NCBI GenBank assembly: GCA_020891255.1
Contig: BQFW01000008.1
Span: forward strand, 2,914,001 to 2,978,000
Length of the DNA stretch: 64,000 nucleotides
From: Entomortierella parvispora E1425
Taxonomy: Eukaryota; Fungi; Mortierellomycota
Direction: 5' to 3'
Shown piece by piece: positions 1 through 64,000 of the stretch; position 1 is the first letter of the stretch, and every line of letters starts with the position of its first letter. The position numbers were made by a program, and so were the translations under genes. The notes under the pieces were generated by a model. The model saw only the letters and a list, made by a program, of their open reading frames with translations. It ran no database searches and was not told the origin of the DNA.

Positions 1-507
1 ATCGTTCCTCGCAGGACAGTTCTTGTGGATGTTGCTTTGATTGCTGCGAGTGCTGATGGACAAGTCCACGATGCTCATGTCGGATATGAGAGATAGGACG
101 TCGAGTGAGCATGACCTCTTCATGCATTGCCCTGTGGCTGTAAAGTACTTGGCAAGATTCACCGTGTCAGTTATGAGTGAAGGAAAAGATAATGCACAGC
201 ACACTGCATTCAGGGATCATTGAGCCACATCAGCACCGCAGGACAGCAGCAGAAGAGCGACAATTGTTCCTCCCCCCCTTTTTGATCCCTGCATATCCTT
301 TTTTTTTCTGTTCCATCGCTTCATTCCTGAAGTTTCTCATCAGCTTACTTCATCCCCTAGATATTTTCCAAAGGAGGGTCAGGGGTAGAGCGAAGTGACC
401 AACAAGATAAATACAGGGCTTTCAGACTTGACAAAATCATCCCATATTCCTCTTCCCCCCCATTTCAAGACGCTCCCATCCACTTGATGACCATCCTATC
501 CAACAAC

Positions 508-969
508 ATGTTGAGTCTTCGAGCCAGCTTCCTGATCTATACGGCACTCAGTGTCGTACTCATCTGTGTTTCGTCGCAGTCGCTATACAAGATTTTCAAT
601 CATCAATATCGGGATCAAGCTCTGGACTACACTACAGGAAATAGAATTGTTGGCTGTCATATTAACTATGATAGTAACAATCAGAACTGGAGGATTGTGC
701 ACCTTGGGGACAGCTTCGTCGCCTTCCAAAATGCCGCGACTGGGCTCTTTATTGGTGTCAATGGCCAAGAGATTGTGGCTGGGGCAAACCCGTACAAATG
801 GCAGTACTCCGTTGTTTCTAGTGGTTGGTATCAAATTTTGACCGAGGATGGTAGTAAAGTCCTTTTCCTGACGGGGCAGGAAGATTACGATCCAGTTATC
901 CTGAAGGAAATTGAATATAAAGGACCTGATGCCCAGTGGGGCTATACACCTGCACCATCCACCCCATAG
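508..969 (+). CDS. Secreted ricin B (beta-trefoil) lectin-like protein, 153 aa, single exon
   Basis: ATG at 508. Hydrophobic signal peptide MLSLRASFLIYTALSVVLICVSSQ. QxW-type motifs (NQNWRI, YKWQY, DAQWGY) typical of ricin-type trefoils. Confidence 0.75.
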   Translation: MLSLRASFLIYTALSVVLICVSSQSLYKIFNHQYRDQALDYTTGNRIVGCHINYDSNNQNWRIVHLGDSFVAFQNAATGLFIGVNGQEIVAGANPYKWQYSVVSSGWYQILTEDGSKVLFLTGQEDYDPVILKEIEYKGPDAQWGYTPAPSTP

Positions 970-2169
970 TGTGTTCACTGCCTGTAGCCTGATGCAAACG
1001 TCCTTCTTCATTTCTACTTCCTCTGCTCTTCTTCATTGAAAGATTTGCTCCTTTCATTGAACCATGTTGTCTATCCTCATTTTTTGTCTCAGAGAAGGCA
1101 AAGAAATAAAGGTCTCGACCCGACACAGAGTACCACTAGAACATCTCCTCCAGAGAAAAAAGTTGTCATCCTCACTATCCAGAGTACAAGTTGGTTCCCC
1201 GCCTTGCAGTGATGATAGTGATCGATCCGATCGGCTGTGACGCTGACTCGGGCCCCGATGCTGGCAAGATTTGCAGAGAGATCCTCTGTTCATGTCCAAG
1301 CGTGGTCTTAAAATTGACATGACCGATTTGATCGTCGATCGTCTCAGCTTTGCAAGTGGCCATGACAATCCCCCAGGCGCAATGGCGACAGGGCAGCATT
1401 TGAACCTGAGCGTAGGAGTCTGGGCGTTTACCTCTTTACAAATCCTGTGGGTCAAGCATTTGGAGTGGTCTACAAACTCAGCACTGAACGGCCGCATGAC
1501 GGGACAACTGGAGAGACTTCGAGAATCAAGACAGATGGACGTGCAGACGAGGATAAATGGCGGCACGCGATGGAGGACTGGAGCATATCCCAGAGGTGAG
1601 CTGGCCACCGATCTCCACTTGGGTAGACTATCACCATATGGCCCTTGATCCGGAGCTGCAGCTTGAAATCTGTTCAAATACATGGTCGTTTGTTTTCAAT
1701 TCCTTCCTGCCTCGGCGCAATTGGCATGTCTACCTTCGTAACTAAACTCTCTAGTATTCTCTATTCCTTTTCGTCAAACCATTATAGTTGATGGGCAATT
1801 GGCCGAACCCACAGAAATAAATATCATAAGCGGTGTTTAGGGTCACTTTGGCCGGCTATGGGAGAGGTGTTTATCGTTTTATTAGGGGCTAAGGTAGATT
1901 GAGGGTAGGAAAGAAGGAAGAAAAAAATGAGGGGCCTATTATTTTTTCTTTATGGGGAACCCATCTTTCCCCTTCCTCTGAAAGTCCTTTTTTCCCTGTT
2001 ATGGAGGGCTCAAGGAATCAAGCATCACAATGTTGTAAAGAAAGGGGACAGAGCGAAGCGACCAACAATATAAGTACAGGGCCTCTCAGACCCGACAAAA
2101 TCAGCCTACATTCCTCTTTCCCTCATTTCGAGACACTCCCCTCCACTTGCTCACTTGTCCTTTTCCGAC

Positions 2170-2637
2170 ATGTTGAGTCTTCGAGTCGGCCTCCTGGTCT
2201 ATACCGTGCTGAGTATCACACTCATCTGCGTTTCGGCACAATTGCTTTACAAGATCTTTAATGAGCGCTATACATCTCAAGTACTGGACTACAACTATAG
2301 AAGGAAAAAAGTGGATGGCAATTAGACTACAACAGCAACTTTCAGAGCTGGCATCGCAAGGTTGTTGGAGGAAACGAAAACATAACCGCCCTCAGGAATA
2401 GAGCGGCCGGGATGTATCTTGCTTTCGATGGCGAAACGATTATAGCTGCAGAAAAACCTTACCCATGGCAGCATATCCTGTCTCCTTATGGCGGGTATCA
2501 GATTGCGACCGAAGATGGTAGTAAAGTCATTCAACTGAACAGGAAAAGAGAATGGCAGTCCATTTCGCCTTGTTGGGATCGAATATCATGAAAGAGATGC
2601 CCGGTGGGGCTTTGAAGAGACAGTACCCGCCCCATAG
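2170..2637 (+). pseudogene. Frameshifted tandem paralog of the ricin-B lectin gene
   Basis: MLSLRVGLLVYTVLSITLICVSAQLLYKIFNE... stops at TAG 2323-2325. Homology resumes in another frame (DYNSNFQSW...YQIATEDGSKVI) and shifts again (EYHERDARWGFEETVPAP*). The 5' and 3' flanks also match those of 508-969. Confidence 0.8.
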
Positions 2638-3246
2638 TGACACCTGTAGCCTGATGAAGACGTCCCCCATCCCATTTTCATTTCCACAGATCTTCCTTTT
2701 CATTGAACGACCTGTTCCTCTTCGTTGACCTATATTTTCTGTCCTCATTTTGATCTCAGAGATAGGCACCAAGGCAGCAAAGAAATAAGGTCACGACCTG
2801 ACTAAAAAAAAAGAGCACATCACGCACCATGCGCTGCGTGCTTCAACACAGCTGTAGCGACAAGGCGTATGAGATGGTCCAAAGAGGCGTGGAAGAACGA
2901 CAGGATAATGAAACAGTTGACGAGTTCTCCAAAAGCTGCAGTCTTGTCCTGAGGACTCCTAACATTGATAGATCGCGGGAGGGACTTCTGGAAGACGGTT
3001 GCATTCGAGCGCCAACAACTGGAGCAAGATCCCAACCTGTGCTGGATGATAAAGGCGTGGCCACACTTGCAGGACTACAGCTACCACCAAAAACGAAGTC
3101 TTTTAAGCCTTTCATGCACATCAGGTCAAAACTTTTGCAAAATATTGTTTTATTTGCATGGGGGCAATGTGGGTGAATTAAGTATACAAAGAGGGGTTGA
3201 GAGGGGATGCTGAGAGGACAAGAACAAGGTCAAGCACTGTGTTTTT

Positions 3247-6200
3247 TTACAGGTGAGGGGCAAAGGTGGTAACATCCTCCTCAACACCGTCAGTGGTCCA
3301 CATGCTCTTGATGACAAAGTCCAAGAGGGCAGCACGGTCGTCGGCCTTGACCAACTTGATGGTCTCCTCATTCGTGGCAGAGCCCTCGGCGACAGACTCG
3401 GTCACAACAGCAGCAGCGACCTCGGCCGAGACCTGACGGATACGGGGGAGGACAGGGTACAAGAGACCCTGGGAGCGCTCCTCCGTCGTCAAGGCCTGGG
3501 CGCAGGCACGAGCGGCGCTGTAGATCAAACGATCGCTGATGGTGGCGGGCTGGGCCAAGATGCCTCCCAAGCCGAGACCGGGGAAGATGTACATGTTGTT
3601 ACCCTGACCAGGGGCGCTGATGAGTCCAGTTTCGGGGTCGGTGTACTTGGGGAAGGCAGTGCCGGAAGCAAAGATGACCTTGCCCTTGGTGTGAATCATA
3701 GCCTGCTCAAATGAGCACTCGGCCTGGTAGGCGGGGTTGGAGAGAGGGAAGACAATGGGGCGGTTGTTGAGAGCGGCCATGGACTTGAGGACCTCCTCAG
3801 AGAAGGCGCCAGATTGGGAAGAGAGACCAAAGAGGGCAGTGGGGCGGACATGCTCAATGACCGAGGCAATGTCGGGGTATTTGGCGCCAGCATTGTCCTT
3901 GCGGGCAAAGTAGAGCTTGTGCTCAGCCAACTTGTCACCACGGTCCAAGGTAACAAGACCCTTGGAGTCGACCAACCAGACCATCTCGCGTGCCTCATCC
4001 TCAGTCATTCCGTGATCGTTGACAAAGTAAGCAGCCAGCTGCTTGGCAACACCAACAGCAGCCGATCCAGCGCCAAAGAAGAGAATCTTGTGGTCCTTGG
4101 CGGGGATACCGGCAAGGTTAATGGCGTTCATGAATCCGGCCAAGATGACAGCTCCAGTGCCCTGAATATCGTCGTTAAAGCAGAAGGTCGTGGGCTGGTA
4201 CTTGTCCAAGAGCTGGAAGGCGTGCTCGGAAGAGAAATCCTCAAACTGAATCAACATCTTGGGGTAGAGAGTAGTCAAGGACTTGATGACAGCGTCCACG
4301 AAGGGGAAGAACTTATCATCGCCGACACGCTTCTGGCGCAATCCAAGGTAGAACTCGTCGTTGAGCTTGTCCTCGTTGTTGGTACCGAGATCCAAAGTGA
4401 TGGGGATAGTGCGTCTAGGGTCGACACCGGCACCAGCAACATAGAGCTGGAGCTTTCCGACGGGGATACCCATGCCACCGACACCGAGATCACCAAGACC
4501 GAGAATGCGCGAACCATCGGTGATGACGGCAATCTGAGGGGTCAAGCTAGGATCCTGAGGGTAAGGTCTGTAGTTCTGAATGATCTGGGTCAAGTTGGGG
4601 AGATCATTGATGGAGAGGAAGAGACCGTCGGGCTGACCGGGAGGAGCGAGGAAGGGGTAGATGCTCGAGTAGGTTTGGCAAGCGGTGCCGACAGTAGGGG
4701 TGTAGATCAAAGGCAAGACTTCCTAATCGTGGCCGAAAATGGTGCCAATAAAAAAGAGTGGGCACGGGTGCATGGTGAGTTCAGTTGATTCGTGGCACAA
4801 CGTCCAGGGCCAAATGGCCCAGATCGTCCAAGCTCTCTATCTCCGTTTCATCTCCGTCCATGATATTGACCATCCAGGGGCCGAGCAATTGCAAGTCGGA
4901 GTGGCGACGTTGTTCGTCAGCTCAGCGTCCACTCCCAAAAGCGGGATTATGAACCAATTTCCGCCTCCACAATTTCTACCCCAACCATCTCATTTTCGAT
5001 CAGTGTTTGGTCGCATGGCATTTGCCCGGCGACGGGTAAACATAGATCGAAGGATGAGGCAGAGGAAGAGAGGGCAAAGCAATGTGGAGTGAGCGAGAAT
5101 CGGTTCATGGGAAAATCAAAGGCGAATGGGCGTGGGCGTTTTTGTATTCGAGGAGGTGGAGAGAAAAAGCTCTTTGGACAAGTGGACTGATCCTCAGAGA
5201 TTTCCGTTTGAGGACGGAAAGAGAAGGGACCGAACTGGGTTGCGGGGAATCGACGAAAATCAAATAGGATTTTGGATTTTTACCCCAAAGAAATAGTGAA
5301 AAAAGAATAGACCTTGGCAGGAAGCCAATGAGCCGGAGCCATTGAAACAGCACCCGTTCTAATGTTGACTCTCTGAATATGCCTCACATCATCGGTGACC
5401 CTGTTCTTCTCTCCCTCCCCGCAATGGAAGGGAGGGCAACATGCAATGCAACGTAGCGCAACGCACTAACGTTTGATCATTGACATCACCACAAGGGGAT
5501 AGTCCCTAACCTTGACCGTTGGGCAAAAGAAAAGAGGGGAAGAGGGGAAGAAGTATTTACCTCGAGCTGATCGCCAACGATTCCATAGAAGAGACGGACG
5601 TTGGTATTCCTGAGCCAGGCCAAGAAGACGTACTTCTCAATGTCGGAGGACTTGCTTCTGAGCTGGGCCAGGGCGCGCTTCTTCTGGAGGTCAAAGGACT
5701 CGACCTTGGCGGGAGAAAGTCCGTGGAGGCGGAGGGCATTCCGGAGCTCAGCAGGGGTCGCCGTGCCTGTAGGAGAATGCAAAGAACAAGTTTTTTGTGT
5801 CAGCATGCGGCATATTCATCCTACTTGACTGCAAGACACGAAGACCAAAGACAGCACACAGACACACAAAAGAAGGGAGAAGAAAAAAAAAAGAACCCAC
5901 AGACACTCTCACACAGCAAACAAAAGGTTCAATTCAATGAGACCAAAAGATCATTAAACTAAAATAGATCCGGAAGAAAAACCCACGGACAATTTTTTTT
6001 CTGTCCGTGACTTTTTGCCACTAAAGGACAGACCCACTCCCCATGGACGGGTTGAATGGAGAAAGACAGTTGTGGAGACATGTGCATCTCTTCACTTTGT
6101 GAAAGCATCACCTCTCTTCTCTCCCTCTTTGCGTGTGTGTGCGTGTATGTATGTGTGTGTGTGCAAGACACTGCTGAAGGTCAACAAGAGAAGAGTAAAG

Positions 6201-6808
6201 AAAAAAAGAAGAACGCTCGCGACTTTCCGTCACAGCGCCGAACAAAGAAACGAAAAGCGGTAACGATGATCGGACACCAACAAATAAAAAGCCTTGAACA
6301 GCACGACTGACAACTTACTCTGGTTGAGGTAGGGCGATTTTGAGATCTGGTGGATGGAGTTCGTGTTGGTGGGCTCGGCGACAGTCATGTTGTTGCGTTG
6401 TTGTTGGTGGTGGTGGTTGATGTTGTTGTCGTTGTCGGGTATGGCGATCGAAGCTGAGGAGAACGTACGGAGGAGCGAAGGAGTGGAGAGGGAGGAAGAA
6501 GTAGAAGAAGAGGAGAGAAGAGTGGATGTGGATGAAGAAGAGAGAAGAGAAGAAGAAGAGTGGGACCTTGAAATAGTGGGGGAGAAACAACTGAGACGCG
6601 GACGGGGGAGCAGAGCACTGTAGTGGAGGTGGTGCGATCGAATACAGTTTGCGGTCGAAAGCTTCATCTTTGACTGTACTTCCCTCAAGACTGTTCTAGC
6701 GCCTTGGGTCTGTGGCTGTTGTGGCCTTGCCTGGAGGCCCAGCAGGGACATGGACGACGACGACGACGATCGAACCGCGGATCGGGGCAACAAGGTGGAG
6801 AGGGTCAT
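3247..6808 (-). CDS. MAE1: Malic enzyme (NAD(P)-dependent); join(6808..6319, 5766..5561, 4722..3247); downstream in-frame ATG at 6388
   Basis: GT-AG splicing gives ...SPYLNQ|STATPAELR...GDQLE|EVLPLIYTPTVG. Family motifs VITDGSRILGLGDLG, IQFEDF, FNDDIQGTG, GAGSAA, LSNP. 723 aa from ATG 6808, 583 aa from ATG 6388. Confidence 0.95.
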
Positions 6809-7991
6809 TGCTACTAGCGCGTACAATTGGCTGGAGGAGGAGAGGGGTGAGGAGCGGGTTTGTTGTTGGGGGTAGAGTGCAGCAGCAGGAAGTAGATGTA
6901 GCAAGAGAAAAGAAGGAAAATGGAGAAGGTCGGAGGAAGCGGAAAGCATACGTTCGAGCAAAAGTGGAATTATAAAATTAGTTCTCTTTACATGACAGGG
7001 TGGATCTGGGTCAAAGGACGGGGGGCTATTTTGGCGTCTTTTTTCGATGATGTGCGCGAGTGGGCGGGATATGGTGTCAGAAGATGACTGCTGTTGCTTT
7101 ACTCTACCTTTGGGTTTGGGACCAGATAAGAGGGAGAATGGAGGGTACTGTCTTTGGGGGGTGTCTCTGGCAAGGACTCTATGTCTGGATGTATTGACTG
7201 AGAAGAAGGCGCAAAGAGCAAGGTGAAAGTGCGGTGAAGAATGGCAGGCGATCCGTCCACCACTCTCGCCTGTCTTTTATGAAAGTCATCTGTGGGAGAC
7301 GTCTGTTTGCGCTGCCGCAAACAGGCAAGAGCGGGGATTTGTTTTCTGTCTCCTGCCTCAAATGGTGAGCAATATGGACGAGTCACAGCAGTCATTCGAT
7401 GTTCCTTCCTCGGAATGACCCGGAGGGTCTTGCTCAAATCTAATATGGGCACCACAGAAGAACCCAAGGTTGTTCCCTGCCTTGACCCCACAAAACTCAC
7501 ACAGCATTCTTGCTCTGATGCGAACCATGAAAAAAGAAATTGACGGGCCAATGCGGGCAACGACGGAGGAAGGGGGATGGGGAGGGGAACTTGGGGGGAA
7601 AGGCTGAAAGGGGGGAGAACGATCCATCTCACTCTATTTCGCCATCGTTGCAATTTGCATCAACGATTGGTTGGCCTGGGGTCTGTTGTTCTGATGGTTA
7701 CTGTACCTTAGCGCATCCACTTGCTTATTTCGATCATGGGCAATTGATACTCCCCAACACCCCAAGGAAATGGCCCGGCAGGTACAACCTTGCAACCGAA
7801 GGTACATGTCTATGTCTTTTTTTGACTATTGGTCATGAGCCGAAGGTGTGGGATGATCCAGAGGGAAGGATGAGTCTTTTCTAAGACTCCATACCGACCA
7901 GGCCTGGGGCGATCACTTCTCAAGACTCATCTGAGCTTTCATTTTTAGACGAAAAGAGAACCAATTGTAACACACACGCAGAACAAGATGC

Positions 7992-8028
7992 CCACGGATA
8001 CTTCACCCACTGGTGAATGTATCCGTGG
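7992..8028. repeat. Near-perfect 16-bp inverted repeat (hairpin) with 4-nt loop and 1-nt bulge
   Basis: CCACGGATACTTCACC-CACT-GGTGAA(T)GTATCCGTGG read directly from the sequence. Confidence 0.8.
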
Positions 8029-8755
8029 TCAGATGGAACAGGCTTGCCTAGAGAAGGTCCAGATGCACAGGGCAAGAGCCAACTTACCAAACAACAAATG
8101 AAAAAAAATAAACAACCCAACGACTCGAAAGACAGGGACTGCATCAATTGCATGACAGTGACACACCTGAGTCATTGCCTCCCCGATTTCAATTGCCTCC
8201 CCTTCTTGCTTCAAAAGTTTTGAGCCAAAGGGTTCTATGACAGACAAACACAATAGAGAAGAAAGAGCCAAGGAAGCAAAGAAACGAGCGCCTTTCACAT
8301 GCATTGACAAATCCTCGTCCTAAACGCGTGTTTAAGGAGAGAAAAAAATAAGCATTCTGCATGGGCCGATCATTTTTCTGAGTTGTCATCCTCCCGGGAC
8401 CGGGATCATGCAGCAAAGAGAGAAGAAAGAGAGTCTCCATGCAACGAAAATAGTAATATGCGGGGTCAAGGGTTCTTCTCCCATTCCCGCCTTTCTGGTT
8501 GCTTTTTGTTTGTTTGTTTGTTTGATAAGGCGCTGGTCAATTCCAAAAAAGTGAAAAAAAAAGGTGGAGGGAGCAAGAACCAATGGATGGTATTGCTACT
8601 TCTTACTGTCATCGCTTAAAGAAATATGACTGTTCCACGTAGAATAACACGCGCCATGCAACCACTGCACCTAGGACAAGAAGCGAGCTCGAGAATGTCA
8701 TGAAGAAAGGACCAGCCTTCCGTACTATTATTGTTTAATCAATTGACTTTGTGTT

Positions 8756-10673
8756 CTACACGGCTCCCTCGCTCAGCGAAGGCGCTTCTCCATCTTCAGA
8801 TCCTGTTCCATTTACAAGTGGCATGAACACCGTCCAATACGCACAGCTAGTTTCGTTGCCATAGAGTCGCGGGTTCGTCAGAGGCATCAACAAGACTCCG
8901 AAAAGCACAACGCCTGTCAAAAACGCCAGATACAACCCATTCTTCCATCGACCATAGTATTGGATGTTGGTCACATCCGGGAACCCCATCATATTACAAA
9001 AGGAATGTACCAAGCAGGGCCCCACCAGATTCGATGTCCTCAGAAACAAAAACGTGGCAAACCATCCAAAGAAGGTCGTGTACGCCAATTGCAATCCCGC
9101 CACCATGGCCGCGTTCTTGAGAGCACGACTTGTCCTACCCTTGGAAACATACGACTCGTATCCATGGTGGATATGGGCTAGGTAGAGATGAAGAATGAGG
9201 ATCGGTCCATGGTGATTTCGTTAGGGAAAAAACACTAGGCAGTTGATTGAGGGCATCTTTGGACAGCCACTAGCTAATCTCGGACATTTCTTTCTCATCT
9301 TACCAACGCCAAACACCAGTGGCAGCCCAAAGATCATGGATGCAGCTGAAGCTCCAGACTGGTAAACAATGGCGACCATACAAGCCCGGAACACAAACTC
9401 TTCCGAGATAGGGCCAACGACAAAGTTGCGCATGCCGATGAACCTCCGCAAGAGATGCCTCTGTGCTGCCCAATTGAACGCCTGTTGGAACGGCAGCTCA
9501 TTGCTCAAGAACATCATCAACAGCGGACCCATAAACAGGACCGCCACCAGGAACAAGGGTATCACAGCATGGTTCACCAGCTTCAGAATATGGTTCGGGA
9601 TCGAGATGCCAATCATCCCAAGGAACGTCCCCAGACGAGTCCAGAAGGGCTATAGTTGAAGGGAGGAATCAGGGCGTCAGACATCAGGGCGTCAGACATT
9701 TGGGCTGGAAATATTCCTGGACCCCCAAAATCCCAAAAATACACTACTCTTTGTTACGCCACAATTTTCTTTCAAAAGGATTATTGTTTCATACCAAGTC
9801 CGAGGGAATAGCGCCTGAGAACTTAAAGGTCCACCAAAGATAGAACGGAATGATAAAACACGTCAATAGGATCCCTTTGAACCGTTGCATGATCACCAAT
9901 GGATGGTCCCTGTCCAATTTGGGGTTCTCTCCTGAGGCCAGCATCTGAAGTCGTGCAGGAAGAGCAGGGTCATATGGTGCAGCTGAAGAGGACGAGAAAG
10001 AGGAGGATGAGTGATGATGATGATTGACCACCTCGGGCCGCGCAGATGCGATCCCTGAAGTCTTGGATATTGAGAACGGCGTCGAGGTTGTGGTTATGGC
10101 TGTGGTTGTAACTGTAGTGGAGGATGAAGAAGAGGAACTAGGGGTCGCGTTGGTAAGCGCAATGGCCACGCCAGGCGGTACAAAGAGTAAAGACCCTTGT
10201 TGTGTGGACGACGACAGCTTTGGAGACGAGATGGCGGGAGAGTCGGCATCGATGAACTGAAGGTGGGTACTGCTTCGATGGGCTCTATTGTCGGCAGTGG
10301 CCACTCCAGAGAGTGGCGACTTTGACATCAGAATGATGGTGTCTGTGTGGATAGAGTGCGGTCGAGAGCTAGTGTTGCTTTGGCTGTTGTTGCCGAAATG
10401 GGACAGGCCAGGTATTGAAGAGGAGGAAGTGCGAGGGGAGGAGGGTGGTGTCTCGTCTAGAGTCGCGGTAGTGGCGGTGGATCGGCGAGGCGGATCCTCT
10501 GCAGCATTGGCTGTGGGCACAGTCAGGTACCGGCCACCGTGCTCCCGTGGTTGCTTGCGCTTCAAGGGAAAGAGGTACAGGGACCCAACGAACAAAGCTG
10601 CAAAGCTGACGCATGAGAGAGCCGCCAAGACAGGTGAGATGGAGGTGGATTGCATCGGGAGGGAATCAGCCAT
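8756..10673 (-). CDS. RCE1: CAAX prenyl protease 2; join(10673..9795, 9649..9304, 9177..8756), 548 aa
   Basis: Catalytic motifs GPISEEFVFRAC (EExxFR), FGV|AHIHH across an intron, and HSFCNMMGFP (HxxxN). Canonical GT-AG junctions keep the frame. Confidence 0.93.
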
Positions 10674-11250
10674 GGCGCGAAAGTGTGTGCATGAACAATG
10701 TCACTCTGCTGTTGCGGGACTCCTTGTTCAAAATGGACAGATGAAACGATGAATGTGGAAGAATGGATGGATTGAGTTTTTTCTTTGAAGCAGGTGCAAA
10801 TGAGCACTGGGCGAAGGCCCCGTCCCACGAATTTGCGCTGTGGGTCCTCGGAAATAAGTAAATTGGTGCTCAACAACAGAGAGAATATGCTGACAGTCAG
10901 TCCCCTCAACCCAATTGAATTTATTCCTAGGGAAACAACAGTGGAAGAAAAGGAAACAACAACAGAGCGAAACAAGGGAGGGTATGAATTGGCAGCCCGA
11001 CTCACTGCAACAGAGAGAGAGGCTCAATGAGAACGAAAGCGACTGGCCTGTGTAAGAGAAAAGTAGATGGTGAAAGGAAGGAGTGAGGGAGTAAAGAGGG
11101 GTGATAGATTTCATGGACATGAAGAGTGAGGGTGCGATCTAAGTGAACATGAAGGGGAAGAAGTGTGGGGTCGAAAGAGTGGAGAAGAATATGTACATGG
11201 GTCATGTGTTTGATGGTAGTAGCTGACAGGCCGAGTGGGGGGATGGATCC

Positions 11251-13158
11251 TTAAAGGGTCAATGCTGCATCTCGCAAAAGTCCGGCCGTAAAGTCCTTGG
11301 CATACTGGTCCTGATGTTGCTTGAGCGACTCGCCCTCCTCCAGCACTCCGCTTGGTGTGCTCGCTCCAGTGCCGGGCATGGGTCGAATCACATCAGCAAT
11401 GTCACTCAACAGTGCGGCCGTAATGGCGTTTGAGGGCAAGATCAGGTCAATCGCTGGGTCCAAATGACTCTGTCCTGTATACACCTTGAACTTGATGTTT
11501 GGGATCTCGGCCGAGCAGAGCAACTCGAACAAAGTCTGGGAAGAGTGTGCTGGAATCAATCGGTCCTGTTCACCATGAATAATCAAAATCGATTTGGGCA
11601 GCACCTGCTCCAGCAGTTCAGGTCGTCCCACAGTCGTCGTTGCAGAGCCAAGGATCCAAGACGGCGAGCAAGCCAGGTAGTTGTTGGCGGATTGATGCAT
11701 AACACGAGGCATTGCCGAAACCTCCTCAATACCACGCTTGTGGAGATAAGCGTAGTAGAATGTAATGTCAAACACTCCTGAAAACAAGATCAGCCCTCGC
11801 ACTCGCTCCTTGGTTTGCATGCCGGCCTTGATTCCATGTAACGTATCTGGCTGATCTGGCCATGAAGGAAGAGTCACAATAGGTGTGGAGTCACCCTCGA
11901 CAGCTGGGGCCGGAATTCCCCCGAGTTGCTCCACAGCGTCGTGCATGATAGTCAGTGACGCCACGTGTGCTCCAGATCCCGAGCCCATCAAGAAAATGTT
12001 GGAAGGATCGCCTCCATAGCGTGTCGCATTCTGAGAAGTCCAGATAATTGCATCCTGAACATCCCGGACCATGTCCTCGATCTTGGCTTGGGGGTAACGC
12101 TTATAGTCCGGCACAACTACAATGTATCCTTGGTTGGCCAAGTTCTGAGCCATGGGCATCATCATACTCTTGTGACCAGAATCCCACGCGCCACCATAAA
12201 CGTAGATGATCACTGGGCTTCCATTCGACTCGACTGTATGATCTGACTCTGCGTCGTCGTCGGTGTTGTTCTCAGATGAAGTTGTTGGGGTAGCTGGTGC
12301 ACTGCTGCCAATGTAAATATCCAATAGGTTGCCTCCTCGACCGTACGCGACATTTCTATTCCGAAAAATGTGATAAAATGTTAGCGTCCAGCTGACTTGT
12401 TCTACGTGGATGATAGTCACTTCCAGTTTTAGTTTCAAGGGGATGCAGGGTTCATCCACAGTAAACAATTACGGTAGCGACAACGGTAACGTGGGAAGGA
12501 AACATGTGGTCGATTCCATTGCGCGAAGGGACTCCCCCGAACATGGGCCGTTGGGGAAACGAAAAACAGTAAAAAAGAAAGACTGACTTACTTGATCATG
12601 TCGGTTTTTTTGCTGTTGGTGAGCTGGAAGCGAGCAAAGTGGCCAAAGAGAGGCACAAGACGCATGAGCTTGTTGAACTGTAACTCAGCATAGGTGCTAA
12701 CGACCTTGTAGACGCGGATGGGGTGGTAGGGCAGGAAAGGGTATGACTGGGGAGCATCTACTCACAAAGACGAAAGAGGAGTAAACAAAATGCATGAATG
12801 GGGTGGGTCAGTCGTCTGCCTGTCATTGTACGTCGTGCCTGTCGGGAAAGTGTCTGTCATTGGGGCGCACGCTCGCACAACAAACAGGGAGAGAGGAGGG
12901 TAAAAAAAGCATATGACAGCGAGGTGCAGTCGGGTCAGAATGCCTTGTAACCAATCCGAAGAAGGGACGCAAGACTGTCCCCACTTCAGCTGCTGGCGCG
13001 CACTGTCAGTCTTTTTTTCCCTGTCCTTGAGTCTCTTGTTGTATGCAAGAGTGTAGGCATTAGGTCGCGATGGCGTAGATGACAAGGGTGAGCAGCATAC
13101 CTGTTTGAGCTGTGATTGCAGTAGAGATGGGCAAGAGACGGATACAGCGGGTTAGCAT
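11251..13158 (-). CDS. Alpha/beta hydrolase, isoprenylcysteine methylesterase (ICME/PCME)-like; join(13158..13101, 12757..12592, 12355..11251), about 442 aa
   Basis: NVAYG...LLDIY, PVIIYVYGGAW.SGHK, VVVPDYKRYPQAKIEDMV, YGGDPSNIFLMGSGSGAH, IIHGEQD, YTGQSHLD follow the ICME/HSL-like pattern. The 5' exons are inferred from splice signals and frame and are less certain. Confidence 0.8.
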
Positions 13159-14072
13159 CAAGAAGGATCGACAATGAGACACGGCGGCTATTGTCCGAGA
13201 TAAGGAATTAACCCAGAACCAATAAACCAAAAAATGACTGCCTCCTGTTGTTCATCCGTTCGCTACTTGGACCGAGCGCAATCACTCCATCGCTCGGCGA
13301 TGGCGATTGGAATCAATCCGAACTTCTCTTTTCCCTGTCCTTATCTGCCAGCCACGCCCCCTTGCGTGAGTGCGCGCAACACCGGGAATGGGCAAGATGC
13401 CTTTATCACCATCGCCAGCGATTGCTTCAGTTTTCCTAGTCGTCACAATTGCTGGCTCTGCTGCCAAGAGTCGGCTCTCATTCTCACAACTCGCGATCAG
13501 CGCGTGCGTTCCAATGTCTTCCCCAAAGCGAACAAACAGAGACAAGCAGGCGGCCCACGATAAGCACGAGACACATGCCAGACGAAGAAACACACAGACC
13601 CCCCCTTTCTTTCTTTTGTTTCTGACGTCCAATAGCTTCCCTGACAAAAGATGCCACGTCCATCCGAACCAGCGAAGAAAAAATCCTTTCCAAATTAACA
13701 AAGAGGGAGAGAAGAGGGGCGGAGAGAGCTCTGTCGGACAATGGAGTGGAAGCCAACGGTGGAAGAAGCGAGAGTGGGGGATTCGGCCAAGGGCATATTG
13801 CTGAGCACGTTTGTTGGGCTTTGCCAATTTGGGAGTTACGTGAGAGCAGAGGAGGTCAAAGAGGGGGGGACGAGGACTGTGGATATGAACATGAACATGA
13901 ACCTTGTGCCCACTGTTGACTTTCTCTGACCGCAGGACCGGGCCAAGAAGCCGTCTCTCGAGAGAAAGAGGGCTTGTTGGCATGAAAGCTCTCTCTCTCA
14001 CATCGATTTTACGTTTGTCGGAGATGGCTTTGTCCACAGAGGATCGCGAATGGTGCAGACGCAGACCTCTTT

Positions 14073-14100
14073 CTCCCACACTCCCACACTCCCACACTCC
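14073..14100 (+). repeat. Short tandem repeat (CTCCCACA)x3.5
   Basis: Read directly from the sequence. Confidence 0.8.
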
Positions 14101-16562
14101 GAACAAAAAAGGGTCTGGTTCTGGGCAACTTGTGGAGGGGGAAGATTGTTGAATACTTGCCATAGCGGAGATAGATGAGCCATGCGACCACGTACACCAC
14201 GCCTGCAGAAAGAGAAGCGGCAAAACAAAGAGAAAGATCAGTTTTCCTGTCTGTTGTTCCCTGTTTGTGATCAAGTCTCTCGTCGGTTTGTGAAATTGCC
14301 CGTGGAAATAGTCCAGACATCAAGACATGGGCAGGAGTGAGGGATTGTGCAAATGAATGTACCGGTGAGTGCGATCCAAACGGGCAGGAAGAAGGACGCC
14401 AAGAAGGCGAGCCACATGCGCTGCCTGCGCGAGTATGTTGCCGGCATGCAGAATAAGAGAGTAGACTACGGAAGTGAAAAAGGCGTTGTTGAGATGGATC
14501 CAGAGGGGAAGGATGTAGAGATTCAAAGAAGCAGAGGTGCAAGATGCAAAAGGAAGGAAGAGAGGAGAGAAGGGTCGTGTGGGATGCTGAGGACAAGACG
14601 ACAAAGAAAAGAAAAGTGGCCCCAAAGAGAGCGAGAGAGAGCTCTCTCGCGAGGGGTGTGGGCTTTGTGACTTGCAAATCTTCCTGGTGAAACAGAATGC
14701 GCGCATTCTGCTGGACTGACCCACTGCAGCACGCAGGGGTCGGTGGTCGCCGTGACGAAAGCTGTTGGGATGCACCAGGATTTGACTTGCAGGATCCATG
14801 TCTACGCGATCTCAATAGTTATCCTACCTAATTTTTTTTCTGGGGCGGGGCCCGGGAGCTTGAAGTCATCAGATGCGCAAGCGCGACTGGGACTTTGACC
14901 TGTGCTTTCTTTCTTGGATTGCAGATCCTGCCCTGTTTCCCTAATGACACCTTTAGAGCAATTATTGTCCAACAAGTAAGATCAAGATTGCTGCCCCAGC
15001 TTCTCCTGAAAGTCCCATGCTTGAGTCTTGAAATCACTGCAGAAGAGGCGTATCCGGATGAACCTTGGTTCCAACTTATATCGTTAATTGAGGGGCATGG
15101 GGTAACTGGTGAGGTCTTCTTGCAGACGATAGATCACGACTTCCCTATGTTTATCAAAGGTAAGTAGAGTAAAGGGATGAACATGACTTCATTGTCTGAA
15201 CCTAAGTGGTTTATAATTTGTTGGCCACTTCTCTTTTGTTCTCACAGGCATGAAAGAAGACAGTAAACTCGACCATTTGGGCACCAAGTTTGCATTCACA
15301 CAGAACGGACGGATTGAGCGAATGTGCGGCACATGTCACTAATCAAACAAACGGAGGCACAATCGACTTTTTTTTTCTTTCTTGCTAACGCTGCCTTCAG
15401 TTTTTGAAAACAGGAACCCTTTACCTCTCTGTGATCCCGCCCCCACTCCTATCCCAGAAATACCCTTTCTTGACCGATGGATTGAGACATAACCAACAAG
15501 GGCGTACGAGATACATGCCACCCTCAAGATGTTGACCTTAGGAGAGATCTTTTCACCTTCGGAATCCAACGGAGAGAGCAGGCAATGAAGGGAAAAGAGG
15601 CAACGGATGGAAGGAACACTCTTTGGTGAAGATTTAAACAATTCCAGATGCTGTGAGCAAGCCAGGATCCCCAATGAGTATTTCATGTACCATACCTCTC
15701 AGTACGGTAACATCTCCTTTCTCCTTGGGAACTGCGGGACGAAGGAGCGAGAGCTTTGGGATGGCACCTTACATCGAGAGGGCATATGTTCCCTATCCCT
15801 CCCCTATCTCCTGCTTATTTAAGCCTTCCATGGTTCCCAGCCTGCGACAGGAGACAAACTATCGTCGACTTTGCTGGAAATGTAAGTAGTTCAAGAGAGA
15901 GCTCATATATTACGAGGTGTGCAACTTGACAGCAACAAAAAAAAAGTTCATGCATGCTCGAAACGTGGTCTGGACAATGGTTCATCAACATCAAAGAGAT
16001 AGATGATGAACCACACTTTTCATTCTTTTTTCTTCGGAGCACCTTCAAGGTGATTGGATCTTGCATGCACGGGCGAGGGAGCATGGATAGCAATTGGATA
16101 AAAATGACAGTGGGCATGGTTGGCAGTTGGGTGCAGGGGCAAGAGGAGCAGCGTGCAAGCGAACCGATGAATGAGAGCTCTTCGTTGTCCATGTTTGTTT
16201 TTTGAAAGTGCTTGTTCTTCGACGTTCTTTTTTTAACTATTTTTCCTGGTAATTGGGCTGACAATACACTGGATGCAACCAGGCAAAGCGAAGGCAAACT
16301 TCAAAACGCCCGGGCGAAGAATGCTGGAAAGGACCAAATTAATTTTGCAAATGCATGACAAAGACATGAGCCCTGCTGGAAGCATTTGCCCCCTTGGCAC
16401 AGCCGAGACAACGTGGCCTTGATAAAAAGCGTAGAGGACAGAAAGTTTTCTTGTCATTGCCTCTTTTCCCACCGTCCTCCATTGTCCGCCGTCCATTCTC
16501 ACGTTCTCTATACGCCTCAAGCTACTTCCTCCATCAATTGATATCCCTCCAACAACCAACCG

Positions 16563-17993
16563 ATGGGTCAACTTGCAGCACACTGTTTTGCTCAGGGGAG
16601 CGACAACTCGCTCTATGCCTTGGCATTTGGATTTGATCTTGCCGTCACCTCCAGCGACAATGGTCTGGTTATCTTGCTCAAGTCCAACACCTCTCCTTCC
16701 AACCCAAACACCTTGACCTGGAGTGTGATGAGCACAATTCGAAACACCGATCTTTTTTCGTTCGACACTGTTTATGCGACCAAGTGCATTGTCGATCCCA
16801 ATGGCGCCTTTATTGCCTGGAATCATAGCGCCTATCGAACTGGAGCAGGCGCATCTGCATCACCGCGTCCAGGAGGATTCCGTTATGACCCTTCTTTATC
16901 AACGGCATCGACCACGACAACAGGAAAGGGAGGCTGGGTCAATATCGATACCCCGCTTAGTTATCCTTGGACGTCCACTTCGGCTGCCAGTGGTCTGTTT
17001 TATCTAAAAGATAGCTCTGGAAAATACAACATCTACCATGCTTTCATCCCTGGATCCATTGGAGCTAGCTTCAAGTTTGGTGCTTTGAACACTGCCTCAA
17101 CACCCAACATGATGGAGAGCTCCGCCACCTCTTGGTCCGTGAGCGTAAGTGTTTCAGTGAACTTAGATCAAGGCTCAATGGGTTTCTTTCTAAACTTTTT
17201 CTTGGCTGTATGAAGGTGCTTTCCTCCTTGGACTCCAATTGATCACTCACCTCTTTTCCTCTGATTTTTTTTTTTTTTGTTTTATATGTATCTCCAGTCC
17301 ACCATAACAGGATACGTTGATGACATGCGGACAACATCGACAAAGATCTTTGTTTGGGGAGTCGCAGGTGGCTCAGGAAGTCAGTTTGGCACGGGAGACC
17401 TTCCTCAGACCGGTCCTTTAACGTCTTCGGCACCCCCATTACAACTTGGCAACTTTACCACTCCAAACAGTTGCTCCAACCCAGCAGTCTACGGAGACAA
17501 AGCCTACAAGTACTGCACAGTTCAACAGTTGCATGGGGTCGAGACCAAGCTCTTTAGCTGGGATGGTTCCAAGGCCTTGGCTCCTATCGGAATGCCCCAA
17601 CTCCCTATCAAAGATCTGTATACAGCTGCGACTTCTGGCGCCTTTGGAGACTCATCCGCGTCCTACTTGCTGGTTCAATCCGGTGCACTAGAAACCCAGA
17701 GAGGCGCAACTGGGTTTGGCAGCTACTCGCTCAAAGCCCTGGTGCTTACGGGTGGTTCTGCAGGATCGGTACTCGATGTGCCCAATAACATTACGGTGCA
17801 GGATAACATTGGGTTCTATTCCAACTCAAAAGATGCAGCCAGTAGTGCTGTGTCGGGAGGACTGAAGATCATCGGTACCATTGCTGGGTTGGTGTTCGTT
17901 TGTCTGGTGGTGATCGGCGTCCGCAGCAGGAGGACGGTAGTAGTCGAGAAGGCAAGAGAAAGGAGATTTGTTCTTGTTCCCGTTGAAGTATAA
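16563..17993 (+). CDS. Uncharacterised single-pass membrane protein; join(16563..17144, 17298..17993)
   Basis: Two ORFs joined by a GTAAGT...CTCCAG phase-0 intron. S/T/G-rich ectodomain (LLKSNTSPSNPNTLTWSV) and C-terminal TM helix IIGTIAGLVFVCLVVIGV followed by RSRR. No signal peptide is seen. Confidence 0.65.
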
Positions 17994-18578
17994 AGTGATC
18001 TTTTTTTCAATTTGATATGTCGTCAGGCGCCATGAGTGGCAGGCTGAGAATCTTTGGGCAACAGTTACACCCGGCAGCAACTTTGACCTTTTCTTACGTC
18101 GGTTGCCCTCACATGTGTGGTGGTCTGTTTTGATGTTGCACAAGCATCCACAGATATCATGTTCAGACCCCGCAGAAACTGGCCATGCAGATGCCGTGGG
18201 CTGAAAGGAGGAGAGGGATGAGTTTCTACATGGCTCTCAGTGCTCTCCATGGTTCCACCCGGATAGCCGGGTGGTTGGACACAAACACAAGCAATAATGA
18301 TCGGGAGCACAAAGGGCCGAGGTGCAGGGTTATTGCCTGGAAGGAGACAAGGGGACCGGAAATGAGGGTGCATGTTTATGTTTATGTCAACAACCGGAAA
18401 CGATGGAAGGGCATGGTCCATGGTCACAACCCTCCCTGTCGGCCAATCAGGAGCGATCTTACCGATCCAGGCACAAAGAGAAGCTCTTTTCCTTTTCTTT
18501 TTTCCCATCGCAACTTACATCGCTCATTCTTCATCACTCTTTTCATCTCATCCACATTCTCATCCTTGTTACTCTGTC

Positions 18579-20360
18579 ATGCCCATTGTTTCCACTCTTC
18601 TCAATGCCATTCCTCACACTGGCCCTTTGGCGACCATAGGCACCGTGGTGGCTCTTTTGAGCTCGTACATTTTCTACAACACTTACTTTTACCCAAGGTT
18701 CCTGTCACCTCTCCGCTTCATCCCCGGTCCTCCTAACGAGTCCAAACACAACAAGTATGGCCTTCCATTCCTAGGCAACTTTCTCGATGTCATCAAGGAG
18801 GATGCGGGAGCTGCCCATCTTCGCTGGATTGAACAATGTGGCGGCATCCTTCGGTACCACGGGCTTTTTGGTGCCCAGACTGTTCTCATCGCGGATCCCA
18901 AGGCCATCCAGCACGTCTTCAACACACATACCTACGAGTATTACCGACCAGGACGCGTTGTCCGATTGATGTCTGCTGTTATCGGATCACAGGGCGTCTT
19001 TTTGGCAGAGGGAGACGTGCACAAGCGACAACGCAAAATGCTGAGCCCAGCATTCAGTTACAAACACATCAAGGCTTTGGTGCCAATTATGGCTGGGCCA
19101 GCCAGGACACTAGCCCAGATCTGGAAAGGACGTGTGGAGGAGTCCGGGACAGGGGCTGCCGAGTTTGACATTGCGGTGGATATGAGCCATGCCGCATTGG
19201 ATATCATTGGCATTGCTGGTATGTGCTTTTTTGAGTGTAAGAAGTCACTTGCAATTCTGAAAGGAGCTTCATCTAACCATCAAGATTTAAATGGACGGTC
19301 AATAGGATTTGGATTTCACTTCCATTCACTGACAGACCCGACAAACGAGTTGGGAATGGCTTACCAGGAACTCTTTGACACAACATCGACTGCTATCCAG
19401 CTTCTTCGTGGAATGATCCCCTTCTACGCAAGGATCCCTTTCAAACACAACCTTCATCGTCAACACGCCGTTGACGCCATGGACCGAGCCACCACCAGGA
19501 TGATTACAGAAAAGATGAAGAGAGCACACGCCAACGCTGAGCTGGACTCCAAGGATAGCGTCGCATCGGACGACATCGGTAAGGATATTATGAGTGTGTT
19601 GATCCAAGGCAATGAAGACTCGGGAGAGGAAGGCAAATTATCCATGCAGGAGCTCAAGGATCAAATCTTGACATTCTTGGCTGCCGGACACGAAACAACT
19701 TCAACTACAATCACCTGGCTGCTACATGTCCTTTCCAACCACCAGGAGCATCAGACGAAGCTCCGCAACGAACTCCTGAGCGCCTTTGGCCCTCCAAGCG
19801 GGGATTCAATCCCATTTTCGTACGACACTCTCAACAGTCTGCCATATCTCAATGCTTGCGTCAAAGAGATCATGAGGCGGTACCCCGTCGTCCCAACAAC
19901 TTCTCGCGTCGCCAGCCGAGATGATGAGATCATGGGCTATACTATTCCTAAGGGCACTCAGGTTTATTTGTCGCCAGTGGCGATGCATCAGCTCAAGAGT
20001 GTCTATGGCGAGGATGCAGAGGAGTTCAAGCCTGAGAGGTGGATGGACCCAGAGGAAGTTGCACGCGAGAATCCTGAACTGGCAGCCAAGACAAAGTTCG
20101 TGACGGCGGACATGGGATGGGCGTACCAACCCTTCTTGACAGGACCTCGTAACTGTGTAGGATCTCGGTTTGCGTTGATCGAGGTCAAGATCCTGGTATA
20201 CTACCTGTTGACCAATCTGGAATACCACCCCGTGCCTGGGTTCACGTTTGCAAAGTCGGCTTTCATCACATACCGCCCAACTCCGGGTATGAGACTGATC
20301 GTGAAGAGATATAACCATGGAGACGAATGTGGCTCTACGGCAGGGGCCTGCGCGTTGTAG
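18579..20360 (+). CDS. Cytochrome P450; join(18579..19218, 19306..20360), 564 aa
   Basis: N-terminal anchor and PGPP hinge, I-helix AGHETT, ExxR (EIMR), FKPERW, heme motif FLTGPRNCVG. 87-nt GT-AG intron. Confidence 0.95.
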   Translation: MPIVSTLLNAIPHTGPLATIGTVVALLSSYIFYNTYFYPRFLSPLRFIPGPPNESKHNKYGLPFLGNFLDVIKEDAGAAHLRWIEQCGGILRYHGLFGAQTVLIADPKAIQHVFNTHTYEYYRPGRVVRLMSAVIGSQGVFLAEGDVHKRQRKMLSPAFSYKHIKALVPIMAGPARTLAQIWKGRVEESGTGAAEFDIAVDMSHAALDIIGIAGMCFFECKKSLAILKGASSNHQDLNGRSIGFGFHFHSLTDPTNELGMAYQELFDTTSTAIQLLRGMIPFYARIPFKHNLHRQHAVDAMDRATTRMITEKMKRAHANAELDSKDSVASDDIGKDIMSVLIQGNEDSGEEGKLSMQELKDQILTFLAAGHETTSTTITWLLHVLSNHQEHQTKLRNELLSAFGPPSGDSIPFSYDTLNSLPYLNACVKEIMRRYPVVPTTSRVASRDDEIMGYTIPKGTQVYLSPVAMHQLKSVYGEDAEEFKPERWMDPEEVARENPELAAKTKFVTADMGWAYQPFLTGPRNCVGSRFALIEVKILVYYLLTNLEYHPVPGFTFAKSAFITYRPTPGMRLIVKRYNHGDECGSTAGACAL

Positions 20361-20949
20361 CAGATTTTTTTTTATCTTTTGTCTTTTTGAAAATAAAAAC
20401 ATTGAAAAGAAACATATGATGGTGTTTACGTCAAGAGACGGATCTCAGCTTTAACAAGTGAATCCCTGCTCTCATTTACTGTAACTGTTATCTGATCAGC
20501 AGTGGCGTTCAAAGAGATCCACTCTTGCAGGCGTGTTCTCCATGAATGCACATCGAGCATATCAAGTTTGGTAAACTCTCTGAGCGGCTTCCTATGCAAT
20601 GGTGATGCGAGATTCTGGGTGCGGCAACTATTAATTTCAGCATTGACCTCTTGTCCTTGGTTGTTTTAAAGGTGTGGCCACTCTCTCAAGAGTCCCTTTT
20701 GCATTGCTGAAAAGCGTCATGGCTGGTTGTCGGTCCTTTGTACTGCGTGCTTCTCAAAATATATATCTGAAACCAATGGCTTTTTCCGTAGACAGGACTC
20801 GTTTGTGCCAGGGTGCCATCGTGCTATTCAATAGTCGAGTTGTGTGAGGTAAAGAGATTAGCGTACAGGACAGCGGAAAAGGTAGAGTCTTTCTGTTGGA
20901 TCCAATCTGGCGGGTATATGGGTATACGCAATCGGCTCGGGTCATGCTG

Positions 20950-21530
20950 GTGTGCGCGAATATGCAATGGCTCGTTGAGCCAAGGCATCTTGCCAATCCT
21001 CCTACTCTTCACTAGCGATCCGCTGGCCAAGGAGATTCTTCAGACCCCGGGAAGTCTGGATAAGCCACTCCCAGTCACCACGACCTACCTCCTACGGGGG
21101 GTGCCTCACATTAAGGTCTTTTATCTCTAGGAGTGAGCCGAGCAAGTGGACACCTTGATCTTTGCGAAATGTGAGGAAGCAGACGTCCCCTTACAGGTGG
21201 GCATAGGTGGAGCTCACATTGAGCACCCGCAGCTGCGCCTGTTTAGAAAGTCGCTCAAAAATGAGGCGCGCACCTGCCCCCTCCTCCTCGTCCTCCCTAC
21301 CTTCATCTATCTCAATCGAGATCTTCCACTCCTCCAGATTGGTGCAGACCCATGATGCAGAGGACTACAACATACTCGATGCAAGCAATGGGGTATCGGT
21401 GGACACCGACAACAGGTTGTTGTATGAGCAGAGCGGGTCGTGCACCGTGGAACTCTCAAGTCCCTCGCAAAACTCGAGCTGGACCATCGTCAGGTTGCAC
21501 TCGAAGCTTTCCAACAATGCTTTCGAGGCC
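20950..21530 (-). pseudogene. 5'-truncated inverted copy of the C-terminal part of the F-box/LRR-like gene at 48839-50386
   Basis: Minus-strand translation KALLESFECNLTMVQLEFCEGLESSTVHD...SM L*...ISIEIDEGREDEEEGAGARLIFERLS...HL* closely matches 49800-50386 but has in-frame stops. 3'-flank homology extends to about 20770. Confidence 0.9.
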
Positions 21531-21630
21531 GAGTGCCTGACAGCTATTTCTTCTTCTCTGAACAGAGTTCATGTCGTGTCTTGACAAGGCTTAGTTTACT
21601 TTGATGTAAATTACTGTGGATGTAAATCCT

Positions 21631-21770
21631 GGTGTTTATGGGCCGCCATCCCGAGACGCGATTCGGATCAGTTGTAGTCAATGAGGAAGAGAACAAATGT
21701 GTTCCGAGCGTGAGAGAAAAACCCAAAAAATGTCACGTGGAGCCGACGCGCAGGCCCTGGGCATTGTTCA
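21631..21770 (+). repeat. Dispersed non-coding module X, copy A
   Basis: GGTGTTTATGGGCCGCCATCCCGAGACGCGATTCG...GAGGAAGAGAA...ATGTGTTC...AAAAAATGTCACGTGG...GACGCG aligns by eye with 44836-45010. Confidence 0.75.
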
Positions 21771-21779
21771 ATCCAAAAC

Positions 21780-21918
21780 GAGCGTGCCAGAGCCATGTAA
21801 ATCAAGAACAAAGAACCTTCAGACGCGTCGCGAAATTGGACAGTGCGCTTTTGACTTGACCTTGACCTCGTAATGTCAATGACGACCAAACAGGTCAAGA
21901 CGTCAATTGACGTCGATA
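21780..21918 (+). promoter_or_regulatory. Module Y, copy A: GACGCGTCGCGAAA plus TTGAC/GTCAA cluster; no gene follows this copy
   Basis: Motif at 21822-21835, then TTGACTTGACCTTGACC...TGTCAA...GGTCAAGACGTCAATTGAC. Homologous to 48318-48450 and 63680-63792. Confidence 0.6.
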
Positions 21919-23586
21919 CTTCAGGGAATTCAGTGCTGATAGTTGAAGCCCCTCCCCTGATATTCATGACTTGTTACATTACTCCCACCGAGAAATATGG
22001 ATTGGACTTCATGATTTTTATTTCCAAAAAAAAAACCCCCCTGTAGCGTGCTGGCGCCCTGAGAACTATAGATGTCCAAATGGCTGTAATTCTTCATAGC
22101 CAGTCGCATGCCCAGCGTCAGGAGGCGCGTGAGGAAGACTAACCCTAGCATAGCGTGATCTTGTCTTCGATCAACACAATCCTGGATCTCACACGGCTGG
22201 GAGGGGTTGAAGTCTAGTTAAGAAAGTGCCACGCCGCTACCACGCCCACTTTAACACATTTTGTCTTGTCCACTTACTGAGCGTGCTTGGTGCATCCTCC
22301 CATTCATCATTCAGGACTTACACCCCTCATCCTCGCCATAGACGCTCTGGAGAGGGTGAATCACTACCAGTGACAAGCACACCCAAGTGCGCTTGAGAAT
22401 GGCATAGCCCAAGACCCCATCATCCCGTTAGCGGCTCCGGAGGTTTTTGGGACGACGGGGTGCTGCCCCATAATCTCATAGTCTCCTTGATACGAACACT
22501 GATCTGGTAAACTGTGGAGGCTGTCGCACTCGAAGGGAGAGCATCCATCCCTGAACAACTGGGAGCTTTCAGGGCTCTTTGTGGGGCCTTGTTTGATACT
22601 CCTGGATAATCGACAGAACTTCCTAAGGGTAGCCTGGCGACCGTTCTCGAAAATATATCATAACTGGTCGCCAAGAATCCTATGAGCTGATCCTTGAGTC
22701 CTTGCATGACAAACTTTCCTGTCTCTCGTGCTCTTCTTTACCTTGGCTTTACCTTCGATTAAGACACCAATGATAAATTGTCGAAACTTTGCTGTGATTA
22801 AAGTCCAGTATGCTGCTGGTTGCGTCCTTTGTATGTTCCTATTATTGACCATGGTGGTAAAAGAGTCAGATTAACTTGTTGCTCGTGATATGTTTGAACA
22901 GGAGACAGATGGGATTTGAAAGAACATACTTGGTAATCCATCCTCAAGATACTGGATGAGCAACAGTTCTTTATACTTGAATCGTTCCGTAATGAAGTTT
23001 CAAAAAAACGGGCAAACGAAGAGACTATGGCCATCAAAGGTATGGCACATCGCGACGGCGCCTTCCTCAGGCATCTTTCCTCGCCCGTGCTCTCTATCGA
23101 TGTAGCCAGGGCTAACCTGATAAATATGATGCCCTGAATCTAAACGCCTTTCTTGATCAATACCTGCCCAGACAAGAGTGTTGTCCTATTGCAGCTCAAG
23201 TGCTGATGTTGATGCCTTCGATGATGCTCACTGCTTCGCCCAGGGCCGACACAAGATTCATGGCCTGTCATCTGTCATTCAAATCCATATGGCGGTTGCA
23301 TTGCTCACAAAGGCCAGAGCGATCCTTATCCTGCATCCGCTGTAGTTCATGTTGTGCCCGTTGACATTGAAGCATCCTTGTCGTTGGTCCTTGGGACGAA
23401 GGATCAGATTACTCCTCCAAAAACATGCAGTGGAGCCAAGGCTGTACGCGTGTAAAACAGTCACAAATGCTGTCACGTTATGGGCTGAAAGCTATAAAAG
23501 CAACGCCCGCCGCAGTTTTTTTTCCCTCACCTCTTGACTCTCTCGCAATGTGTTATAAACCTCGGCTGGTCACCACGCCTGTCCTC

Positions 23587-23691
23587 GACTTTCCGCAGCG
23601 TATATCCTCATTGGTAGAGGTGATTCTGTGGAGAGTTCCGAAGCTATGCGATTTCGCTGTATTTCGGATAAATGCACACTGCAAAAGGGTC
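23587..23691 (+). ncRNA. Candidate Pol III structured small RNA, copy 1 (105 nt)
   Basis: TATAAA at 23554. Body GACTTTCCGCAG...CTGCAAAAGGGTC closes a terminal helix. Internal hairpins CCTC-ATTGGTA-GAGG, ATTCT-GTGG-AGAGT and TCCGAAG...TTTCGGA. T8 tract at 23694-23701. Confidence 0.6.
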
Positions 23692-24046
23692 AATTTTTTT
23701 TATTCACTTTCAAAGCAAAATGGGCAGGTTGGTGAAGGAGAGCGTGCTGCAAGGACGTGAGGACGACAATCCGCGCACGCATTGTCGAGCAGCTGTGAGA
23801 AGGCCGGGGAATGGGGAGGATGGTGTGCGTGCAGCATGTCACAATTGGTTTGAGCGTGGCTGTCTAATGGAGACGAGCAGTATTTGGGCTGAGCCCATAG
23901 GTAAGCCATGGCTCCACGTATAAAACAGTCACGAATGCTGTCCGCTATGAATAAAAAGAACTCCCTGCCGCAGTTTTTTTCTTTCTTCACCTCTTGACTC
24001 TCGCGCAGTGTGTTATAAACCTCGGCTGGTCGCCATGCCTGTCCTC

Positions 24047-24151
24047 GACTTTCCGCAGCGTATATCCTCATTGGTAGAGGTGATTCTGTGGAGAGTTCCG
24101 AAGCTATGCGATTTCGCTGTATTTCGGATAAATGCACACTGCAAAAGGGTC
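24047..24151 (+). ncRNA. Candidate Pol III structured small RNA, copy 2 (105 nt, identical to copy 1)
   Basis: TATAAA at 24014. 105/105 identical to copy 1 while the flanks differ. T6-A-T5 tract from 24154. Copy spacing 460 bp. Confidence 0.6.
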
Positions 24152-25010
24152 AGTTTTTTATTTTTCATTTCAAAGCAAAAATGGGGGATAGCAATGGGTG
24201 GTGAGCTCAATAAAGCAGTGCGCAACCAGAGAGGGTCAACAAGTTGCACATGCACATCTTCATGCCAGTGAAGGGTGGGCATGTCATGGCCATTTCGAAA
24301 GAAACCATGGACGCGTGGAATTTCACACGTGACATTCCCATTTTTGGTGGCGCCTTTCATGAGTGACCTCCCCCTCTTCCCCTTGACTACAACAAGGATC
24401 AGGAGAAGGCAGAATTCAGGGGGACAATACACGGAGGCCCTTATGGGTAGACAGCTGACAGTCCATGCTCAATATGCTCGGTTGGCCGTCAAACTCGTTT
24501 TCGGTCGTGGTTCATGTAACAAACTTTCCACGGACGGCACCAACTCTTGATCCAAGAGATGACAACACTCCGATTAGAGCTACACCTCATCTAGCAGCAG
24601 TCAGTGTGGTTCGGCTGTTTCGATTTTGGGATGTCTGCATGAAGGAAAAATACAATTGACCCTGCAGGCACCTGCCTGCATGCATACTCGTCCGTGGCCC
24701 AGTGGACAAAGACCAGCAGTATCTCCTGTTTTATCAGTTCAGTTTGAGTTCATTGGCGATTTGGCTCATGCTCACAACTCATGAACTCAATGGACTCAAT
24801 GGTGTCAAGTATCAACGCAATGTGATTACCCGTTTGCTTCAACACATCCCTCTGTTACTTCAACTTCTGAGGCTTCGCCTTTACGTACAATCCGAACAAC
24901 CATGCTATCTACGGCAGCTAGTAAACAGAGAACAATTCGATAGGTTCAAGGAATTCAATCAATGAGTGTCTTTGAACGAGACGCCGATCATGTTGCGAAG
25001 TTCCATACTC

Positions 25011-25044
<34 letters not shown>

Positions 25045-27497
25045 ATCGGATGGTGAACATTGAACCAAGGAACTGAGCAACTTGCCCTAGAAATGCTTTT
25101 TTTAACCCCTCGGTTCATCGCCACCATTGATTGTGCACTGCTTCTTGAGTAACAAGTCGACATTCGAGGTCAACTGATTGCCGAAAATCGACCTTTTACC
25201 TTTTTTCTATATTTCGGAATCAGGGGCAGTCTCTTTATTTATGTCAAGGATGCCACAGATACATATTCAACACTCTGACAGCTTACCATGCTCAGATTTC
25301 TCACAGAAAAAGGAGCAAAAAAACCCGAACCTACAGGATCTGGGTGCAGACAGCGCTTGGTCAAGCACCACCAATTCTCCGGGATACAGTTCTTCACACA
25401 TTCGGATGCGCCTTTCTTCTACCCCAAGTGATAATAGCTCCTCCTTTTTGTACAATGAGATATCCTCGAAAGAATCTTCATAGCATTGGACGATGGATAT
25501 ACGAGAGAGTCGAGCGTCTTTAAGTCGACATAGGCGGAAGGATCGAGACTGGAAGACTTTGGCCAAACTGTCTGAAAACCCATGCATTGTCATCCAAAAA
25601 TAAAAAATATGAAAGCCAATATGAAAGCTTTCATCACAACTTTGTCACCTCGCACTAGGTCTTTCACCCTGCCACTTTTCTTTATAGCAACTTTAACTAG
25701 ATCTCTGTGAAACAACAGTGGGGAGTGCACAGTTAAAATAACCAAGAGCAGACCAGGCAAGCAAGGGGGAAGAACTCAAACCTCCAGTATTTCGAGATCA
25801 GTTGAAGGATTCCCTCCCAGCTGTTGCCACAAAAGAGGGAAGCATCCCAGGCTGCTTTGTCGTTGACGATGATAGACGAGGAGGTGGATCCCAAGAAGGT
25901 GGGACTAGCGACACGATTCCTCAAGAGTCCCATCCATGCAGAGCCGGCCTCACTATGCGAGCGCTGGAACCGAAGCATGCAGGTGCAGGATCCAGAGGTG
26001 GCTGAAAAATAAGTCTTGAAGGTATCCAGGGACCCGGATACCTCCAGAGCGTCAAGACCAAGGTTGGCCTCTGATTTAGAGTACATCGCCACGACATAGT
26101 AAAGAGAGATGAGCATGGCAGAGATCTAATTGCAGATAAAGTACCATGGAGAGCGATAAAGTTGATTGTCAGTGGATGTTGTGGCAATTGAGACTTGTAG
26201 GAAGGGTCTTGGTGTTGAAAAAAAAGTTACCAAGACAGATCGGGTCAGTCTCCTTGATGAGAGTAGTTGGAGTAGGGTCCAAACTCCAGCTGCGTGGACA
26301 ATTGCAAAGAGAGCCATGGGGCTTGTCTGCATCTCGGGGCTAGCGAACATCCTATGTTCGATCGTGACGCTGACGCTGACGGGGTAAGTGAGGAGTGGAG
26401 AGTCGGTATGAGAGCCTGAGGAAGAGTAGAGAACAAGAGCTCAGAAAATGCGCTGAATGCTAGAAGCAATGAGGGAAACTGACAGGCGATTCGTGGGTGT
26501 TGAGAGAGAAGAATGACACGGAATGCATTATTGGCGAGAATGTTCATACTCCATTGCCTTCCATTACTCTGTTCCATGTGATTGAAGGCCAGCGGGCGAA
26601 GATACGCCACCAATTTTTTTTGGTTTTTTTGGTGTTTTTCTCTTCGCGTGCAGGACGTGATTTCTTTCTTTTACATATTTTCAGCATCTGTCTCTCAACG
26701 GCCATCCGTTTACTCTTCTACTGTAATGCTAGCATCATGAACCAAGGTTGTAGACTTGCGGTGTGAGGAGGGGCAGTGAAGGACGGCCAGCGAAAGAACG
26801 CCAAAAAATACCTCTAGAAATAGATAGATGATTTGAGCCCGTGCCTTGTTTCTATTTTCTCTCCGCCACCTCGGACCTGAAGTCCAAAAACAAGGAGAAA
26901 GGCGCCACACGCGCGCCCGAGAAAAAAAAAGTCAAGGATTCAATCTCACGGTGGCAACTGACAGATCTGTCTGTCGTTTTAGCTTTGAAGATGTAAAAGG
27001 GACGGGGGCATGCCTTCTTTTATGGTGGCTTTCATAATCCCAACAGCCTTTGTAAAGGAAAAGGAGTCAAGGCATACCGACTCTAGTCACAGAGCGCGAT
27101 TGAATGCAACAAGCAGGCGAAATAGCCAATGGGACCCAGGACCCAGGATTTTTGGGCTTGGGAGCTCAATTGCTGATCGAAGTTCTTTTACATTTTTTTG
27201 TTTTTGTTTGCAAGGGTTGTCTGACAAAGACGGTACCTGCGGCGTAAGTTAAAAATACCCATGAGGCAAAAAGCTCGTGGGTGATACAGATGGACTAAAG
27301 GGACCTCGATCGTATACACACCGAACCTTACCTTAGCGCTCGTGTCCCTCTTCTGTACTGTACATTTTCTTGCCTTTAAAAACCCTGGGAGTTTTCTGCT
27401 CTGTTCCTCACCTTTTCTTTGTTTTTGATCCTGTGTCGCCTTTCCTAATACCTTCCTCCATCCTCATCTCCTGATCCAACAAGAAAAGTACCCCAAG

Positions 27498-28770
27498 ATG
27501 CCACCTCACAGTGTCCACTCTCTCAACGCCGCCACTGCCAATGGCAGGACTCCATCCTTATTTGCTTATACTGATTTTGACAGCACCGTGACTCTCAAGG
27601 ACTCAGGCAACACTTTGATGGCAGCGATCATGGGCGAGGAGGAGCTGATACGCCTTGACTGCCTTCCGGAGACGGACCCTAAGAATGTCTCCTTACGAAA
27701 GGCCGAGGATATGAAATGGGATCGAGTGACTCTGTCAATTCAGGATGCCGCCGATCTCTTGGTCAATGGATCCGTCTCAGTTTCCTCAGGACCCGAAAAG
27801 TTGAAAACATTAAATGTGGACAAGGTTGTGATGGATCCAGCCTTTGCGGCTTTTCACTCGTTTTGTAGAGAGAATTGTATTCCTTTGATCGTGGTCACCA
27901 TGTAAGTCTTTCCACCTTTCTCACCCCCTTCTCTCTTTGTCTCTCCTTTGAAGATGCAAACGAGTCAACTGCTCGCTTCCTACATTGTTTTTTTTTATCT
28001 GTTCTTTCACTGACTCCAAAGTTTTTGTCTTGTTCTCTTTTTGTAGAGGCATCCAACCGTTGATAGAGGCCATGCTGGACAGATATCTCGGCCAGGACCA
28101 TGGCATCCTCGTCCGAGGCAACGGACTCGAGTTTCGTGCAGATGGATCCTGGAAGATCCTCTGGCGCGACAGCAGGTATTTTTTTTTTTTTTTTTTTTTT
28201 TTTCAAACTCAACGAATTTCCCCACGCGTTTTTTGTTGCGCCTCTCTTTCCATTCCGTCGACTCTGCGGATCTTCTTCATCTTCTGTCATCATGCATCAA
28301 CGCCCTGTGCCACCAATCCAAAAAAAAATCCTAACTTGTTTTCACCCTCTCTCCTCTCCCCCTTGCTTTTGTCCCCACCCCTTTTAAAAATCCCAACCTA
28401 AAAACGCAACCGACAAAAAAAAAAAAATCCTAACAGCCCATTCGGTCTCGAAAAGGGCCGAGCCTTGCGAGAAGCACGAGAGCATGATCTACGGGACTCC
28501 AGCACAGACCAGATCTTGTGGTGTGGCGACGGCAGCTCGGATTTCCCTGCCGCACTAGAGTCAAATCTGGTCCTGGCCCGAGAACAAACATCTTTGGAAC
28601 GTCTCTGCCGTGCCAACAACATCGCCCACACGGCCTTCAAGACCTTTGACACTGTACAAGAGACGGCCAAGGCGTGGCTTCAGAATCACCCAGGCGCACA
28701 GACGTCCGAGGAGGTGAAAACATTCTACAAGTCCTGGCAACTCAAAGTCTCTAATCCTCAGGAGCCATGA
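27498..28770 (+). CDS. HAD-superfamily phosphatase (MtnX/PHOSPHO-like, subfamily IB); join(27498..27901, 28047..28175, 28437..28770), 288 aa
   Basis: Motif I variant TDFDSTVT, VMDPAF..F..FC, GLEKG and motif IV CGDGSSDFPAA. GT-AG junctions keep the frame. Confidence 0.88.
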
Positions 28771-29172
28771 TAATAAAGACTTTTACTCTGTACAACATTT
28801 CCACTGCTACACTCAATCGTAAGCACTGAATTGGGGACCCTGCCTGATTTTCAAAAATGGTGGGTGGATCGATTCTTTATTTCCAGTCTTCGCCTTGATA
28901 TAAACGAGAACAGTAAAGAAAACAGGAGGATGATGTACAAGGTCGGAGCATTGAGGGGGTTATTTTGGTCGTAGTTTCAAGAGTAGTGGCGAATGGCTGT
29001 TTCGACCATGCTGAGTAAACTGGGCGAAGCAAAAAAAGGGAGAAGGAATAAAAGACCGGGCCGTAGGAGAGTTTGTTGAAGAGAAAAAAAAAATAAAAAA
29101 GTCCTGGTCGGAAGAGGATCAAAAAAGCACTGAACGATCCAAATTCATTCAAACTGTCCAAAAAGTATCGAC

Positions 29173-30606
29173 TTAGTAGTGGTAGTAGTCCTTGCTAAAG
29201 CTGGGGTCCTGAATAAATGCAGCCAAGACCTTGCTTCCAGTCTGCAACAGAGGGTGTCCAGCAACACTATTGGGTTCAGAAAGGACAAAAGATAAAGAAA
29301 TTCCGAAGATGTGAGCATCCATGCTGTATTTCGTCATTTTTTCAGCCACGCCGCGGGACAGAAGGTGTGCGGGAGGCGGTGTAACAACTGATTTTTCAGA
29401 CACAGAAAACCAACAATGACAAGCCATAAACTTGAAGCGAGGGTGGGTAGGAAAGTAGAGCAGTGTGACTTACATCTGCAAGAAACGCTCCAATCCTTCG
29501 CGACGCTGCTCAATGACCTCGTCCGTGAAGCGGTTGGTGAAGACCTTTCCTGGAAGAGGAGGGATGTTGACTCTGGAAGACTCTCTCTCCAATACATCAC
29601 GGAACCACTCAAAGTCCGAGTAGCGACGACGAACAGTGGATGACTTTAACTTGAAGGCAGGGATATTGGTCTAGATTCAGGTTTCAAGGTTTCAGGGACA
29701 GAGAGTCAGCATCGAAGGATCACCCATAGGCTTCTATATGAGGAAAGGGAGATTCCATCGCTCCTTGTTGCTGTGTTGCCGTTCCTGGGAGAGCGAGATA
29801 AGAACAGAGAAGCACGGCCTTCCCGCGTGACGGATAGACCAGTCGGCGTGTTTCCATGTCCTTGCACAAAGATGCCTGGGCGTCGTGTCCAGTCATGCGG
29901 GATACGGACAAGGTAAAACAGAGGCGAGCCAAGAGGCAGACAACAGCAAGAGAGAGCACTTACTCGGCAGACGATCTCGTAGTCAGTAAACATCTTGCGA
30001 GCGACACCTATCCGATAAAAGTAATGACCATAACAAAGAAAACGTAAAAAAAAAGAGAGACAAAAAAAAAAAAGGAGGCCAGGGGAGAGATGGGCGAGAC
30101 CCAATATCGTCAGCAACAGTGAAAAAAACACAGGAGAGGAGGGTGGGTGACCTAAAATCCCTCGGACCACACGAGACGATCCTGCGTACTGCAGATATCC
30201 TGTCCAGACGGGTGAGGTCCTTGTCCATGACTAGTCTCCTTGGGTCCATGAGCAGGCAGATTACAAAGGGGCTGCCAAGACACGAGTTGTCGGGACGAGG
30301 GCGGGGAGAAGAGATGCGATGGACTCACCATGGTTCTGGGGATTCCTGACTTCAATCTCCAAAAAGTTTTCTGGCTCGCCATAGATATCGTCGAGGGTCT
30401 GGGGTTTGGATTGACTAGAGGTTGTTGAGAACAGAGACAAGAAGAAGGAAAAAGAAGGGTTGAGTCAAGAACGTCTAGCAGAGGAGCCAGCTGCAGAAGC
30501 GGGGCTCGCTTGAGAGTTGAACGCAGAGCGAGAGAGAGACAGCAGGCACTTACAGGCGAGAGTGCTCGTCAAAGGCACGGTGTTGTACAGAGTTGGGCGA
30601 GTTCAT
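29173..30606 (-). CDS. SNX3: Sorting nexin-3 (PX domain); join(30606..30554, 30414..30329, 30007..29964, 29670..29474, 29266..29173), 157 aa
   Basis: Spliced translation: [20 protein letters not shown]|[14 protein letters not shown]|[66 protein letters not shown]|[14 protein letters not shown]. The ORF track does not show this gene as one unit. Confidence 0.95.
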
Positions 30607-30861
30607 GGCGGAAGTGAGGAGAGGAGTAAAAGTCGACGAAAGGAGGGGATAGAGAAGAAAAGGAGAGAAGAAGAGACAGAGAATGAGACTGAGGAGGGAA
30701 TGGAACGAATGAAAAATGGACACGAGAAAGAGAGATGGATGGGAAGAAGATGCACGTGACTTGATCACGAATCCACTGTGGGGCAGAGAAGAACAAACAA
30801 AGTCTCTTCTCTTTCATTCAACTTCCCCCCCAAGCAAACCAAGCAAACCAAGACATCAGCC

Positions 30862-31552
30862 ATGGATCTTCAGCGCATCAACTCGCTCATTCGTGAGATT
30901 CCCGACTTCCCTAAGCAGGGAATCCTCTTCAAGGATATCTTCCCCTTGTTCCAGGACCCCTTTGCCGTCGAAATGGTTATCACCCACATTGTCAACCACA
31001 TCAACACCACCATCGACAAGAAGGTCGACGTCGTTGTCGGTCTCGACGCTCGTGGCTTCCTCTTTGGTCCCTTGATCGCCATGCGTCTCGGTGCCGCCTT
31101 TGCTCCCGTTCGCAAGGCCGGAAAGCTCCCCGGCGCTGTCACCCAGGTCTCCTACGAGAAGGAGTACGGCACTGTAAGTTCCTTTCTTTCCGTTTGTTGG
31201 CCTCACTTTCAACCACGTTTCTCTCTCTCTCTTTGCAGCGATTGTCCAAACCAAAAAGACATTCAAGACATTTTACGATCCATTGAACTGATATTATCTC
31301 CTCTTTTCCTTACAACATGACTCGCATACCCCTCAGGATATCTTCGAGATGCAGCAGGATGCCATCAAGACCGGTCAGAACGTCATTGTCATTGACGACT
31401 TGATCGCCACCGGTGGAAGCGCTGCTGGTGCTCAGGAGTTGATCCAGAAGCTCGGAGGCAACGTTCTCGAGTTCATCTTCTTGATCGAGCTCGAGTTCTT
31501 GAAGGGCAAGGATGTTCTCAAGGCTCCCGTCTACTCCATGATCAAGGCTTAA
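30862..31552 (+). CDS. APT1: Adenine phosphoribosyltransferase; join(30862..31173, 31337..31552), 175 aa
   Basis: IPDFPKQGILFKDI, VVGLDARGFLFG, VRKAGKLPG, YEKEYGT|DIFEMQ and PRPP motif VIVIDDLIATGGS. Confidence 0.96.
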
Positions 31553-31798
31553 GAGTAACAAGAAACTGTCTATGCGATGATGACCCAGTTTTTTTTGTTT
31601 ACTTCAAAGTATGTACATACCATTAGCATCATGGGTGCTCTCAATCTTGGACTCGACTCGGAAGAGATCGCTTGGCTCGAGAGTAACCCCCAAAGACTTT
31701 ATAGAGACCCCTTTACTCATATGAAGCATTAAATTATGACAAAAAGCAATTGGACTGGTGCTGTGGGGTTATAGCATGGCTGGATATTTATTGGAATC

Positions 31799-33483
31799 CT
31801 ACGAGCGGTCTCTTTCGCGGTCTCTGTAACTATCCCTGCTGTCTCTGCTATCTCTGCTATCTCTGCTCTCCCTGCTATCCCGATCACGGTAGTCTCTCTC
31901 GGATCTGCTATCCCGATCTCTCTCCCGATCTCTGTAGTCGCGATCTGACCTGCTATCCCTGTCCTTTTCACGATCACGGCTGTCTCGATAGTCACGATCG
32001 TCCCTACTTGATCGGTAGTCCCGGTCGTCTCTGTCTCTACTGGAGCGAGAGTCTCGACTATTTCTATCATAGTCTCTAGATCGGTCCCGATCCCGATCCC
32101 TTCTATCATCCCTGTCCTCATCGCGATCTCTTGGCTTGGATGACTCTGAAGATGAGGGCCGTTGGTCGAACCGAGAACTGCTGCCGCTTCCATTCCTCGA
32201 GTCACGCTGGCTTCCACTGCTACCAATGGGACTATAGGATCCCTGTCCGTTCATATCCGCAAGTCGCTTCTTCCGTGCCAATTCTCGATCCATGATTTCC
32301 TCCGCAGCAGATCTTTTCCTTGGTGGTTCAGAGGCAGCAGGCGGCGTCTGGGTGGACGATGATGATGAGCTCTTGGAAGAAAATGGGTTGGGTTTCTTGG
32401 CTGCCAATGCGTTCAAACTCTTGGGCTTGATAAGACTGGCGGTTGCGCCTCCTAACTTTGCTCCGCCAAGCCCAAGACTGACAACAGGTTTGATCGAGAT
32501 GTCCAGTTTGATCTTTTCCTCTTCGTTCTCGCGGACCAGCTCTGTTGTAGCGCTTTCCTCTTCTGCCTCTGGGTCATCTCCGCTTCCTGATTGTTGTTTC
32601 TTGAGAAGAGCCGCCTTTTGGATTTGCTGTTGGATCAACTTTTGCTCTCTTTGTTCATCGTCCATCTCCATGCGTTCCTTTTTGGCAATAGCCTCCTGAC
32701 GGGCCAGTGTCTTTGGCGAGTTGTCGATCCAGGTCATGAACCATCCCTTGGGCGTCTCATCCACTGTGGCCAGTCCCTCCTTTCCAAGGTGCATGGTAAA
32801 TTCTGATAGGGAGGCCCATTTCGTGGCGTTCATATGCAAATGGGTCCTGTCCGAGATGAACTCTTGATAAACGAGATTGGCATTCACTCGACGAGTGCCG
32901 TATCTAAGTTAAAACAGAGTTGTTAGAACTTTCCGGATCAGAGACGTAAACGTATAATGTCAGGATTGTCCCTGGCAATCTGCTCTGCTTTTTTTTACCT
33001 TGTAGAGAGCAGCTTCATGAAATCCCGCTGAAATTCTGCAGAGTAGTCGTTCACATATTTCTCCGGAGATTCGGCCACAAGCAAAATCTTGCGCTGGTGG
33101 GATTCCGATGCACAATGACACTATTGATCAGAGAAGGAAGAAAGAAAACATGTATAATAGCGCAGGCTGGGGTTAGAAAGATTGTCTTCATAGTCATTAC
33201 TTGAATACAAAAGGCATGGTCCAGTGATCTATATACCTTGAATCCATTCTCGTCTCGACATTGCTTCTCGCAGATCTGACAATACCATCGCAGCTTCTGG
33301 AGTCCTTTAGATTTGATGCGATTGGCAATCTATACATGCAACAGTGCAGAAGAAAGAAATAAGGGGTTTGTTCCATTGTTCCATTACACAGCAATGTTTT
33401 GTGACCAAGCATGTAATTTCTCAGGTCAAAGGTAAAAAGTCAAAACCTACGGCCTTCGCAGTAAGAAATCCGTCCTTGGCCAT
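31799..33483 (-). CDS. KIN17: KIN17/Rts2 zinc-finger protein; join(33483..33451, 33329..33237, 33120..32999, 32903..31799), 450 aa
   Basis: IANRIKSKGLQKLRWYCQICEKQCRDENGFK|CHCASESHQR, then YGTRRVNANLVYQEFISDRTHLHMNATKW...VDETPKGWF. C-terminal RD/RS tail. Confidence 0.95.
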
Positions 33484-33820
33484 GATTCAATAGTTGCTTC
33501 CTTGTCGCTGTTATGGGTTTGCTGTAGTTGTGGGTAATGGTGGCGTGGTGAAAAGGATTGTGATCACAAGCCCATCCATCCTTTTAAAGAAAGAGGTGGT
33601 CACGTGCAATCTTTCATGGCCTGACGGAGATGTTTCGTGGATTTTTGTTCCTTCCATCCTCCTTCTCTCCTCTACCTCGCTCTTCTTTTCATATTCTCTC
33701 TCTCCTCTTTCCTTTCCCCCTTCTTGTTGATCAGGCGAGGCAGAGTTATCGGTAACAATCTATCCACACTGAACATCGGCCGTTTCACAACGTCGCCTAA
33801 CCTTCGCTCTACTCACCTTC

Positions 33821-36268
33821 ATGCAGAGCATGCCTTGGTTCAAACGAATGCTATATTCAGAGGAGGCTGTTGGACGTGCCAATACTCATCTCGAGAATGC
33901 TTGCAACATGAGATCGACGGGCCAAAAACTGTGCGATGAAGCCAAAGAGGCGCTGGGGAGGATAGACAACTCGAAGAATATCAAGGATCGGGACAAAACT
34001 GCTGCAGTCTATCGAGAACATGGAAAACTGCTCGAGAAACTGGGACTCGGAGACGAACCAAAGTTCAAAAAGTGTTCAACTACAACAAAGCCGAGGACCT
34101 GTTGTATGGATAAAGCCTTTTTATTGCTGATATGGTGAGCGAGAAGGACGTGGACACTCTTCTGACGATGCTCTCTCTCTCTCCGTATAATCACTTTTAG
34201 CAAGAATCCCAGCCAAAGCATGCCAGCTTCATATTCGATTACCAACACGACCTCAGCCTCGAGTACTTCATCGATTGCGTCCAACTCTATCCTTCCTTCA
34301 AGCTCTACTTCAACCTATGACAGAAAAACAGTCATCTCAACAATCTTCTCAAAGGACTGGCCACCGCCTATTATCTAATGCATATTGCCACAGCCTGATG
34401 AACGACTGGTCAGCACTCGTCAACTTGCATCCTGTCTTGCTCTGTTATAGGCACCGTCTCAATTTCTGGACAACCTGAACTCTTCAGTACTTACCTGGGT
34501 AAAGGCCACAGAGAGCAATAAGGATGAAAGGGACAGACTCAGGACATTGGCTACCGACTTGATCCGTGCTCTTGCCCGGGATGAGCTGCGGGATATAATG
34601 GCCATCTCCGAGGTTGTGTGTTGGGCGCATATCCTCGAGAAACTCGACTTTCGATCCCGCCTCTCTGTGCTTGTTAACACCATCAATGATTCTCTTCTTG
34701 TGGACATCGATGCTTTAGATGGATTGGCGTACTTGATCCAGACTGCTGCTCCTGGATACCTCGATGCCGACGACTTGGTCAAGATCCTTGATCTTTTGAG
34801 CACCCGACTCCAAGATACATTTCGGCGATCGCCTCAGCACATCTACGAACTCACCATCACCGTATCGCGAGTTCTTGATGTAATGACAGACAGTAACATT
34901 CGGGGTCTGGACCGTATCAAAGTGCACGAACCACCTCGTATTTGGACCGGTTGAAGGCTGACAAGGACTCGTACATCGTGTTCCAGGCAGCATACGCATC
35001 CCAGGCACTGTTGTGTGTCCCTATGATGAGGAGCCATGGCAAGCCGTCATGCGACGATCGGGAACAGTCATCGAGGGGTTAGAAGGACTGGCGAGTGCGG
35101 TTAAGGACCTGAATATCGCCGAGTTCATCAACGGTCTAAGCACGATTCAAGAGGGCCTCCAAGGTGCAGGTCAGATCTTTGGACTTGCTGTGGATGCGTA
35201 CAAGGAGTGACAGTGCTAAATGAGAGTCGCCAGGGACTTCCTGAGGCACTCAGGCACGGTCTCAGCTTTAGCCACGAACGCACTTGGTATGCAGCCTTGC
35301 GTGATGCCGACGTCTTGATCCAAAATAGCGAGCTGGCCAAGCTCAAGACATTGATCTGCGAGGCACTTTGGCGCCGAGATCTGGCTTTTCAATGGGGAAT
35401 CTATCCACAACTCGGATCTCTGGCAGCAGACTTTGCGTGCAATATGGACTCTCGAAAGGGTGCAGTTGCGATGCTTGGAGAGATGTATTGGAACGATGAT
35501 GAATGGGGTCAGGAACCACGTATCATACAATGCATCTTGGACACTTTACTGAAACTTTCCCAAGAACCTGGACAGATCACGAAAGGTATTTATGAGATCT
35601 GTACTACTCGAACCATTGCTCGGTTTGATCATCTTCACTGAAGACAAGTCTGTACGGTCATGCAAACTCATTGAAGATGGGAGTAAGCCTTCGCAATGTT
35701 GGGTTTTGGCCGCCACAGGTTTGAAGGGTCATCACGTGCAGTCCGCCAAGACCATCGTGGGAGGAGGGACGTGCGCAAGGGCGAAGACTTCTGTTCTTTT
35801 TTCACTTTATTCTCTCGTCTCCTTCTTACCCTCCAGCCAATCTGCTGAACCAATTGATTACGTCAACGCTATCAGTAAGAATTCATACTGAACATGTACC
35901 TTTTTTTTTTCTCAACAATACTATGTCCTGTGGACACTGACACTTTGTCTCTATAGTTTACCCTTCTGAACCCCACAATGGCAACACATTGGACTCTCCC
36001 TCCCATCTTGCCCGAACTTGAAGCGATCTACCACACTCACTTAGCCACCCATGCACAGTTGCCAAGGGAGGATATTAACTACGCCACCTTCAACAAACCA
36101 TGGAGGCAACTCCATCGAGATTTATTGCGACTCAATAATCATATTACAAAGGGTCGGGTGGACAACGTCTCCGAGAAGATTCAGGACATTTCTGAAAAAG
36201 TCAATGCAATGCACTCAGGAGTAAAGGACTATGTGCAACAGACGCAAGGGGTTGGTACAAGTCTTTGA
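33821..36268 (+). pseudogene. Decayed, C-terminally truncated paralog of the Arm-like/NACHT/WD40 family (N-terminal domains only)
   Basis: Fragments in shifting frames (LCDEAKEAL...YREHGKLLEKLG; LDADDLVKILDLLSTRLQDT...TVSRVLDVM; WYAALRDAD...FQWGI...LGEMY) match the N-terminal half of 54936-60236. Several stops and frameshifts; no P-loop found downstream. Confidence 0.8.
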
Positions 36269-38416
36269 ATGAAAGTGCTGTGGTACAATGGCGGCATGGT
36301 GGTGGATCCTAGATGACCGGTGGTTGTGAAAGAAATACGTTGGGTCGATATCTGAAAATAAATATTAGGCCCGTCGGGTCTAGTTCATCCATTGCATCTT
36401 GTCGCTCGGTCTCTGAATTCTTAGCCCAGCCATTACCACGAAAAACATGCATGGAATCAATATCATAGGATGGCCTTCTGAGTCGACTTTGCTCGATATA
36501 TTAGATGGGAGATACCATGCAGATGTTTGATTGACGAATCCATGGTCCTCTAACTATTGGATATACATAATAGATATGGATCAATAAATCTTTCTTCCTG
36601 TTATTCCACAATCTTTATCCACCACCTACCTTGACCTCCAGCAGCACCGGGCGGATCGTAATAGACTTGCAAAGCTGCCAGTTAGGTCGAATCTCCCAAC
36701 TGATTGGGGGTAGTAGATCGCCTCTTGTTCTAAACACGTTGAGAGCATGTGTACCTTCCAGCCATGTACAAGGATCCCAATTACTATGGACTCAGCGTAT
36801 CCCTGCTGTAATTGGAGAGACCTATCTTCATCATATTGAGAAGCATGATATGACCCGTGTCATCTTCCGGTGATACTGCGAGCTAAGGTTCCTTTAGCAA
36901 AAATCTATGAGGTTGCTGTTGCACATTTGTTTTGCCCTAGAAATCCGACGTTGTGGATCCATCGGATATCAAAAAATTTCTTCTCCAGAGAAAGCTGGAA
37001 GTTGGAGGATCTACTTTTCTGCTGACCCTGATGCCTTTCATTGCAAAGGAAATAAGATGGCCTACCTTTTTTTTTCTAGTTGTCCTCGATTTCAGGTTTC
37101 CTGTTATGTTGTTTCCATGCATGGTCGACTGCACTGGATCTACGGTTTCAGTGGAAAGTCGCTTGCCCCTGCCATCTATTTCGCAGTGGAATAGCCATGG
37201 ATGTAATTGGGGAGTTGCCATCATCGTCCTATGAGAGCTCGAGCTCGTAGTTGCAGCTTAGGCTGACAAGCGGCCACGTCCACGCCTATATTTGAAGACT
37301 AAAGGTTTGAAAGCTGTCAATTGAAGATGCCTCCATCGAAACGCTGGTTTTTACTGCTGTTTGGGTGAAGGTCACAACTGCAGTCGCCCGATGGAAGTGG
37401 CGCAAGTTGTCTGAGCATCCTATATGAGCCGATCAGACGACAGGGGTCTCTAACTGATCAATCCCGACGTAGCCAAGCGTACCAATAACCTATTTCAGTG
37501 CAAGATGTGTTGCCTGTAATCCTCTCAAGCATCTTCTGTATTCGTTATAGTTGTCATCAGCCCTGCTGTCGCACTGGCTTCTAAGATAGAGGGAAGATAC
37601 ACAATATCGCAGAGGTGATCAGGGATCCGATTTTTTTTTAGTGGATTGCCTTCGCCGAGTTTGCATGCATATCCTCAAAACTTACAACAGCTCTGGTGAT
37701 GTTTTTGCGCGTTTGACCCCTCGTGGTAGTGGCTGTATTGCATGTAACCATGGTGGCCGATCCTTTTTTGCTTCTTTTCTTGGTAAGGAGGGTTTTTGCC
37801 TCCCACACAAACACGACCCTGTGGAAATGAAAGTCGCCTAACCCCTTTTGGACATAGTGGTGGCGCTGATGGATGGCGCCTCTTGATGAATCGGCGGATG
37901 GATGAACAATGAACAGACCGTTGCAGATGACCCTGGATCTGTTAGATGGGGCTGTGTTTGCGGATGACAGACAGTGCGTTCGTCATTCCTTCTTCCTTCC
38001 ATCCACTCCGAACGACAGAAGAAACGAGAGAAAGATACAGTCCGTCCGCCCTCGACCCCCCGTGGTGTCACTGCGCCGCTATCCTGTCCCTGACTGACTG
38101 ACTGAGACTGACGGACGGACGATGGACGGAGGACGTCGAACTCTATCTTTCTTTTGCTTCGCGTTGGCTCCATTGCCTCCATTCATTCGTTCCTCTTTTT
38201 CTTTTCATTCATTCATCCCCCTTGCATCCGCCCTTCCACCCTTCTTTCTCTGCAGGCAGCACTCTCCCAGCCTTCTCTCCTCTCTGGCTTAGGCACAGCT
38301 TCGAATCTTTGATCTTCCCGATTCGGTCTAGACCCGCACCAATGCCCCCATCCCCTTGCAGTTGTGGCATCCGAAAGCATTCGCACCATCACCCACTCGT
38401 TCCAAGCGCTTCTTTC

Positions 38417-40794
38417 ATGCGGAGGAGGTTTTTTCCCTCACTTCTGCCCTCCCTACTCTATCCTAAGAATAAGCACAGTCCATACTTGGGGACCCTCCTG
38501 GCTCTCTTTCTCTCTCTTGCCCCAGGACTTGTCCTTTCCCAAAACGCCTCTCTTTACAGCCCTCGGTATAGTTCTGGATCCGCTGTTGCAAACAACACTC
38601 TGTATCTTGTAGGTGGGACTATAAGTGCCGTCTGGCCCTACCAGGCTACAGGAGAGGTCCTCTCTGTCTCTCTTGAAGCCGCCTTTACTGCAGATGCTAT
38701 TCCCTGGAGAAAAAGGACTGGCACCGCAATTCCGGTCGCGGATGCGAGCGTTGCTGTCACCAAAGACCAAAGCCATCTGGTCCTTGTCGGCACAAACAGT
38801 TCCACCCTTCCATTCGCAATAGCGTACGACATCTCTCTTGACGAATGGATACTGACATCCGCAGGTACTCCGAACCCACCGCTCGGCCCTAGAGTCTCTG
38901 TCGGAATTGTCACAGATACCAACACTGGATTGCTTGCAATGTACGGCGGCCTTGATTCAAATTCAAAGTTGTCAGCCGAACTTGACCTCCTCAACCCAGC
39001 CCCAAACCCCGTAAATCCATTGCAGTGGACTTGGTCGTCCCCAACAATAGAGGCTTTGACACCCCAGCTGTTCCATCCAATGATGTTTTATCTGCCCGGC
39101 AATCAATCCGTGTTGATTCTTGGAGGCTGCGATGGATATGTCCAAAATCTTACCAGTTGTGGGCCATTATCAAAGGGATACCTCATCGAGACAATCCTTC
39201 AAGGCTCTGTTATCTCCTCAGGAACGCCAACCACTGTGAATCCCACGTCAAAAGGAGGAGCGATGCCGGTGGCCCGGCTCTTGCCCTGCAACACTTTGCT
39301 CCCAAATGGGGATATTCTTGTATATGGAGGCGTCGCCATCGACTCCTTGGCAAGTTTGAGTGACACTTGGCTCCTGAGCACAACAACCTGGACATGGACA
39401 CAGATTAATTTAAAAAATGCTCCGACCCAAGGACGTGCTGGAGGAACCTGTCAGTTGGTCGCCCCAAATGTGGTCATGGTTGTTGGAGGTAAGGCGGGCT
39501 AGCTTTTATTTGCCTAAATCCTGAATATGTGCCATCGACAGCTATCAAGAGAGAGAGACAGGTCAGGGGTAAGTCACTAGAGTCATTGACAAACACATTT
39601 GTTTCCCACGTCCTAGGGTACGATGGAGGTATCACGACCATGAAACAATTTACCGGCATTCAGATTGGCTTTATCAACACCAACACTTGGGGCTGGTCAA
39701 ACTCTTTCGATCCTCATCCACAACTCAGTGCAGGATTAAGTACTGGAGTCATCGTAGGGATATCGGCAGGCGCAACGGTGGTCATTGGCTTGATTCTTTT
39801 TCTAGGAGGGCTATTCTACTGGCGCGGAAGAAAGAGACAGCTATTCGATAAACCAAGTCGAAGCCATAACCCTCGCCATGATTCTCAATCCAACTTTCCT
39901 CTTATTCCCTCACCTTTCGAGGACGGCGGTCGGGACACTCCAGATCGGTTGAATTCTCCCTCTTCGCCGCCGAGTTTGAACTCTGGTTTTCTGAACAGCA
40001 AATCCAATCGATCATTACCTCTCATTATTATACCATTATCCACTCCATCATCTTCGACAGACAGGATTCCATTGGCACCAACACCTCAACGAGCATTCAG
40101 AGCAAGTCGACTCGCTGTCAAACAAGAAGCGGAACTTCCAGAGAGTGACCGACTGCCTCAAAATGAGGCCGACATTCAGTATGGGCACTATGTCCGGACG
40201 TTGCAACACAGCAAACAGTACGAGAAGCGACAACAAAGTCCTCTTCAACGAAATCCAACGGAATCATCAAGGCACACGACTTTTCATCACGAGGATGACC
40301 AGGGCCTTCATTATGAGCCCGACATGGCGACGGGGGTCATCAACTTGCGGGATATTGAGTTTGGCGAAGAGTTCTCAACGCCATCTCGCCCCACCTACCG
40401 ACGACAGGACTATGGGGCATCTAATATACCCGGAAATGCATCTCAGATCCATTCAATAGAGAGCTCACCCAACCATCGACGCATTCCATTCAAGGGAGAC
40501 AAGGCTGAATATGAAGAGGAAGAAGAAAATGATTATGACTATGTCCCAGGAGTTGGAGGGCCTATCACTGCACTGAAGGCGGCCAAGGAGGCAAGAGCTG
40601 CGGCTGTAGCTGCAAAAGCTGTTGGATCTGGACAACGATCATCCTTTCATAGACCTCCACTCCCCTTGGGGGTGAAGGCTGTTGGGGCACACAAAACTGA
40701 GACGAAGCACGGATACTCTGCAGTCTCAAGCACTCCCATCTTCTTGACAGAGAGCGAGGTGGTTGTGGACAATCGCAGAGTTCGTCGAGTCTGA
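38417..40794 (+). CDS. Kelch/galactose-oxidase-like beta-propeller single-pass membrane protein; join(38417..39488, 39617..40794), 749 aa
   Basis: Signal-peptide-like N-terminus. Kelch-type GG motifs (LYLVGG, AMYGG, LILGG, LVYGG, MVVGG). TM helix GVIVGISAGATVVIGLILFLGGLFYW then RGRKR and a low-complexity tail. Confidence 0.85.
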
Positions 40795-40964
40795 AAAAAA
40801 TGTACCATAATAAAAATACCCGCCTAATCTATTCCACCTTTTTTAAATTTTAAACAAAAAAAATCATAAGGCGTGGCTTGCCGCCCTGACCCATTCAAAG
40901 ACCTGATCAGCTTTTTTTTTCTTTCTTTTCCTCACACACACGACAACCCACACATACATACACC

Positions 40965-42774
40965 ATGTCGTTAGCCGACGACTTTTTGGCAGATCTCGAC
41001 TACGAGGACGCAGAGGCGATCGTCAGCACAGGCTCCGATGCTCTAGCAGGGTCGTCCTCCTCCTCCCAGAAGGGGGCGTCCTCCAATGGCATGGACATTG
41101 ACTATGGCGATTTCGATGACGAGGATGGCGAGAATGACGAAGCAGACGAGGACCTAGAGATGCCAAATGGCGACAATGATGCGGCGCTGCAATCTATGCT
41201 TCGGGATGTCCAAAAGGCCAAGAATGCACGCGACATTGCCAAACTGATGGACTCGAGCGAGATGAAAGGGATCTTGTCCGACATTGCTCATTTCCAATCC
41301 GAGGCCGAAGCCAAGGGCACCGATGTCACAGGAATGGTCGAGGACGATCCAGAGTATCAGCTGATTGTTAAGGCCAATACGATTACTGTCGCTATCGATA
41401 ACGAGATCTTGGTCGTTCATAAGGTATGGAGAAGCCTCCCCTTTGTGCCCTTGCGAGTTATGGCGCAGCGGTTTACTAATATTGTTTTGCTTTTTTGTTT
41501 TTTGTTCTCTCCTCTATACCAACTCTCTCTTTGTCATAGTTCATCAGAGATCATTATGAGCCAAAGTTCCCGGAACTGGAAACGCTGGTGGCAAACCCCA
41601 TGGACTATGCCAGGACAGTAAAGAGGATTGCGAATCAGGAAGACATCACCAAAGTAGAACTGCACGACATTTTGCCTTCGGCCACCGTCATGGTCGTGGT
41701 CGTGACAGGAACTACAACTGAGGGACGTGCCCTGACAGAGGCCGAATGGAAGTCTTGTGAGGAGGCCTGTAATCTCGCCTTTGAACTTGAGAAGGCCAAG
41801 GGAACGGTATGTTCAAACCGCCATGCTACTTTTTCAGGACCCAAAAAAAAAAAAAAAAAAGCCCTATTTCTGACCTTTTTTTTCCCCCTCCTTTTTTGAT
41901 GCCATAGATTATTGAATATGTGGAATCCAGGTTGACTTTTATTGCACCTAATCTTTCAGCCATCATTGGAACAGCAACAGCAGCAAAGTTGATGGGACAG
42001 GCAGGAGGATTGACAGGATTGAGCAAGATGCCCGCCTGTAACGTCCAGGTCTTGGGCAAGGAGAAATCTCTTAACCGAGCTCTCTCTGCCGCCACCAACG
42101 TCAGGAACGCCGGCTATATTTACTACTCGAATTTTGTCCTTAACCTGCCCTCTGAGGTCCGTATGAAGGCCCAAAAGATGATTGCCGCCAAACTCACGTT
42201 GGCCGCTCGCATCGACAGGACTCATTCTTTCCCAGATGGATCCTGGGGTCGCAAGACAAAAGAGGACCTGGAAAAGAAGATTGACAAGTTGTTGGAACCT
42301 CCACCCCAGAAAAACATCAAGGCCTTGCCTGCTCCCCTGGAAGCCGCGAAGAAGAAGCGTGGAGGACGGAGAGCTCGTAAGGAAAAGGAACTGTATGCCC
42401 AATCAGAGATGCAGAAGCTGAAGAACAGAGTCGAGTTTGGAAAGGAGGAGCAAGAAGTCATGGGCTATGGTACGACAGAGGGATTGGGTATGTTGGGACA
42501 GAACTCTTCTGGACCAGGAGCAGGCAGGATCAGGGCAGCGCAGGAGAACAACAGGAACAAGGGCAAGGTCTCCAACAGGACAGCAGCTCGTTTGGCACAA
42601 TATGGTCAAAGCTCTGGAACAGCCACGGCGGCACTGGCAGGTACCTCTTCTATTGCTTTCACGCCTGTACAGGGTATCGAGCTAGTGGACCCCACGGCTC
42701 AAGCGGCTAAGGTCAAGGCGGCAAACGAGAGGTATTTCGGAAGCGGTGGGTTCTTGAGCGCAAAGAAAAAATGA
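40965..42774 (+). CDS. PRP31: U4/U6 snRNP protein Prp31; join(40965..41423, 41540..41806, 41908..42774), 530 aa
   Basis: IDNEILVVHK|FIRDHYEPKFPELETLV, YVESRLTFIAPNLSAIIG, GLSKMPACNVQVLG, AAKLTLAARID and KKKRGGRRARKEKE. Confidence 0.96.
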
Positions 42775-43599
42775 GCGCGACCGAGCATGTATATTTCAAA
42801 TCAAAAATAAATGTGGAACTGTATCATTATCGTGCGCTCTGGACATATCGCAGTGCTGCTCTCTACCGACCGTCAATGAGGTGGCTGGGTTACCCATGGT
42901 CTTTTGCTGTACAGCGAGCTGGGTCTTTATCCCGTTCAAGCCCATATGCCTTCGACGATGGCCCTCAAAATATCAAGTGCGTCTTGGCAGAATCGTATGC
43001 AGAATCAACTAAAGCCCGCCTGTGTCTACACACAAGCGTGTCCTCACATACATATATGAAAATCCAATGCTACGCAGCTGGCAGCACTTTTAAAACAAGT
43101 TCTCCGACATACATACATTTCCAAAAAAAAAAAAAAAAAAATGGTAAGGTTGACCGTGGACCACCAGCGCTCTTCAACTTTACAAAAACATGACATTTCC
43201 GCCATGAGGACTCAACATGTCATGTTTTCAGTCAGGGAAACTCTCAGATTCCTCTCTACTCTCATTTTATTGTTTCTATGTCTGAACATCGATGAATCTC
43301 GGGTCACCTCCAACGACCTTCACTCTGGTAGTTGTGTCCTTCATTGATGGATGTCAGGCACAAAAGAGTTGGCTACATGCTTTTAGACATCTGAGCGAAG
43401 GCGCTGTGAGTTATTTGATTAGCGGCTCCGATTTCAGGATCTGACATTCGTCTTCTTGGTGATGGTGATGAGTCGACTTTGAAAGGTTGGCTTTCGTACC
43501 CTTCCTGAGCTTGTAGATTCGTGAGTTCATTCAGCTTGCTCTTGGATCGATCAGGAGTTGGGCTGAAGCTCGGCCTGAATCGGGCCATGCTGGTGCGCT

Positions 43600-44600
43600 A
43601 CGCTACAAGTTTAAGATAGCTCGACGATGCAAGGCATCACTCCGCTTGGTCGTCTCTCCGCTGGCTACATCAAAGCCCAGAATGCAGTGCAGACAGCAGA
43701 GCGTCTGCGTCAGCCACTTTCAGTCGTCGCAACTCAACTGCTGTCTGGCGTGCCTCGCATTGAGGATTTTCATCAGCTTCAATGCGCCGTGACTTCGGAC
43801 ACCGGGGCTCTCTCGGAAGAGCAACAAAGAGGCATCTTGGCCGAAGCGGTCGCAGAATGCACTCACATTCAGAACACGCTGAGAGTCTCCTAATGATGAG
43901 TCGGCGTCTTCCCTCTTTGTCCTCCTCGTTCTTGTCGTCCGTCTCGACCGAGATCGCCCACTCCCTAAGTTTCGAGCAAGCCCATGGCTCCGAGGATCGC
44001 ACGACACTTGAGGAGAGGAAAGGGATATCTACAGTGATCGACAGAAGGTGTTTACAAGAGCACAGTACGCGTCTTGACCTTGTGACTTTCGAGGCCATCG
44101 CAGTCTTCAAACCCTGTCTTGGTTAGGTTAGAAGCGCAGTTCTTCAGGATTGCTTCCTTCCTCTTCTCACTCTGGGCCACCTGGGTCAGCATCAGTTTCG
44201 GAATGCCTTGTGTGAGGGCATTAAAAGTCTTGACAAGGGCATCTTCCACAGCCATGGCGACAGAGTGTCCAGTTGGTTCAAGTCATTTCACCATTTCACG
44301 GGAGACCTTGATAAATAATCTCTCTGATCGGCTCGAAGGTTCCATGCATCCGTTCCTTTTCCTGAATCATGGCCCCAGGACAGACTCGAAGGGCTATTGA
44401 AATCTTCAAGAGGATGCACATTGTTTGCAAAGACTCCGAATCAAGGTGGTAGGCCTGCAGTTAAGTCTGCTTCGACGTGTTATAGCCGTCTTCTTGAATC
44501 GTTGTCATCAGATCCACAGAGTGGACTTGAAGATCGCTATTTGAAGAGAGGGGAATAGTCAATTATATTAGATCGAAGGCAGAAGCGTTGGTTGATACAG
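43600..44600 (-). pseudogene. Decayed paralog of the F-box/LRR-like gene at 48839-50386
   Basis: Fragments LLKISIALRV..MIQEK..MHGTFEPI, VKTFNALTQGIPKLMLTQV, DCDGLES, CSCKHLLSITVDIPFLSSSVVRSSEPWACSKLREWAISVE match 49550-50100. Several stops and frameshifts. Shares the CACCAGCATGRCCCGA motif found after the stop of the intact gene. Confidence 0.8.
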
Positions 44601-44835
44601 TAGACGGCAAACATGTACCTCTGAGAAGAGTGAGCTGATGAGACGGCGTGGAGATGCTGGGCTTGGCTGAACACCACTGTGGGGCGGCAAGGACAGGATG
44701 TCAAAGGCCGAGTATCTGACAGCCACCGCAGAGTTTCCCTTCTTCACGTCGTGGTTTAAGGCTTGTGACTCACTCCTGGTTCTTGTTACTATATCAACCT
44801 GCGACCCCTTTCGATTACTGCTGAGGTAAGTTCTG

Positions 44836-45010
44836 GTGCTTATGGGCGGCCGTCATCTCGAGACGGATTCGATCCTGGCTGCACATGAATTCTATAGAGG
44901 TCTAATGGTGAATGAAGAGGAAGAGAAAAAAAGACAATGTGTTCGGGAGCGAGAGCAAAAACTCAAAAAATGTCACGTGGCGCAGCGACGCGCCTTTTGG
45001 GGCAATGTGC
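44836..45010 (+). repeat. Dispersed non-coding module X, copy B
   Basis: GGTGCTTATGGGCGGCCGTCATCTCGAGACGGATTCG...GAGGAAGAGAA...ATGTGTTC...AAAAAATGTCACGTGG...GACGCG matches 21631-21770. Confidence 0.75.
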
Positions 45011-45541
45011 CTATTGCTCTGGACCCACACCGCTTTCCAACGCACAGGCCCTAAACGAATGTTAATGATTGTTTTGCAAATGAGTGCGAAAGATCAAGGT
45101 GGGTGAAAAGTGAGTGAAAGAGGTGGAAAAGATGAAAGGCGAAAGTGATGGAGGTAAGGCTGCTCACGCGTGTTCGTGGCAAGAGCGGAGGATCAAATGC
45201 GGTGCCCCTTTCGCGCTGTGCCTGCCTTTCTTAGTCGTCCTTTCTTTCTCCTTCCTGCCTGGACTGTCCATTGCTTGGACTCCCCGCCAAGGCATGTGCA
45301 ATTCTGTTGCCGGTTGTTTTTGATTGAGCTCAATTCACCATTTCCTCTCCCATTTTTTTCTTGAGATGAAAACTGACCCTTTCGCAGTGCACACATATTC
45401 AACCCTCCCAGAACGTGGACAGTCACTTGTGACTGCCAATCTATCCAGAAGTATAAAAGTAACGCAGCCCACCCCTTGTTTCCTCACCTTTTGACTCCTC
45501 TGCAGTGCGCTATAAAACGGGCTGGTCGCCATGCCAGTAGT

Positions 45542-45668
45542 GACTTTCCACAGAGTGCATCCTCATTGGTGAGGTGGATTTTGTGGAGAGTGTCATAATG
45601 GACGTTCATTTAGGGCCTAATCCGCCTGTTCGTTGTAACCTTGGATAAGTGTGCGCTGCGGAAGAGTC
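45542..45668 (+). ncRNA. Candidate Pol III structured small RNA, diverged copy 3 (127 nt)
   Basis: TATAAA at 45511. GACTTTCCACAG...CTGCGGAAGAGTC terminal helix. Conserved CCTCATTGGT(A)GAGG and ATTYTGTGGAGAGT. Longer third arm. T10 tract at 45672-45681, then the shared TTCAAAGCAAAATGGG. Confidence 0.58.
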
Positions 45669-46220
45669 AACTTTTTTTTTTATAAATTTACTTTCAAAGC
45701 AAAATGGGAGGTGGTGATGAGAAGACGCTACAAGGATGTCAGAGAGCAACATGTTTCACATGCACTGTGACAGGTTGATGCTTTGGAAAAGGTGTGTGGA
45801 ATTCGTACTTGATGGCAACCTCCATCGAGATTATAATAGCGCGTCGACAACACGTGATTCATCATTTCGCCTCGTCCTTTGTTTTCCCGCCTCGTCCTTT
45901 GTTTTCCCTCTTCCTCCCTCACCAGACAACATCCAAGATCAGACCGGGATCACAGCCCAGGATCGCGGTCCACAAACACCAGGATTTGCGGCAACAAGAA
46001 CCAGGAGCGAGTCGAGCCATAACATGACAGGGTGGAAGAAACTCAGGATGTGGCTGTCAAACGCTTTCAGCATCGCACCGCCTCTTCTTGAAATTTTGTG
46101 TCCGCCTTCCTTCTTTCTTTTGCATTATACAAAGTCTCTGTCTCCTCCGCTCAACACTGACAGTCCCACCCTCTTCCAACAGCCTCTCCCTTCTTCCACC
46201 TTTCATTTACGTACGTTCAG

Positions 46221-47640
46221 ATGGATCTGTTAGAGATACGCCTGGCTGTCGCGGACCATCTGGATCTCTCGGATCTTGCTACCTGTGTTCTTGTCAGTCA
46301 GGGGCGTCATCTGAAATTTACTCCAGTTCCATTCGAAGTTCTGGTCTGAGCCCGCCCAAAATCACCATATCATCAGGGAGGAATATTTTTTCGGGGCGAA
46401 TGCAAGCAGCTCTAACCTCAGTGATAACGCAGAAGATGGCACATTCGAGTGGCCCAAGCCGCCTCTAGAAACAGCATTGCTTCGGAATGGGGTTATGTTC
46501 GTGATCTGGACTCATGCCAGCCACTCTTTTTTCACTCTCGCGGTGTCGGCCAAGGCAATAAGGACTCTCAGCCTTCTAGCGCCAACAAAGGATAGTGAGG
46601 AGTGGACCTCATACTATCGAGACAAAATGGAGCAACTCTTGGCTCCGAACAATCGCCTTCGTCATCTGGAACTGCCTTGCTTCGATGGATCGGCAACCGC
46701 AGGGTACCTTGCTTTCTTCATGAAAGTATCTGCTACTGGGAGAGATTTGATGGAAGAACCAACGCAACGCTTGATGCTGTGAAACCGGTAGCCATAGTAT
46801 AGGATTGTCCTTGGCTCTCGGAAGTCTTTTGTCGTCAACTCTGTACTTGCTAGCGATGGAGACGAGGGATTTTCCTCCGAGAGAGGATCTTTGTTCCCAC
46901 GGATCGAAAGCTGGAGCTGGAACTCAACATTAGCATCAGTTAGAGACTAGAGCTGAACTAAACCGTCTGTCGCCCCTCTTCACAAGAGCCTTCATGGAAT
47001 CCAAAATAAAAGACAATGTAGTGTGACGCCACTGTCGACATTTCACCTGCAACAATGTCCAGGCTGTCTAGACTTTAGAGAACAGCGACTTGACGGCATT
47101 TCTAGGAATTGACTAAGCCTCATAGATCTCGTGCAGATGGGAAACGGATAGGAAATGGAGCGTTCGGCACCTTGAGGCATCGATTCGGGAACCAGACAAG
47201 CTTGAGCCTCATGGAGTGTCATCTGGAGAGCTAGAGATATTGGCGTATCCTCCGGTCTTGCCCCAATCTTGTTGAATATTCAGGATGTGTCTTGGAGAAG
47301 ACCGATGTCGTGGATAGCGATTGTATATCGGGCTCGGAGACTTGAGCTTGAGGTATTAATATGGTACAAGAGGATCCTTCGCGAAACGGCCGACTAGTGA
47401 AGCAACTGAGAACATCAAGTAGATTGGAGATGCTGACGATTATATCTGCACTATTTCAGCGTAACGACAGTTTTGCAAAAGCCCTGCTCGTCGAGCTGTC
47501 CAAGTCCCCGAGATTTTTCTCCTGTGGCCGATTCTGAGAGATGAGATCTGGACCAACTGATGATATGAGGTAGATGCCAAAGGTATGGCCAATCTAGAAG
47601 TCTTTATGTACGTTGATAATGGAGGCAGTCTCTGACGGTG
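46221..47640 (+). pseudogene. Decayed paralog of the F-box/LRR-like gene at 61386-62933
   Basis: MDLLEIRLAVADHLDLSDLATC..., KAIRTLSLLAPTKDSEEWTSYYRDKMEQLLAPNNRLRHLELPCFDGSAT, and further DNA matches up to ...GATGATATGAGGT(A)GATG. Many frameshifts and stops. Confidence 0.9.
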
Positions 47641-48317
47641 GCCCTGCTGGGTGCATGCCCTTTGAAAAATTCAATGATACGTTTTTATTGGGAGGGAGGT
47701 TATTAAAAGTTCTTTGGGTAAGCCATTGGCATCGAAGCATTTCCCTGAGAAGATCCTGCATGTCCATATGCCTGTCCGTGCTGTCTTGTCTTGAGTACTA
47801 ATAACTAGATAGGAGTCCTAGAGACTAAGGGCGATGGGCACCGGTTGGCTCATGATCGTCCTCAGTCCCGTGGCTTTCGCGGTCTGAGGACACTCTCTCA
47901 ACCCCACTGCTAAACAGTGGACAGTGTCGCACCATAATCTATTTCAGAAAGATTGTCCTGCTCACCCGTAAGGGCCCATCTGTGAAAGAAAAAGCTTTCG
48001 AGATGCCAATGAATTGCACATTATGAATAAACTTTCCCAAGGCGTACACCGCCCATCCATTCTTGGCTTGTGATGGTTCTCTTAATGGTCTCTGCCGATC
48101 TTAGCTAAAGTCGAAGAGAGCATCATTTTCATGGTCCAGAGCCATGGTAAAGGTACCCCTGCTCTGGCATGTCAATGTCGCGGGGTCCCAATGACCTGAC
48201 AATGCTTATATCAGTGTGGGCAAGGAGGTTTTCTTTGGCTGGATGTGCGAAAGGAATGGAGAGCACAAAAAAACAGAGCAGAAAGAGACACGTGATAACA
48301 TCAGTGCAACCCAAAAA

Positions 48318-48450
48318 GAGCGTGCCAGAGCCATGTAAATCAAAATCCTTCCCAGACGCGTCGCGAAATGGGACAGTGCGTTATTGACTTGGCCTTGACC
48401 CAAATGTCAATGATGACCAAACAGGTCAAGACGTCAATTGACGGCGATAC
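48318..48450 (+). promoter_or_regulatory. Module Y, copy B, about 480 bp upstream of the F-box/LRR-like ATG at 48839
   Basis: GACGCGTCGCGAAA at 48355-48368, then TTGACT, TTGACC, TGTCAA and GGTCAAGACGTCAATTGAC. Confidence 0.62.
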
Positions 48451-48838
48451 TTTCGTCGTTGCCGCTGTTGTGGCTTAACTTGATTGATTGATTGTCCTTG
48501 CATTCTCATTCCATCCCCATTTCACCCTCATTGCACCCTGCATCCCTCTGATTGCATTTGTTTTTGCGTCTGTCTTTCCCAACCCTGCACGTCCCTCATT
48601 GCCTCACGAATTTCGCGCCTCTTTTCAAGACCTTTTCGCCTCTCTTTGCCACTTCTCTTGGTGACATTCACGTCTCTCTTGGTGACCCTTCGCCTGTGTT
48701 TACATCTCATTGTGCTCAGTCTTTAGGACTTCTGTGGCTCTCTTCACGACCTCTACGTTCGCATTGCTGCTCTTGTGCTCCTCTACGTGACCTCTACTCT
48801 TCTGTCTGCCGCCTCTTTTGTGCAAAACTCATTTCGCC

Positions 48839-50386
48839 ATGACGAACATTGCTCCTTCAGTCTCATTTGCCTCTGTTCTTGGACTGGCACCCGATAGCCC
48901 TCTGCATGTCCCCGAGATTCTTGTGCAAGTTTCATCATATCTGACCCCACGAGATATTTATATGTGCCTCTTTGTCAACAGGAGCTTTAATGTGGTATTC
49001 GCAAGGATCTTTTGGCGACATGTTCAGCTGGGGTTGTACAAACAGACTCAATTTGTTACTCTCAACTCAGTCGGTAGCAACTCTCATATGGTGCAGTCTC
49101 TTCATATCTTCTGGGATAAAACCCTTTTCTGTGGACCGTACCTCTCTCTGGACTTTGGTATACTGAATGAGCTGCGAATAAACGCGCAAAGCCATCAACG
49201 GCAACTCAGATCCTACAGTCTCAATAAGGAGCCTGCAGAGTTCCTTCGAAGACATGTGAGAACAATGCAAGCTCTGTCTATCGCGCACTATGACTTTGAG
49301 CCGCACACATCTATTTTCTGGAAGATCGTAGACCGCTTTGAAACCATGTCGATGCTCGCACTGGAGGACGTAGTACTAAGTGGAAGTGTTCTTGCGGACA
49401 CACTATACGGTATATTTGCAAAGCCAATTTCTCTCCGGCTCATAAGGGTTCACTTCATGGATCTATGTACCACCACTCTGGAACGAAGGGAGAGTTCGTT
49501 GAAAGCAATCGAGATGCAAGGATGCTACTTTGACTACGGTTCATTTCGCACATTTTGCCGTCTTCTCAAGGTGTCGGTGGCCCTCCGCGTTCTGATTTGG
49601 GGTTCCTGGACGATGGTCCAAGAGAAGGGCGATACACAGGGCACTTTCGCGCCAATTGCTGCTGTTCTTGCTCGGGGGCTGCCCTGGAAGCAGCTCAATC
49701 GACTTGACATCTGCCGTCTTGAAGTACCAGCGGCGGTCAAGACATTCAAGGCCCTCACTCAAGGAGTGCCTGACCTGAAGCTCTCCCAGGTCAGCTTGAG
49801 TGAGGGGGCGATGAAGGCACTGTTAGGAAGTTTCGCGTGCAACTTGACGATGGTCCGGCTCGAGTATTGCGAGGGACTTGAAAGTTCCATGGTCCATGAA
49901 TTGCTCTGCTCGTGCAGCAGCCTTGTGTCGGTGTCCACCGACACCCCGTTGCTTGCGTCGAGTATTTTGCAGTCCTCTGCACCATGGGTCTGCACCAAGC
50001 TGGAGGAGTGGAAGATCTCAATTGAGATGGATGAAGGTAGGGAGGACGAGGAGGAGGGGGCAGGTGCGCGCCTCATTTTTGAGCGACTTTCACAGCTGGT
50101 CCAGCTGCGGGTCCTCAACGTGAGCTCCACGTACGCCCGCCTGGATGAGGACGTCTCCTTCCTGTCATTTCGCGAGGATCAAGGTGTCCGCTTTCTCGGC
50201 TCGCTTCAGGCGATGAAAGTCCTCAATGTGAGGCACACCCGACAGGAAGTGAGTCGTAGTGACTGGGAGTGGCTTCTCCAGACTTTCCGGGGTCTGAAGA
50301 ATGTCCTTGGCTTGCGGGTCGCCAGTGGTGAGGAGCTGGACTGGAAAGCTGCCTTGACTCAACGAGCCATTGCATATTCGCGTTGA
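48839..50386 (+). CDS. F-box/LRR (RNI-like) protein, 515 aa, intronless
   Basis: F-box-like N-terminus PLHVPEILVQVSSYLTPRDIYMCLFVNRSFNVVFARIFWRHV, followed by LxxLxL-type repeats (LSQLVQLRVLNV, LGSLQAMKVLNV). Confidence 0.8.
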   Translation: MTNIAPSVSFASVLGLAPDSPLHVPEILVQVSSYLTPRDIYMCLFVNRSFNVVFARIFWRHVQLGLYKQTQFVTLNSVGSNSHMVQSLHIFWDKTLFCGPYLSLDFGILNELRINAQSHQRQLRSYSLNKEPAEFLRRHVRTMQALSIAHYDFEPHTSIFWKIVDRFETMSMLALEDVVLSGSVLADTLYGIFAKPISLRLIRVHFMDLCTTTLERRESSLKAIEMQGCYFDYGSFRTFCRLLKVSVALRVLIWGSWTMVQEKGDTQGTFAPIAAVLARGLPWKQLNRLDICRLEVPAAVKTFKALTQGVPDLKLSQVSLSEGAMKALLGSFACNLTMVRLEYCEGLESSMVHELLCSCSSLVSVSTDTPLLASSILQSSAPWVCTKLEEWKISIEMDEGREDEEEGAGARLIFERLSQLVQLRVLNVSSTYARLDEDVSFLSFREDQGVRFLGSLQAMKVLNVRHTRQEVSRSDWEWLLQTFRGLKNVLGLRVASGEELDWKAALTQRAIAYSR

Positions 50387-50981
50387 GCCCACCAGCATGA
50401 CCCGATCTGATCGGGCCCCAGCTGTAGCTCAATGCGCTTTCCATGCCCCGAGCTGACTGCGATTATACGATATAGCACCAGATTAGACCCATCAAGTAAG
50501 ACTCCACAAGATCCTTTGGAACCAGAAGTTTTTCATTGTCTTGTACACTAATCTCCTTACCTCTCACAATAGCACGATGGATCCCAGGCACAAACGGGTC
50601 CTGTCCACGGAAGAAGCTCTTGACATAAACACCATCATTTGTTTCCTTCCATTGTTTTTATTTCAAATAAAAGAATCGTGGAGCTGCATGGATGTATTCT
50701 CCGCGATCAGTTGGGCGCGAGCATGTCAACTCACGTTTGAGTGATCATATCGGCATTGTTGTTTGATTCACCCACCGACAAATGGATTGCTTCTGGCAGT
50801 GCTGACAGGACTGTACTCGGTAGCTTGGCACAGTGCATCCATTGAACCGTGCCTGCGCCCAGCAACGACTGAGTGACGTGCGTGTGTTGAGAGCACTCGA
50901 CTGCGTTGGCCCCTTGGATTCTTGTGCCAAATCACTTTCCTCCCATTCACTCTCCCATTCACCCTCATTCACCATTGAGGC

Positions 50982-52153
50982 ATGAGCAACCCCACTCTCA
51001 TCGTCACTGGCGCATCACGCGGCATTGGTCGCAGCATTACCCTCCTCGCTATCCAGAACCTAGGCGCCAACGTCATTGCTGTTGCCCGTTCCTCGGAGGC
51101 GCTCCAACAACTGTCGAGCCACATCGAGACCGATCTGAATCTCAAGGACCGCTTCAAGTTTGTGGTCGGGGATGTCACTGCAGAGTCCACCGTCACGGAG
51201 GCTCTTGCCCTCGCGGCAAGATCGTGGTCCGGCCAGCTGGATGGTCTTGTTCTCAATGCTGGGTAAAAAAAGAGAACATATGTGGCTCGACCCCATCCAT
51301 CACTGGGATAACATCGATGGAAGGTGGTCTAACGGCTAATTGCTCTCTGAAAATGAATAGAGTGCTTGAACCTGTGGGCCCTCTGTCCAACACCGCTGTC
51401 GAGGATTGGAAGAAGTACGGTAGAAATTTTGGCCATGCCAAGTTTGACTTGCTGAATGGCGTCTATTCATAATCAACCACTGATCCCGTCCTTTCTCTCT
51501 CTCTTTGTTCCCGATCCGTCATCATCACAGAGCCTTTGACGTCAACTTCTTCTCGGTGGTCACCATTGTCCAGCACGCTCTCCCTGCCCTCCGTGCATCC
51601 AAGGGTCGTGTGGTCCTGGTCAGTTCCGGGGCTGCTCTGTATCCTTACCACGGCTGGGGTGCGTACTCCTCGTAAGTTGCTCCAGTATGTCCAAGGTCAT
51701 GGCTCTCCCTCTCTGAACTCGAGTTCTCATCCCTTCTTTTCTCTCTCTCTTTTTAGATCCAAGGCTGCATTGAACATGTTTGGGGCGATTCTCGCCTTGG
51801 AAGAGCCTGATATCACAACTGTCTCGATCCAACCTGGCGTTGTCGATACCGAGATGCAACGGGTCGTTCGCGAGAAGGGTAAAAAAACAAGCGCACAGAC
51901 TTTACGCCCATTTTTTTTTTTTTTTTTGAGTTTGTTCCCATCTAACAAATTGAACCAAAAACAAATAGGAGTCGAGGGAATGGTCCCTGCTCAGCATGCC
52001 GAGTTTATCTATCTGCACGAACACAAGGCTCTGCTACACCCTGATCTTCCCGGCCAAGTCATTGCCAGCTTGGCGCTCAAGGCTCCTAGCTCCATCAGTG
52101 GCAAATTCTTGGCCTGGGACGATGAATCCCTGTCTGCCCACCGCAAGCAGTAG
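50982..52153 (+). CDS. Short-chain dehydrogenase/reductase (benzil/sepiapterin-reductase-like); join(50982..51262, 51361..51414, 51531..51671, 51757..51878, 51969..52153), 260 aa
   Basis: IVTGASRGIG, DGLVLNAG|VLEPVG, FDVNFFS, catalytic YSS|SK (YxxxK) and IQPGVVDTEMQ. Four GT-AG introns keep the frame. Confidence 0.92.
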
Positions 52154-52329
52154 AGTCTAGCCAAATAACCACTTGCTCGTGATAGGATAAACAAATGGAG
52201 ACACACTACAAGCCATCCTGCCTTTTTCTCCGCAGCAACAACTCGTTTTCTGTCGTGAGGGACTCATTGTTCATGGTGTCCTTTTAGTTCATCCTTGTTT
52301 TTTTTTCTTGCACCGGGAATATTTCATTG

Positions 52330-53180
52330 AGCGACAGCGCCAGCGAGTAATTGTTAGATTGGGTCTCTGGCTCCAACTTTGATCGCAACTCTTTTGAGGA
52401 TCCCAGAGTCGTGGAGTCGCCTCTTCACAGTCTGGGGTGATCTCATGGACGGTAGACGGAAATGCGGCATTCTTCTCGCTGTTTTTATCCACTCGATGAG
52501 TCACCTTGTCCCATGTGCAGGTGTCATACACGTGTACTGTGCAATCCAACAGACTGACAATCAATTGTTTCCCATCTGGTGAGGACACAGAGAATAATAA
52601 GGTACTCTAGCCGAAGATACGAATATTGACCAAACGACACTCCAGTCATCTGAGAATGGCTCAGTTTGCTTGTCCCATCCAAACGTTCCGAAGAATGGTG
52701 TTGCTCAAATCTGGTCCTTGGAGCTGAGAAGAGTCGAAATCACCCCCACTCATATTCGCGCCTGGAATTCGTATGCCCCTCAGATCAGCTCCATTGAATC
52801 GTACTCCAGCTTGAACCAAGATCGTTATGGCGTTCGTGGCAGCTTGACAGCTCAATAAACTGATGGAGCTGATTCTTTAAACCTAATGTCTTGCTGAACA
52901 CGCTCGGATAGGAAGTGGATGATGGGAAGCTCGTGTACAAAACTCTTTCGAAATAGTGGTGACTCTGGTGGGGCATCTATGGGCAGTCCGCCTTGATCGA
53001 GTTCTTGCTGAACATCGGATTGTTCCAATGTACTATCGGTATCCTCTTGTGAAGGGGTTGGATCAAAGACCGCTTGCGCCAGTCCATACTCAAGCATAGA
53101 TCGATGAATGAATCGGTATTGGTTACCAATGCGGCTGAGAGGACACGTCTCGCGTAACAACTTCTTGTCATCACCTTCAC
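52330..53180 (-). pseudogene. Internal relic of an NACHT/pentapeptide/WD40 gene
   Basis: CPLSRIGNQYRFIHRSMLEY, IIHFLSERVQQ, AATNAITILVQAGVRFNGADLRGIRIPGANMSGGDFDSSQLQG, SPDGKQL...TVHVYDTCTW, broken by frameshifts. Homologous to 56700-57450. Confidence 0.85.
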
Positions 53181-53418
53181 CAAAGAAAAGAAGAGTGGCT
53201 GTGCTGATTTGTTCCCCTTTGGGGTGTGGCTGACCAGTAGGAAGGCAGCCTATGTGGTCCGTGCTTTTCATGCGAAGATTCCTTCTCCTTGTTCTCCTCT
53301 TGGAACATGGATATCACCAATTGGCGGATGGTCAGCTGGCGAATGCTGTGCCCTTTTACTTCGCCTTTTTGTATCTTTTTTTTTTCTTTGATGTGTCGTT
53401 GTCTCTTTTCGTTGTTAT

Positions 53419-53886
53419 TTGTCTTTGCTGTCTTTGATTTCTTGTTCATCTCCTTTGCTGTGCTCTGTTTCCTGCAAGAGCCCTCTACCAACAAACGACT
53501 GCCTACCTCAAGAACATTGTCCTCCACTGCAAGACGAACCAGAAAACAACACGGTTTGGCAAACGATTAGAAACACGATTGGCAGGGTCATCGACAGGGT
53601 GAACTGGCGCACCGTGGCAAAAATGGTTGGCTTCGCACTGTTGGCCGTCGGGGCAGTGGCGACTCTTGGCGGCCTCATAAGCGCCTTGGGATTCGGCACC
53701 GGCGGAATCGCACCTGCAAGTGCCGGTGCTGCCCTCATGGCCTCTTATGGAGGCTTTGTTCCAGCTGGTTCCTTGTGCGCTGTGCTTCAATCCATTGGAG
53801 CCATCGGCATTTCGATTTGGGTGTATTTTTGTGCAAGCCTCTCGGCTGTCATGCTCGCCTTTTTAATAAACACCTCTCCATCCTGA
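53419..53886 (+). CDS. IFI27/ISG12-like small membrane protein (5' end uncertain, possibly frameshifted)
   Basis: ALGFGTGGIAPASAGAALMASYGGFVPAGSLCAVLQSIGAIG matches the ISG12 motif (GF...GIAAGS.AA.MM....GG.V.AGS..A.LQS.GA). A signal-peptide-like stretch (FLFISFAVLCFLQ) lies in a different frame just upstream. Confidence 0.7.
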   Translation: MSLLSLISCSSPLLCSVSCKSPLPTNDCLPQEHCPPLQDEPENNTVWQTIRNTIGRVIDRVNWRTVAKMVGFALLAVGAVATLGGLISALGFGTGGIAPASAGAALMASYGGFVPAGSLCAVLQSIGAIGISIWVYFCASLSAVMLAFLINTSPS

Positions 53887-54096
53887 ATTAAACTGTCGAC
53901 ATTGAGCGATTTAGATGAGAATCCACCTGATATCCTCTTGCCCGCTATTTTCCAGTGACTGAAAGAGTTCAGAAGAAAACAAATAAAGGTAAAAGTCTCG
54001 ATCGAGATGCCTCTTGTCGCAGAAAAAATGAATGATGGAACGAACAATGATCGACTTTATTCTCTCTCTGTCTTGCTTCATCCGTCCTCCCCCTCC

Positions 54097-54504
54097 TCAG
54101 AACATGCGTTCCAAAAACACGTTGAGGAGCAAAGCCTTGGCCTCTTGTCTGTCAAACAGGCGACCCTTCTTCGTATAGTTGCGAAACGTCTTGAAGTCAT
54201 CAAAGTAACGGTACTTTTCCTCGACGATGTCCCAAATGTTGACGTATTTCGTCGTCAACAGTTTCTTGCACTGCGTGACAGTTGCCGGCGTTTCGTCAAA
54301 CAGCTTTTGACACAACTCTTGGTAATGGTCCAGCTTGCTATACTGTTGGTTCAAGTCTTGGACCACGGCCCGGTGAAACTGTTTTCGCTCTTCTGCTCGT
54401 TGCGCGTCGGACCAACCTTCGGCTTTGGCGAGCCGTTTGAAGCCATTGCGCAAGTGCTCTCCTCGTCTCAGCGTAAATCCAGAGTGGCCTGTCAGGTAAT
54501 CCAT
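54097..54504 (-). CDS. Small uncharacterised fungal protein, 135 aa, intronless
   Basis: Clean ATG-to-stop ORF with globular composition. The pattern YQELCQKL...PATVTQCKKLL..KYVNIWD...F...RNYT....F....AK resembles an uncharacterised fungal family recalled from memory, not searched. Confidence 0.7.
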   Translation of the reverse strand: MDYLTGHSGFTLRRGEHLRNGFKRLAKAEGWSDAQRAEERKQFHRAVVQDLNQQYSKLDHYQELCQKLFDETPATVTQCKKLLTTKYVNIWDIVEEKYRYFDDFKTFRNYTKKGRLFDRQEAKALLLNVFLERMF

Positions 54505-54935
54505 GATGAGATGAGGCGTTGAGTGCTGTTGTTATGAAATACAAAAAAACCGAAGGAGGGATGCCTCAGAGAACAGACTGTGCTGATGCAAAGAGGGGTG
54601 ATATGAGGGGGGTGGACTGGTGAGCCCTAACAAGGAGTCCACCAAGTTAACGATAAAAAAAATAGGAGGTGGAGTGGACAGGAAAGACAAGAGTGGTCTC
54701 TTTTTTTTTTTTTCTTTCTTTTTTTTCTGAATGGCAAAGCAAGCAAGACGAATAAACAGTTACGAGCGGTCAGTGCAAATGCACTGCGTTGCACATAATT
54801 TGGCAAAGCAACATGTGAGGTCAAGGTGACCTTACCGCATGGAAGGAGCCCATCAAAAGATTCCACAACTTGAAAGAGGGATCTGGAAATAGGGACTGGC
54901 AAGGGTCATCTACTTGTTTATTTTTGTTTATTGAT

Positions 54936-57900
54936 CTAGGAGGCGTCAGCCAGTTCATCAACAGCGGGTTGACCCACGGCCTGATGCTGCTTCAGCAGTC
55001 GCTTGTTCACCTTGCCCAAACCCTGCACACCCTCAATGTGGGCGTTTGATAAAACGAGCGTGTCTGACGAAGATCGCCATTGTAACAATAACTGAGGTCC
55101 ATCCTGTCCTTCAACGACTTGCCATGAACGAACAGATCTGTCCTCGCAACCAGTTGCGAGATAGATGCTGTCCAAGGTGGATCGCCAAGCTACGCTGGAG
55201 ATTCTTTCTTGAAAGTCGTTCACCATTAACAAACATTGGCCCGATCCTACGTCCCACAATCGGACAGTCTTGTCCAAACTTCCCGTGGCAATCTGGTGAC
55301 CAGTTGGCGAATAGGCAACGGAATCAACATCGAGGGTATGACCATGCAGCGTAAAGCCATGCTTGCCAGTCTCTGGATCCCACAGTCGCACGGTCCTGTC
55401 GCGACTACCTGAAGCGATCTGGCGACCATTGGGCGAGTACGCGACAGAGATGACATCGTCCGTATGACCAGACATTATCAAGCCATGTTCGCCGGTCCAC
55501 GCGTGCCACAGTCGCACAGTCCTATCTCGGCTGCCTGAAGCGATGCACTGGCCTTTGGGTGAGTATACCACAGATGTAACATCATCAATATGGCCGCCCA
55601 AGATAAAGCTCTGTAGACCAGTCTGGACATCCCACAATCGTACGGTCCTGTCCCGACTCCCGGAAGCGACCTGGCGGCTGCAGGGTGAGTAAGCCACTGA
55701 GACAACGTCGTCTGTGTGGCCATTCATCGTCGAGCAAAGTTCACCGGTCTGTGCATTCCACAGTCGTACAGTCCTGTCCCAACTGCCCGAGACTATTTGG
55801 TGGTCGTTGAGCGAACAAGCCACAGACTGAACGCGGTTGGTATGTCCGTGCAAGGTGGAGCTAAGAGCTCCAGTCCTTACATCCCACAGTCGGACCGTCC
55901 TGTCCCAACCGCCCGAAACTATTTGTTGACCATTCAATGAGTAAGTCACGGAATATACAGGACCAGTGTGGCCGCTCGAAGCGCAGCCAGGTTTGCCAGT
56001 CTGTGCATCCCAAAATCGCACAGTTTGGTCCCAACTGCTGGAGATAATCTGTTGGCCATTGGGCGAATACGCGATCGAAATAATAAAATCAGTGTGGCCT
56101 CCCAACGAAGCGATAAGGGTTCCTGTCAGTGCATCCCAGAGTCGTACAATCTTGTCCCTACATCCTGAAGCGATTTGCTGGCCACTGGGTGAATATGCGA
56201 CGAATGTCACAATGTCAGGATGTACCAGCTTGAAGCTCGGAGACTCGGTTTGTGTATTCCATAGCCGTACGGTATTGTCACTGCTTGCTGAAGCAATCTG
56301 TAGATTATTGGGTGAATAGGCGACTGAGGAAACAAAATCCGTGTGGCCATGCCAACAAGCAATAGGATCTCCATCGAGCGCATTCCATAGTCTCACAGTC
56401 TTGTCCCTACTTCCGGAGACAATACGCTTGCCGCTCGGTGAGTAAGCTACAGCATTGACACGGTCGGTGTGGCCGCGCAGAGTAAAGGTGAGAACACGCT
56501 TGTGTGTATCCCACAGTCGTACAGTCTTGTCTCCGCCTCCTGAAGCGAGCTGCTGACCGTTGGGTGAATAAGCCACAGAGAACACAGAGCCAGTGTGCCC
56601 ATTCAAGGAAACAAGAAGATCGCCAGTGTATGCATCCCAAATTCGCACATCCCTGTCCAAACTGCTTGTTGCGATATGTTTGCCGTCGGGTGAATGTGCA
56701 ACACCCCTGATCATGCTGGAATGTCCCTCAAAGATTTTTCTATCCCATGTTAATGTGTTGTACAGGGCAACCGTGCCGTTATGAAGACCCACAGATATCC
56801 AGATTCCGTCTGGTGAAAACGCACAGAACATCACGAAATCCTCTACCTCGAGGTACGGATACTGGCCAAACACAGCCCCTTGCATAAGAGACTGGCTCAA
56901 GTCTGCCCGACGCAGCCAAACGTTTCGAAGAGTGGTCCTGCTCATGTCGGACCCTTGTAGCTGGGCAGAGTCAAAGTCGCCACCGCTTAGATCTGCACCT
57001 GGAATCCGGATACCTTTCAGATCCGCACCAGTAAACCGCTCTCCTGCTCGAACCAGGATGGTAATAGCATTGGCCGCAGCACAGCCGGCGGAAATGTCAA
57101 TCTTGGACAACTGAATGATAGCATGCAGATACTCCTTGAACTCGGCGCGGTGTTTAACACGATCGGACAGGAAATTGAGGACTGCAATCTCTGAGACCAA
57201 ACTCTGTTGGCCTAAGGGATGATCCAAAATATTTGTCGAACAGGACGACGGCGCTGAAGAGCCGGTGGAACTGAGCTGTGGGAGTTTCTCCCTGGGGTCG
57301 TAGAAAGACAGGGAGTAGAAATACTCCAGGATTGACAAATGACTGAATCTGAATGTGTCTCTGCTCCCGCCTATACGACTCCTGCTTCGAGTTTGGGTCT
57401 GGGGGTCTGGCGTACGGGCTCGCCGGATCAATTGGCTCGATTCCATCAGTATCTGGGTCTTGGGTTCCGGTCCAAGAAAGTGTCGCTTCCAAGATCTTCT
57501 GTCGGTGTCACTCCAATACTCTATAGAGTTGACTCCCTTCTCTTGCTTGAAAATGGCCTCCGCAAGTCCCTTTGAGAAATTGATGCCGAGATCGATGAAG
57601 GGTCCTTCCATTTCTTGGAAAACCGCAAGGCGATCAGAATCCATTTTCCCCCTGGAACGCTGCTCCATTAAACGGTTTAGTTCGTTATCAAAATGCATGT
57701 CCACAAACTCGTCATACAGCTCAGCTCGAGTGATTTGGGTAGTTGTGAGGGACAACTCCGGCAGAATGTCCAAGACCATCCGCAGCATGAATGGATTTTT
57801 GATCAGATCCATGATATGAGCGATCCTCTCAAGTCGATCCATATATCGCTCAGTGGTCCATCTTGGTTTGTCGCTGTGGGCGCCTGGGGATGTATACTGG

Positions 57901-60236
57901 GTGATATAGTCCTTGATCTGGTCAGGCCTGAAGGGGACGATGGCAGCTTCCGAGAAGAGATCGGCCGCAAATCGAGAGAGGTTATTAATGGCGTCCTGCT
58001 GGGGTGCAAAATAGGATCGATACCCTGGAGTAAGGTACTGAGTGCGGCAGGAGATAACCATCTTTGTCTTCCATTGATTCGGCCTGTTGAACTGATTGTT
58101 GGTGTGGAGATTTGACCGGCTTTGACTTTCATCGTACCCATCGCAAATTAAAATGAACTCTCGAGAACGCAACTTTTCCACATGGGAGTCCGAAAACAGG
58201 TTGAGGCGGTCAAGGTGCTGCCGAATCAAGTCCTGGTCTAAACGATGGACAGTCTTAAGGTCGATGAAGAGCGGGATCGGATCACCCGCTTGATAGGTAT
58301 CCCACAGATCATACTCCAGTCTCATGTTGAAGGTCGATTTTCCAGCACCCGAGTCACCGAGGATTAGCATGACTAATCCTTTGCCCTTTAAAAATTGATT
58401 CACGCGTCCATGCAATGGCTGGAGGTCCTCATCTGAGGCCTGCAAGCTCGACTTTGACATTGGAGGAATGTAGACAGCATGCCGGCCATATGCCTCTCGT
58501 CTTTGACATCGTAGGCGGTCGAGGACGAGCTCCAAGCTTGGTGTGATGTCGAGCTCTTCCAGCAGAGAAGACATTGTTGAGAAGCTCCGGTACATCGTCG
58601 GTGGACGGGGACGTGGACGTGGGGATGTTTTCTCATCGCCTTCAGCTCTAAACTCAAAGGACAACATGGAAGCCAGCTGCATGATATTGTCATTGTCTGG
58701 GTTGGTTGACTGATCAGTCATTTGGAGCCCTGAGATGTTGTGGAGGAGTGTCAAAATCCATATGCGGACCTCGCGATGGTGGTTGGACCCTGAGCTGCTC
58801 CTAAACATCTCACCAAGTAGCTTGACAGCTTGCTCACGTGTGGTCTTGTCCCATGATGAATCGGCAGCCAGCTCACCGAGGATCTGACAGACACCCCATT
58901 GGAAATAAGGATCATAACGGCAACTGACCTCGCAGATTAAACGATTGAAATCCACAAGATGTCCTTTGTCCACCATCTCCTGAGCTTCACGAACATATTC
59001 AAACCAGGGGTTCTTGTCTCCAGATCCGAAATATTTCCTGAGATTCTCCATGAGTTCTCGTCCACTCTTGATCACAACAGGAATACCCTCAGGCACATCT
59101 CCAAAGTCCAATTTGATGGCTCCAGACACCTTCATCAGACCGCCAGCCAAGCCGATAGAGTTGCGGGTAAAGCTTTGTCGTAACGTTTCGTCGCTAGGGA
59201 CTAGCTGTAGGGCTCGGTATGCGTACTCGACATGGTATCGTACTTGTGGATCTCTGTGCTTCCTGAGTTTTGACAAAATCTCGAGTAAAGGTTCATGCTC
59301 CTCTTTGCGATTCAGGTCCTTCACTTCACAGTCCACCATGATCACCAGTATTTTGGAGATGGCAACTGTGAGATGGACGGTATACTCTGACTCTTGCTGA
59401 GCGGGATCCTGTAAATGGAGGCGAATGGTCCAAAGAGTCTTGGTGAGGTCATCGGCATGAAGATAGAATGGGGGAGACAGCTCGACCAATCTCACCAGCC
59501 CCTGAAGAATGTTGGTATTGAGGGCCATATCTCTTCTAAGTTCGTTGAGAAAGCGATTGAGAAGGCTCCGATAGTGCTCTTTGTCTAGGACAGGTCCAAG
59601 GAGGACGATGTCGTGAATGGCATCCGACGTTTTGTTGGGAAGGGCGGAAAATCTGTCGACCATCCTATTCACTAGTTGTTGGATATACTCCTTCTCCAGA
59701 GGACGGTCTTTCATCTCCTCCATCCATTTCAGCTGAGAAGGAGTGAGACCGCTCAAACCGGTGTCTATGTTGCTCAAGGACGAATCCTGTCTTATGGTGG
59801 TAGTCCATGTAAGGAGCTCGGCACAAGCAACCAGCTGTTGTATTACTTCGATGCGTTTTCCGACTTTTGGCAAGAGGACTTCCTGTTTGGTCTTTGTGGC
59901 ATCCTTTGAAAAGGCATCTGACGGCACCGACGCCATGTTTTGAAAAGTGAGAGTCGAAGATTCTGGACTCTCTACAAGTTCAGAAGAAGAGCCACAGGCC
60001 ATCACCATTGACTTCGAACGGTGTAGAGATTGTGATGACAAGGAGCTGCCAGTTTGAGAAGAGCCAAGTACAGCTTGTGGAGACCCTATTGAAACGGACA
60101 GGTTACCGAGTTTTCGGAAGGTGGCCGACAGCAGTCCATCTGTGTGTTGATCTTTGCTAGAGCCAGATGTGCTTTTCTCCTTCACGTGGGATTTTACTGG
60201 CGTTGGTGACCTTGGTGAGGAAGGTGTCTTCGTCAT
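54936..60236 (-). CDS. NLR-like STAND protein: Arm-like helical N-terminus, NACHT, pentapeptide repeats, 14 WD40 repeats; 1766 aa, intronless
   Basis: Walker A LILGDSGAGKSTF, Walker B FILICDGYDE, KMVISCRTQYL, pentapeptide FTGADLKGIRIPGADLSGGDFDSAQLQGSDMS, and repeats of GHT..V.SVAYSP.G.QIASGS.D.TVRLWD. Confidence 0.95.
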   Translation of the reverse strand: MTKTPSSPRSPTPVKSHVKEKSTSGSSKDQHTDGLLSATFRKLGNLSVSIGSPQAVLGSSQTGSSLSSQSLHRSKSMVMACGSSSELVESPESSTLTFQNMASVPSDAFSKDATKTKQEVLLPKVGKRIEVIQQLVACAELLTWTTTIRQDSSLSNIDTGLSGLTPSQLKWMEEMKDRPLEKEYIQQLVNRMVDRFSALPNKTSDAIHDIVLLGPVLDKEHYRSLLNRFLNELRRDMALNTNILQGLVRLVELSPPFYLHADDLTKTLWTIRLHLQDPAQQESEYTVHLTVAISKILVIMVDCEVKDLNRKEEHEPLLEILSKLRKHRDPQVRYHVEYAYRALQLVPSDETLRQSFTRNSIGLAGGLMKVSGAIKLDFGDVPEGIPVVIKSGRELMENLRKYFGSGDKNPWFEYVREAQEMVDKGHLVDFNRLICEVSCRYDPYFQWGVCQILGELAADSSWDKTTREQAVKLLGEMFRSSSGSNHHREVRIWILTLLHNISGLQMTDQSTNPDNDNIMQLASMLSFEFRAEGDEKTSPRPRPRPPTMYRSFSTMSSLLEELDITPSLELVLDRLRCQRREAYGRHAVYIPPMSKSSLQASDEDLQPLHGRVNQFLKGKGLVMLILGDSGAGKSTFNMRLEYDLWDTYQAGDPIPLFIDLKTVHRLDQDLIRQHLDRLNLFSDSHVEKLRSREFILICDGYDESQSRSNLHTNNQFNRPNQWKTKMVISCRTQYLTPGYRSYFAPQQDAINNLSRFAADLFSEAAIVPFRPDQIKDYITQYTSPGAHSDKPRWTTERYMDRLERIAHIMDLIKNPFMLRMVLDILPELSLTTTQITRAELYDEFVDMHFDNELNRLMEQRSRGKMDSDRLAVFQEMEGPFIDLGINFSKGLAEAIFKQEKGVNSIEYWSDTDRRSWKRHFLGPEPKTQILMESSQLIRRARTPDPQTQTRSRSRIGGSRDTFRFSHLSILEYFYSLSFYDPREKLPQLSSTGSSAPSSCSTNILDHPLGQQSLVSEIAVLNFLSDRVKHRAEFKEYLHAIIQLSKIDISAGCAAANAITILVRAGERFTGADLKGIRIPGADLSGGDFDSAQLQGSDMSRTTLRNVWLRRADLSQSLMQGAVFGQYPYLEVEDFVMFCAFSPDGIWISVGLHNGTVALYNTLTWDRKIFEGHSSMIRGVAHSPDGKHIATSSLDRDVRIWDAYTGDLLVSLNGHTGSVFSVAYSPNGQQLASGGGDKTVRLWDTHKRVLTFTLRGHTDRVNAVAYSPSGKRIVSGSRDKTVRLWNALDGDPIACWHGHTDFVSSVAYSPNNLQIASASSDNTVRLWNTQTESPSFKLVHPDIVTFVAYSPSGQQIASGCRDKIVRLWDALTGTLIASLGGHTDFIISIAYSPNGQQIISSSWDQTVRFWDAQTGKPGCASSGHTGPVYSVTYSLNGQQIVSGGWDRTVRLWDVRTGALSSTLHGHTNRVQSVACSLNDHQIVSGSWDRTVRLWNAQTGELCSTMNGHTDDVVSVAYSPCSRQVASGSRDRTVRLWDVQTGLQSFILGGHIDDVTSVVYSPKGQCIASGSRDRTVRLWHAWTGEHGLIMSGHTDDVISVAYSPNGRQIASGSRDRTVRLWDPETGKHGFTLHGHTLDVDSVAYSPTGHQIATGSLDKTVRLWDVGSGQCLLMVNDFQERISSVAWRSTLDSIYLATGCEDRSVRSWQVVEGQDGPQLLLQWRSSSDTLVLSNAHIEGVQGLGKVNKRLLKQHQAVGQPAVDELADAS

Positions 60237-61385
60237 GTTCTAGATCCTCGACAGGTTGGAAAGGGGTGCATATCGGATCGATTAGGAGACATGTTGCCAT
60301 TTGTGTCTGTTGAGGCGACCTTTCTTACTTACCTTTGAGAGCCACTGCCTCTTGTTTCTTCTAGTTCAGAGACCGGGAGTTGGTTTTGATGGGCTTGTGA
60401 TAGGGTGCGGCTACCGTGCAACGGGCAATGAAAAACTAAGAGACACCCCCCTCTGTCTTAGCTATCACGCAAATCCAGCTGTGGGTGGGAATAGGGTGGA
60501 CTCTTCTCGGCGCACTCTCTGGTAGAAAAGAAGCCAGACAAGTCAGTACAACGGCGAGCATACTGCGGCAACCATTTTACTTTGCCATAGGCACTGCCTT
60601 TACCGATGAAAAATCAAAGAGTGTTGAGCCTGCAAATGAAATGAACTGGTGACAATGAGGATGCAATGGTACTGATGGCAGGATGGCAATGGCAATGACG
60701 AAATGGAAGAAGACGCGAAAACAAAGTCAGATGACAGGATGAGGGAAAAGACACAAAGGAAAAAAAGGAAAAGAAGAAAGTGTGTTTTGGCGTCCTTGTC
60801 CAGAGATTCCCGTTAGTTTGTTACACGGCAACCACAATGCCAAGAGAGACGTCCTCTTGAACACGACTCTCGAAGAAGAGGCATCGATGGGCGACCCGAG
60901 GATAGATGGGATGCCAACCTTCCCTTTGCACACGCGCGTACCACACACCTCTTGACTCCCTTGTCGCGTCGTGCCGTCGTGCCTGTGCGCGGGCAATAGC
61001 TGTGTTTCACCTGCTCTTGATCCTTGGACGCCCAAACACAACGATCTGTTCCTTCCCTCTCTGTGGATCCCTCCGCGGTTGACAAAACATACCTTTCCTT
61101 TCTTGCCTGTGCCCTGTGTCCAGGAGCATCCCTTGCCTCGTTCCACAATCATCCTGTTCATCTTCACTCTGTCCACCGTCATTTTTGTTCCTGGGAAAAA
61201 AGAAAAAAAAAGATTCCCGGAACAAAAGGTTCGCCCACTCAGTGGCTTGTTTCCCCCAAGAGCATCACGCGGACCTTTGCAAGAGCACTTTCCGTCCTTC
61301 TTTTTTCCCACATGTCTCTTCTCCCCTCAATCCAGCCTTCCTCTTTCCTCCACTGTCCGCTCTCTTCTTTGCATACCGTCGATTC

Positions 61386-62933
61386 ATGGACTTGCTGGAG
61401 ATACGCCTGGCCGTAGCCGTTCATCTGGATCTCTCGGACCTTGCCGTATGCGTGCAAGTCTGTCGGGAGTGGCACCGGACATTCGTTCCATTTCTGTATG
61501 AAGTTCTCATTTGCCATCCTCTTCCAATCTACAATCACTATATCCCCAGGGAGGAGTACTTTTTCGGCCAAGACTGCACCCCTGGCACCAGCTCGGACGA
61601 TGGGCCCAGTATCTACCTCACCGATAAGGCTTACCACGACGAGTTTGAGCGAGCCAAACCACCTCCTGCAGTATCATTGCTTCGGTACGGGACGCACGTT
61701 AGGGAGCTGGATCTTATCATGCCTGTTCCATCTCTTTATTCTCTTGCAGGATCGGCCAAGGAAATCAGGACGCTCAGCCTTCAAGCGCCAACAAAGGATG
61801 ATGAGGAATGGACTTCTTACTATCGGGAAGAGGTGGAACAACTCTTGGATCGGAACAATCATCTTCGCCATCTGGATCTGTCTTGTTTCGATGGATCGGC
61901 CACCTCAAGGCACCTTGACATCTTTAAGAAGAAAACCTCATGTCTGCTGCTGGAAGAGATTTGGTTGGAGGAGTCAGCGATCGATATTGTGAAACTGGTG
62001 GCTGTAATACAGGATTGTCCACGACTATCGAAGCTCTTTGTCATCAACTGTGTCCTTACCAGCGATGGAGACGAGGAACTATTCCCAGAGGGAGAATCTT
62101 TGTTTCCACGGATTGAGCAACTGGAGCTGGAGCACAACGTGGGCATCAGTTTGACAGGAGAGCTGAACTGGATCGTCCGCTGCCCCTCTCTACGGGAGCT
62201 TTCATGGAATCCCAAAAAGACAATGTGGTACGACGCCACGGTGGACATGTCACCCCTGCAGCAATGCCCAGATTTGTTTTCACTGACTCTTGGAATCGAC
62301 AGTCTGGAAGACAGAGACTTGGCGGGCGTTTTTGAAAACTGTTTGAATCTCACAGACCTCACGCTGATGGGTGGACGGATAGGGAATGAGGCGTTTGGCA
62401 GCTTGACGTATCGATTCCACAAGTTGACAAGTTTGAATATCTTTGAATGTTGTCTGGAGAGCTGGATGCATTGGCGTATCCTTCGATCTTGTTCTAGTCT
62501 TGTAGAGTTTTCAGGATGTGTCTTGGAGATGACCGGCATTATGGACGGCGATTGTATATCGGACTCGGATTCCTGGGCTTGCGAGCAAAGTCTCAGGAGA
62601 CTTGACCTCGAGTCAGTGATATGGTCCAAGGAGGATGCTTCAGGGAGCAACCGAATGATGAAACAACTGGGGACATTAAGTAGATTGGAGATATTGACGA
62701 TCAACTACGTACTGTTTGAGCGAAACGACAACTTCGTGAAGACCTCTCTTTTCGGAGAAGTTCAGGTCCCAGAGAACCTGCCCTGGAAAAATGGTCGTTT
62801 TGAAAGATGGGATCTGGAACAAGATGATGATATGAGGTGGATGACGGAAATGTGGCCCCATCTAGAGACGTTCACGTATGTGGGCAGTGGAGGTAGTCTC
62901 TGGCGGCCGCCCTCCAGTTCAGATCATTTGTAA
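61386..62933 (+). CDS. F-box/LRR (RNI-like) protein, 515 aa, intronless
   Basis: MDLLEIRLAVAVHLDLSDLAVCVQVCREWHRTFVPFLYE (F-box-like), followed by LRR-like units (LRHLDLSC, CPRLSKLFV, CPSLRELSW, LTSLNIFEC, LRRLDL). In-frame ATG at 61386. Confidence 0.85.
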   Translation: MDLLEIRLAVAVHLDLSDLAVCVQVCREWHRTFVPFLYEVLICHPLPIYNHYIPREEYFFGQDCTPGTSSDDGPSIYLTDKAYHDEFERAKPPPAVSLLRYGTHVRELDLIMPVPSLYSLAGSAKEIRTLSLQAPTKDDEEWTSYYREEVEQLLDRNNHLRHLDLSCFDGSATSRHLDIFKKKTSCLLLEEIWLEESAIDIVKLVAVIQDCPRLSKLFVINCVLTSDGDEELFPEGESLFPRIEQLELEHNVGISLTGELNWIVRCPSLRELSWNPKKTMWYDATVDMSPLQQCPDLFSLTLGIDSLEDRDLAGVFENCLNLTDLTLMGGRIGNEAFGSLTYRFHKLTSLNIFECCLESWMHWRILRSCSSLVEFSGCVLEMTGIMDGDCISDSDSWACEQSLRRLDLESVIWSKEDASGSNRMMKQLGTLSRLEILTINYVLFERNDNFVKTSLFGEVQVPENLPWKNGRFERWDLEQDDDMRWMTEMWPHLETFTYVGSGGSLWRPPSSSDHL

Positions 62934-63679
62934 AATAACGCTTCATTGTTTTTTTTTTCTTTTTTGAATGCTCTTTTGTTGTTTGGAGAGGTGTCTCCTT
63001 TGAGCGATGCACTCCCCGCATGCTACTGGTGCCCACAGATCCTGCGCGTATGAGTGCCTTCCCTCGCTCTCATTTTCCTTACACTGACAAAGATGGCTGT
63101 ACAAGAGTACAAGACAGAATGCATGTCGGTCTCAGTGCTGAATGCGGACAATGTCGTCTTGTTGATTTAGCTGATTTGCTTTTCTTCCTATGATGATCCA
63201 TTGAGATAAGTTTTCCAAATGGTCAATGCCGATCCAAGGTGGTGTAATGCAGAGTTAATACTCATGGTCTAACATCATGGTGTAAGGGCCCCATGGCATG
63301 ACAAGGTCGTATGATCGCAGTGTCGCAAGTTTGCATGGCCGCAATGGCGGAGTTCACGCTCCTGCGAAGAAAACAGAGTGAACATATCCAAAGGTCGGCT
63401 GCGTTGAATGTGAAGACTGTGTTGGTGGTGTCGCATGCGTTTGTGGGCAATGAGGGGCACTCTGAGTGTATGTCAGAAAGAGGTAGGCGAAAAGTCATCT
63501 CGGATGAGGTGAAGATGACATGTGGAAACTGGAATGAAGAAAAATATGAAAGTGAAAGGACCAACAAGAAGAGGAAAAGGACATGGAGGTGAAAGGAAGA
63601 GAGCACAAAAGACAGAAGAAAAGAAGGGGACACGTGCGGTGGAACATCAGTCCACGTGCAAGAGCCGTGTGAACCCAAA

Positions 63680-63792
63680 AGACCCTTTCCTGACGCGTCG
63701 CGAAAAGATCAAAGCGCTTTGACTTGACCGCCTTGACCTTGAACCCCTAATGTCAACCTGACAACCAAATTGGTCAAGACGTCAATTGACAG
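63680..63792 (+). promoter_or_regulatory. Module Y, copy C; downstream sequence to 64000 matches the leader of the gene at 48839
   Basis: GACGCGTCGCGAAA at 63692-63705, then TTGACTTGACC..TTGACC..TGTCAA..GGTCAAGACGTCAATTGAC. The following sequence (TGTTGTGGCTTAACTTG...CATTTCACCCTCATTGC) matches 48466-48620. Confidence 0.62.
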
Positions 63793-64000
63793 CGATACCT
63801 CCCTTGTTGCCACTGTTGTGGCTTAACTTGGTCGATTGTTGATTGCCATTGCATTCTCATTGCATCCTCATTTCACCCTCATTGCTCTCTGCATCCCACT
63901 GATTGAGTTTATTTTCTGCGTCTGTCCTTGTCAACCCAGAACGTCCTCGTTGCTTCACGACTTTCACGCCCCTCCTCGAGACCTTTGTTGCTCCTCGTTC

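What the first reader, a model, noticed from the sequence alone, without database searches (positions are those of the whole stretch)
23554..45681. Candidate new family of Pol III-type structured small RNAs (three copies)
Seen: copies at 23587-23691, 24047-24151 and 45542-45668 each start GACTTTCC 31-33 nt after a TATAAA and end in GTC directly before an oligo-T run (T8, T6AT5, T10). The 5' and 3' ends pair. Copy 3 changes both strands yet keeps the helix (T-G to T-A; two C.A mismatches become C-G). Inside are CCTC-ATTGGT(A)-GAGG, whose loop resembles a tRNA D-loop/A-box, ATTYT-GTGG-AGAGT (the C/T change keeps pairing through G.U), and a third arm that differs in sequence and is about 22 nt longer in copy 3 but still folds. 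Overall this is a cloverleaf-like four-way junction on a long stem. Copies 1 and 2 are 105/105 identical while their flanks differ. Established: TATA near -30 plus an oligo-T terminator is the Pol III layout. Inference: a functional ncRNA; I could not match it by eye to tRNA, 5S, SRP, U snRNAs, Y or vault RNA.
Basis: partly seen in the sequence, partly recalled or inferred. Interest (0 to 1): 0.85.

Follow-up and report, generated by a model that had tools for sequence, protein, structure and literature searches.

The report
Orphan small RNA gene family, fungus
A soil fungus (Entomortierella-type) carries at least four copies of a roughly 105-130-base gene built like an RNA polymerase III small-RNA gene that matches no described RNA family. 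It is probably a young, lineage-specific structured RNA, but its expression and its function are unproven.

Summary
Three copies (23587-23692, 24047-24152, 45542-45669) each start GACTTTCC 31-33 nt after TATAAA and end GTCA before a T6-T10 run.

Copies 1 and 2 are identical over exactly -10 to +106, while their flanks are 67-80% identical. Source-genome contigs show a fourth copy elsewhere, and a decayed inverted fragment lies at 45344-45414.

There is no Rfam hit and no tRNA call. No homologue turned up in metagenome contigs or in the few Mortierellaceae loci I could fetch, and no RNA-seq run was listed. Copy 3 sits in a 12-kb segment that a close relative lacks.

The proposed cloverleaf on a long terminal stem is not the favoured fold. 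A 50-nt 5' hairpin is 3-5 kcal/mol better and pairs in every copy. The 5'/3' terminal pairing is real but weaker, and no pair shows a change on both sides.

Function is unknown. I read it as a lineage-specific Pol III structured RNA of the snaR / 4.5S / Y / vault type. The scan has noted other orphan Pol III-like RNA families on other pieces of this genome. Interest is moderate.

The parts
23587..23692 (+). Copy 1, predicted RNA body (106 nt, GACUUUCC...GGGUCA). Nt 2-50 form the 5' hairpin, nt 51-82 the middle hairpin, nt 87-97 a small 3' hairpin.
   Evidence: model R1, 130.9 bits
23694..23701 (+). Copy 1 T8 run, predicted Pol III terminator
   Evidence: No significant structure spans it.
23527..23540 (+). 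Copy 1 conserved upstream block TCACCTCTTGACTC at -60 to -47. It shares only the TCACC core with the vertebrate PSE.
23554..23559 (+). Copy 1 TATAAA at -33
23564..23579 (+). Copy 1 conserved block GGCTGGTCACCACGCC between the TATA box and the start; role unknown
23457..23464 (+). Copy 1 distal conserved block ACAGTCAC (about -130)
23706..23724 (+). Copy 1 conserved downstream box ACTTTCAAAGCAAAATGGG, lying after the T run
24047..24152 (+). Copy 2, predicted RNA body, 106/106 identical to copy 1
23987..24039 (+). Copy 2 promoter region: TCACC block 23987-24000, TATAAA 24014-24019, GGCTGGTC block 24024-24039
24154..24184 (+). Copy 2 T6AT5 run (24154-24165) and downstream box (24168-24184)
45542..45669 (+). 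Copy 3, predicted RNA body (128 nt). The 5' hairpin is 85% identical to copy 1, the middle arm is about 22 nt longer and unalignable, and the 3' tail is 71% identical.
   Evidence: 85.2 bits
45419..45535 (+). Copy 3 promoter region: ACAGTCAC 45419-45426, TATAAAA 45452-45458, TCACCTTTTGACTC 45484-45497, TATAAA 45511-45516, GGCTGGTCGCCATGCC 45520-45535
45672..45708 (+). Copy 3 T10 run (45672-45681) and downstream box TTTCAAAGCAAAATGGG (45692-45708)
45344..45414 (-). Decayed inverted fragment of the family. It keeps the 3' part of the RNA (…GTGTGCACTGCGAAAGGGTCAG), a broken T run and a remnant of the downstream box; the 5' hairpin is missing.
   Evidence: (E 0.009)

Best explanation
These are independent genes of a lineage-specific small structured RNA, most likely transcribed by RNA polymerase III.

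**Inferred transcription.** A conserved upstream promoter drives it: blocks at about -130, -95 and -60 to -47, TATAAA at -33/-31, and a block at -23 to -8. A tRNA D-arm-like (A-box-like) element at +17 to +34 may help. Transcription would start at the G of GACUUUCC and stop in the T6-T10 run. The product would be a 105-130-nt RNA with a 3' oligo-U tail, which in other eukaryotes is bound by La.

**Fold (computed).** A 50-nt 5' hairpin has an 11-14-bp lower stem, an internal loop and an apical CCUC/GAGG stem capped by the invariant AUUGGU loop. A middle hairpin follows that is free to change in sequence and length. The RNA ends in a short, weak 3' hairpin and tail.

**Alternative pairing.** The 3' tail can pair with the 5' strand instead, so a closed 5'/3' form is possible as a minor state.

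**Function (inferred).** By analogy with other young, clustered Pol III RNAs (snaR, 4.5S_I/4.5S_H, Y, vault), I expect a protein-binding scaffold or decoy RNA. The 5' hairpin would be the functional module and the middle arm a spacer.
For: - **Gene layout** is repeated in all copies.
- **Selective identity.** The block of perfect identity between the tandem copies coincides with the predicted transcript (-10 to +106). Flanks are 80% and 67% identical.
- **Graded conservation, copy 1 versus copy 3.** The 5' hairpin is 85% identical, against about 70% for the flanks and 3' tail and 46% for the middle arm. The TCACC block, TATA, GGCTGGTC block and downstream box are nearly invariant.
- **Stable fold.** The 5' hairpin is more stable than shuffles (z -3.5 and -5.5; whole RNA z -3.2 and -2.5). 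RNAalifold recovers it, and 100% of cells pair in its lower stem.
- **Fourth copy.** Source-genome contigs show a fourth copy with seven differences (C7U, C8U, G9A, A16C, U17C, +G after nt 35, C79U). All keep or add pairs in the hairpin model.
- **Structure ends at the T run**.
- **No conserved reading frame** lies inside or after the unit, and overlapping ORFs have no Pfam hit (sequence reading).
- **DNA-level duplication.** Upstream homology beyond the transcript, a tandem pair and an inverted fragment argue for DNA duplication, not retroposition.
- **No known family** matches.
Against: - **No expression evidence.** No RNA-seq run could be listed, so polymerase, ends and stability are all inferred.
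- **No homologue outside this genome.** The searches were narrow: one exact-motif scan of metagenome contigs (9 chance hits) and four loci next to PRP31 in other Mortierellaceae.
- **Copy 3 may be young.** It lies in a 12-kb segment absent from a close relative, so the family may be dispensable.
- **No two-sided compensatory change** is seen; only two distinct sequences lie in the window.
- **Copies 1 and 2** could owe their identity to a recent gene-conversion tract rather than to selection.
- **Copy 4 looks weaker.** It has a T5 run at +4 to +8, lacks the 3' half of the downstream box, and its RNA is no better conserved than its promoter. It may be a pseudogene, which weakens the argument from its 'compatible' changes.
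- **The box after the terminator** is not explained by a simple Pol III model.
Confidence: 0.55

Rival explanations
1. It is a Pol II snRNA-type gene. The upstream TCACC block acts as a PSE-like element. The conserved downstream box acts as a 3'-box end-processing signal. The U run belongs to the RNA or to a protein-binding site and is not a terminator.
For: - The downstream box CTTTCAAAGCAAA matches the vertebrate 3'-box consensus GTTYN0-3AARRYAGA (PMC5493778) at 10 of 12 positions in copies 1-3 and 9 of 12 in copy 4.
- It lies 6-10 nt after the T run, so a 3' end 9-19 nt upstream would fall at the end of the conserved body.
- The TCACC core sits at -60.
- Unverified scan notes report snRNA-machinery homologues and an Sm-type orphan family with a 'shared end signal' in this genome.
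Against: - 4.4% of random 43-nt windows of this DNA match the 3'-box consensus equally well.
- The PSE match is only the TCACC core.
- There is no Sm site: the U run is followed by A, not G, and no terminal hairpin follows it.
- TATA at -30 plus a T run of six or more directly at the end of the conserved body in all four copies is the Pol III signature.
Confidence: 0.12
2. It is not a functional RNA gene. It is a recently duplicated, decaying DNA segment, for example a promoter/leader module derived from a mobile element such as the LTR-plus-oligo-T elements that other scan notes report in this genome. The hairpin would be incidental.
For: - The family looks young and lineage-specific.
- It lies in dynamic, gene-poor regions next to expanded F-box-like genes.
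- There is a truncated inverted fragment and a copy with an early T5 run.
- Similarity between loci extends well beyond the transcript.
- The body ends in CA directly before an oligo-T, as scan notes describe for LTR ends in this genome (unverified).
Against: - Only about four copies at 80% likeness or better appear in the source assembly contigs, with single-copy depth each.
- There is no gag/pol or other Pfam signal nearby.
- Both members of the tandem pair are followed by the same 'leader', which a 5'/3' LTR pair would not show.
- Flanks of copies 1 and 2 have diverged 20-33% while the 116-nt block has zero changes.
- The fragment that lost its T run and 5' half has visibly decayed, whereas the intact copies have not.
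Confidence: 0.2
3. It is a highly divergent member of a known family (Y RNA, vault RNA, 7SK, U4atac or another minor-spliceosome snRNA, or a tRNA-like RNA) that the standard models miss.
For: - It shares general features with Y and vault RNAs: external promoter with TATA, length of 100-130 nt, clustered paralogues, a variable central domain, 5'/3' complementarity and a U tail.
- It has a D-arm / A-box-like element, as in vault RNA.
- A scan note says U6atac of this genome also scores below Rfam thresholds (unverified).
Against: - No Rfam family reaches even E = 10 apart from chance hits (mir-186, snoR24, SNORA41).
- There is no Ro-binding GGUCCGA/bulged-C helix, no B box conserved between copies, no k-turn, no Sm site and no 7SK GAUC motifs (sequence reading).
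- ARAGORN finds nothing consistent even at lowered thresholds.
Confidence: 0.08
4. It is the structured 5' leader of small protein-coding (Pol II) genes whose start codon is the ATG in the conserved CAAAATGGG after the T run.
For: CAAAATGG is a good fungal start context, and it is conserved in copies 1-3 and in the inverted fragment. Scan notes report TATA-driven micro-protein genes elsewhere in this genome.
Against: - The frames after the ATG are 68, 7 and 24 codons long and share no protein beyond about 12 residues; further on they go out of frame.
- Copy 4 has no ATG there.
- There are no Pfam or homologue hits.
- Copy 2's promoter region begins only about 200 nt after copy 1's T run.
Confidence: 0.05

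Closest known systems
Lineage-specific Pol III small RNAs: primate snaR, rodent 4.5S_I / 4.5S_H, BC1/BC200 (from my own knowledge)
   Same: About 100-120 nt. Few to many clustered or tandem gene copies confined to a narrow lineage. Dominated by a long imperfect hairpin. Oligo-U end. In 4.5S_I, conserved 5' flanks are needed for transcription.
   Different: Those RNAs derive recognisably from SINE/Alu/tRNA sequences and use internal A and B boxes. Here no source element is recognisable, only an A-box-like D-arm mimic is present, and the promoter seems mainly external.
Y RNAs (Rfam RF00019) and vault RNAs (RF00006)
   Same: External promoter with TATA, 85-140 nt, clustered paralogues that differ mostly in a central domain, complementary 5' and 3' ends, U tail. 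Vault RNA also carries an A box close to the 5' end.
   Different: There is no Rfam match and no Ro60-binding bulged helix. No B box is conserved. The strongest partner of the 5' strand is an internal segment (nt 40-50), not the 3' end.
Vertebrate type 3 Pol III genes (U6, 7SK, H1, MRP): PSE at about -55 plus TATA at about -25/-30 (PMC5493778)
   Same: A conserved element at -60 to -47 beginning TCACC, TATA at -33/-31, G start, T-run terminator.
   Different: Only the TCACC core of the PSE consensus TCACCNTNA(G/C)NNNAA(A/T)(G/A)N is matched. There are extra conserved blocks at -23 to -8 and after the terminator. SNAPc dependence is untested.
S. cerevisiae SNR6 (U6) gene architecture (from my own knowledge)
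   Same: TATA at -30, an intragenic A box, a T-run terminator and a promoter element located downstream of the terminator.
   Different: The downstream box here (cTTTCAAAGCa) fits the B-box consensus GGTTCGANNCC only partly, and copy 4 keeps only ACTTTCA. The RNA is not U6.
7SK snRNA linear/closed conformational switch (from my own knowledge)
   Same: The 5' strand can either extend a 5' hairpin or pair with a segment near the 3' end. Pol III type, U tail.
   Different: 7SK is about 330 nt with GAUC motifs, and it needs HEXIM, LARP7 and MePCE. HEXIM is reported as essentially holozoan (PMC11482795). None of the motifs is present here.

Membership tests
tRNA / tRNA-like (including tRNA-Sec) | Cloverleaf with acceptor, D, anticodon and T arms, recognised by a tRNA finder | tested here: not met
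   ARAGORN finds 0 genes in the window and 0 with introns allowed. It gives only inconsistent calls at thresholds lowered to 70-80%. The D-arm-like CCUC-AUUGGUA-GAGG is present, but no T arm is conserved.
Any Rfam 15 family | Covariance-model score at or above the gathering threshold | tested here: not met
   0 matches at gathering thresholds in 64 kb. At E up to 10 only chance hits appear: mir-186 at 28 bits against 70 needed, snoR24, SNORA41, STnc370, sR20.
Y RNA | Terminal stem of the 5' and 3' ends carrying the conserved Ro60-binding helix with a bulged C | tested here: not met
   The terminal pairing exists but is the weaker alternative. The GGUCCGA/bulged-C motif is absent from the RNA body. 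GGCTGGTC occurs only upstream of the predicted start.
Y RNA | Ro60 (TROVE) protein encoded in the genome | not testable with these tools
   Only this window and a few foreign loci were readable.
Vault RNA | Internal A and B boxes plus a 5'/3' panhandle; MVP in the genome | tested here: inconclusive
   An A-box-like element lies at +17 to +28. A B-box-like GAGTTCCGAAGC occurs in copies 1, 2 and 4 only, carries an extra C and is absent from copy 3. There is no Rfam Vault hit. MVP presence could not be tested.
Spliceosomal snRNAs (U4atac, U6atac, U11, U12, U4, U5, U6) | Sm or LSm site, k-turn (U4/U4atac) or ACAGAGA/AGC boxes (U6/U6atac); Rfam model match | tested here: not met
   There are no Rfam hits. 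There is no RAU4-6GR Sm site and no AAUGA k-turn on the + strand, and the AGC-containing stretch is not conserved in copy 3.
Pol III gene with external (type 3-like) promoter | TATA at about -25/-30, an upstream proximal element, a purine start and a run of T as terminator | tested here: met
   TATAAA at -33/-33/-31, a conserved TCACC block at -60 to -47, a G start, and T8 / T6AT5 / T10 in the three window copies. Copy 4 also has a T run at this place, whose exact letters were not shown. This is sequence layout only; polymerase usage is not tested.
Pol III gene with external (type 3-like) promoter | Pol III occupancy or dependence, and a transcript with a U tail | not testable with these tools
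   No RNA run was listed. Only DNA contigs of the source sample were available.
SINE / retroposed Pol III element | Many dispersed copies whose homology starts at the transcript's 5' end; target-site duplications; A- or T-rich tails | tested here: not met
   There are about four copies at 80% likeness or better, each at single-copy depth. Homology extends 130 nt or more upstream of the start in every copy. The arrangements are tandem and inverted DNA duplications.
Pol II snRNA-type gene | 3' box 9-19 nt after the mature end; PSE without a Pol III-type TATA; Sm site | tested here: inconclusive
   The 3'-box consensus is matched 10/12, but 4.4% of background windows match as well. TATA is present and no Sm site is found.

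The most novel reading that the evidence does not exclude
The RNA is a two-state regulatory Pol III RNA. Its 5' strand toggles between the 5' hairpin and a closed 5'/3' form, with both partners kept in every copy. That would make it a compact fungal analogue of the 7SK linear/closed switch, or a Y/vault-like RNP core. The host fungus, according to unverified scan notes, keeps metazoan-type Pol II pausing and snRNA machinery (NELF subunits, ICE1, a LARP7-like protein).
Probability: 0.04. Interest if true: 0.9.

Novelty: new variant of a known kind. Interest (0 to 1): 0.45.

Why it matters
Small Pol III RNAs outside tRNA, 5S, U6, SRP and RNase P/MRP are almost unknown in fungi. Early-diverging fungi such as Mortierellaceae seem to keep animal-like RNA machinery.

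A verified orphan family would have three uses:
- It would add a fungal example of a lineage-specific structured Pol III RNA.
- It would define promoter and terminator rules for this group, which helps guide-RNA expression.
- It would give a handle on what the conserved 5' hairpin with its tRNA D-arm mimic binds.

If the family instead proves unexpressed, it is a useful warning. Gene-like TATA-plus-oligo-T units can arise by segmental duplication.

Tried and rejected
- **Rfam.** I ran gathering thresholds on the whole window and E up to 10 on both loci. Nothing credible came back.
- **tRNA finders.** ARAGORN at default settings, with introns, at lowered thresholds and in mitochondrial mode gave nothing consistent.
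- **Synteny.** I fetched PRP31 orthologue loci in Lobosporangium, Mortierella sp. GBAus27b, Podila and a Logan relative, plus four contigs of a close relative. None holds a family member. The close relative lacks the whole 12-kb segment that carries copy 3.
- **P450 neighbour of copies 1 and 2.** Its best homologues are 59% identical or less, so there is no usable orthologue.
- **Collection scans.** An exact-motif scan of metagenome contigs gave 9 chance hits. A viral-contig scan gave 6 chance hits.
- **Overlapping ORF as a protein query.** I used it to fish for spurious ORF calls over homologous RNA genes; there were no hits.
- **Sequencing runs.** No RNA run was listed, and only the source sample's DNA contigs were available.
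- **A fourth TCACC-block match at 60945** has no TATA or gene-like unit after it and looks like chance.
- **Coding readings.** Frames after the conserved ATG, and the small frames inside the RNA, are not conserved between copies.
- **Hairpin framing the T run (LTR U5-leader style).** No significant structure was found.
- **B-box reading of the downstream box.** The match is only partial, and copy 4 keeps just ACTTTCA.
- **Complementarity of the apical CCUCAUUGG to the U4 5' stem-loop CCAAUGAGG, and the nearby PRP31 gene.** This rests on a sequence recalled from memory and was noticed after the fact. I kept it only as a lead.
- **Literature.** I searched for Mortierella snRNA/U6 promoters, vault, Ro60 and 7SK in fungi. 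Nothing bears on this RNA.

Full report
**What is there**

Each begins GACTTTCC, 33, 33 and 31 nt after the first T of a TATAAA. Each ends GGGTCA or GAGTCA, followed after one or two bases by T8, T6AT5 or T10. A 29-nt degenerate pattern of the 5' part finds only these three sites, with 0 expected by chance.

**Extent of the repeated unit**

Copies 1 and 2 form a tandem pair with a 460-nt period. Their similarity runs over 23434-23724 and 23904-24185 at 87.5% overall. That identity is very uneven:
- -153 to -11: 80%
- -10 to +106: 116/116 identical
- the next 68 nt: 67%

At the flank rate of about 12% substitutions, an unchanged 116-nt block has a probability near 1e-7 (my estimate). The block's edges coincide with the predicted start and terminator. 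Selection or gene conversion could each produce this, but either way the transcribed block is treated differently from its surroundings.

Copy 3 is a much older paralogue. Against copy 1:
- the 5' hairpin is 85% identical
- the 3' tail is 71% identical
- the middle arm cannot be aligned and is about 22 nt longer
- the flanks are about 70% identical

**Conserved blocks outside the RNA**

| Block | Position relative to the start |
|---|---|
| ACAGTCAC | about -130 |
| TATAAAA(G) | about -94 |
| TCACCTYTTGACTC | -60 to -47 |
| TATAAA | -33 / -31 |
| GGCTGGTCRCCAYGCC | -23 to -8 |
| ACTTTCAAAGCAAAATGGG | 6-10 nt after the T run |

The last of these is 17/17 identical between copies 1 and 3.

- The -60 block shares only the TCACC core with the vertebrate PSE consensus TCACCNTNA(G/C)NNNAA(A/T)(G/A)N (PMC5493778). 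I therefore call it PSE-like by position only.
- The downstream box matches the vertebrate snRNA 3'-box consensus GTTYN0-3AARRYAGA at 10 of 12 positions. However, 4.4% of random 43-nt windows of this DNA match equally well, so this is a lead and not evidence.

**More copies**

I laid the source sample's DNA contigs on copy 1 at 80% likeness. Besides copies 1 and 2, this shows one further copy elsewhere in the genome (copy 4), assembled from a 183-nt contig and an 8175-nt contig at single-copy depth.
- Its RNA differs from copy 1 by C7U, C8U, G9A, A16C, U17C, an extra G after nt 35, and C79U.
- Its promoter has 7 substitutions and a 4-T insertion, but keeps the TCACC block, TATA and GGCTGGTC block.
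- After its T run only ACTTTCA of the downstream box remains.
- It has a T5 run at +4 to +8, which could stop Pol III early, so it may be a dying copy.

A covariance model built from the three copies also picks up a decayed inverted fragment at 45344-45414 on the minus strand. It keeps the 3' part of the RNA, a broken T run and a box remnant.

Total copy number is therefore low, about four plus one fragment. The copies arose by DNA duplication (tandem, inverted, and with upstream homology), not by retroposition. A second pair of conserved non-coding blocks (21560-21800 and 44770-45040) shows that loci 1/2 and 3 descend from a larger segmental duplication.

**What it is not**

- *A known RNA family.* No Rfam 15 family reaches its threshold in the 64-kb window. 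With permissive filters only chance hits appear.
- *A tRNA.* ARAGORN finds no tRNA even with introns, and at lowered thresholds it gives only mutually inconsistent calls.
- *A spliceosomal, Y or 7SK RNA.* There is no Sm site, k-turn, Ro-binding helix or 7SK motif, and no B box is conserved between copies.
- *A coding unit.* Frames inside the RNA and after the conserved ATG of the downstream box differ in length and sequence between copies (68, 7 and 24 codons; none in copy 4). Overlapping ORFs have no Pfam or homologue hits.

**Fold**

The minimum-energy structures of copies 1, 3 and 4 all have the same 5' hairpin, nt 2-50.
- The lower stem is ACUUUCCRCAG paired with CUGUGGAGAGU.
- An internal loop follows. 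It is closed in copies 3 and 4 by U17C plus the inserted G.
- The apical stem is CCUC/GAGG, capped by the invariant AUUGGU loop. This apex resembles a tRNA D arm minus one base, and hence a Pol III A box.

After the hairpin come a middle hairpin and a 4-bp 3' hairpin. The 5' hairpin is far more stable than shuffled sequence (z -3.5 and -5.5), and RNAalifold recovers it.

Enforcing the terminal stem costs +5.1, +3.7 and +3.3 kcal/mol in copies 1, 4 and 3. Its ensemble probability is 0.0003-0.27 depending on the pair.

Both complementarities still exceed chance:

| Copy | Internal strand (p) | 3' tail (p) |
|---|---|---|
| 1 | 0.0008 | 0.046 |
| 4 | 0.0008 | 0.013 |
| 3 | 0.0018 | 0.003 |

(All.)

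Counting pairs gives this picture:
- The lower stem of the hairpin is paired in 100% of cells, with two one-sided wobble changes.
- The terminal stem is paired in 87.5% of cells. It has two C-A mismatches in copy 1 that are C-G in copy 3, and one G-C that becomes A-C.

If copy 4's tail is like copy 1's, as the contigs indicate, its C7U and C8U would make U-A pairs there. Positions 7 and 8 would then read C-A, U-A and C-G across the three lineages. This is suggestive for a closed form. Against that, U17C with the extra G is suggestive for the long hairpin.

With two or three distinct sequences, one of them possibly a pseudogene, neither helix is proven by covariation. My reading is that the 5' hairpin is the default fold and a closed form is a possible minor or induced state. 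No significant structure spans the T run, which fits an RNA that ends there.

**Phylogenetic reach**

I could not find the family outside this genome, but the searches were narrow.
- One exact-motif scan of JGI metagenome contigs gave 9 chance hits. One scan of viral contigs gave 6 chance hits.
- PRP31 lies 2.8 kb upstream of copy 3. Loci around its orthologues in three other genera and one Logan relative hold no member.
- A metagenome contig of a close relative (PRP31 80% identical in DNA) runs from PRP31 straight into a WD40 gene. That gene matches window 54974-56204, so the 12 kb that carry copy 3 are missing there.
- The P450 gene next to copies 1 and 2 has no close orthologue.
- No RNA-seq run could be listed. 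Only the source sample's DNA contigs hold the sequence.

The family therefore looks young and lineage-specific, and expression is untested.

**Interpretation**

The most economical reading is a small family of independent genes for a structured RNA of 105-130 nt made by Pol III from a mainly external promoter.
- *Shown:* the gene-like layout, the selective conservation, the stable hairpin, and the absence of coding capacity or a known family.
- *Inferred:* the polymerase, the transcript ends, La binding of the U tail, and any function.

By analogy with other young clustered Pol III RNAs (snaR, 4.5S_I/4.5S_H, Y, vault), I expect a protein-binding scaffold or decoy. The conserved 5' hairpin with its D-arm-like apex would be the working part and the middle arm a spacer.

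Rivals:
- a Pol II snRNA-type gene with a 3' box (0.12)
- a non-functional or mobile-element-derived duplicated module (0.20)
- a very divergent member of a known family (0.08)
- a leader of small coding genes (0.05)

**Context from the scan (unverified notes)**

The genome is named Entomortierella parvispora in those notes. Other readers reported further orphan Pol III-like and Sm-type RNA families, a divergent U6atac, and NELF, ICE1 and LARP7-like proteins on other pieces. One unfollowed note (s1-199029) describes a cluster of three Pol III-like small RNA genes with vault/tRNA-like architecture. It may or may not be the same family, and I could not see its sequence. These notes only supplied leads: the organism name, the LTR-plus-oligo-T rival, and the 7SK-like speculative case.

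**Verdict**

The specific cloverleaf model is not favoured. Expression, polymerase, conservation beyond this genome and function are all open. Interest is moderate at 0.45.

Noticed in passing
window 21560-21800 and 44770-45040 (+): A second pair of conserved non-coding blocks (74% identity; invariant CAAAAAATGTCACGTGG holding a CACGTG E-box). They lie 1.9 kb upstream of RNA loci 1/2 and 0.6 kb upstream of locus 3, so both loci derive from a larger segmental duplication.
   Followed up: partly
window 42800-55000; L014 2053-3618: In a close relative's metagenome contig, PRP31 is followed after about 330 nt by a WD40 gene that matches window 54974-56204. The 12 kb between them in the window, which hold copy 3 and F-box-like genes, are absent there.
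   Followed up: partly
window 55252-56695: The WD40 region gives many offset matches at a period of roughly 125 nt. The WD40 repeats are therefore unusually alike at the DNA level, as in the hypervariable repeat arrays of fungal NLR-type genes.
   Followed up: no
window 40796-42772 (+): The PRP31 gene (Nop and Prp31_C domains), a U4/U6 snRNP protein, lies 2.8 kb upstream of copy 3. The RNA's invariant apical CCUCAUUGG is complementary to the U4 5' stem-loop CCAAUGAGG as I recall it. This is a lead noticed after the fact, and it is not tested.
   Followed up: no
window 46221-46394, 48818-50383, 61386-61567: F-box-like paralogues surround copy 3: a Pfam F-box-like hit at 48818-50383, and 71% DNA similarity between 46221-46394 and 61386-61567.
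   Followed up: no
window 60945-60958: A fourth near-match to the TCACC block (ACACCTCTTGACTC) has no TATA box or gene-like unit after it. It is probably chance.
   Followed up: yes
L002 3968-4878 (Mortierella sp. GBAus27b): A tandem repeat of about 290 nt shows up as recurring GATTTCC / GACTTTCA motifs. It is unrelated to the RNA family.
   Followed up: no
window 18372-20357 (+): An intron-less 662-aa cytochrome P450 whose best homologues in other Mortierellaceae are only 52-59% identical. It is a divergent paralogue in a gene-poor stretch.
   Followed up: partly
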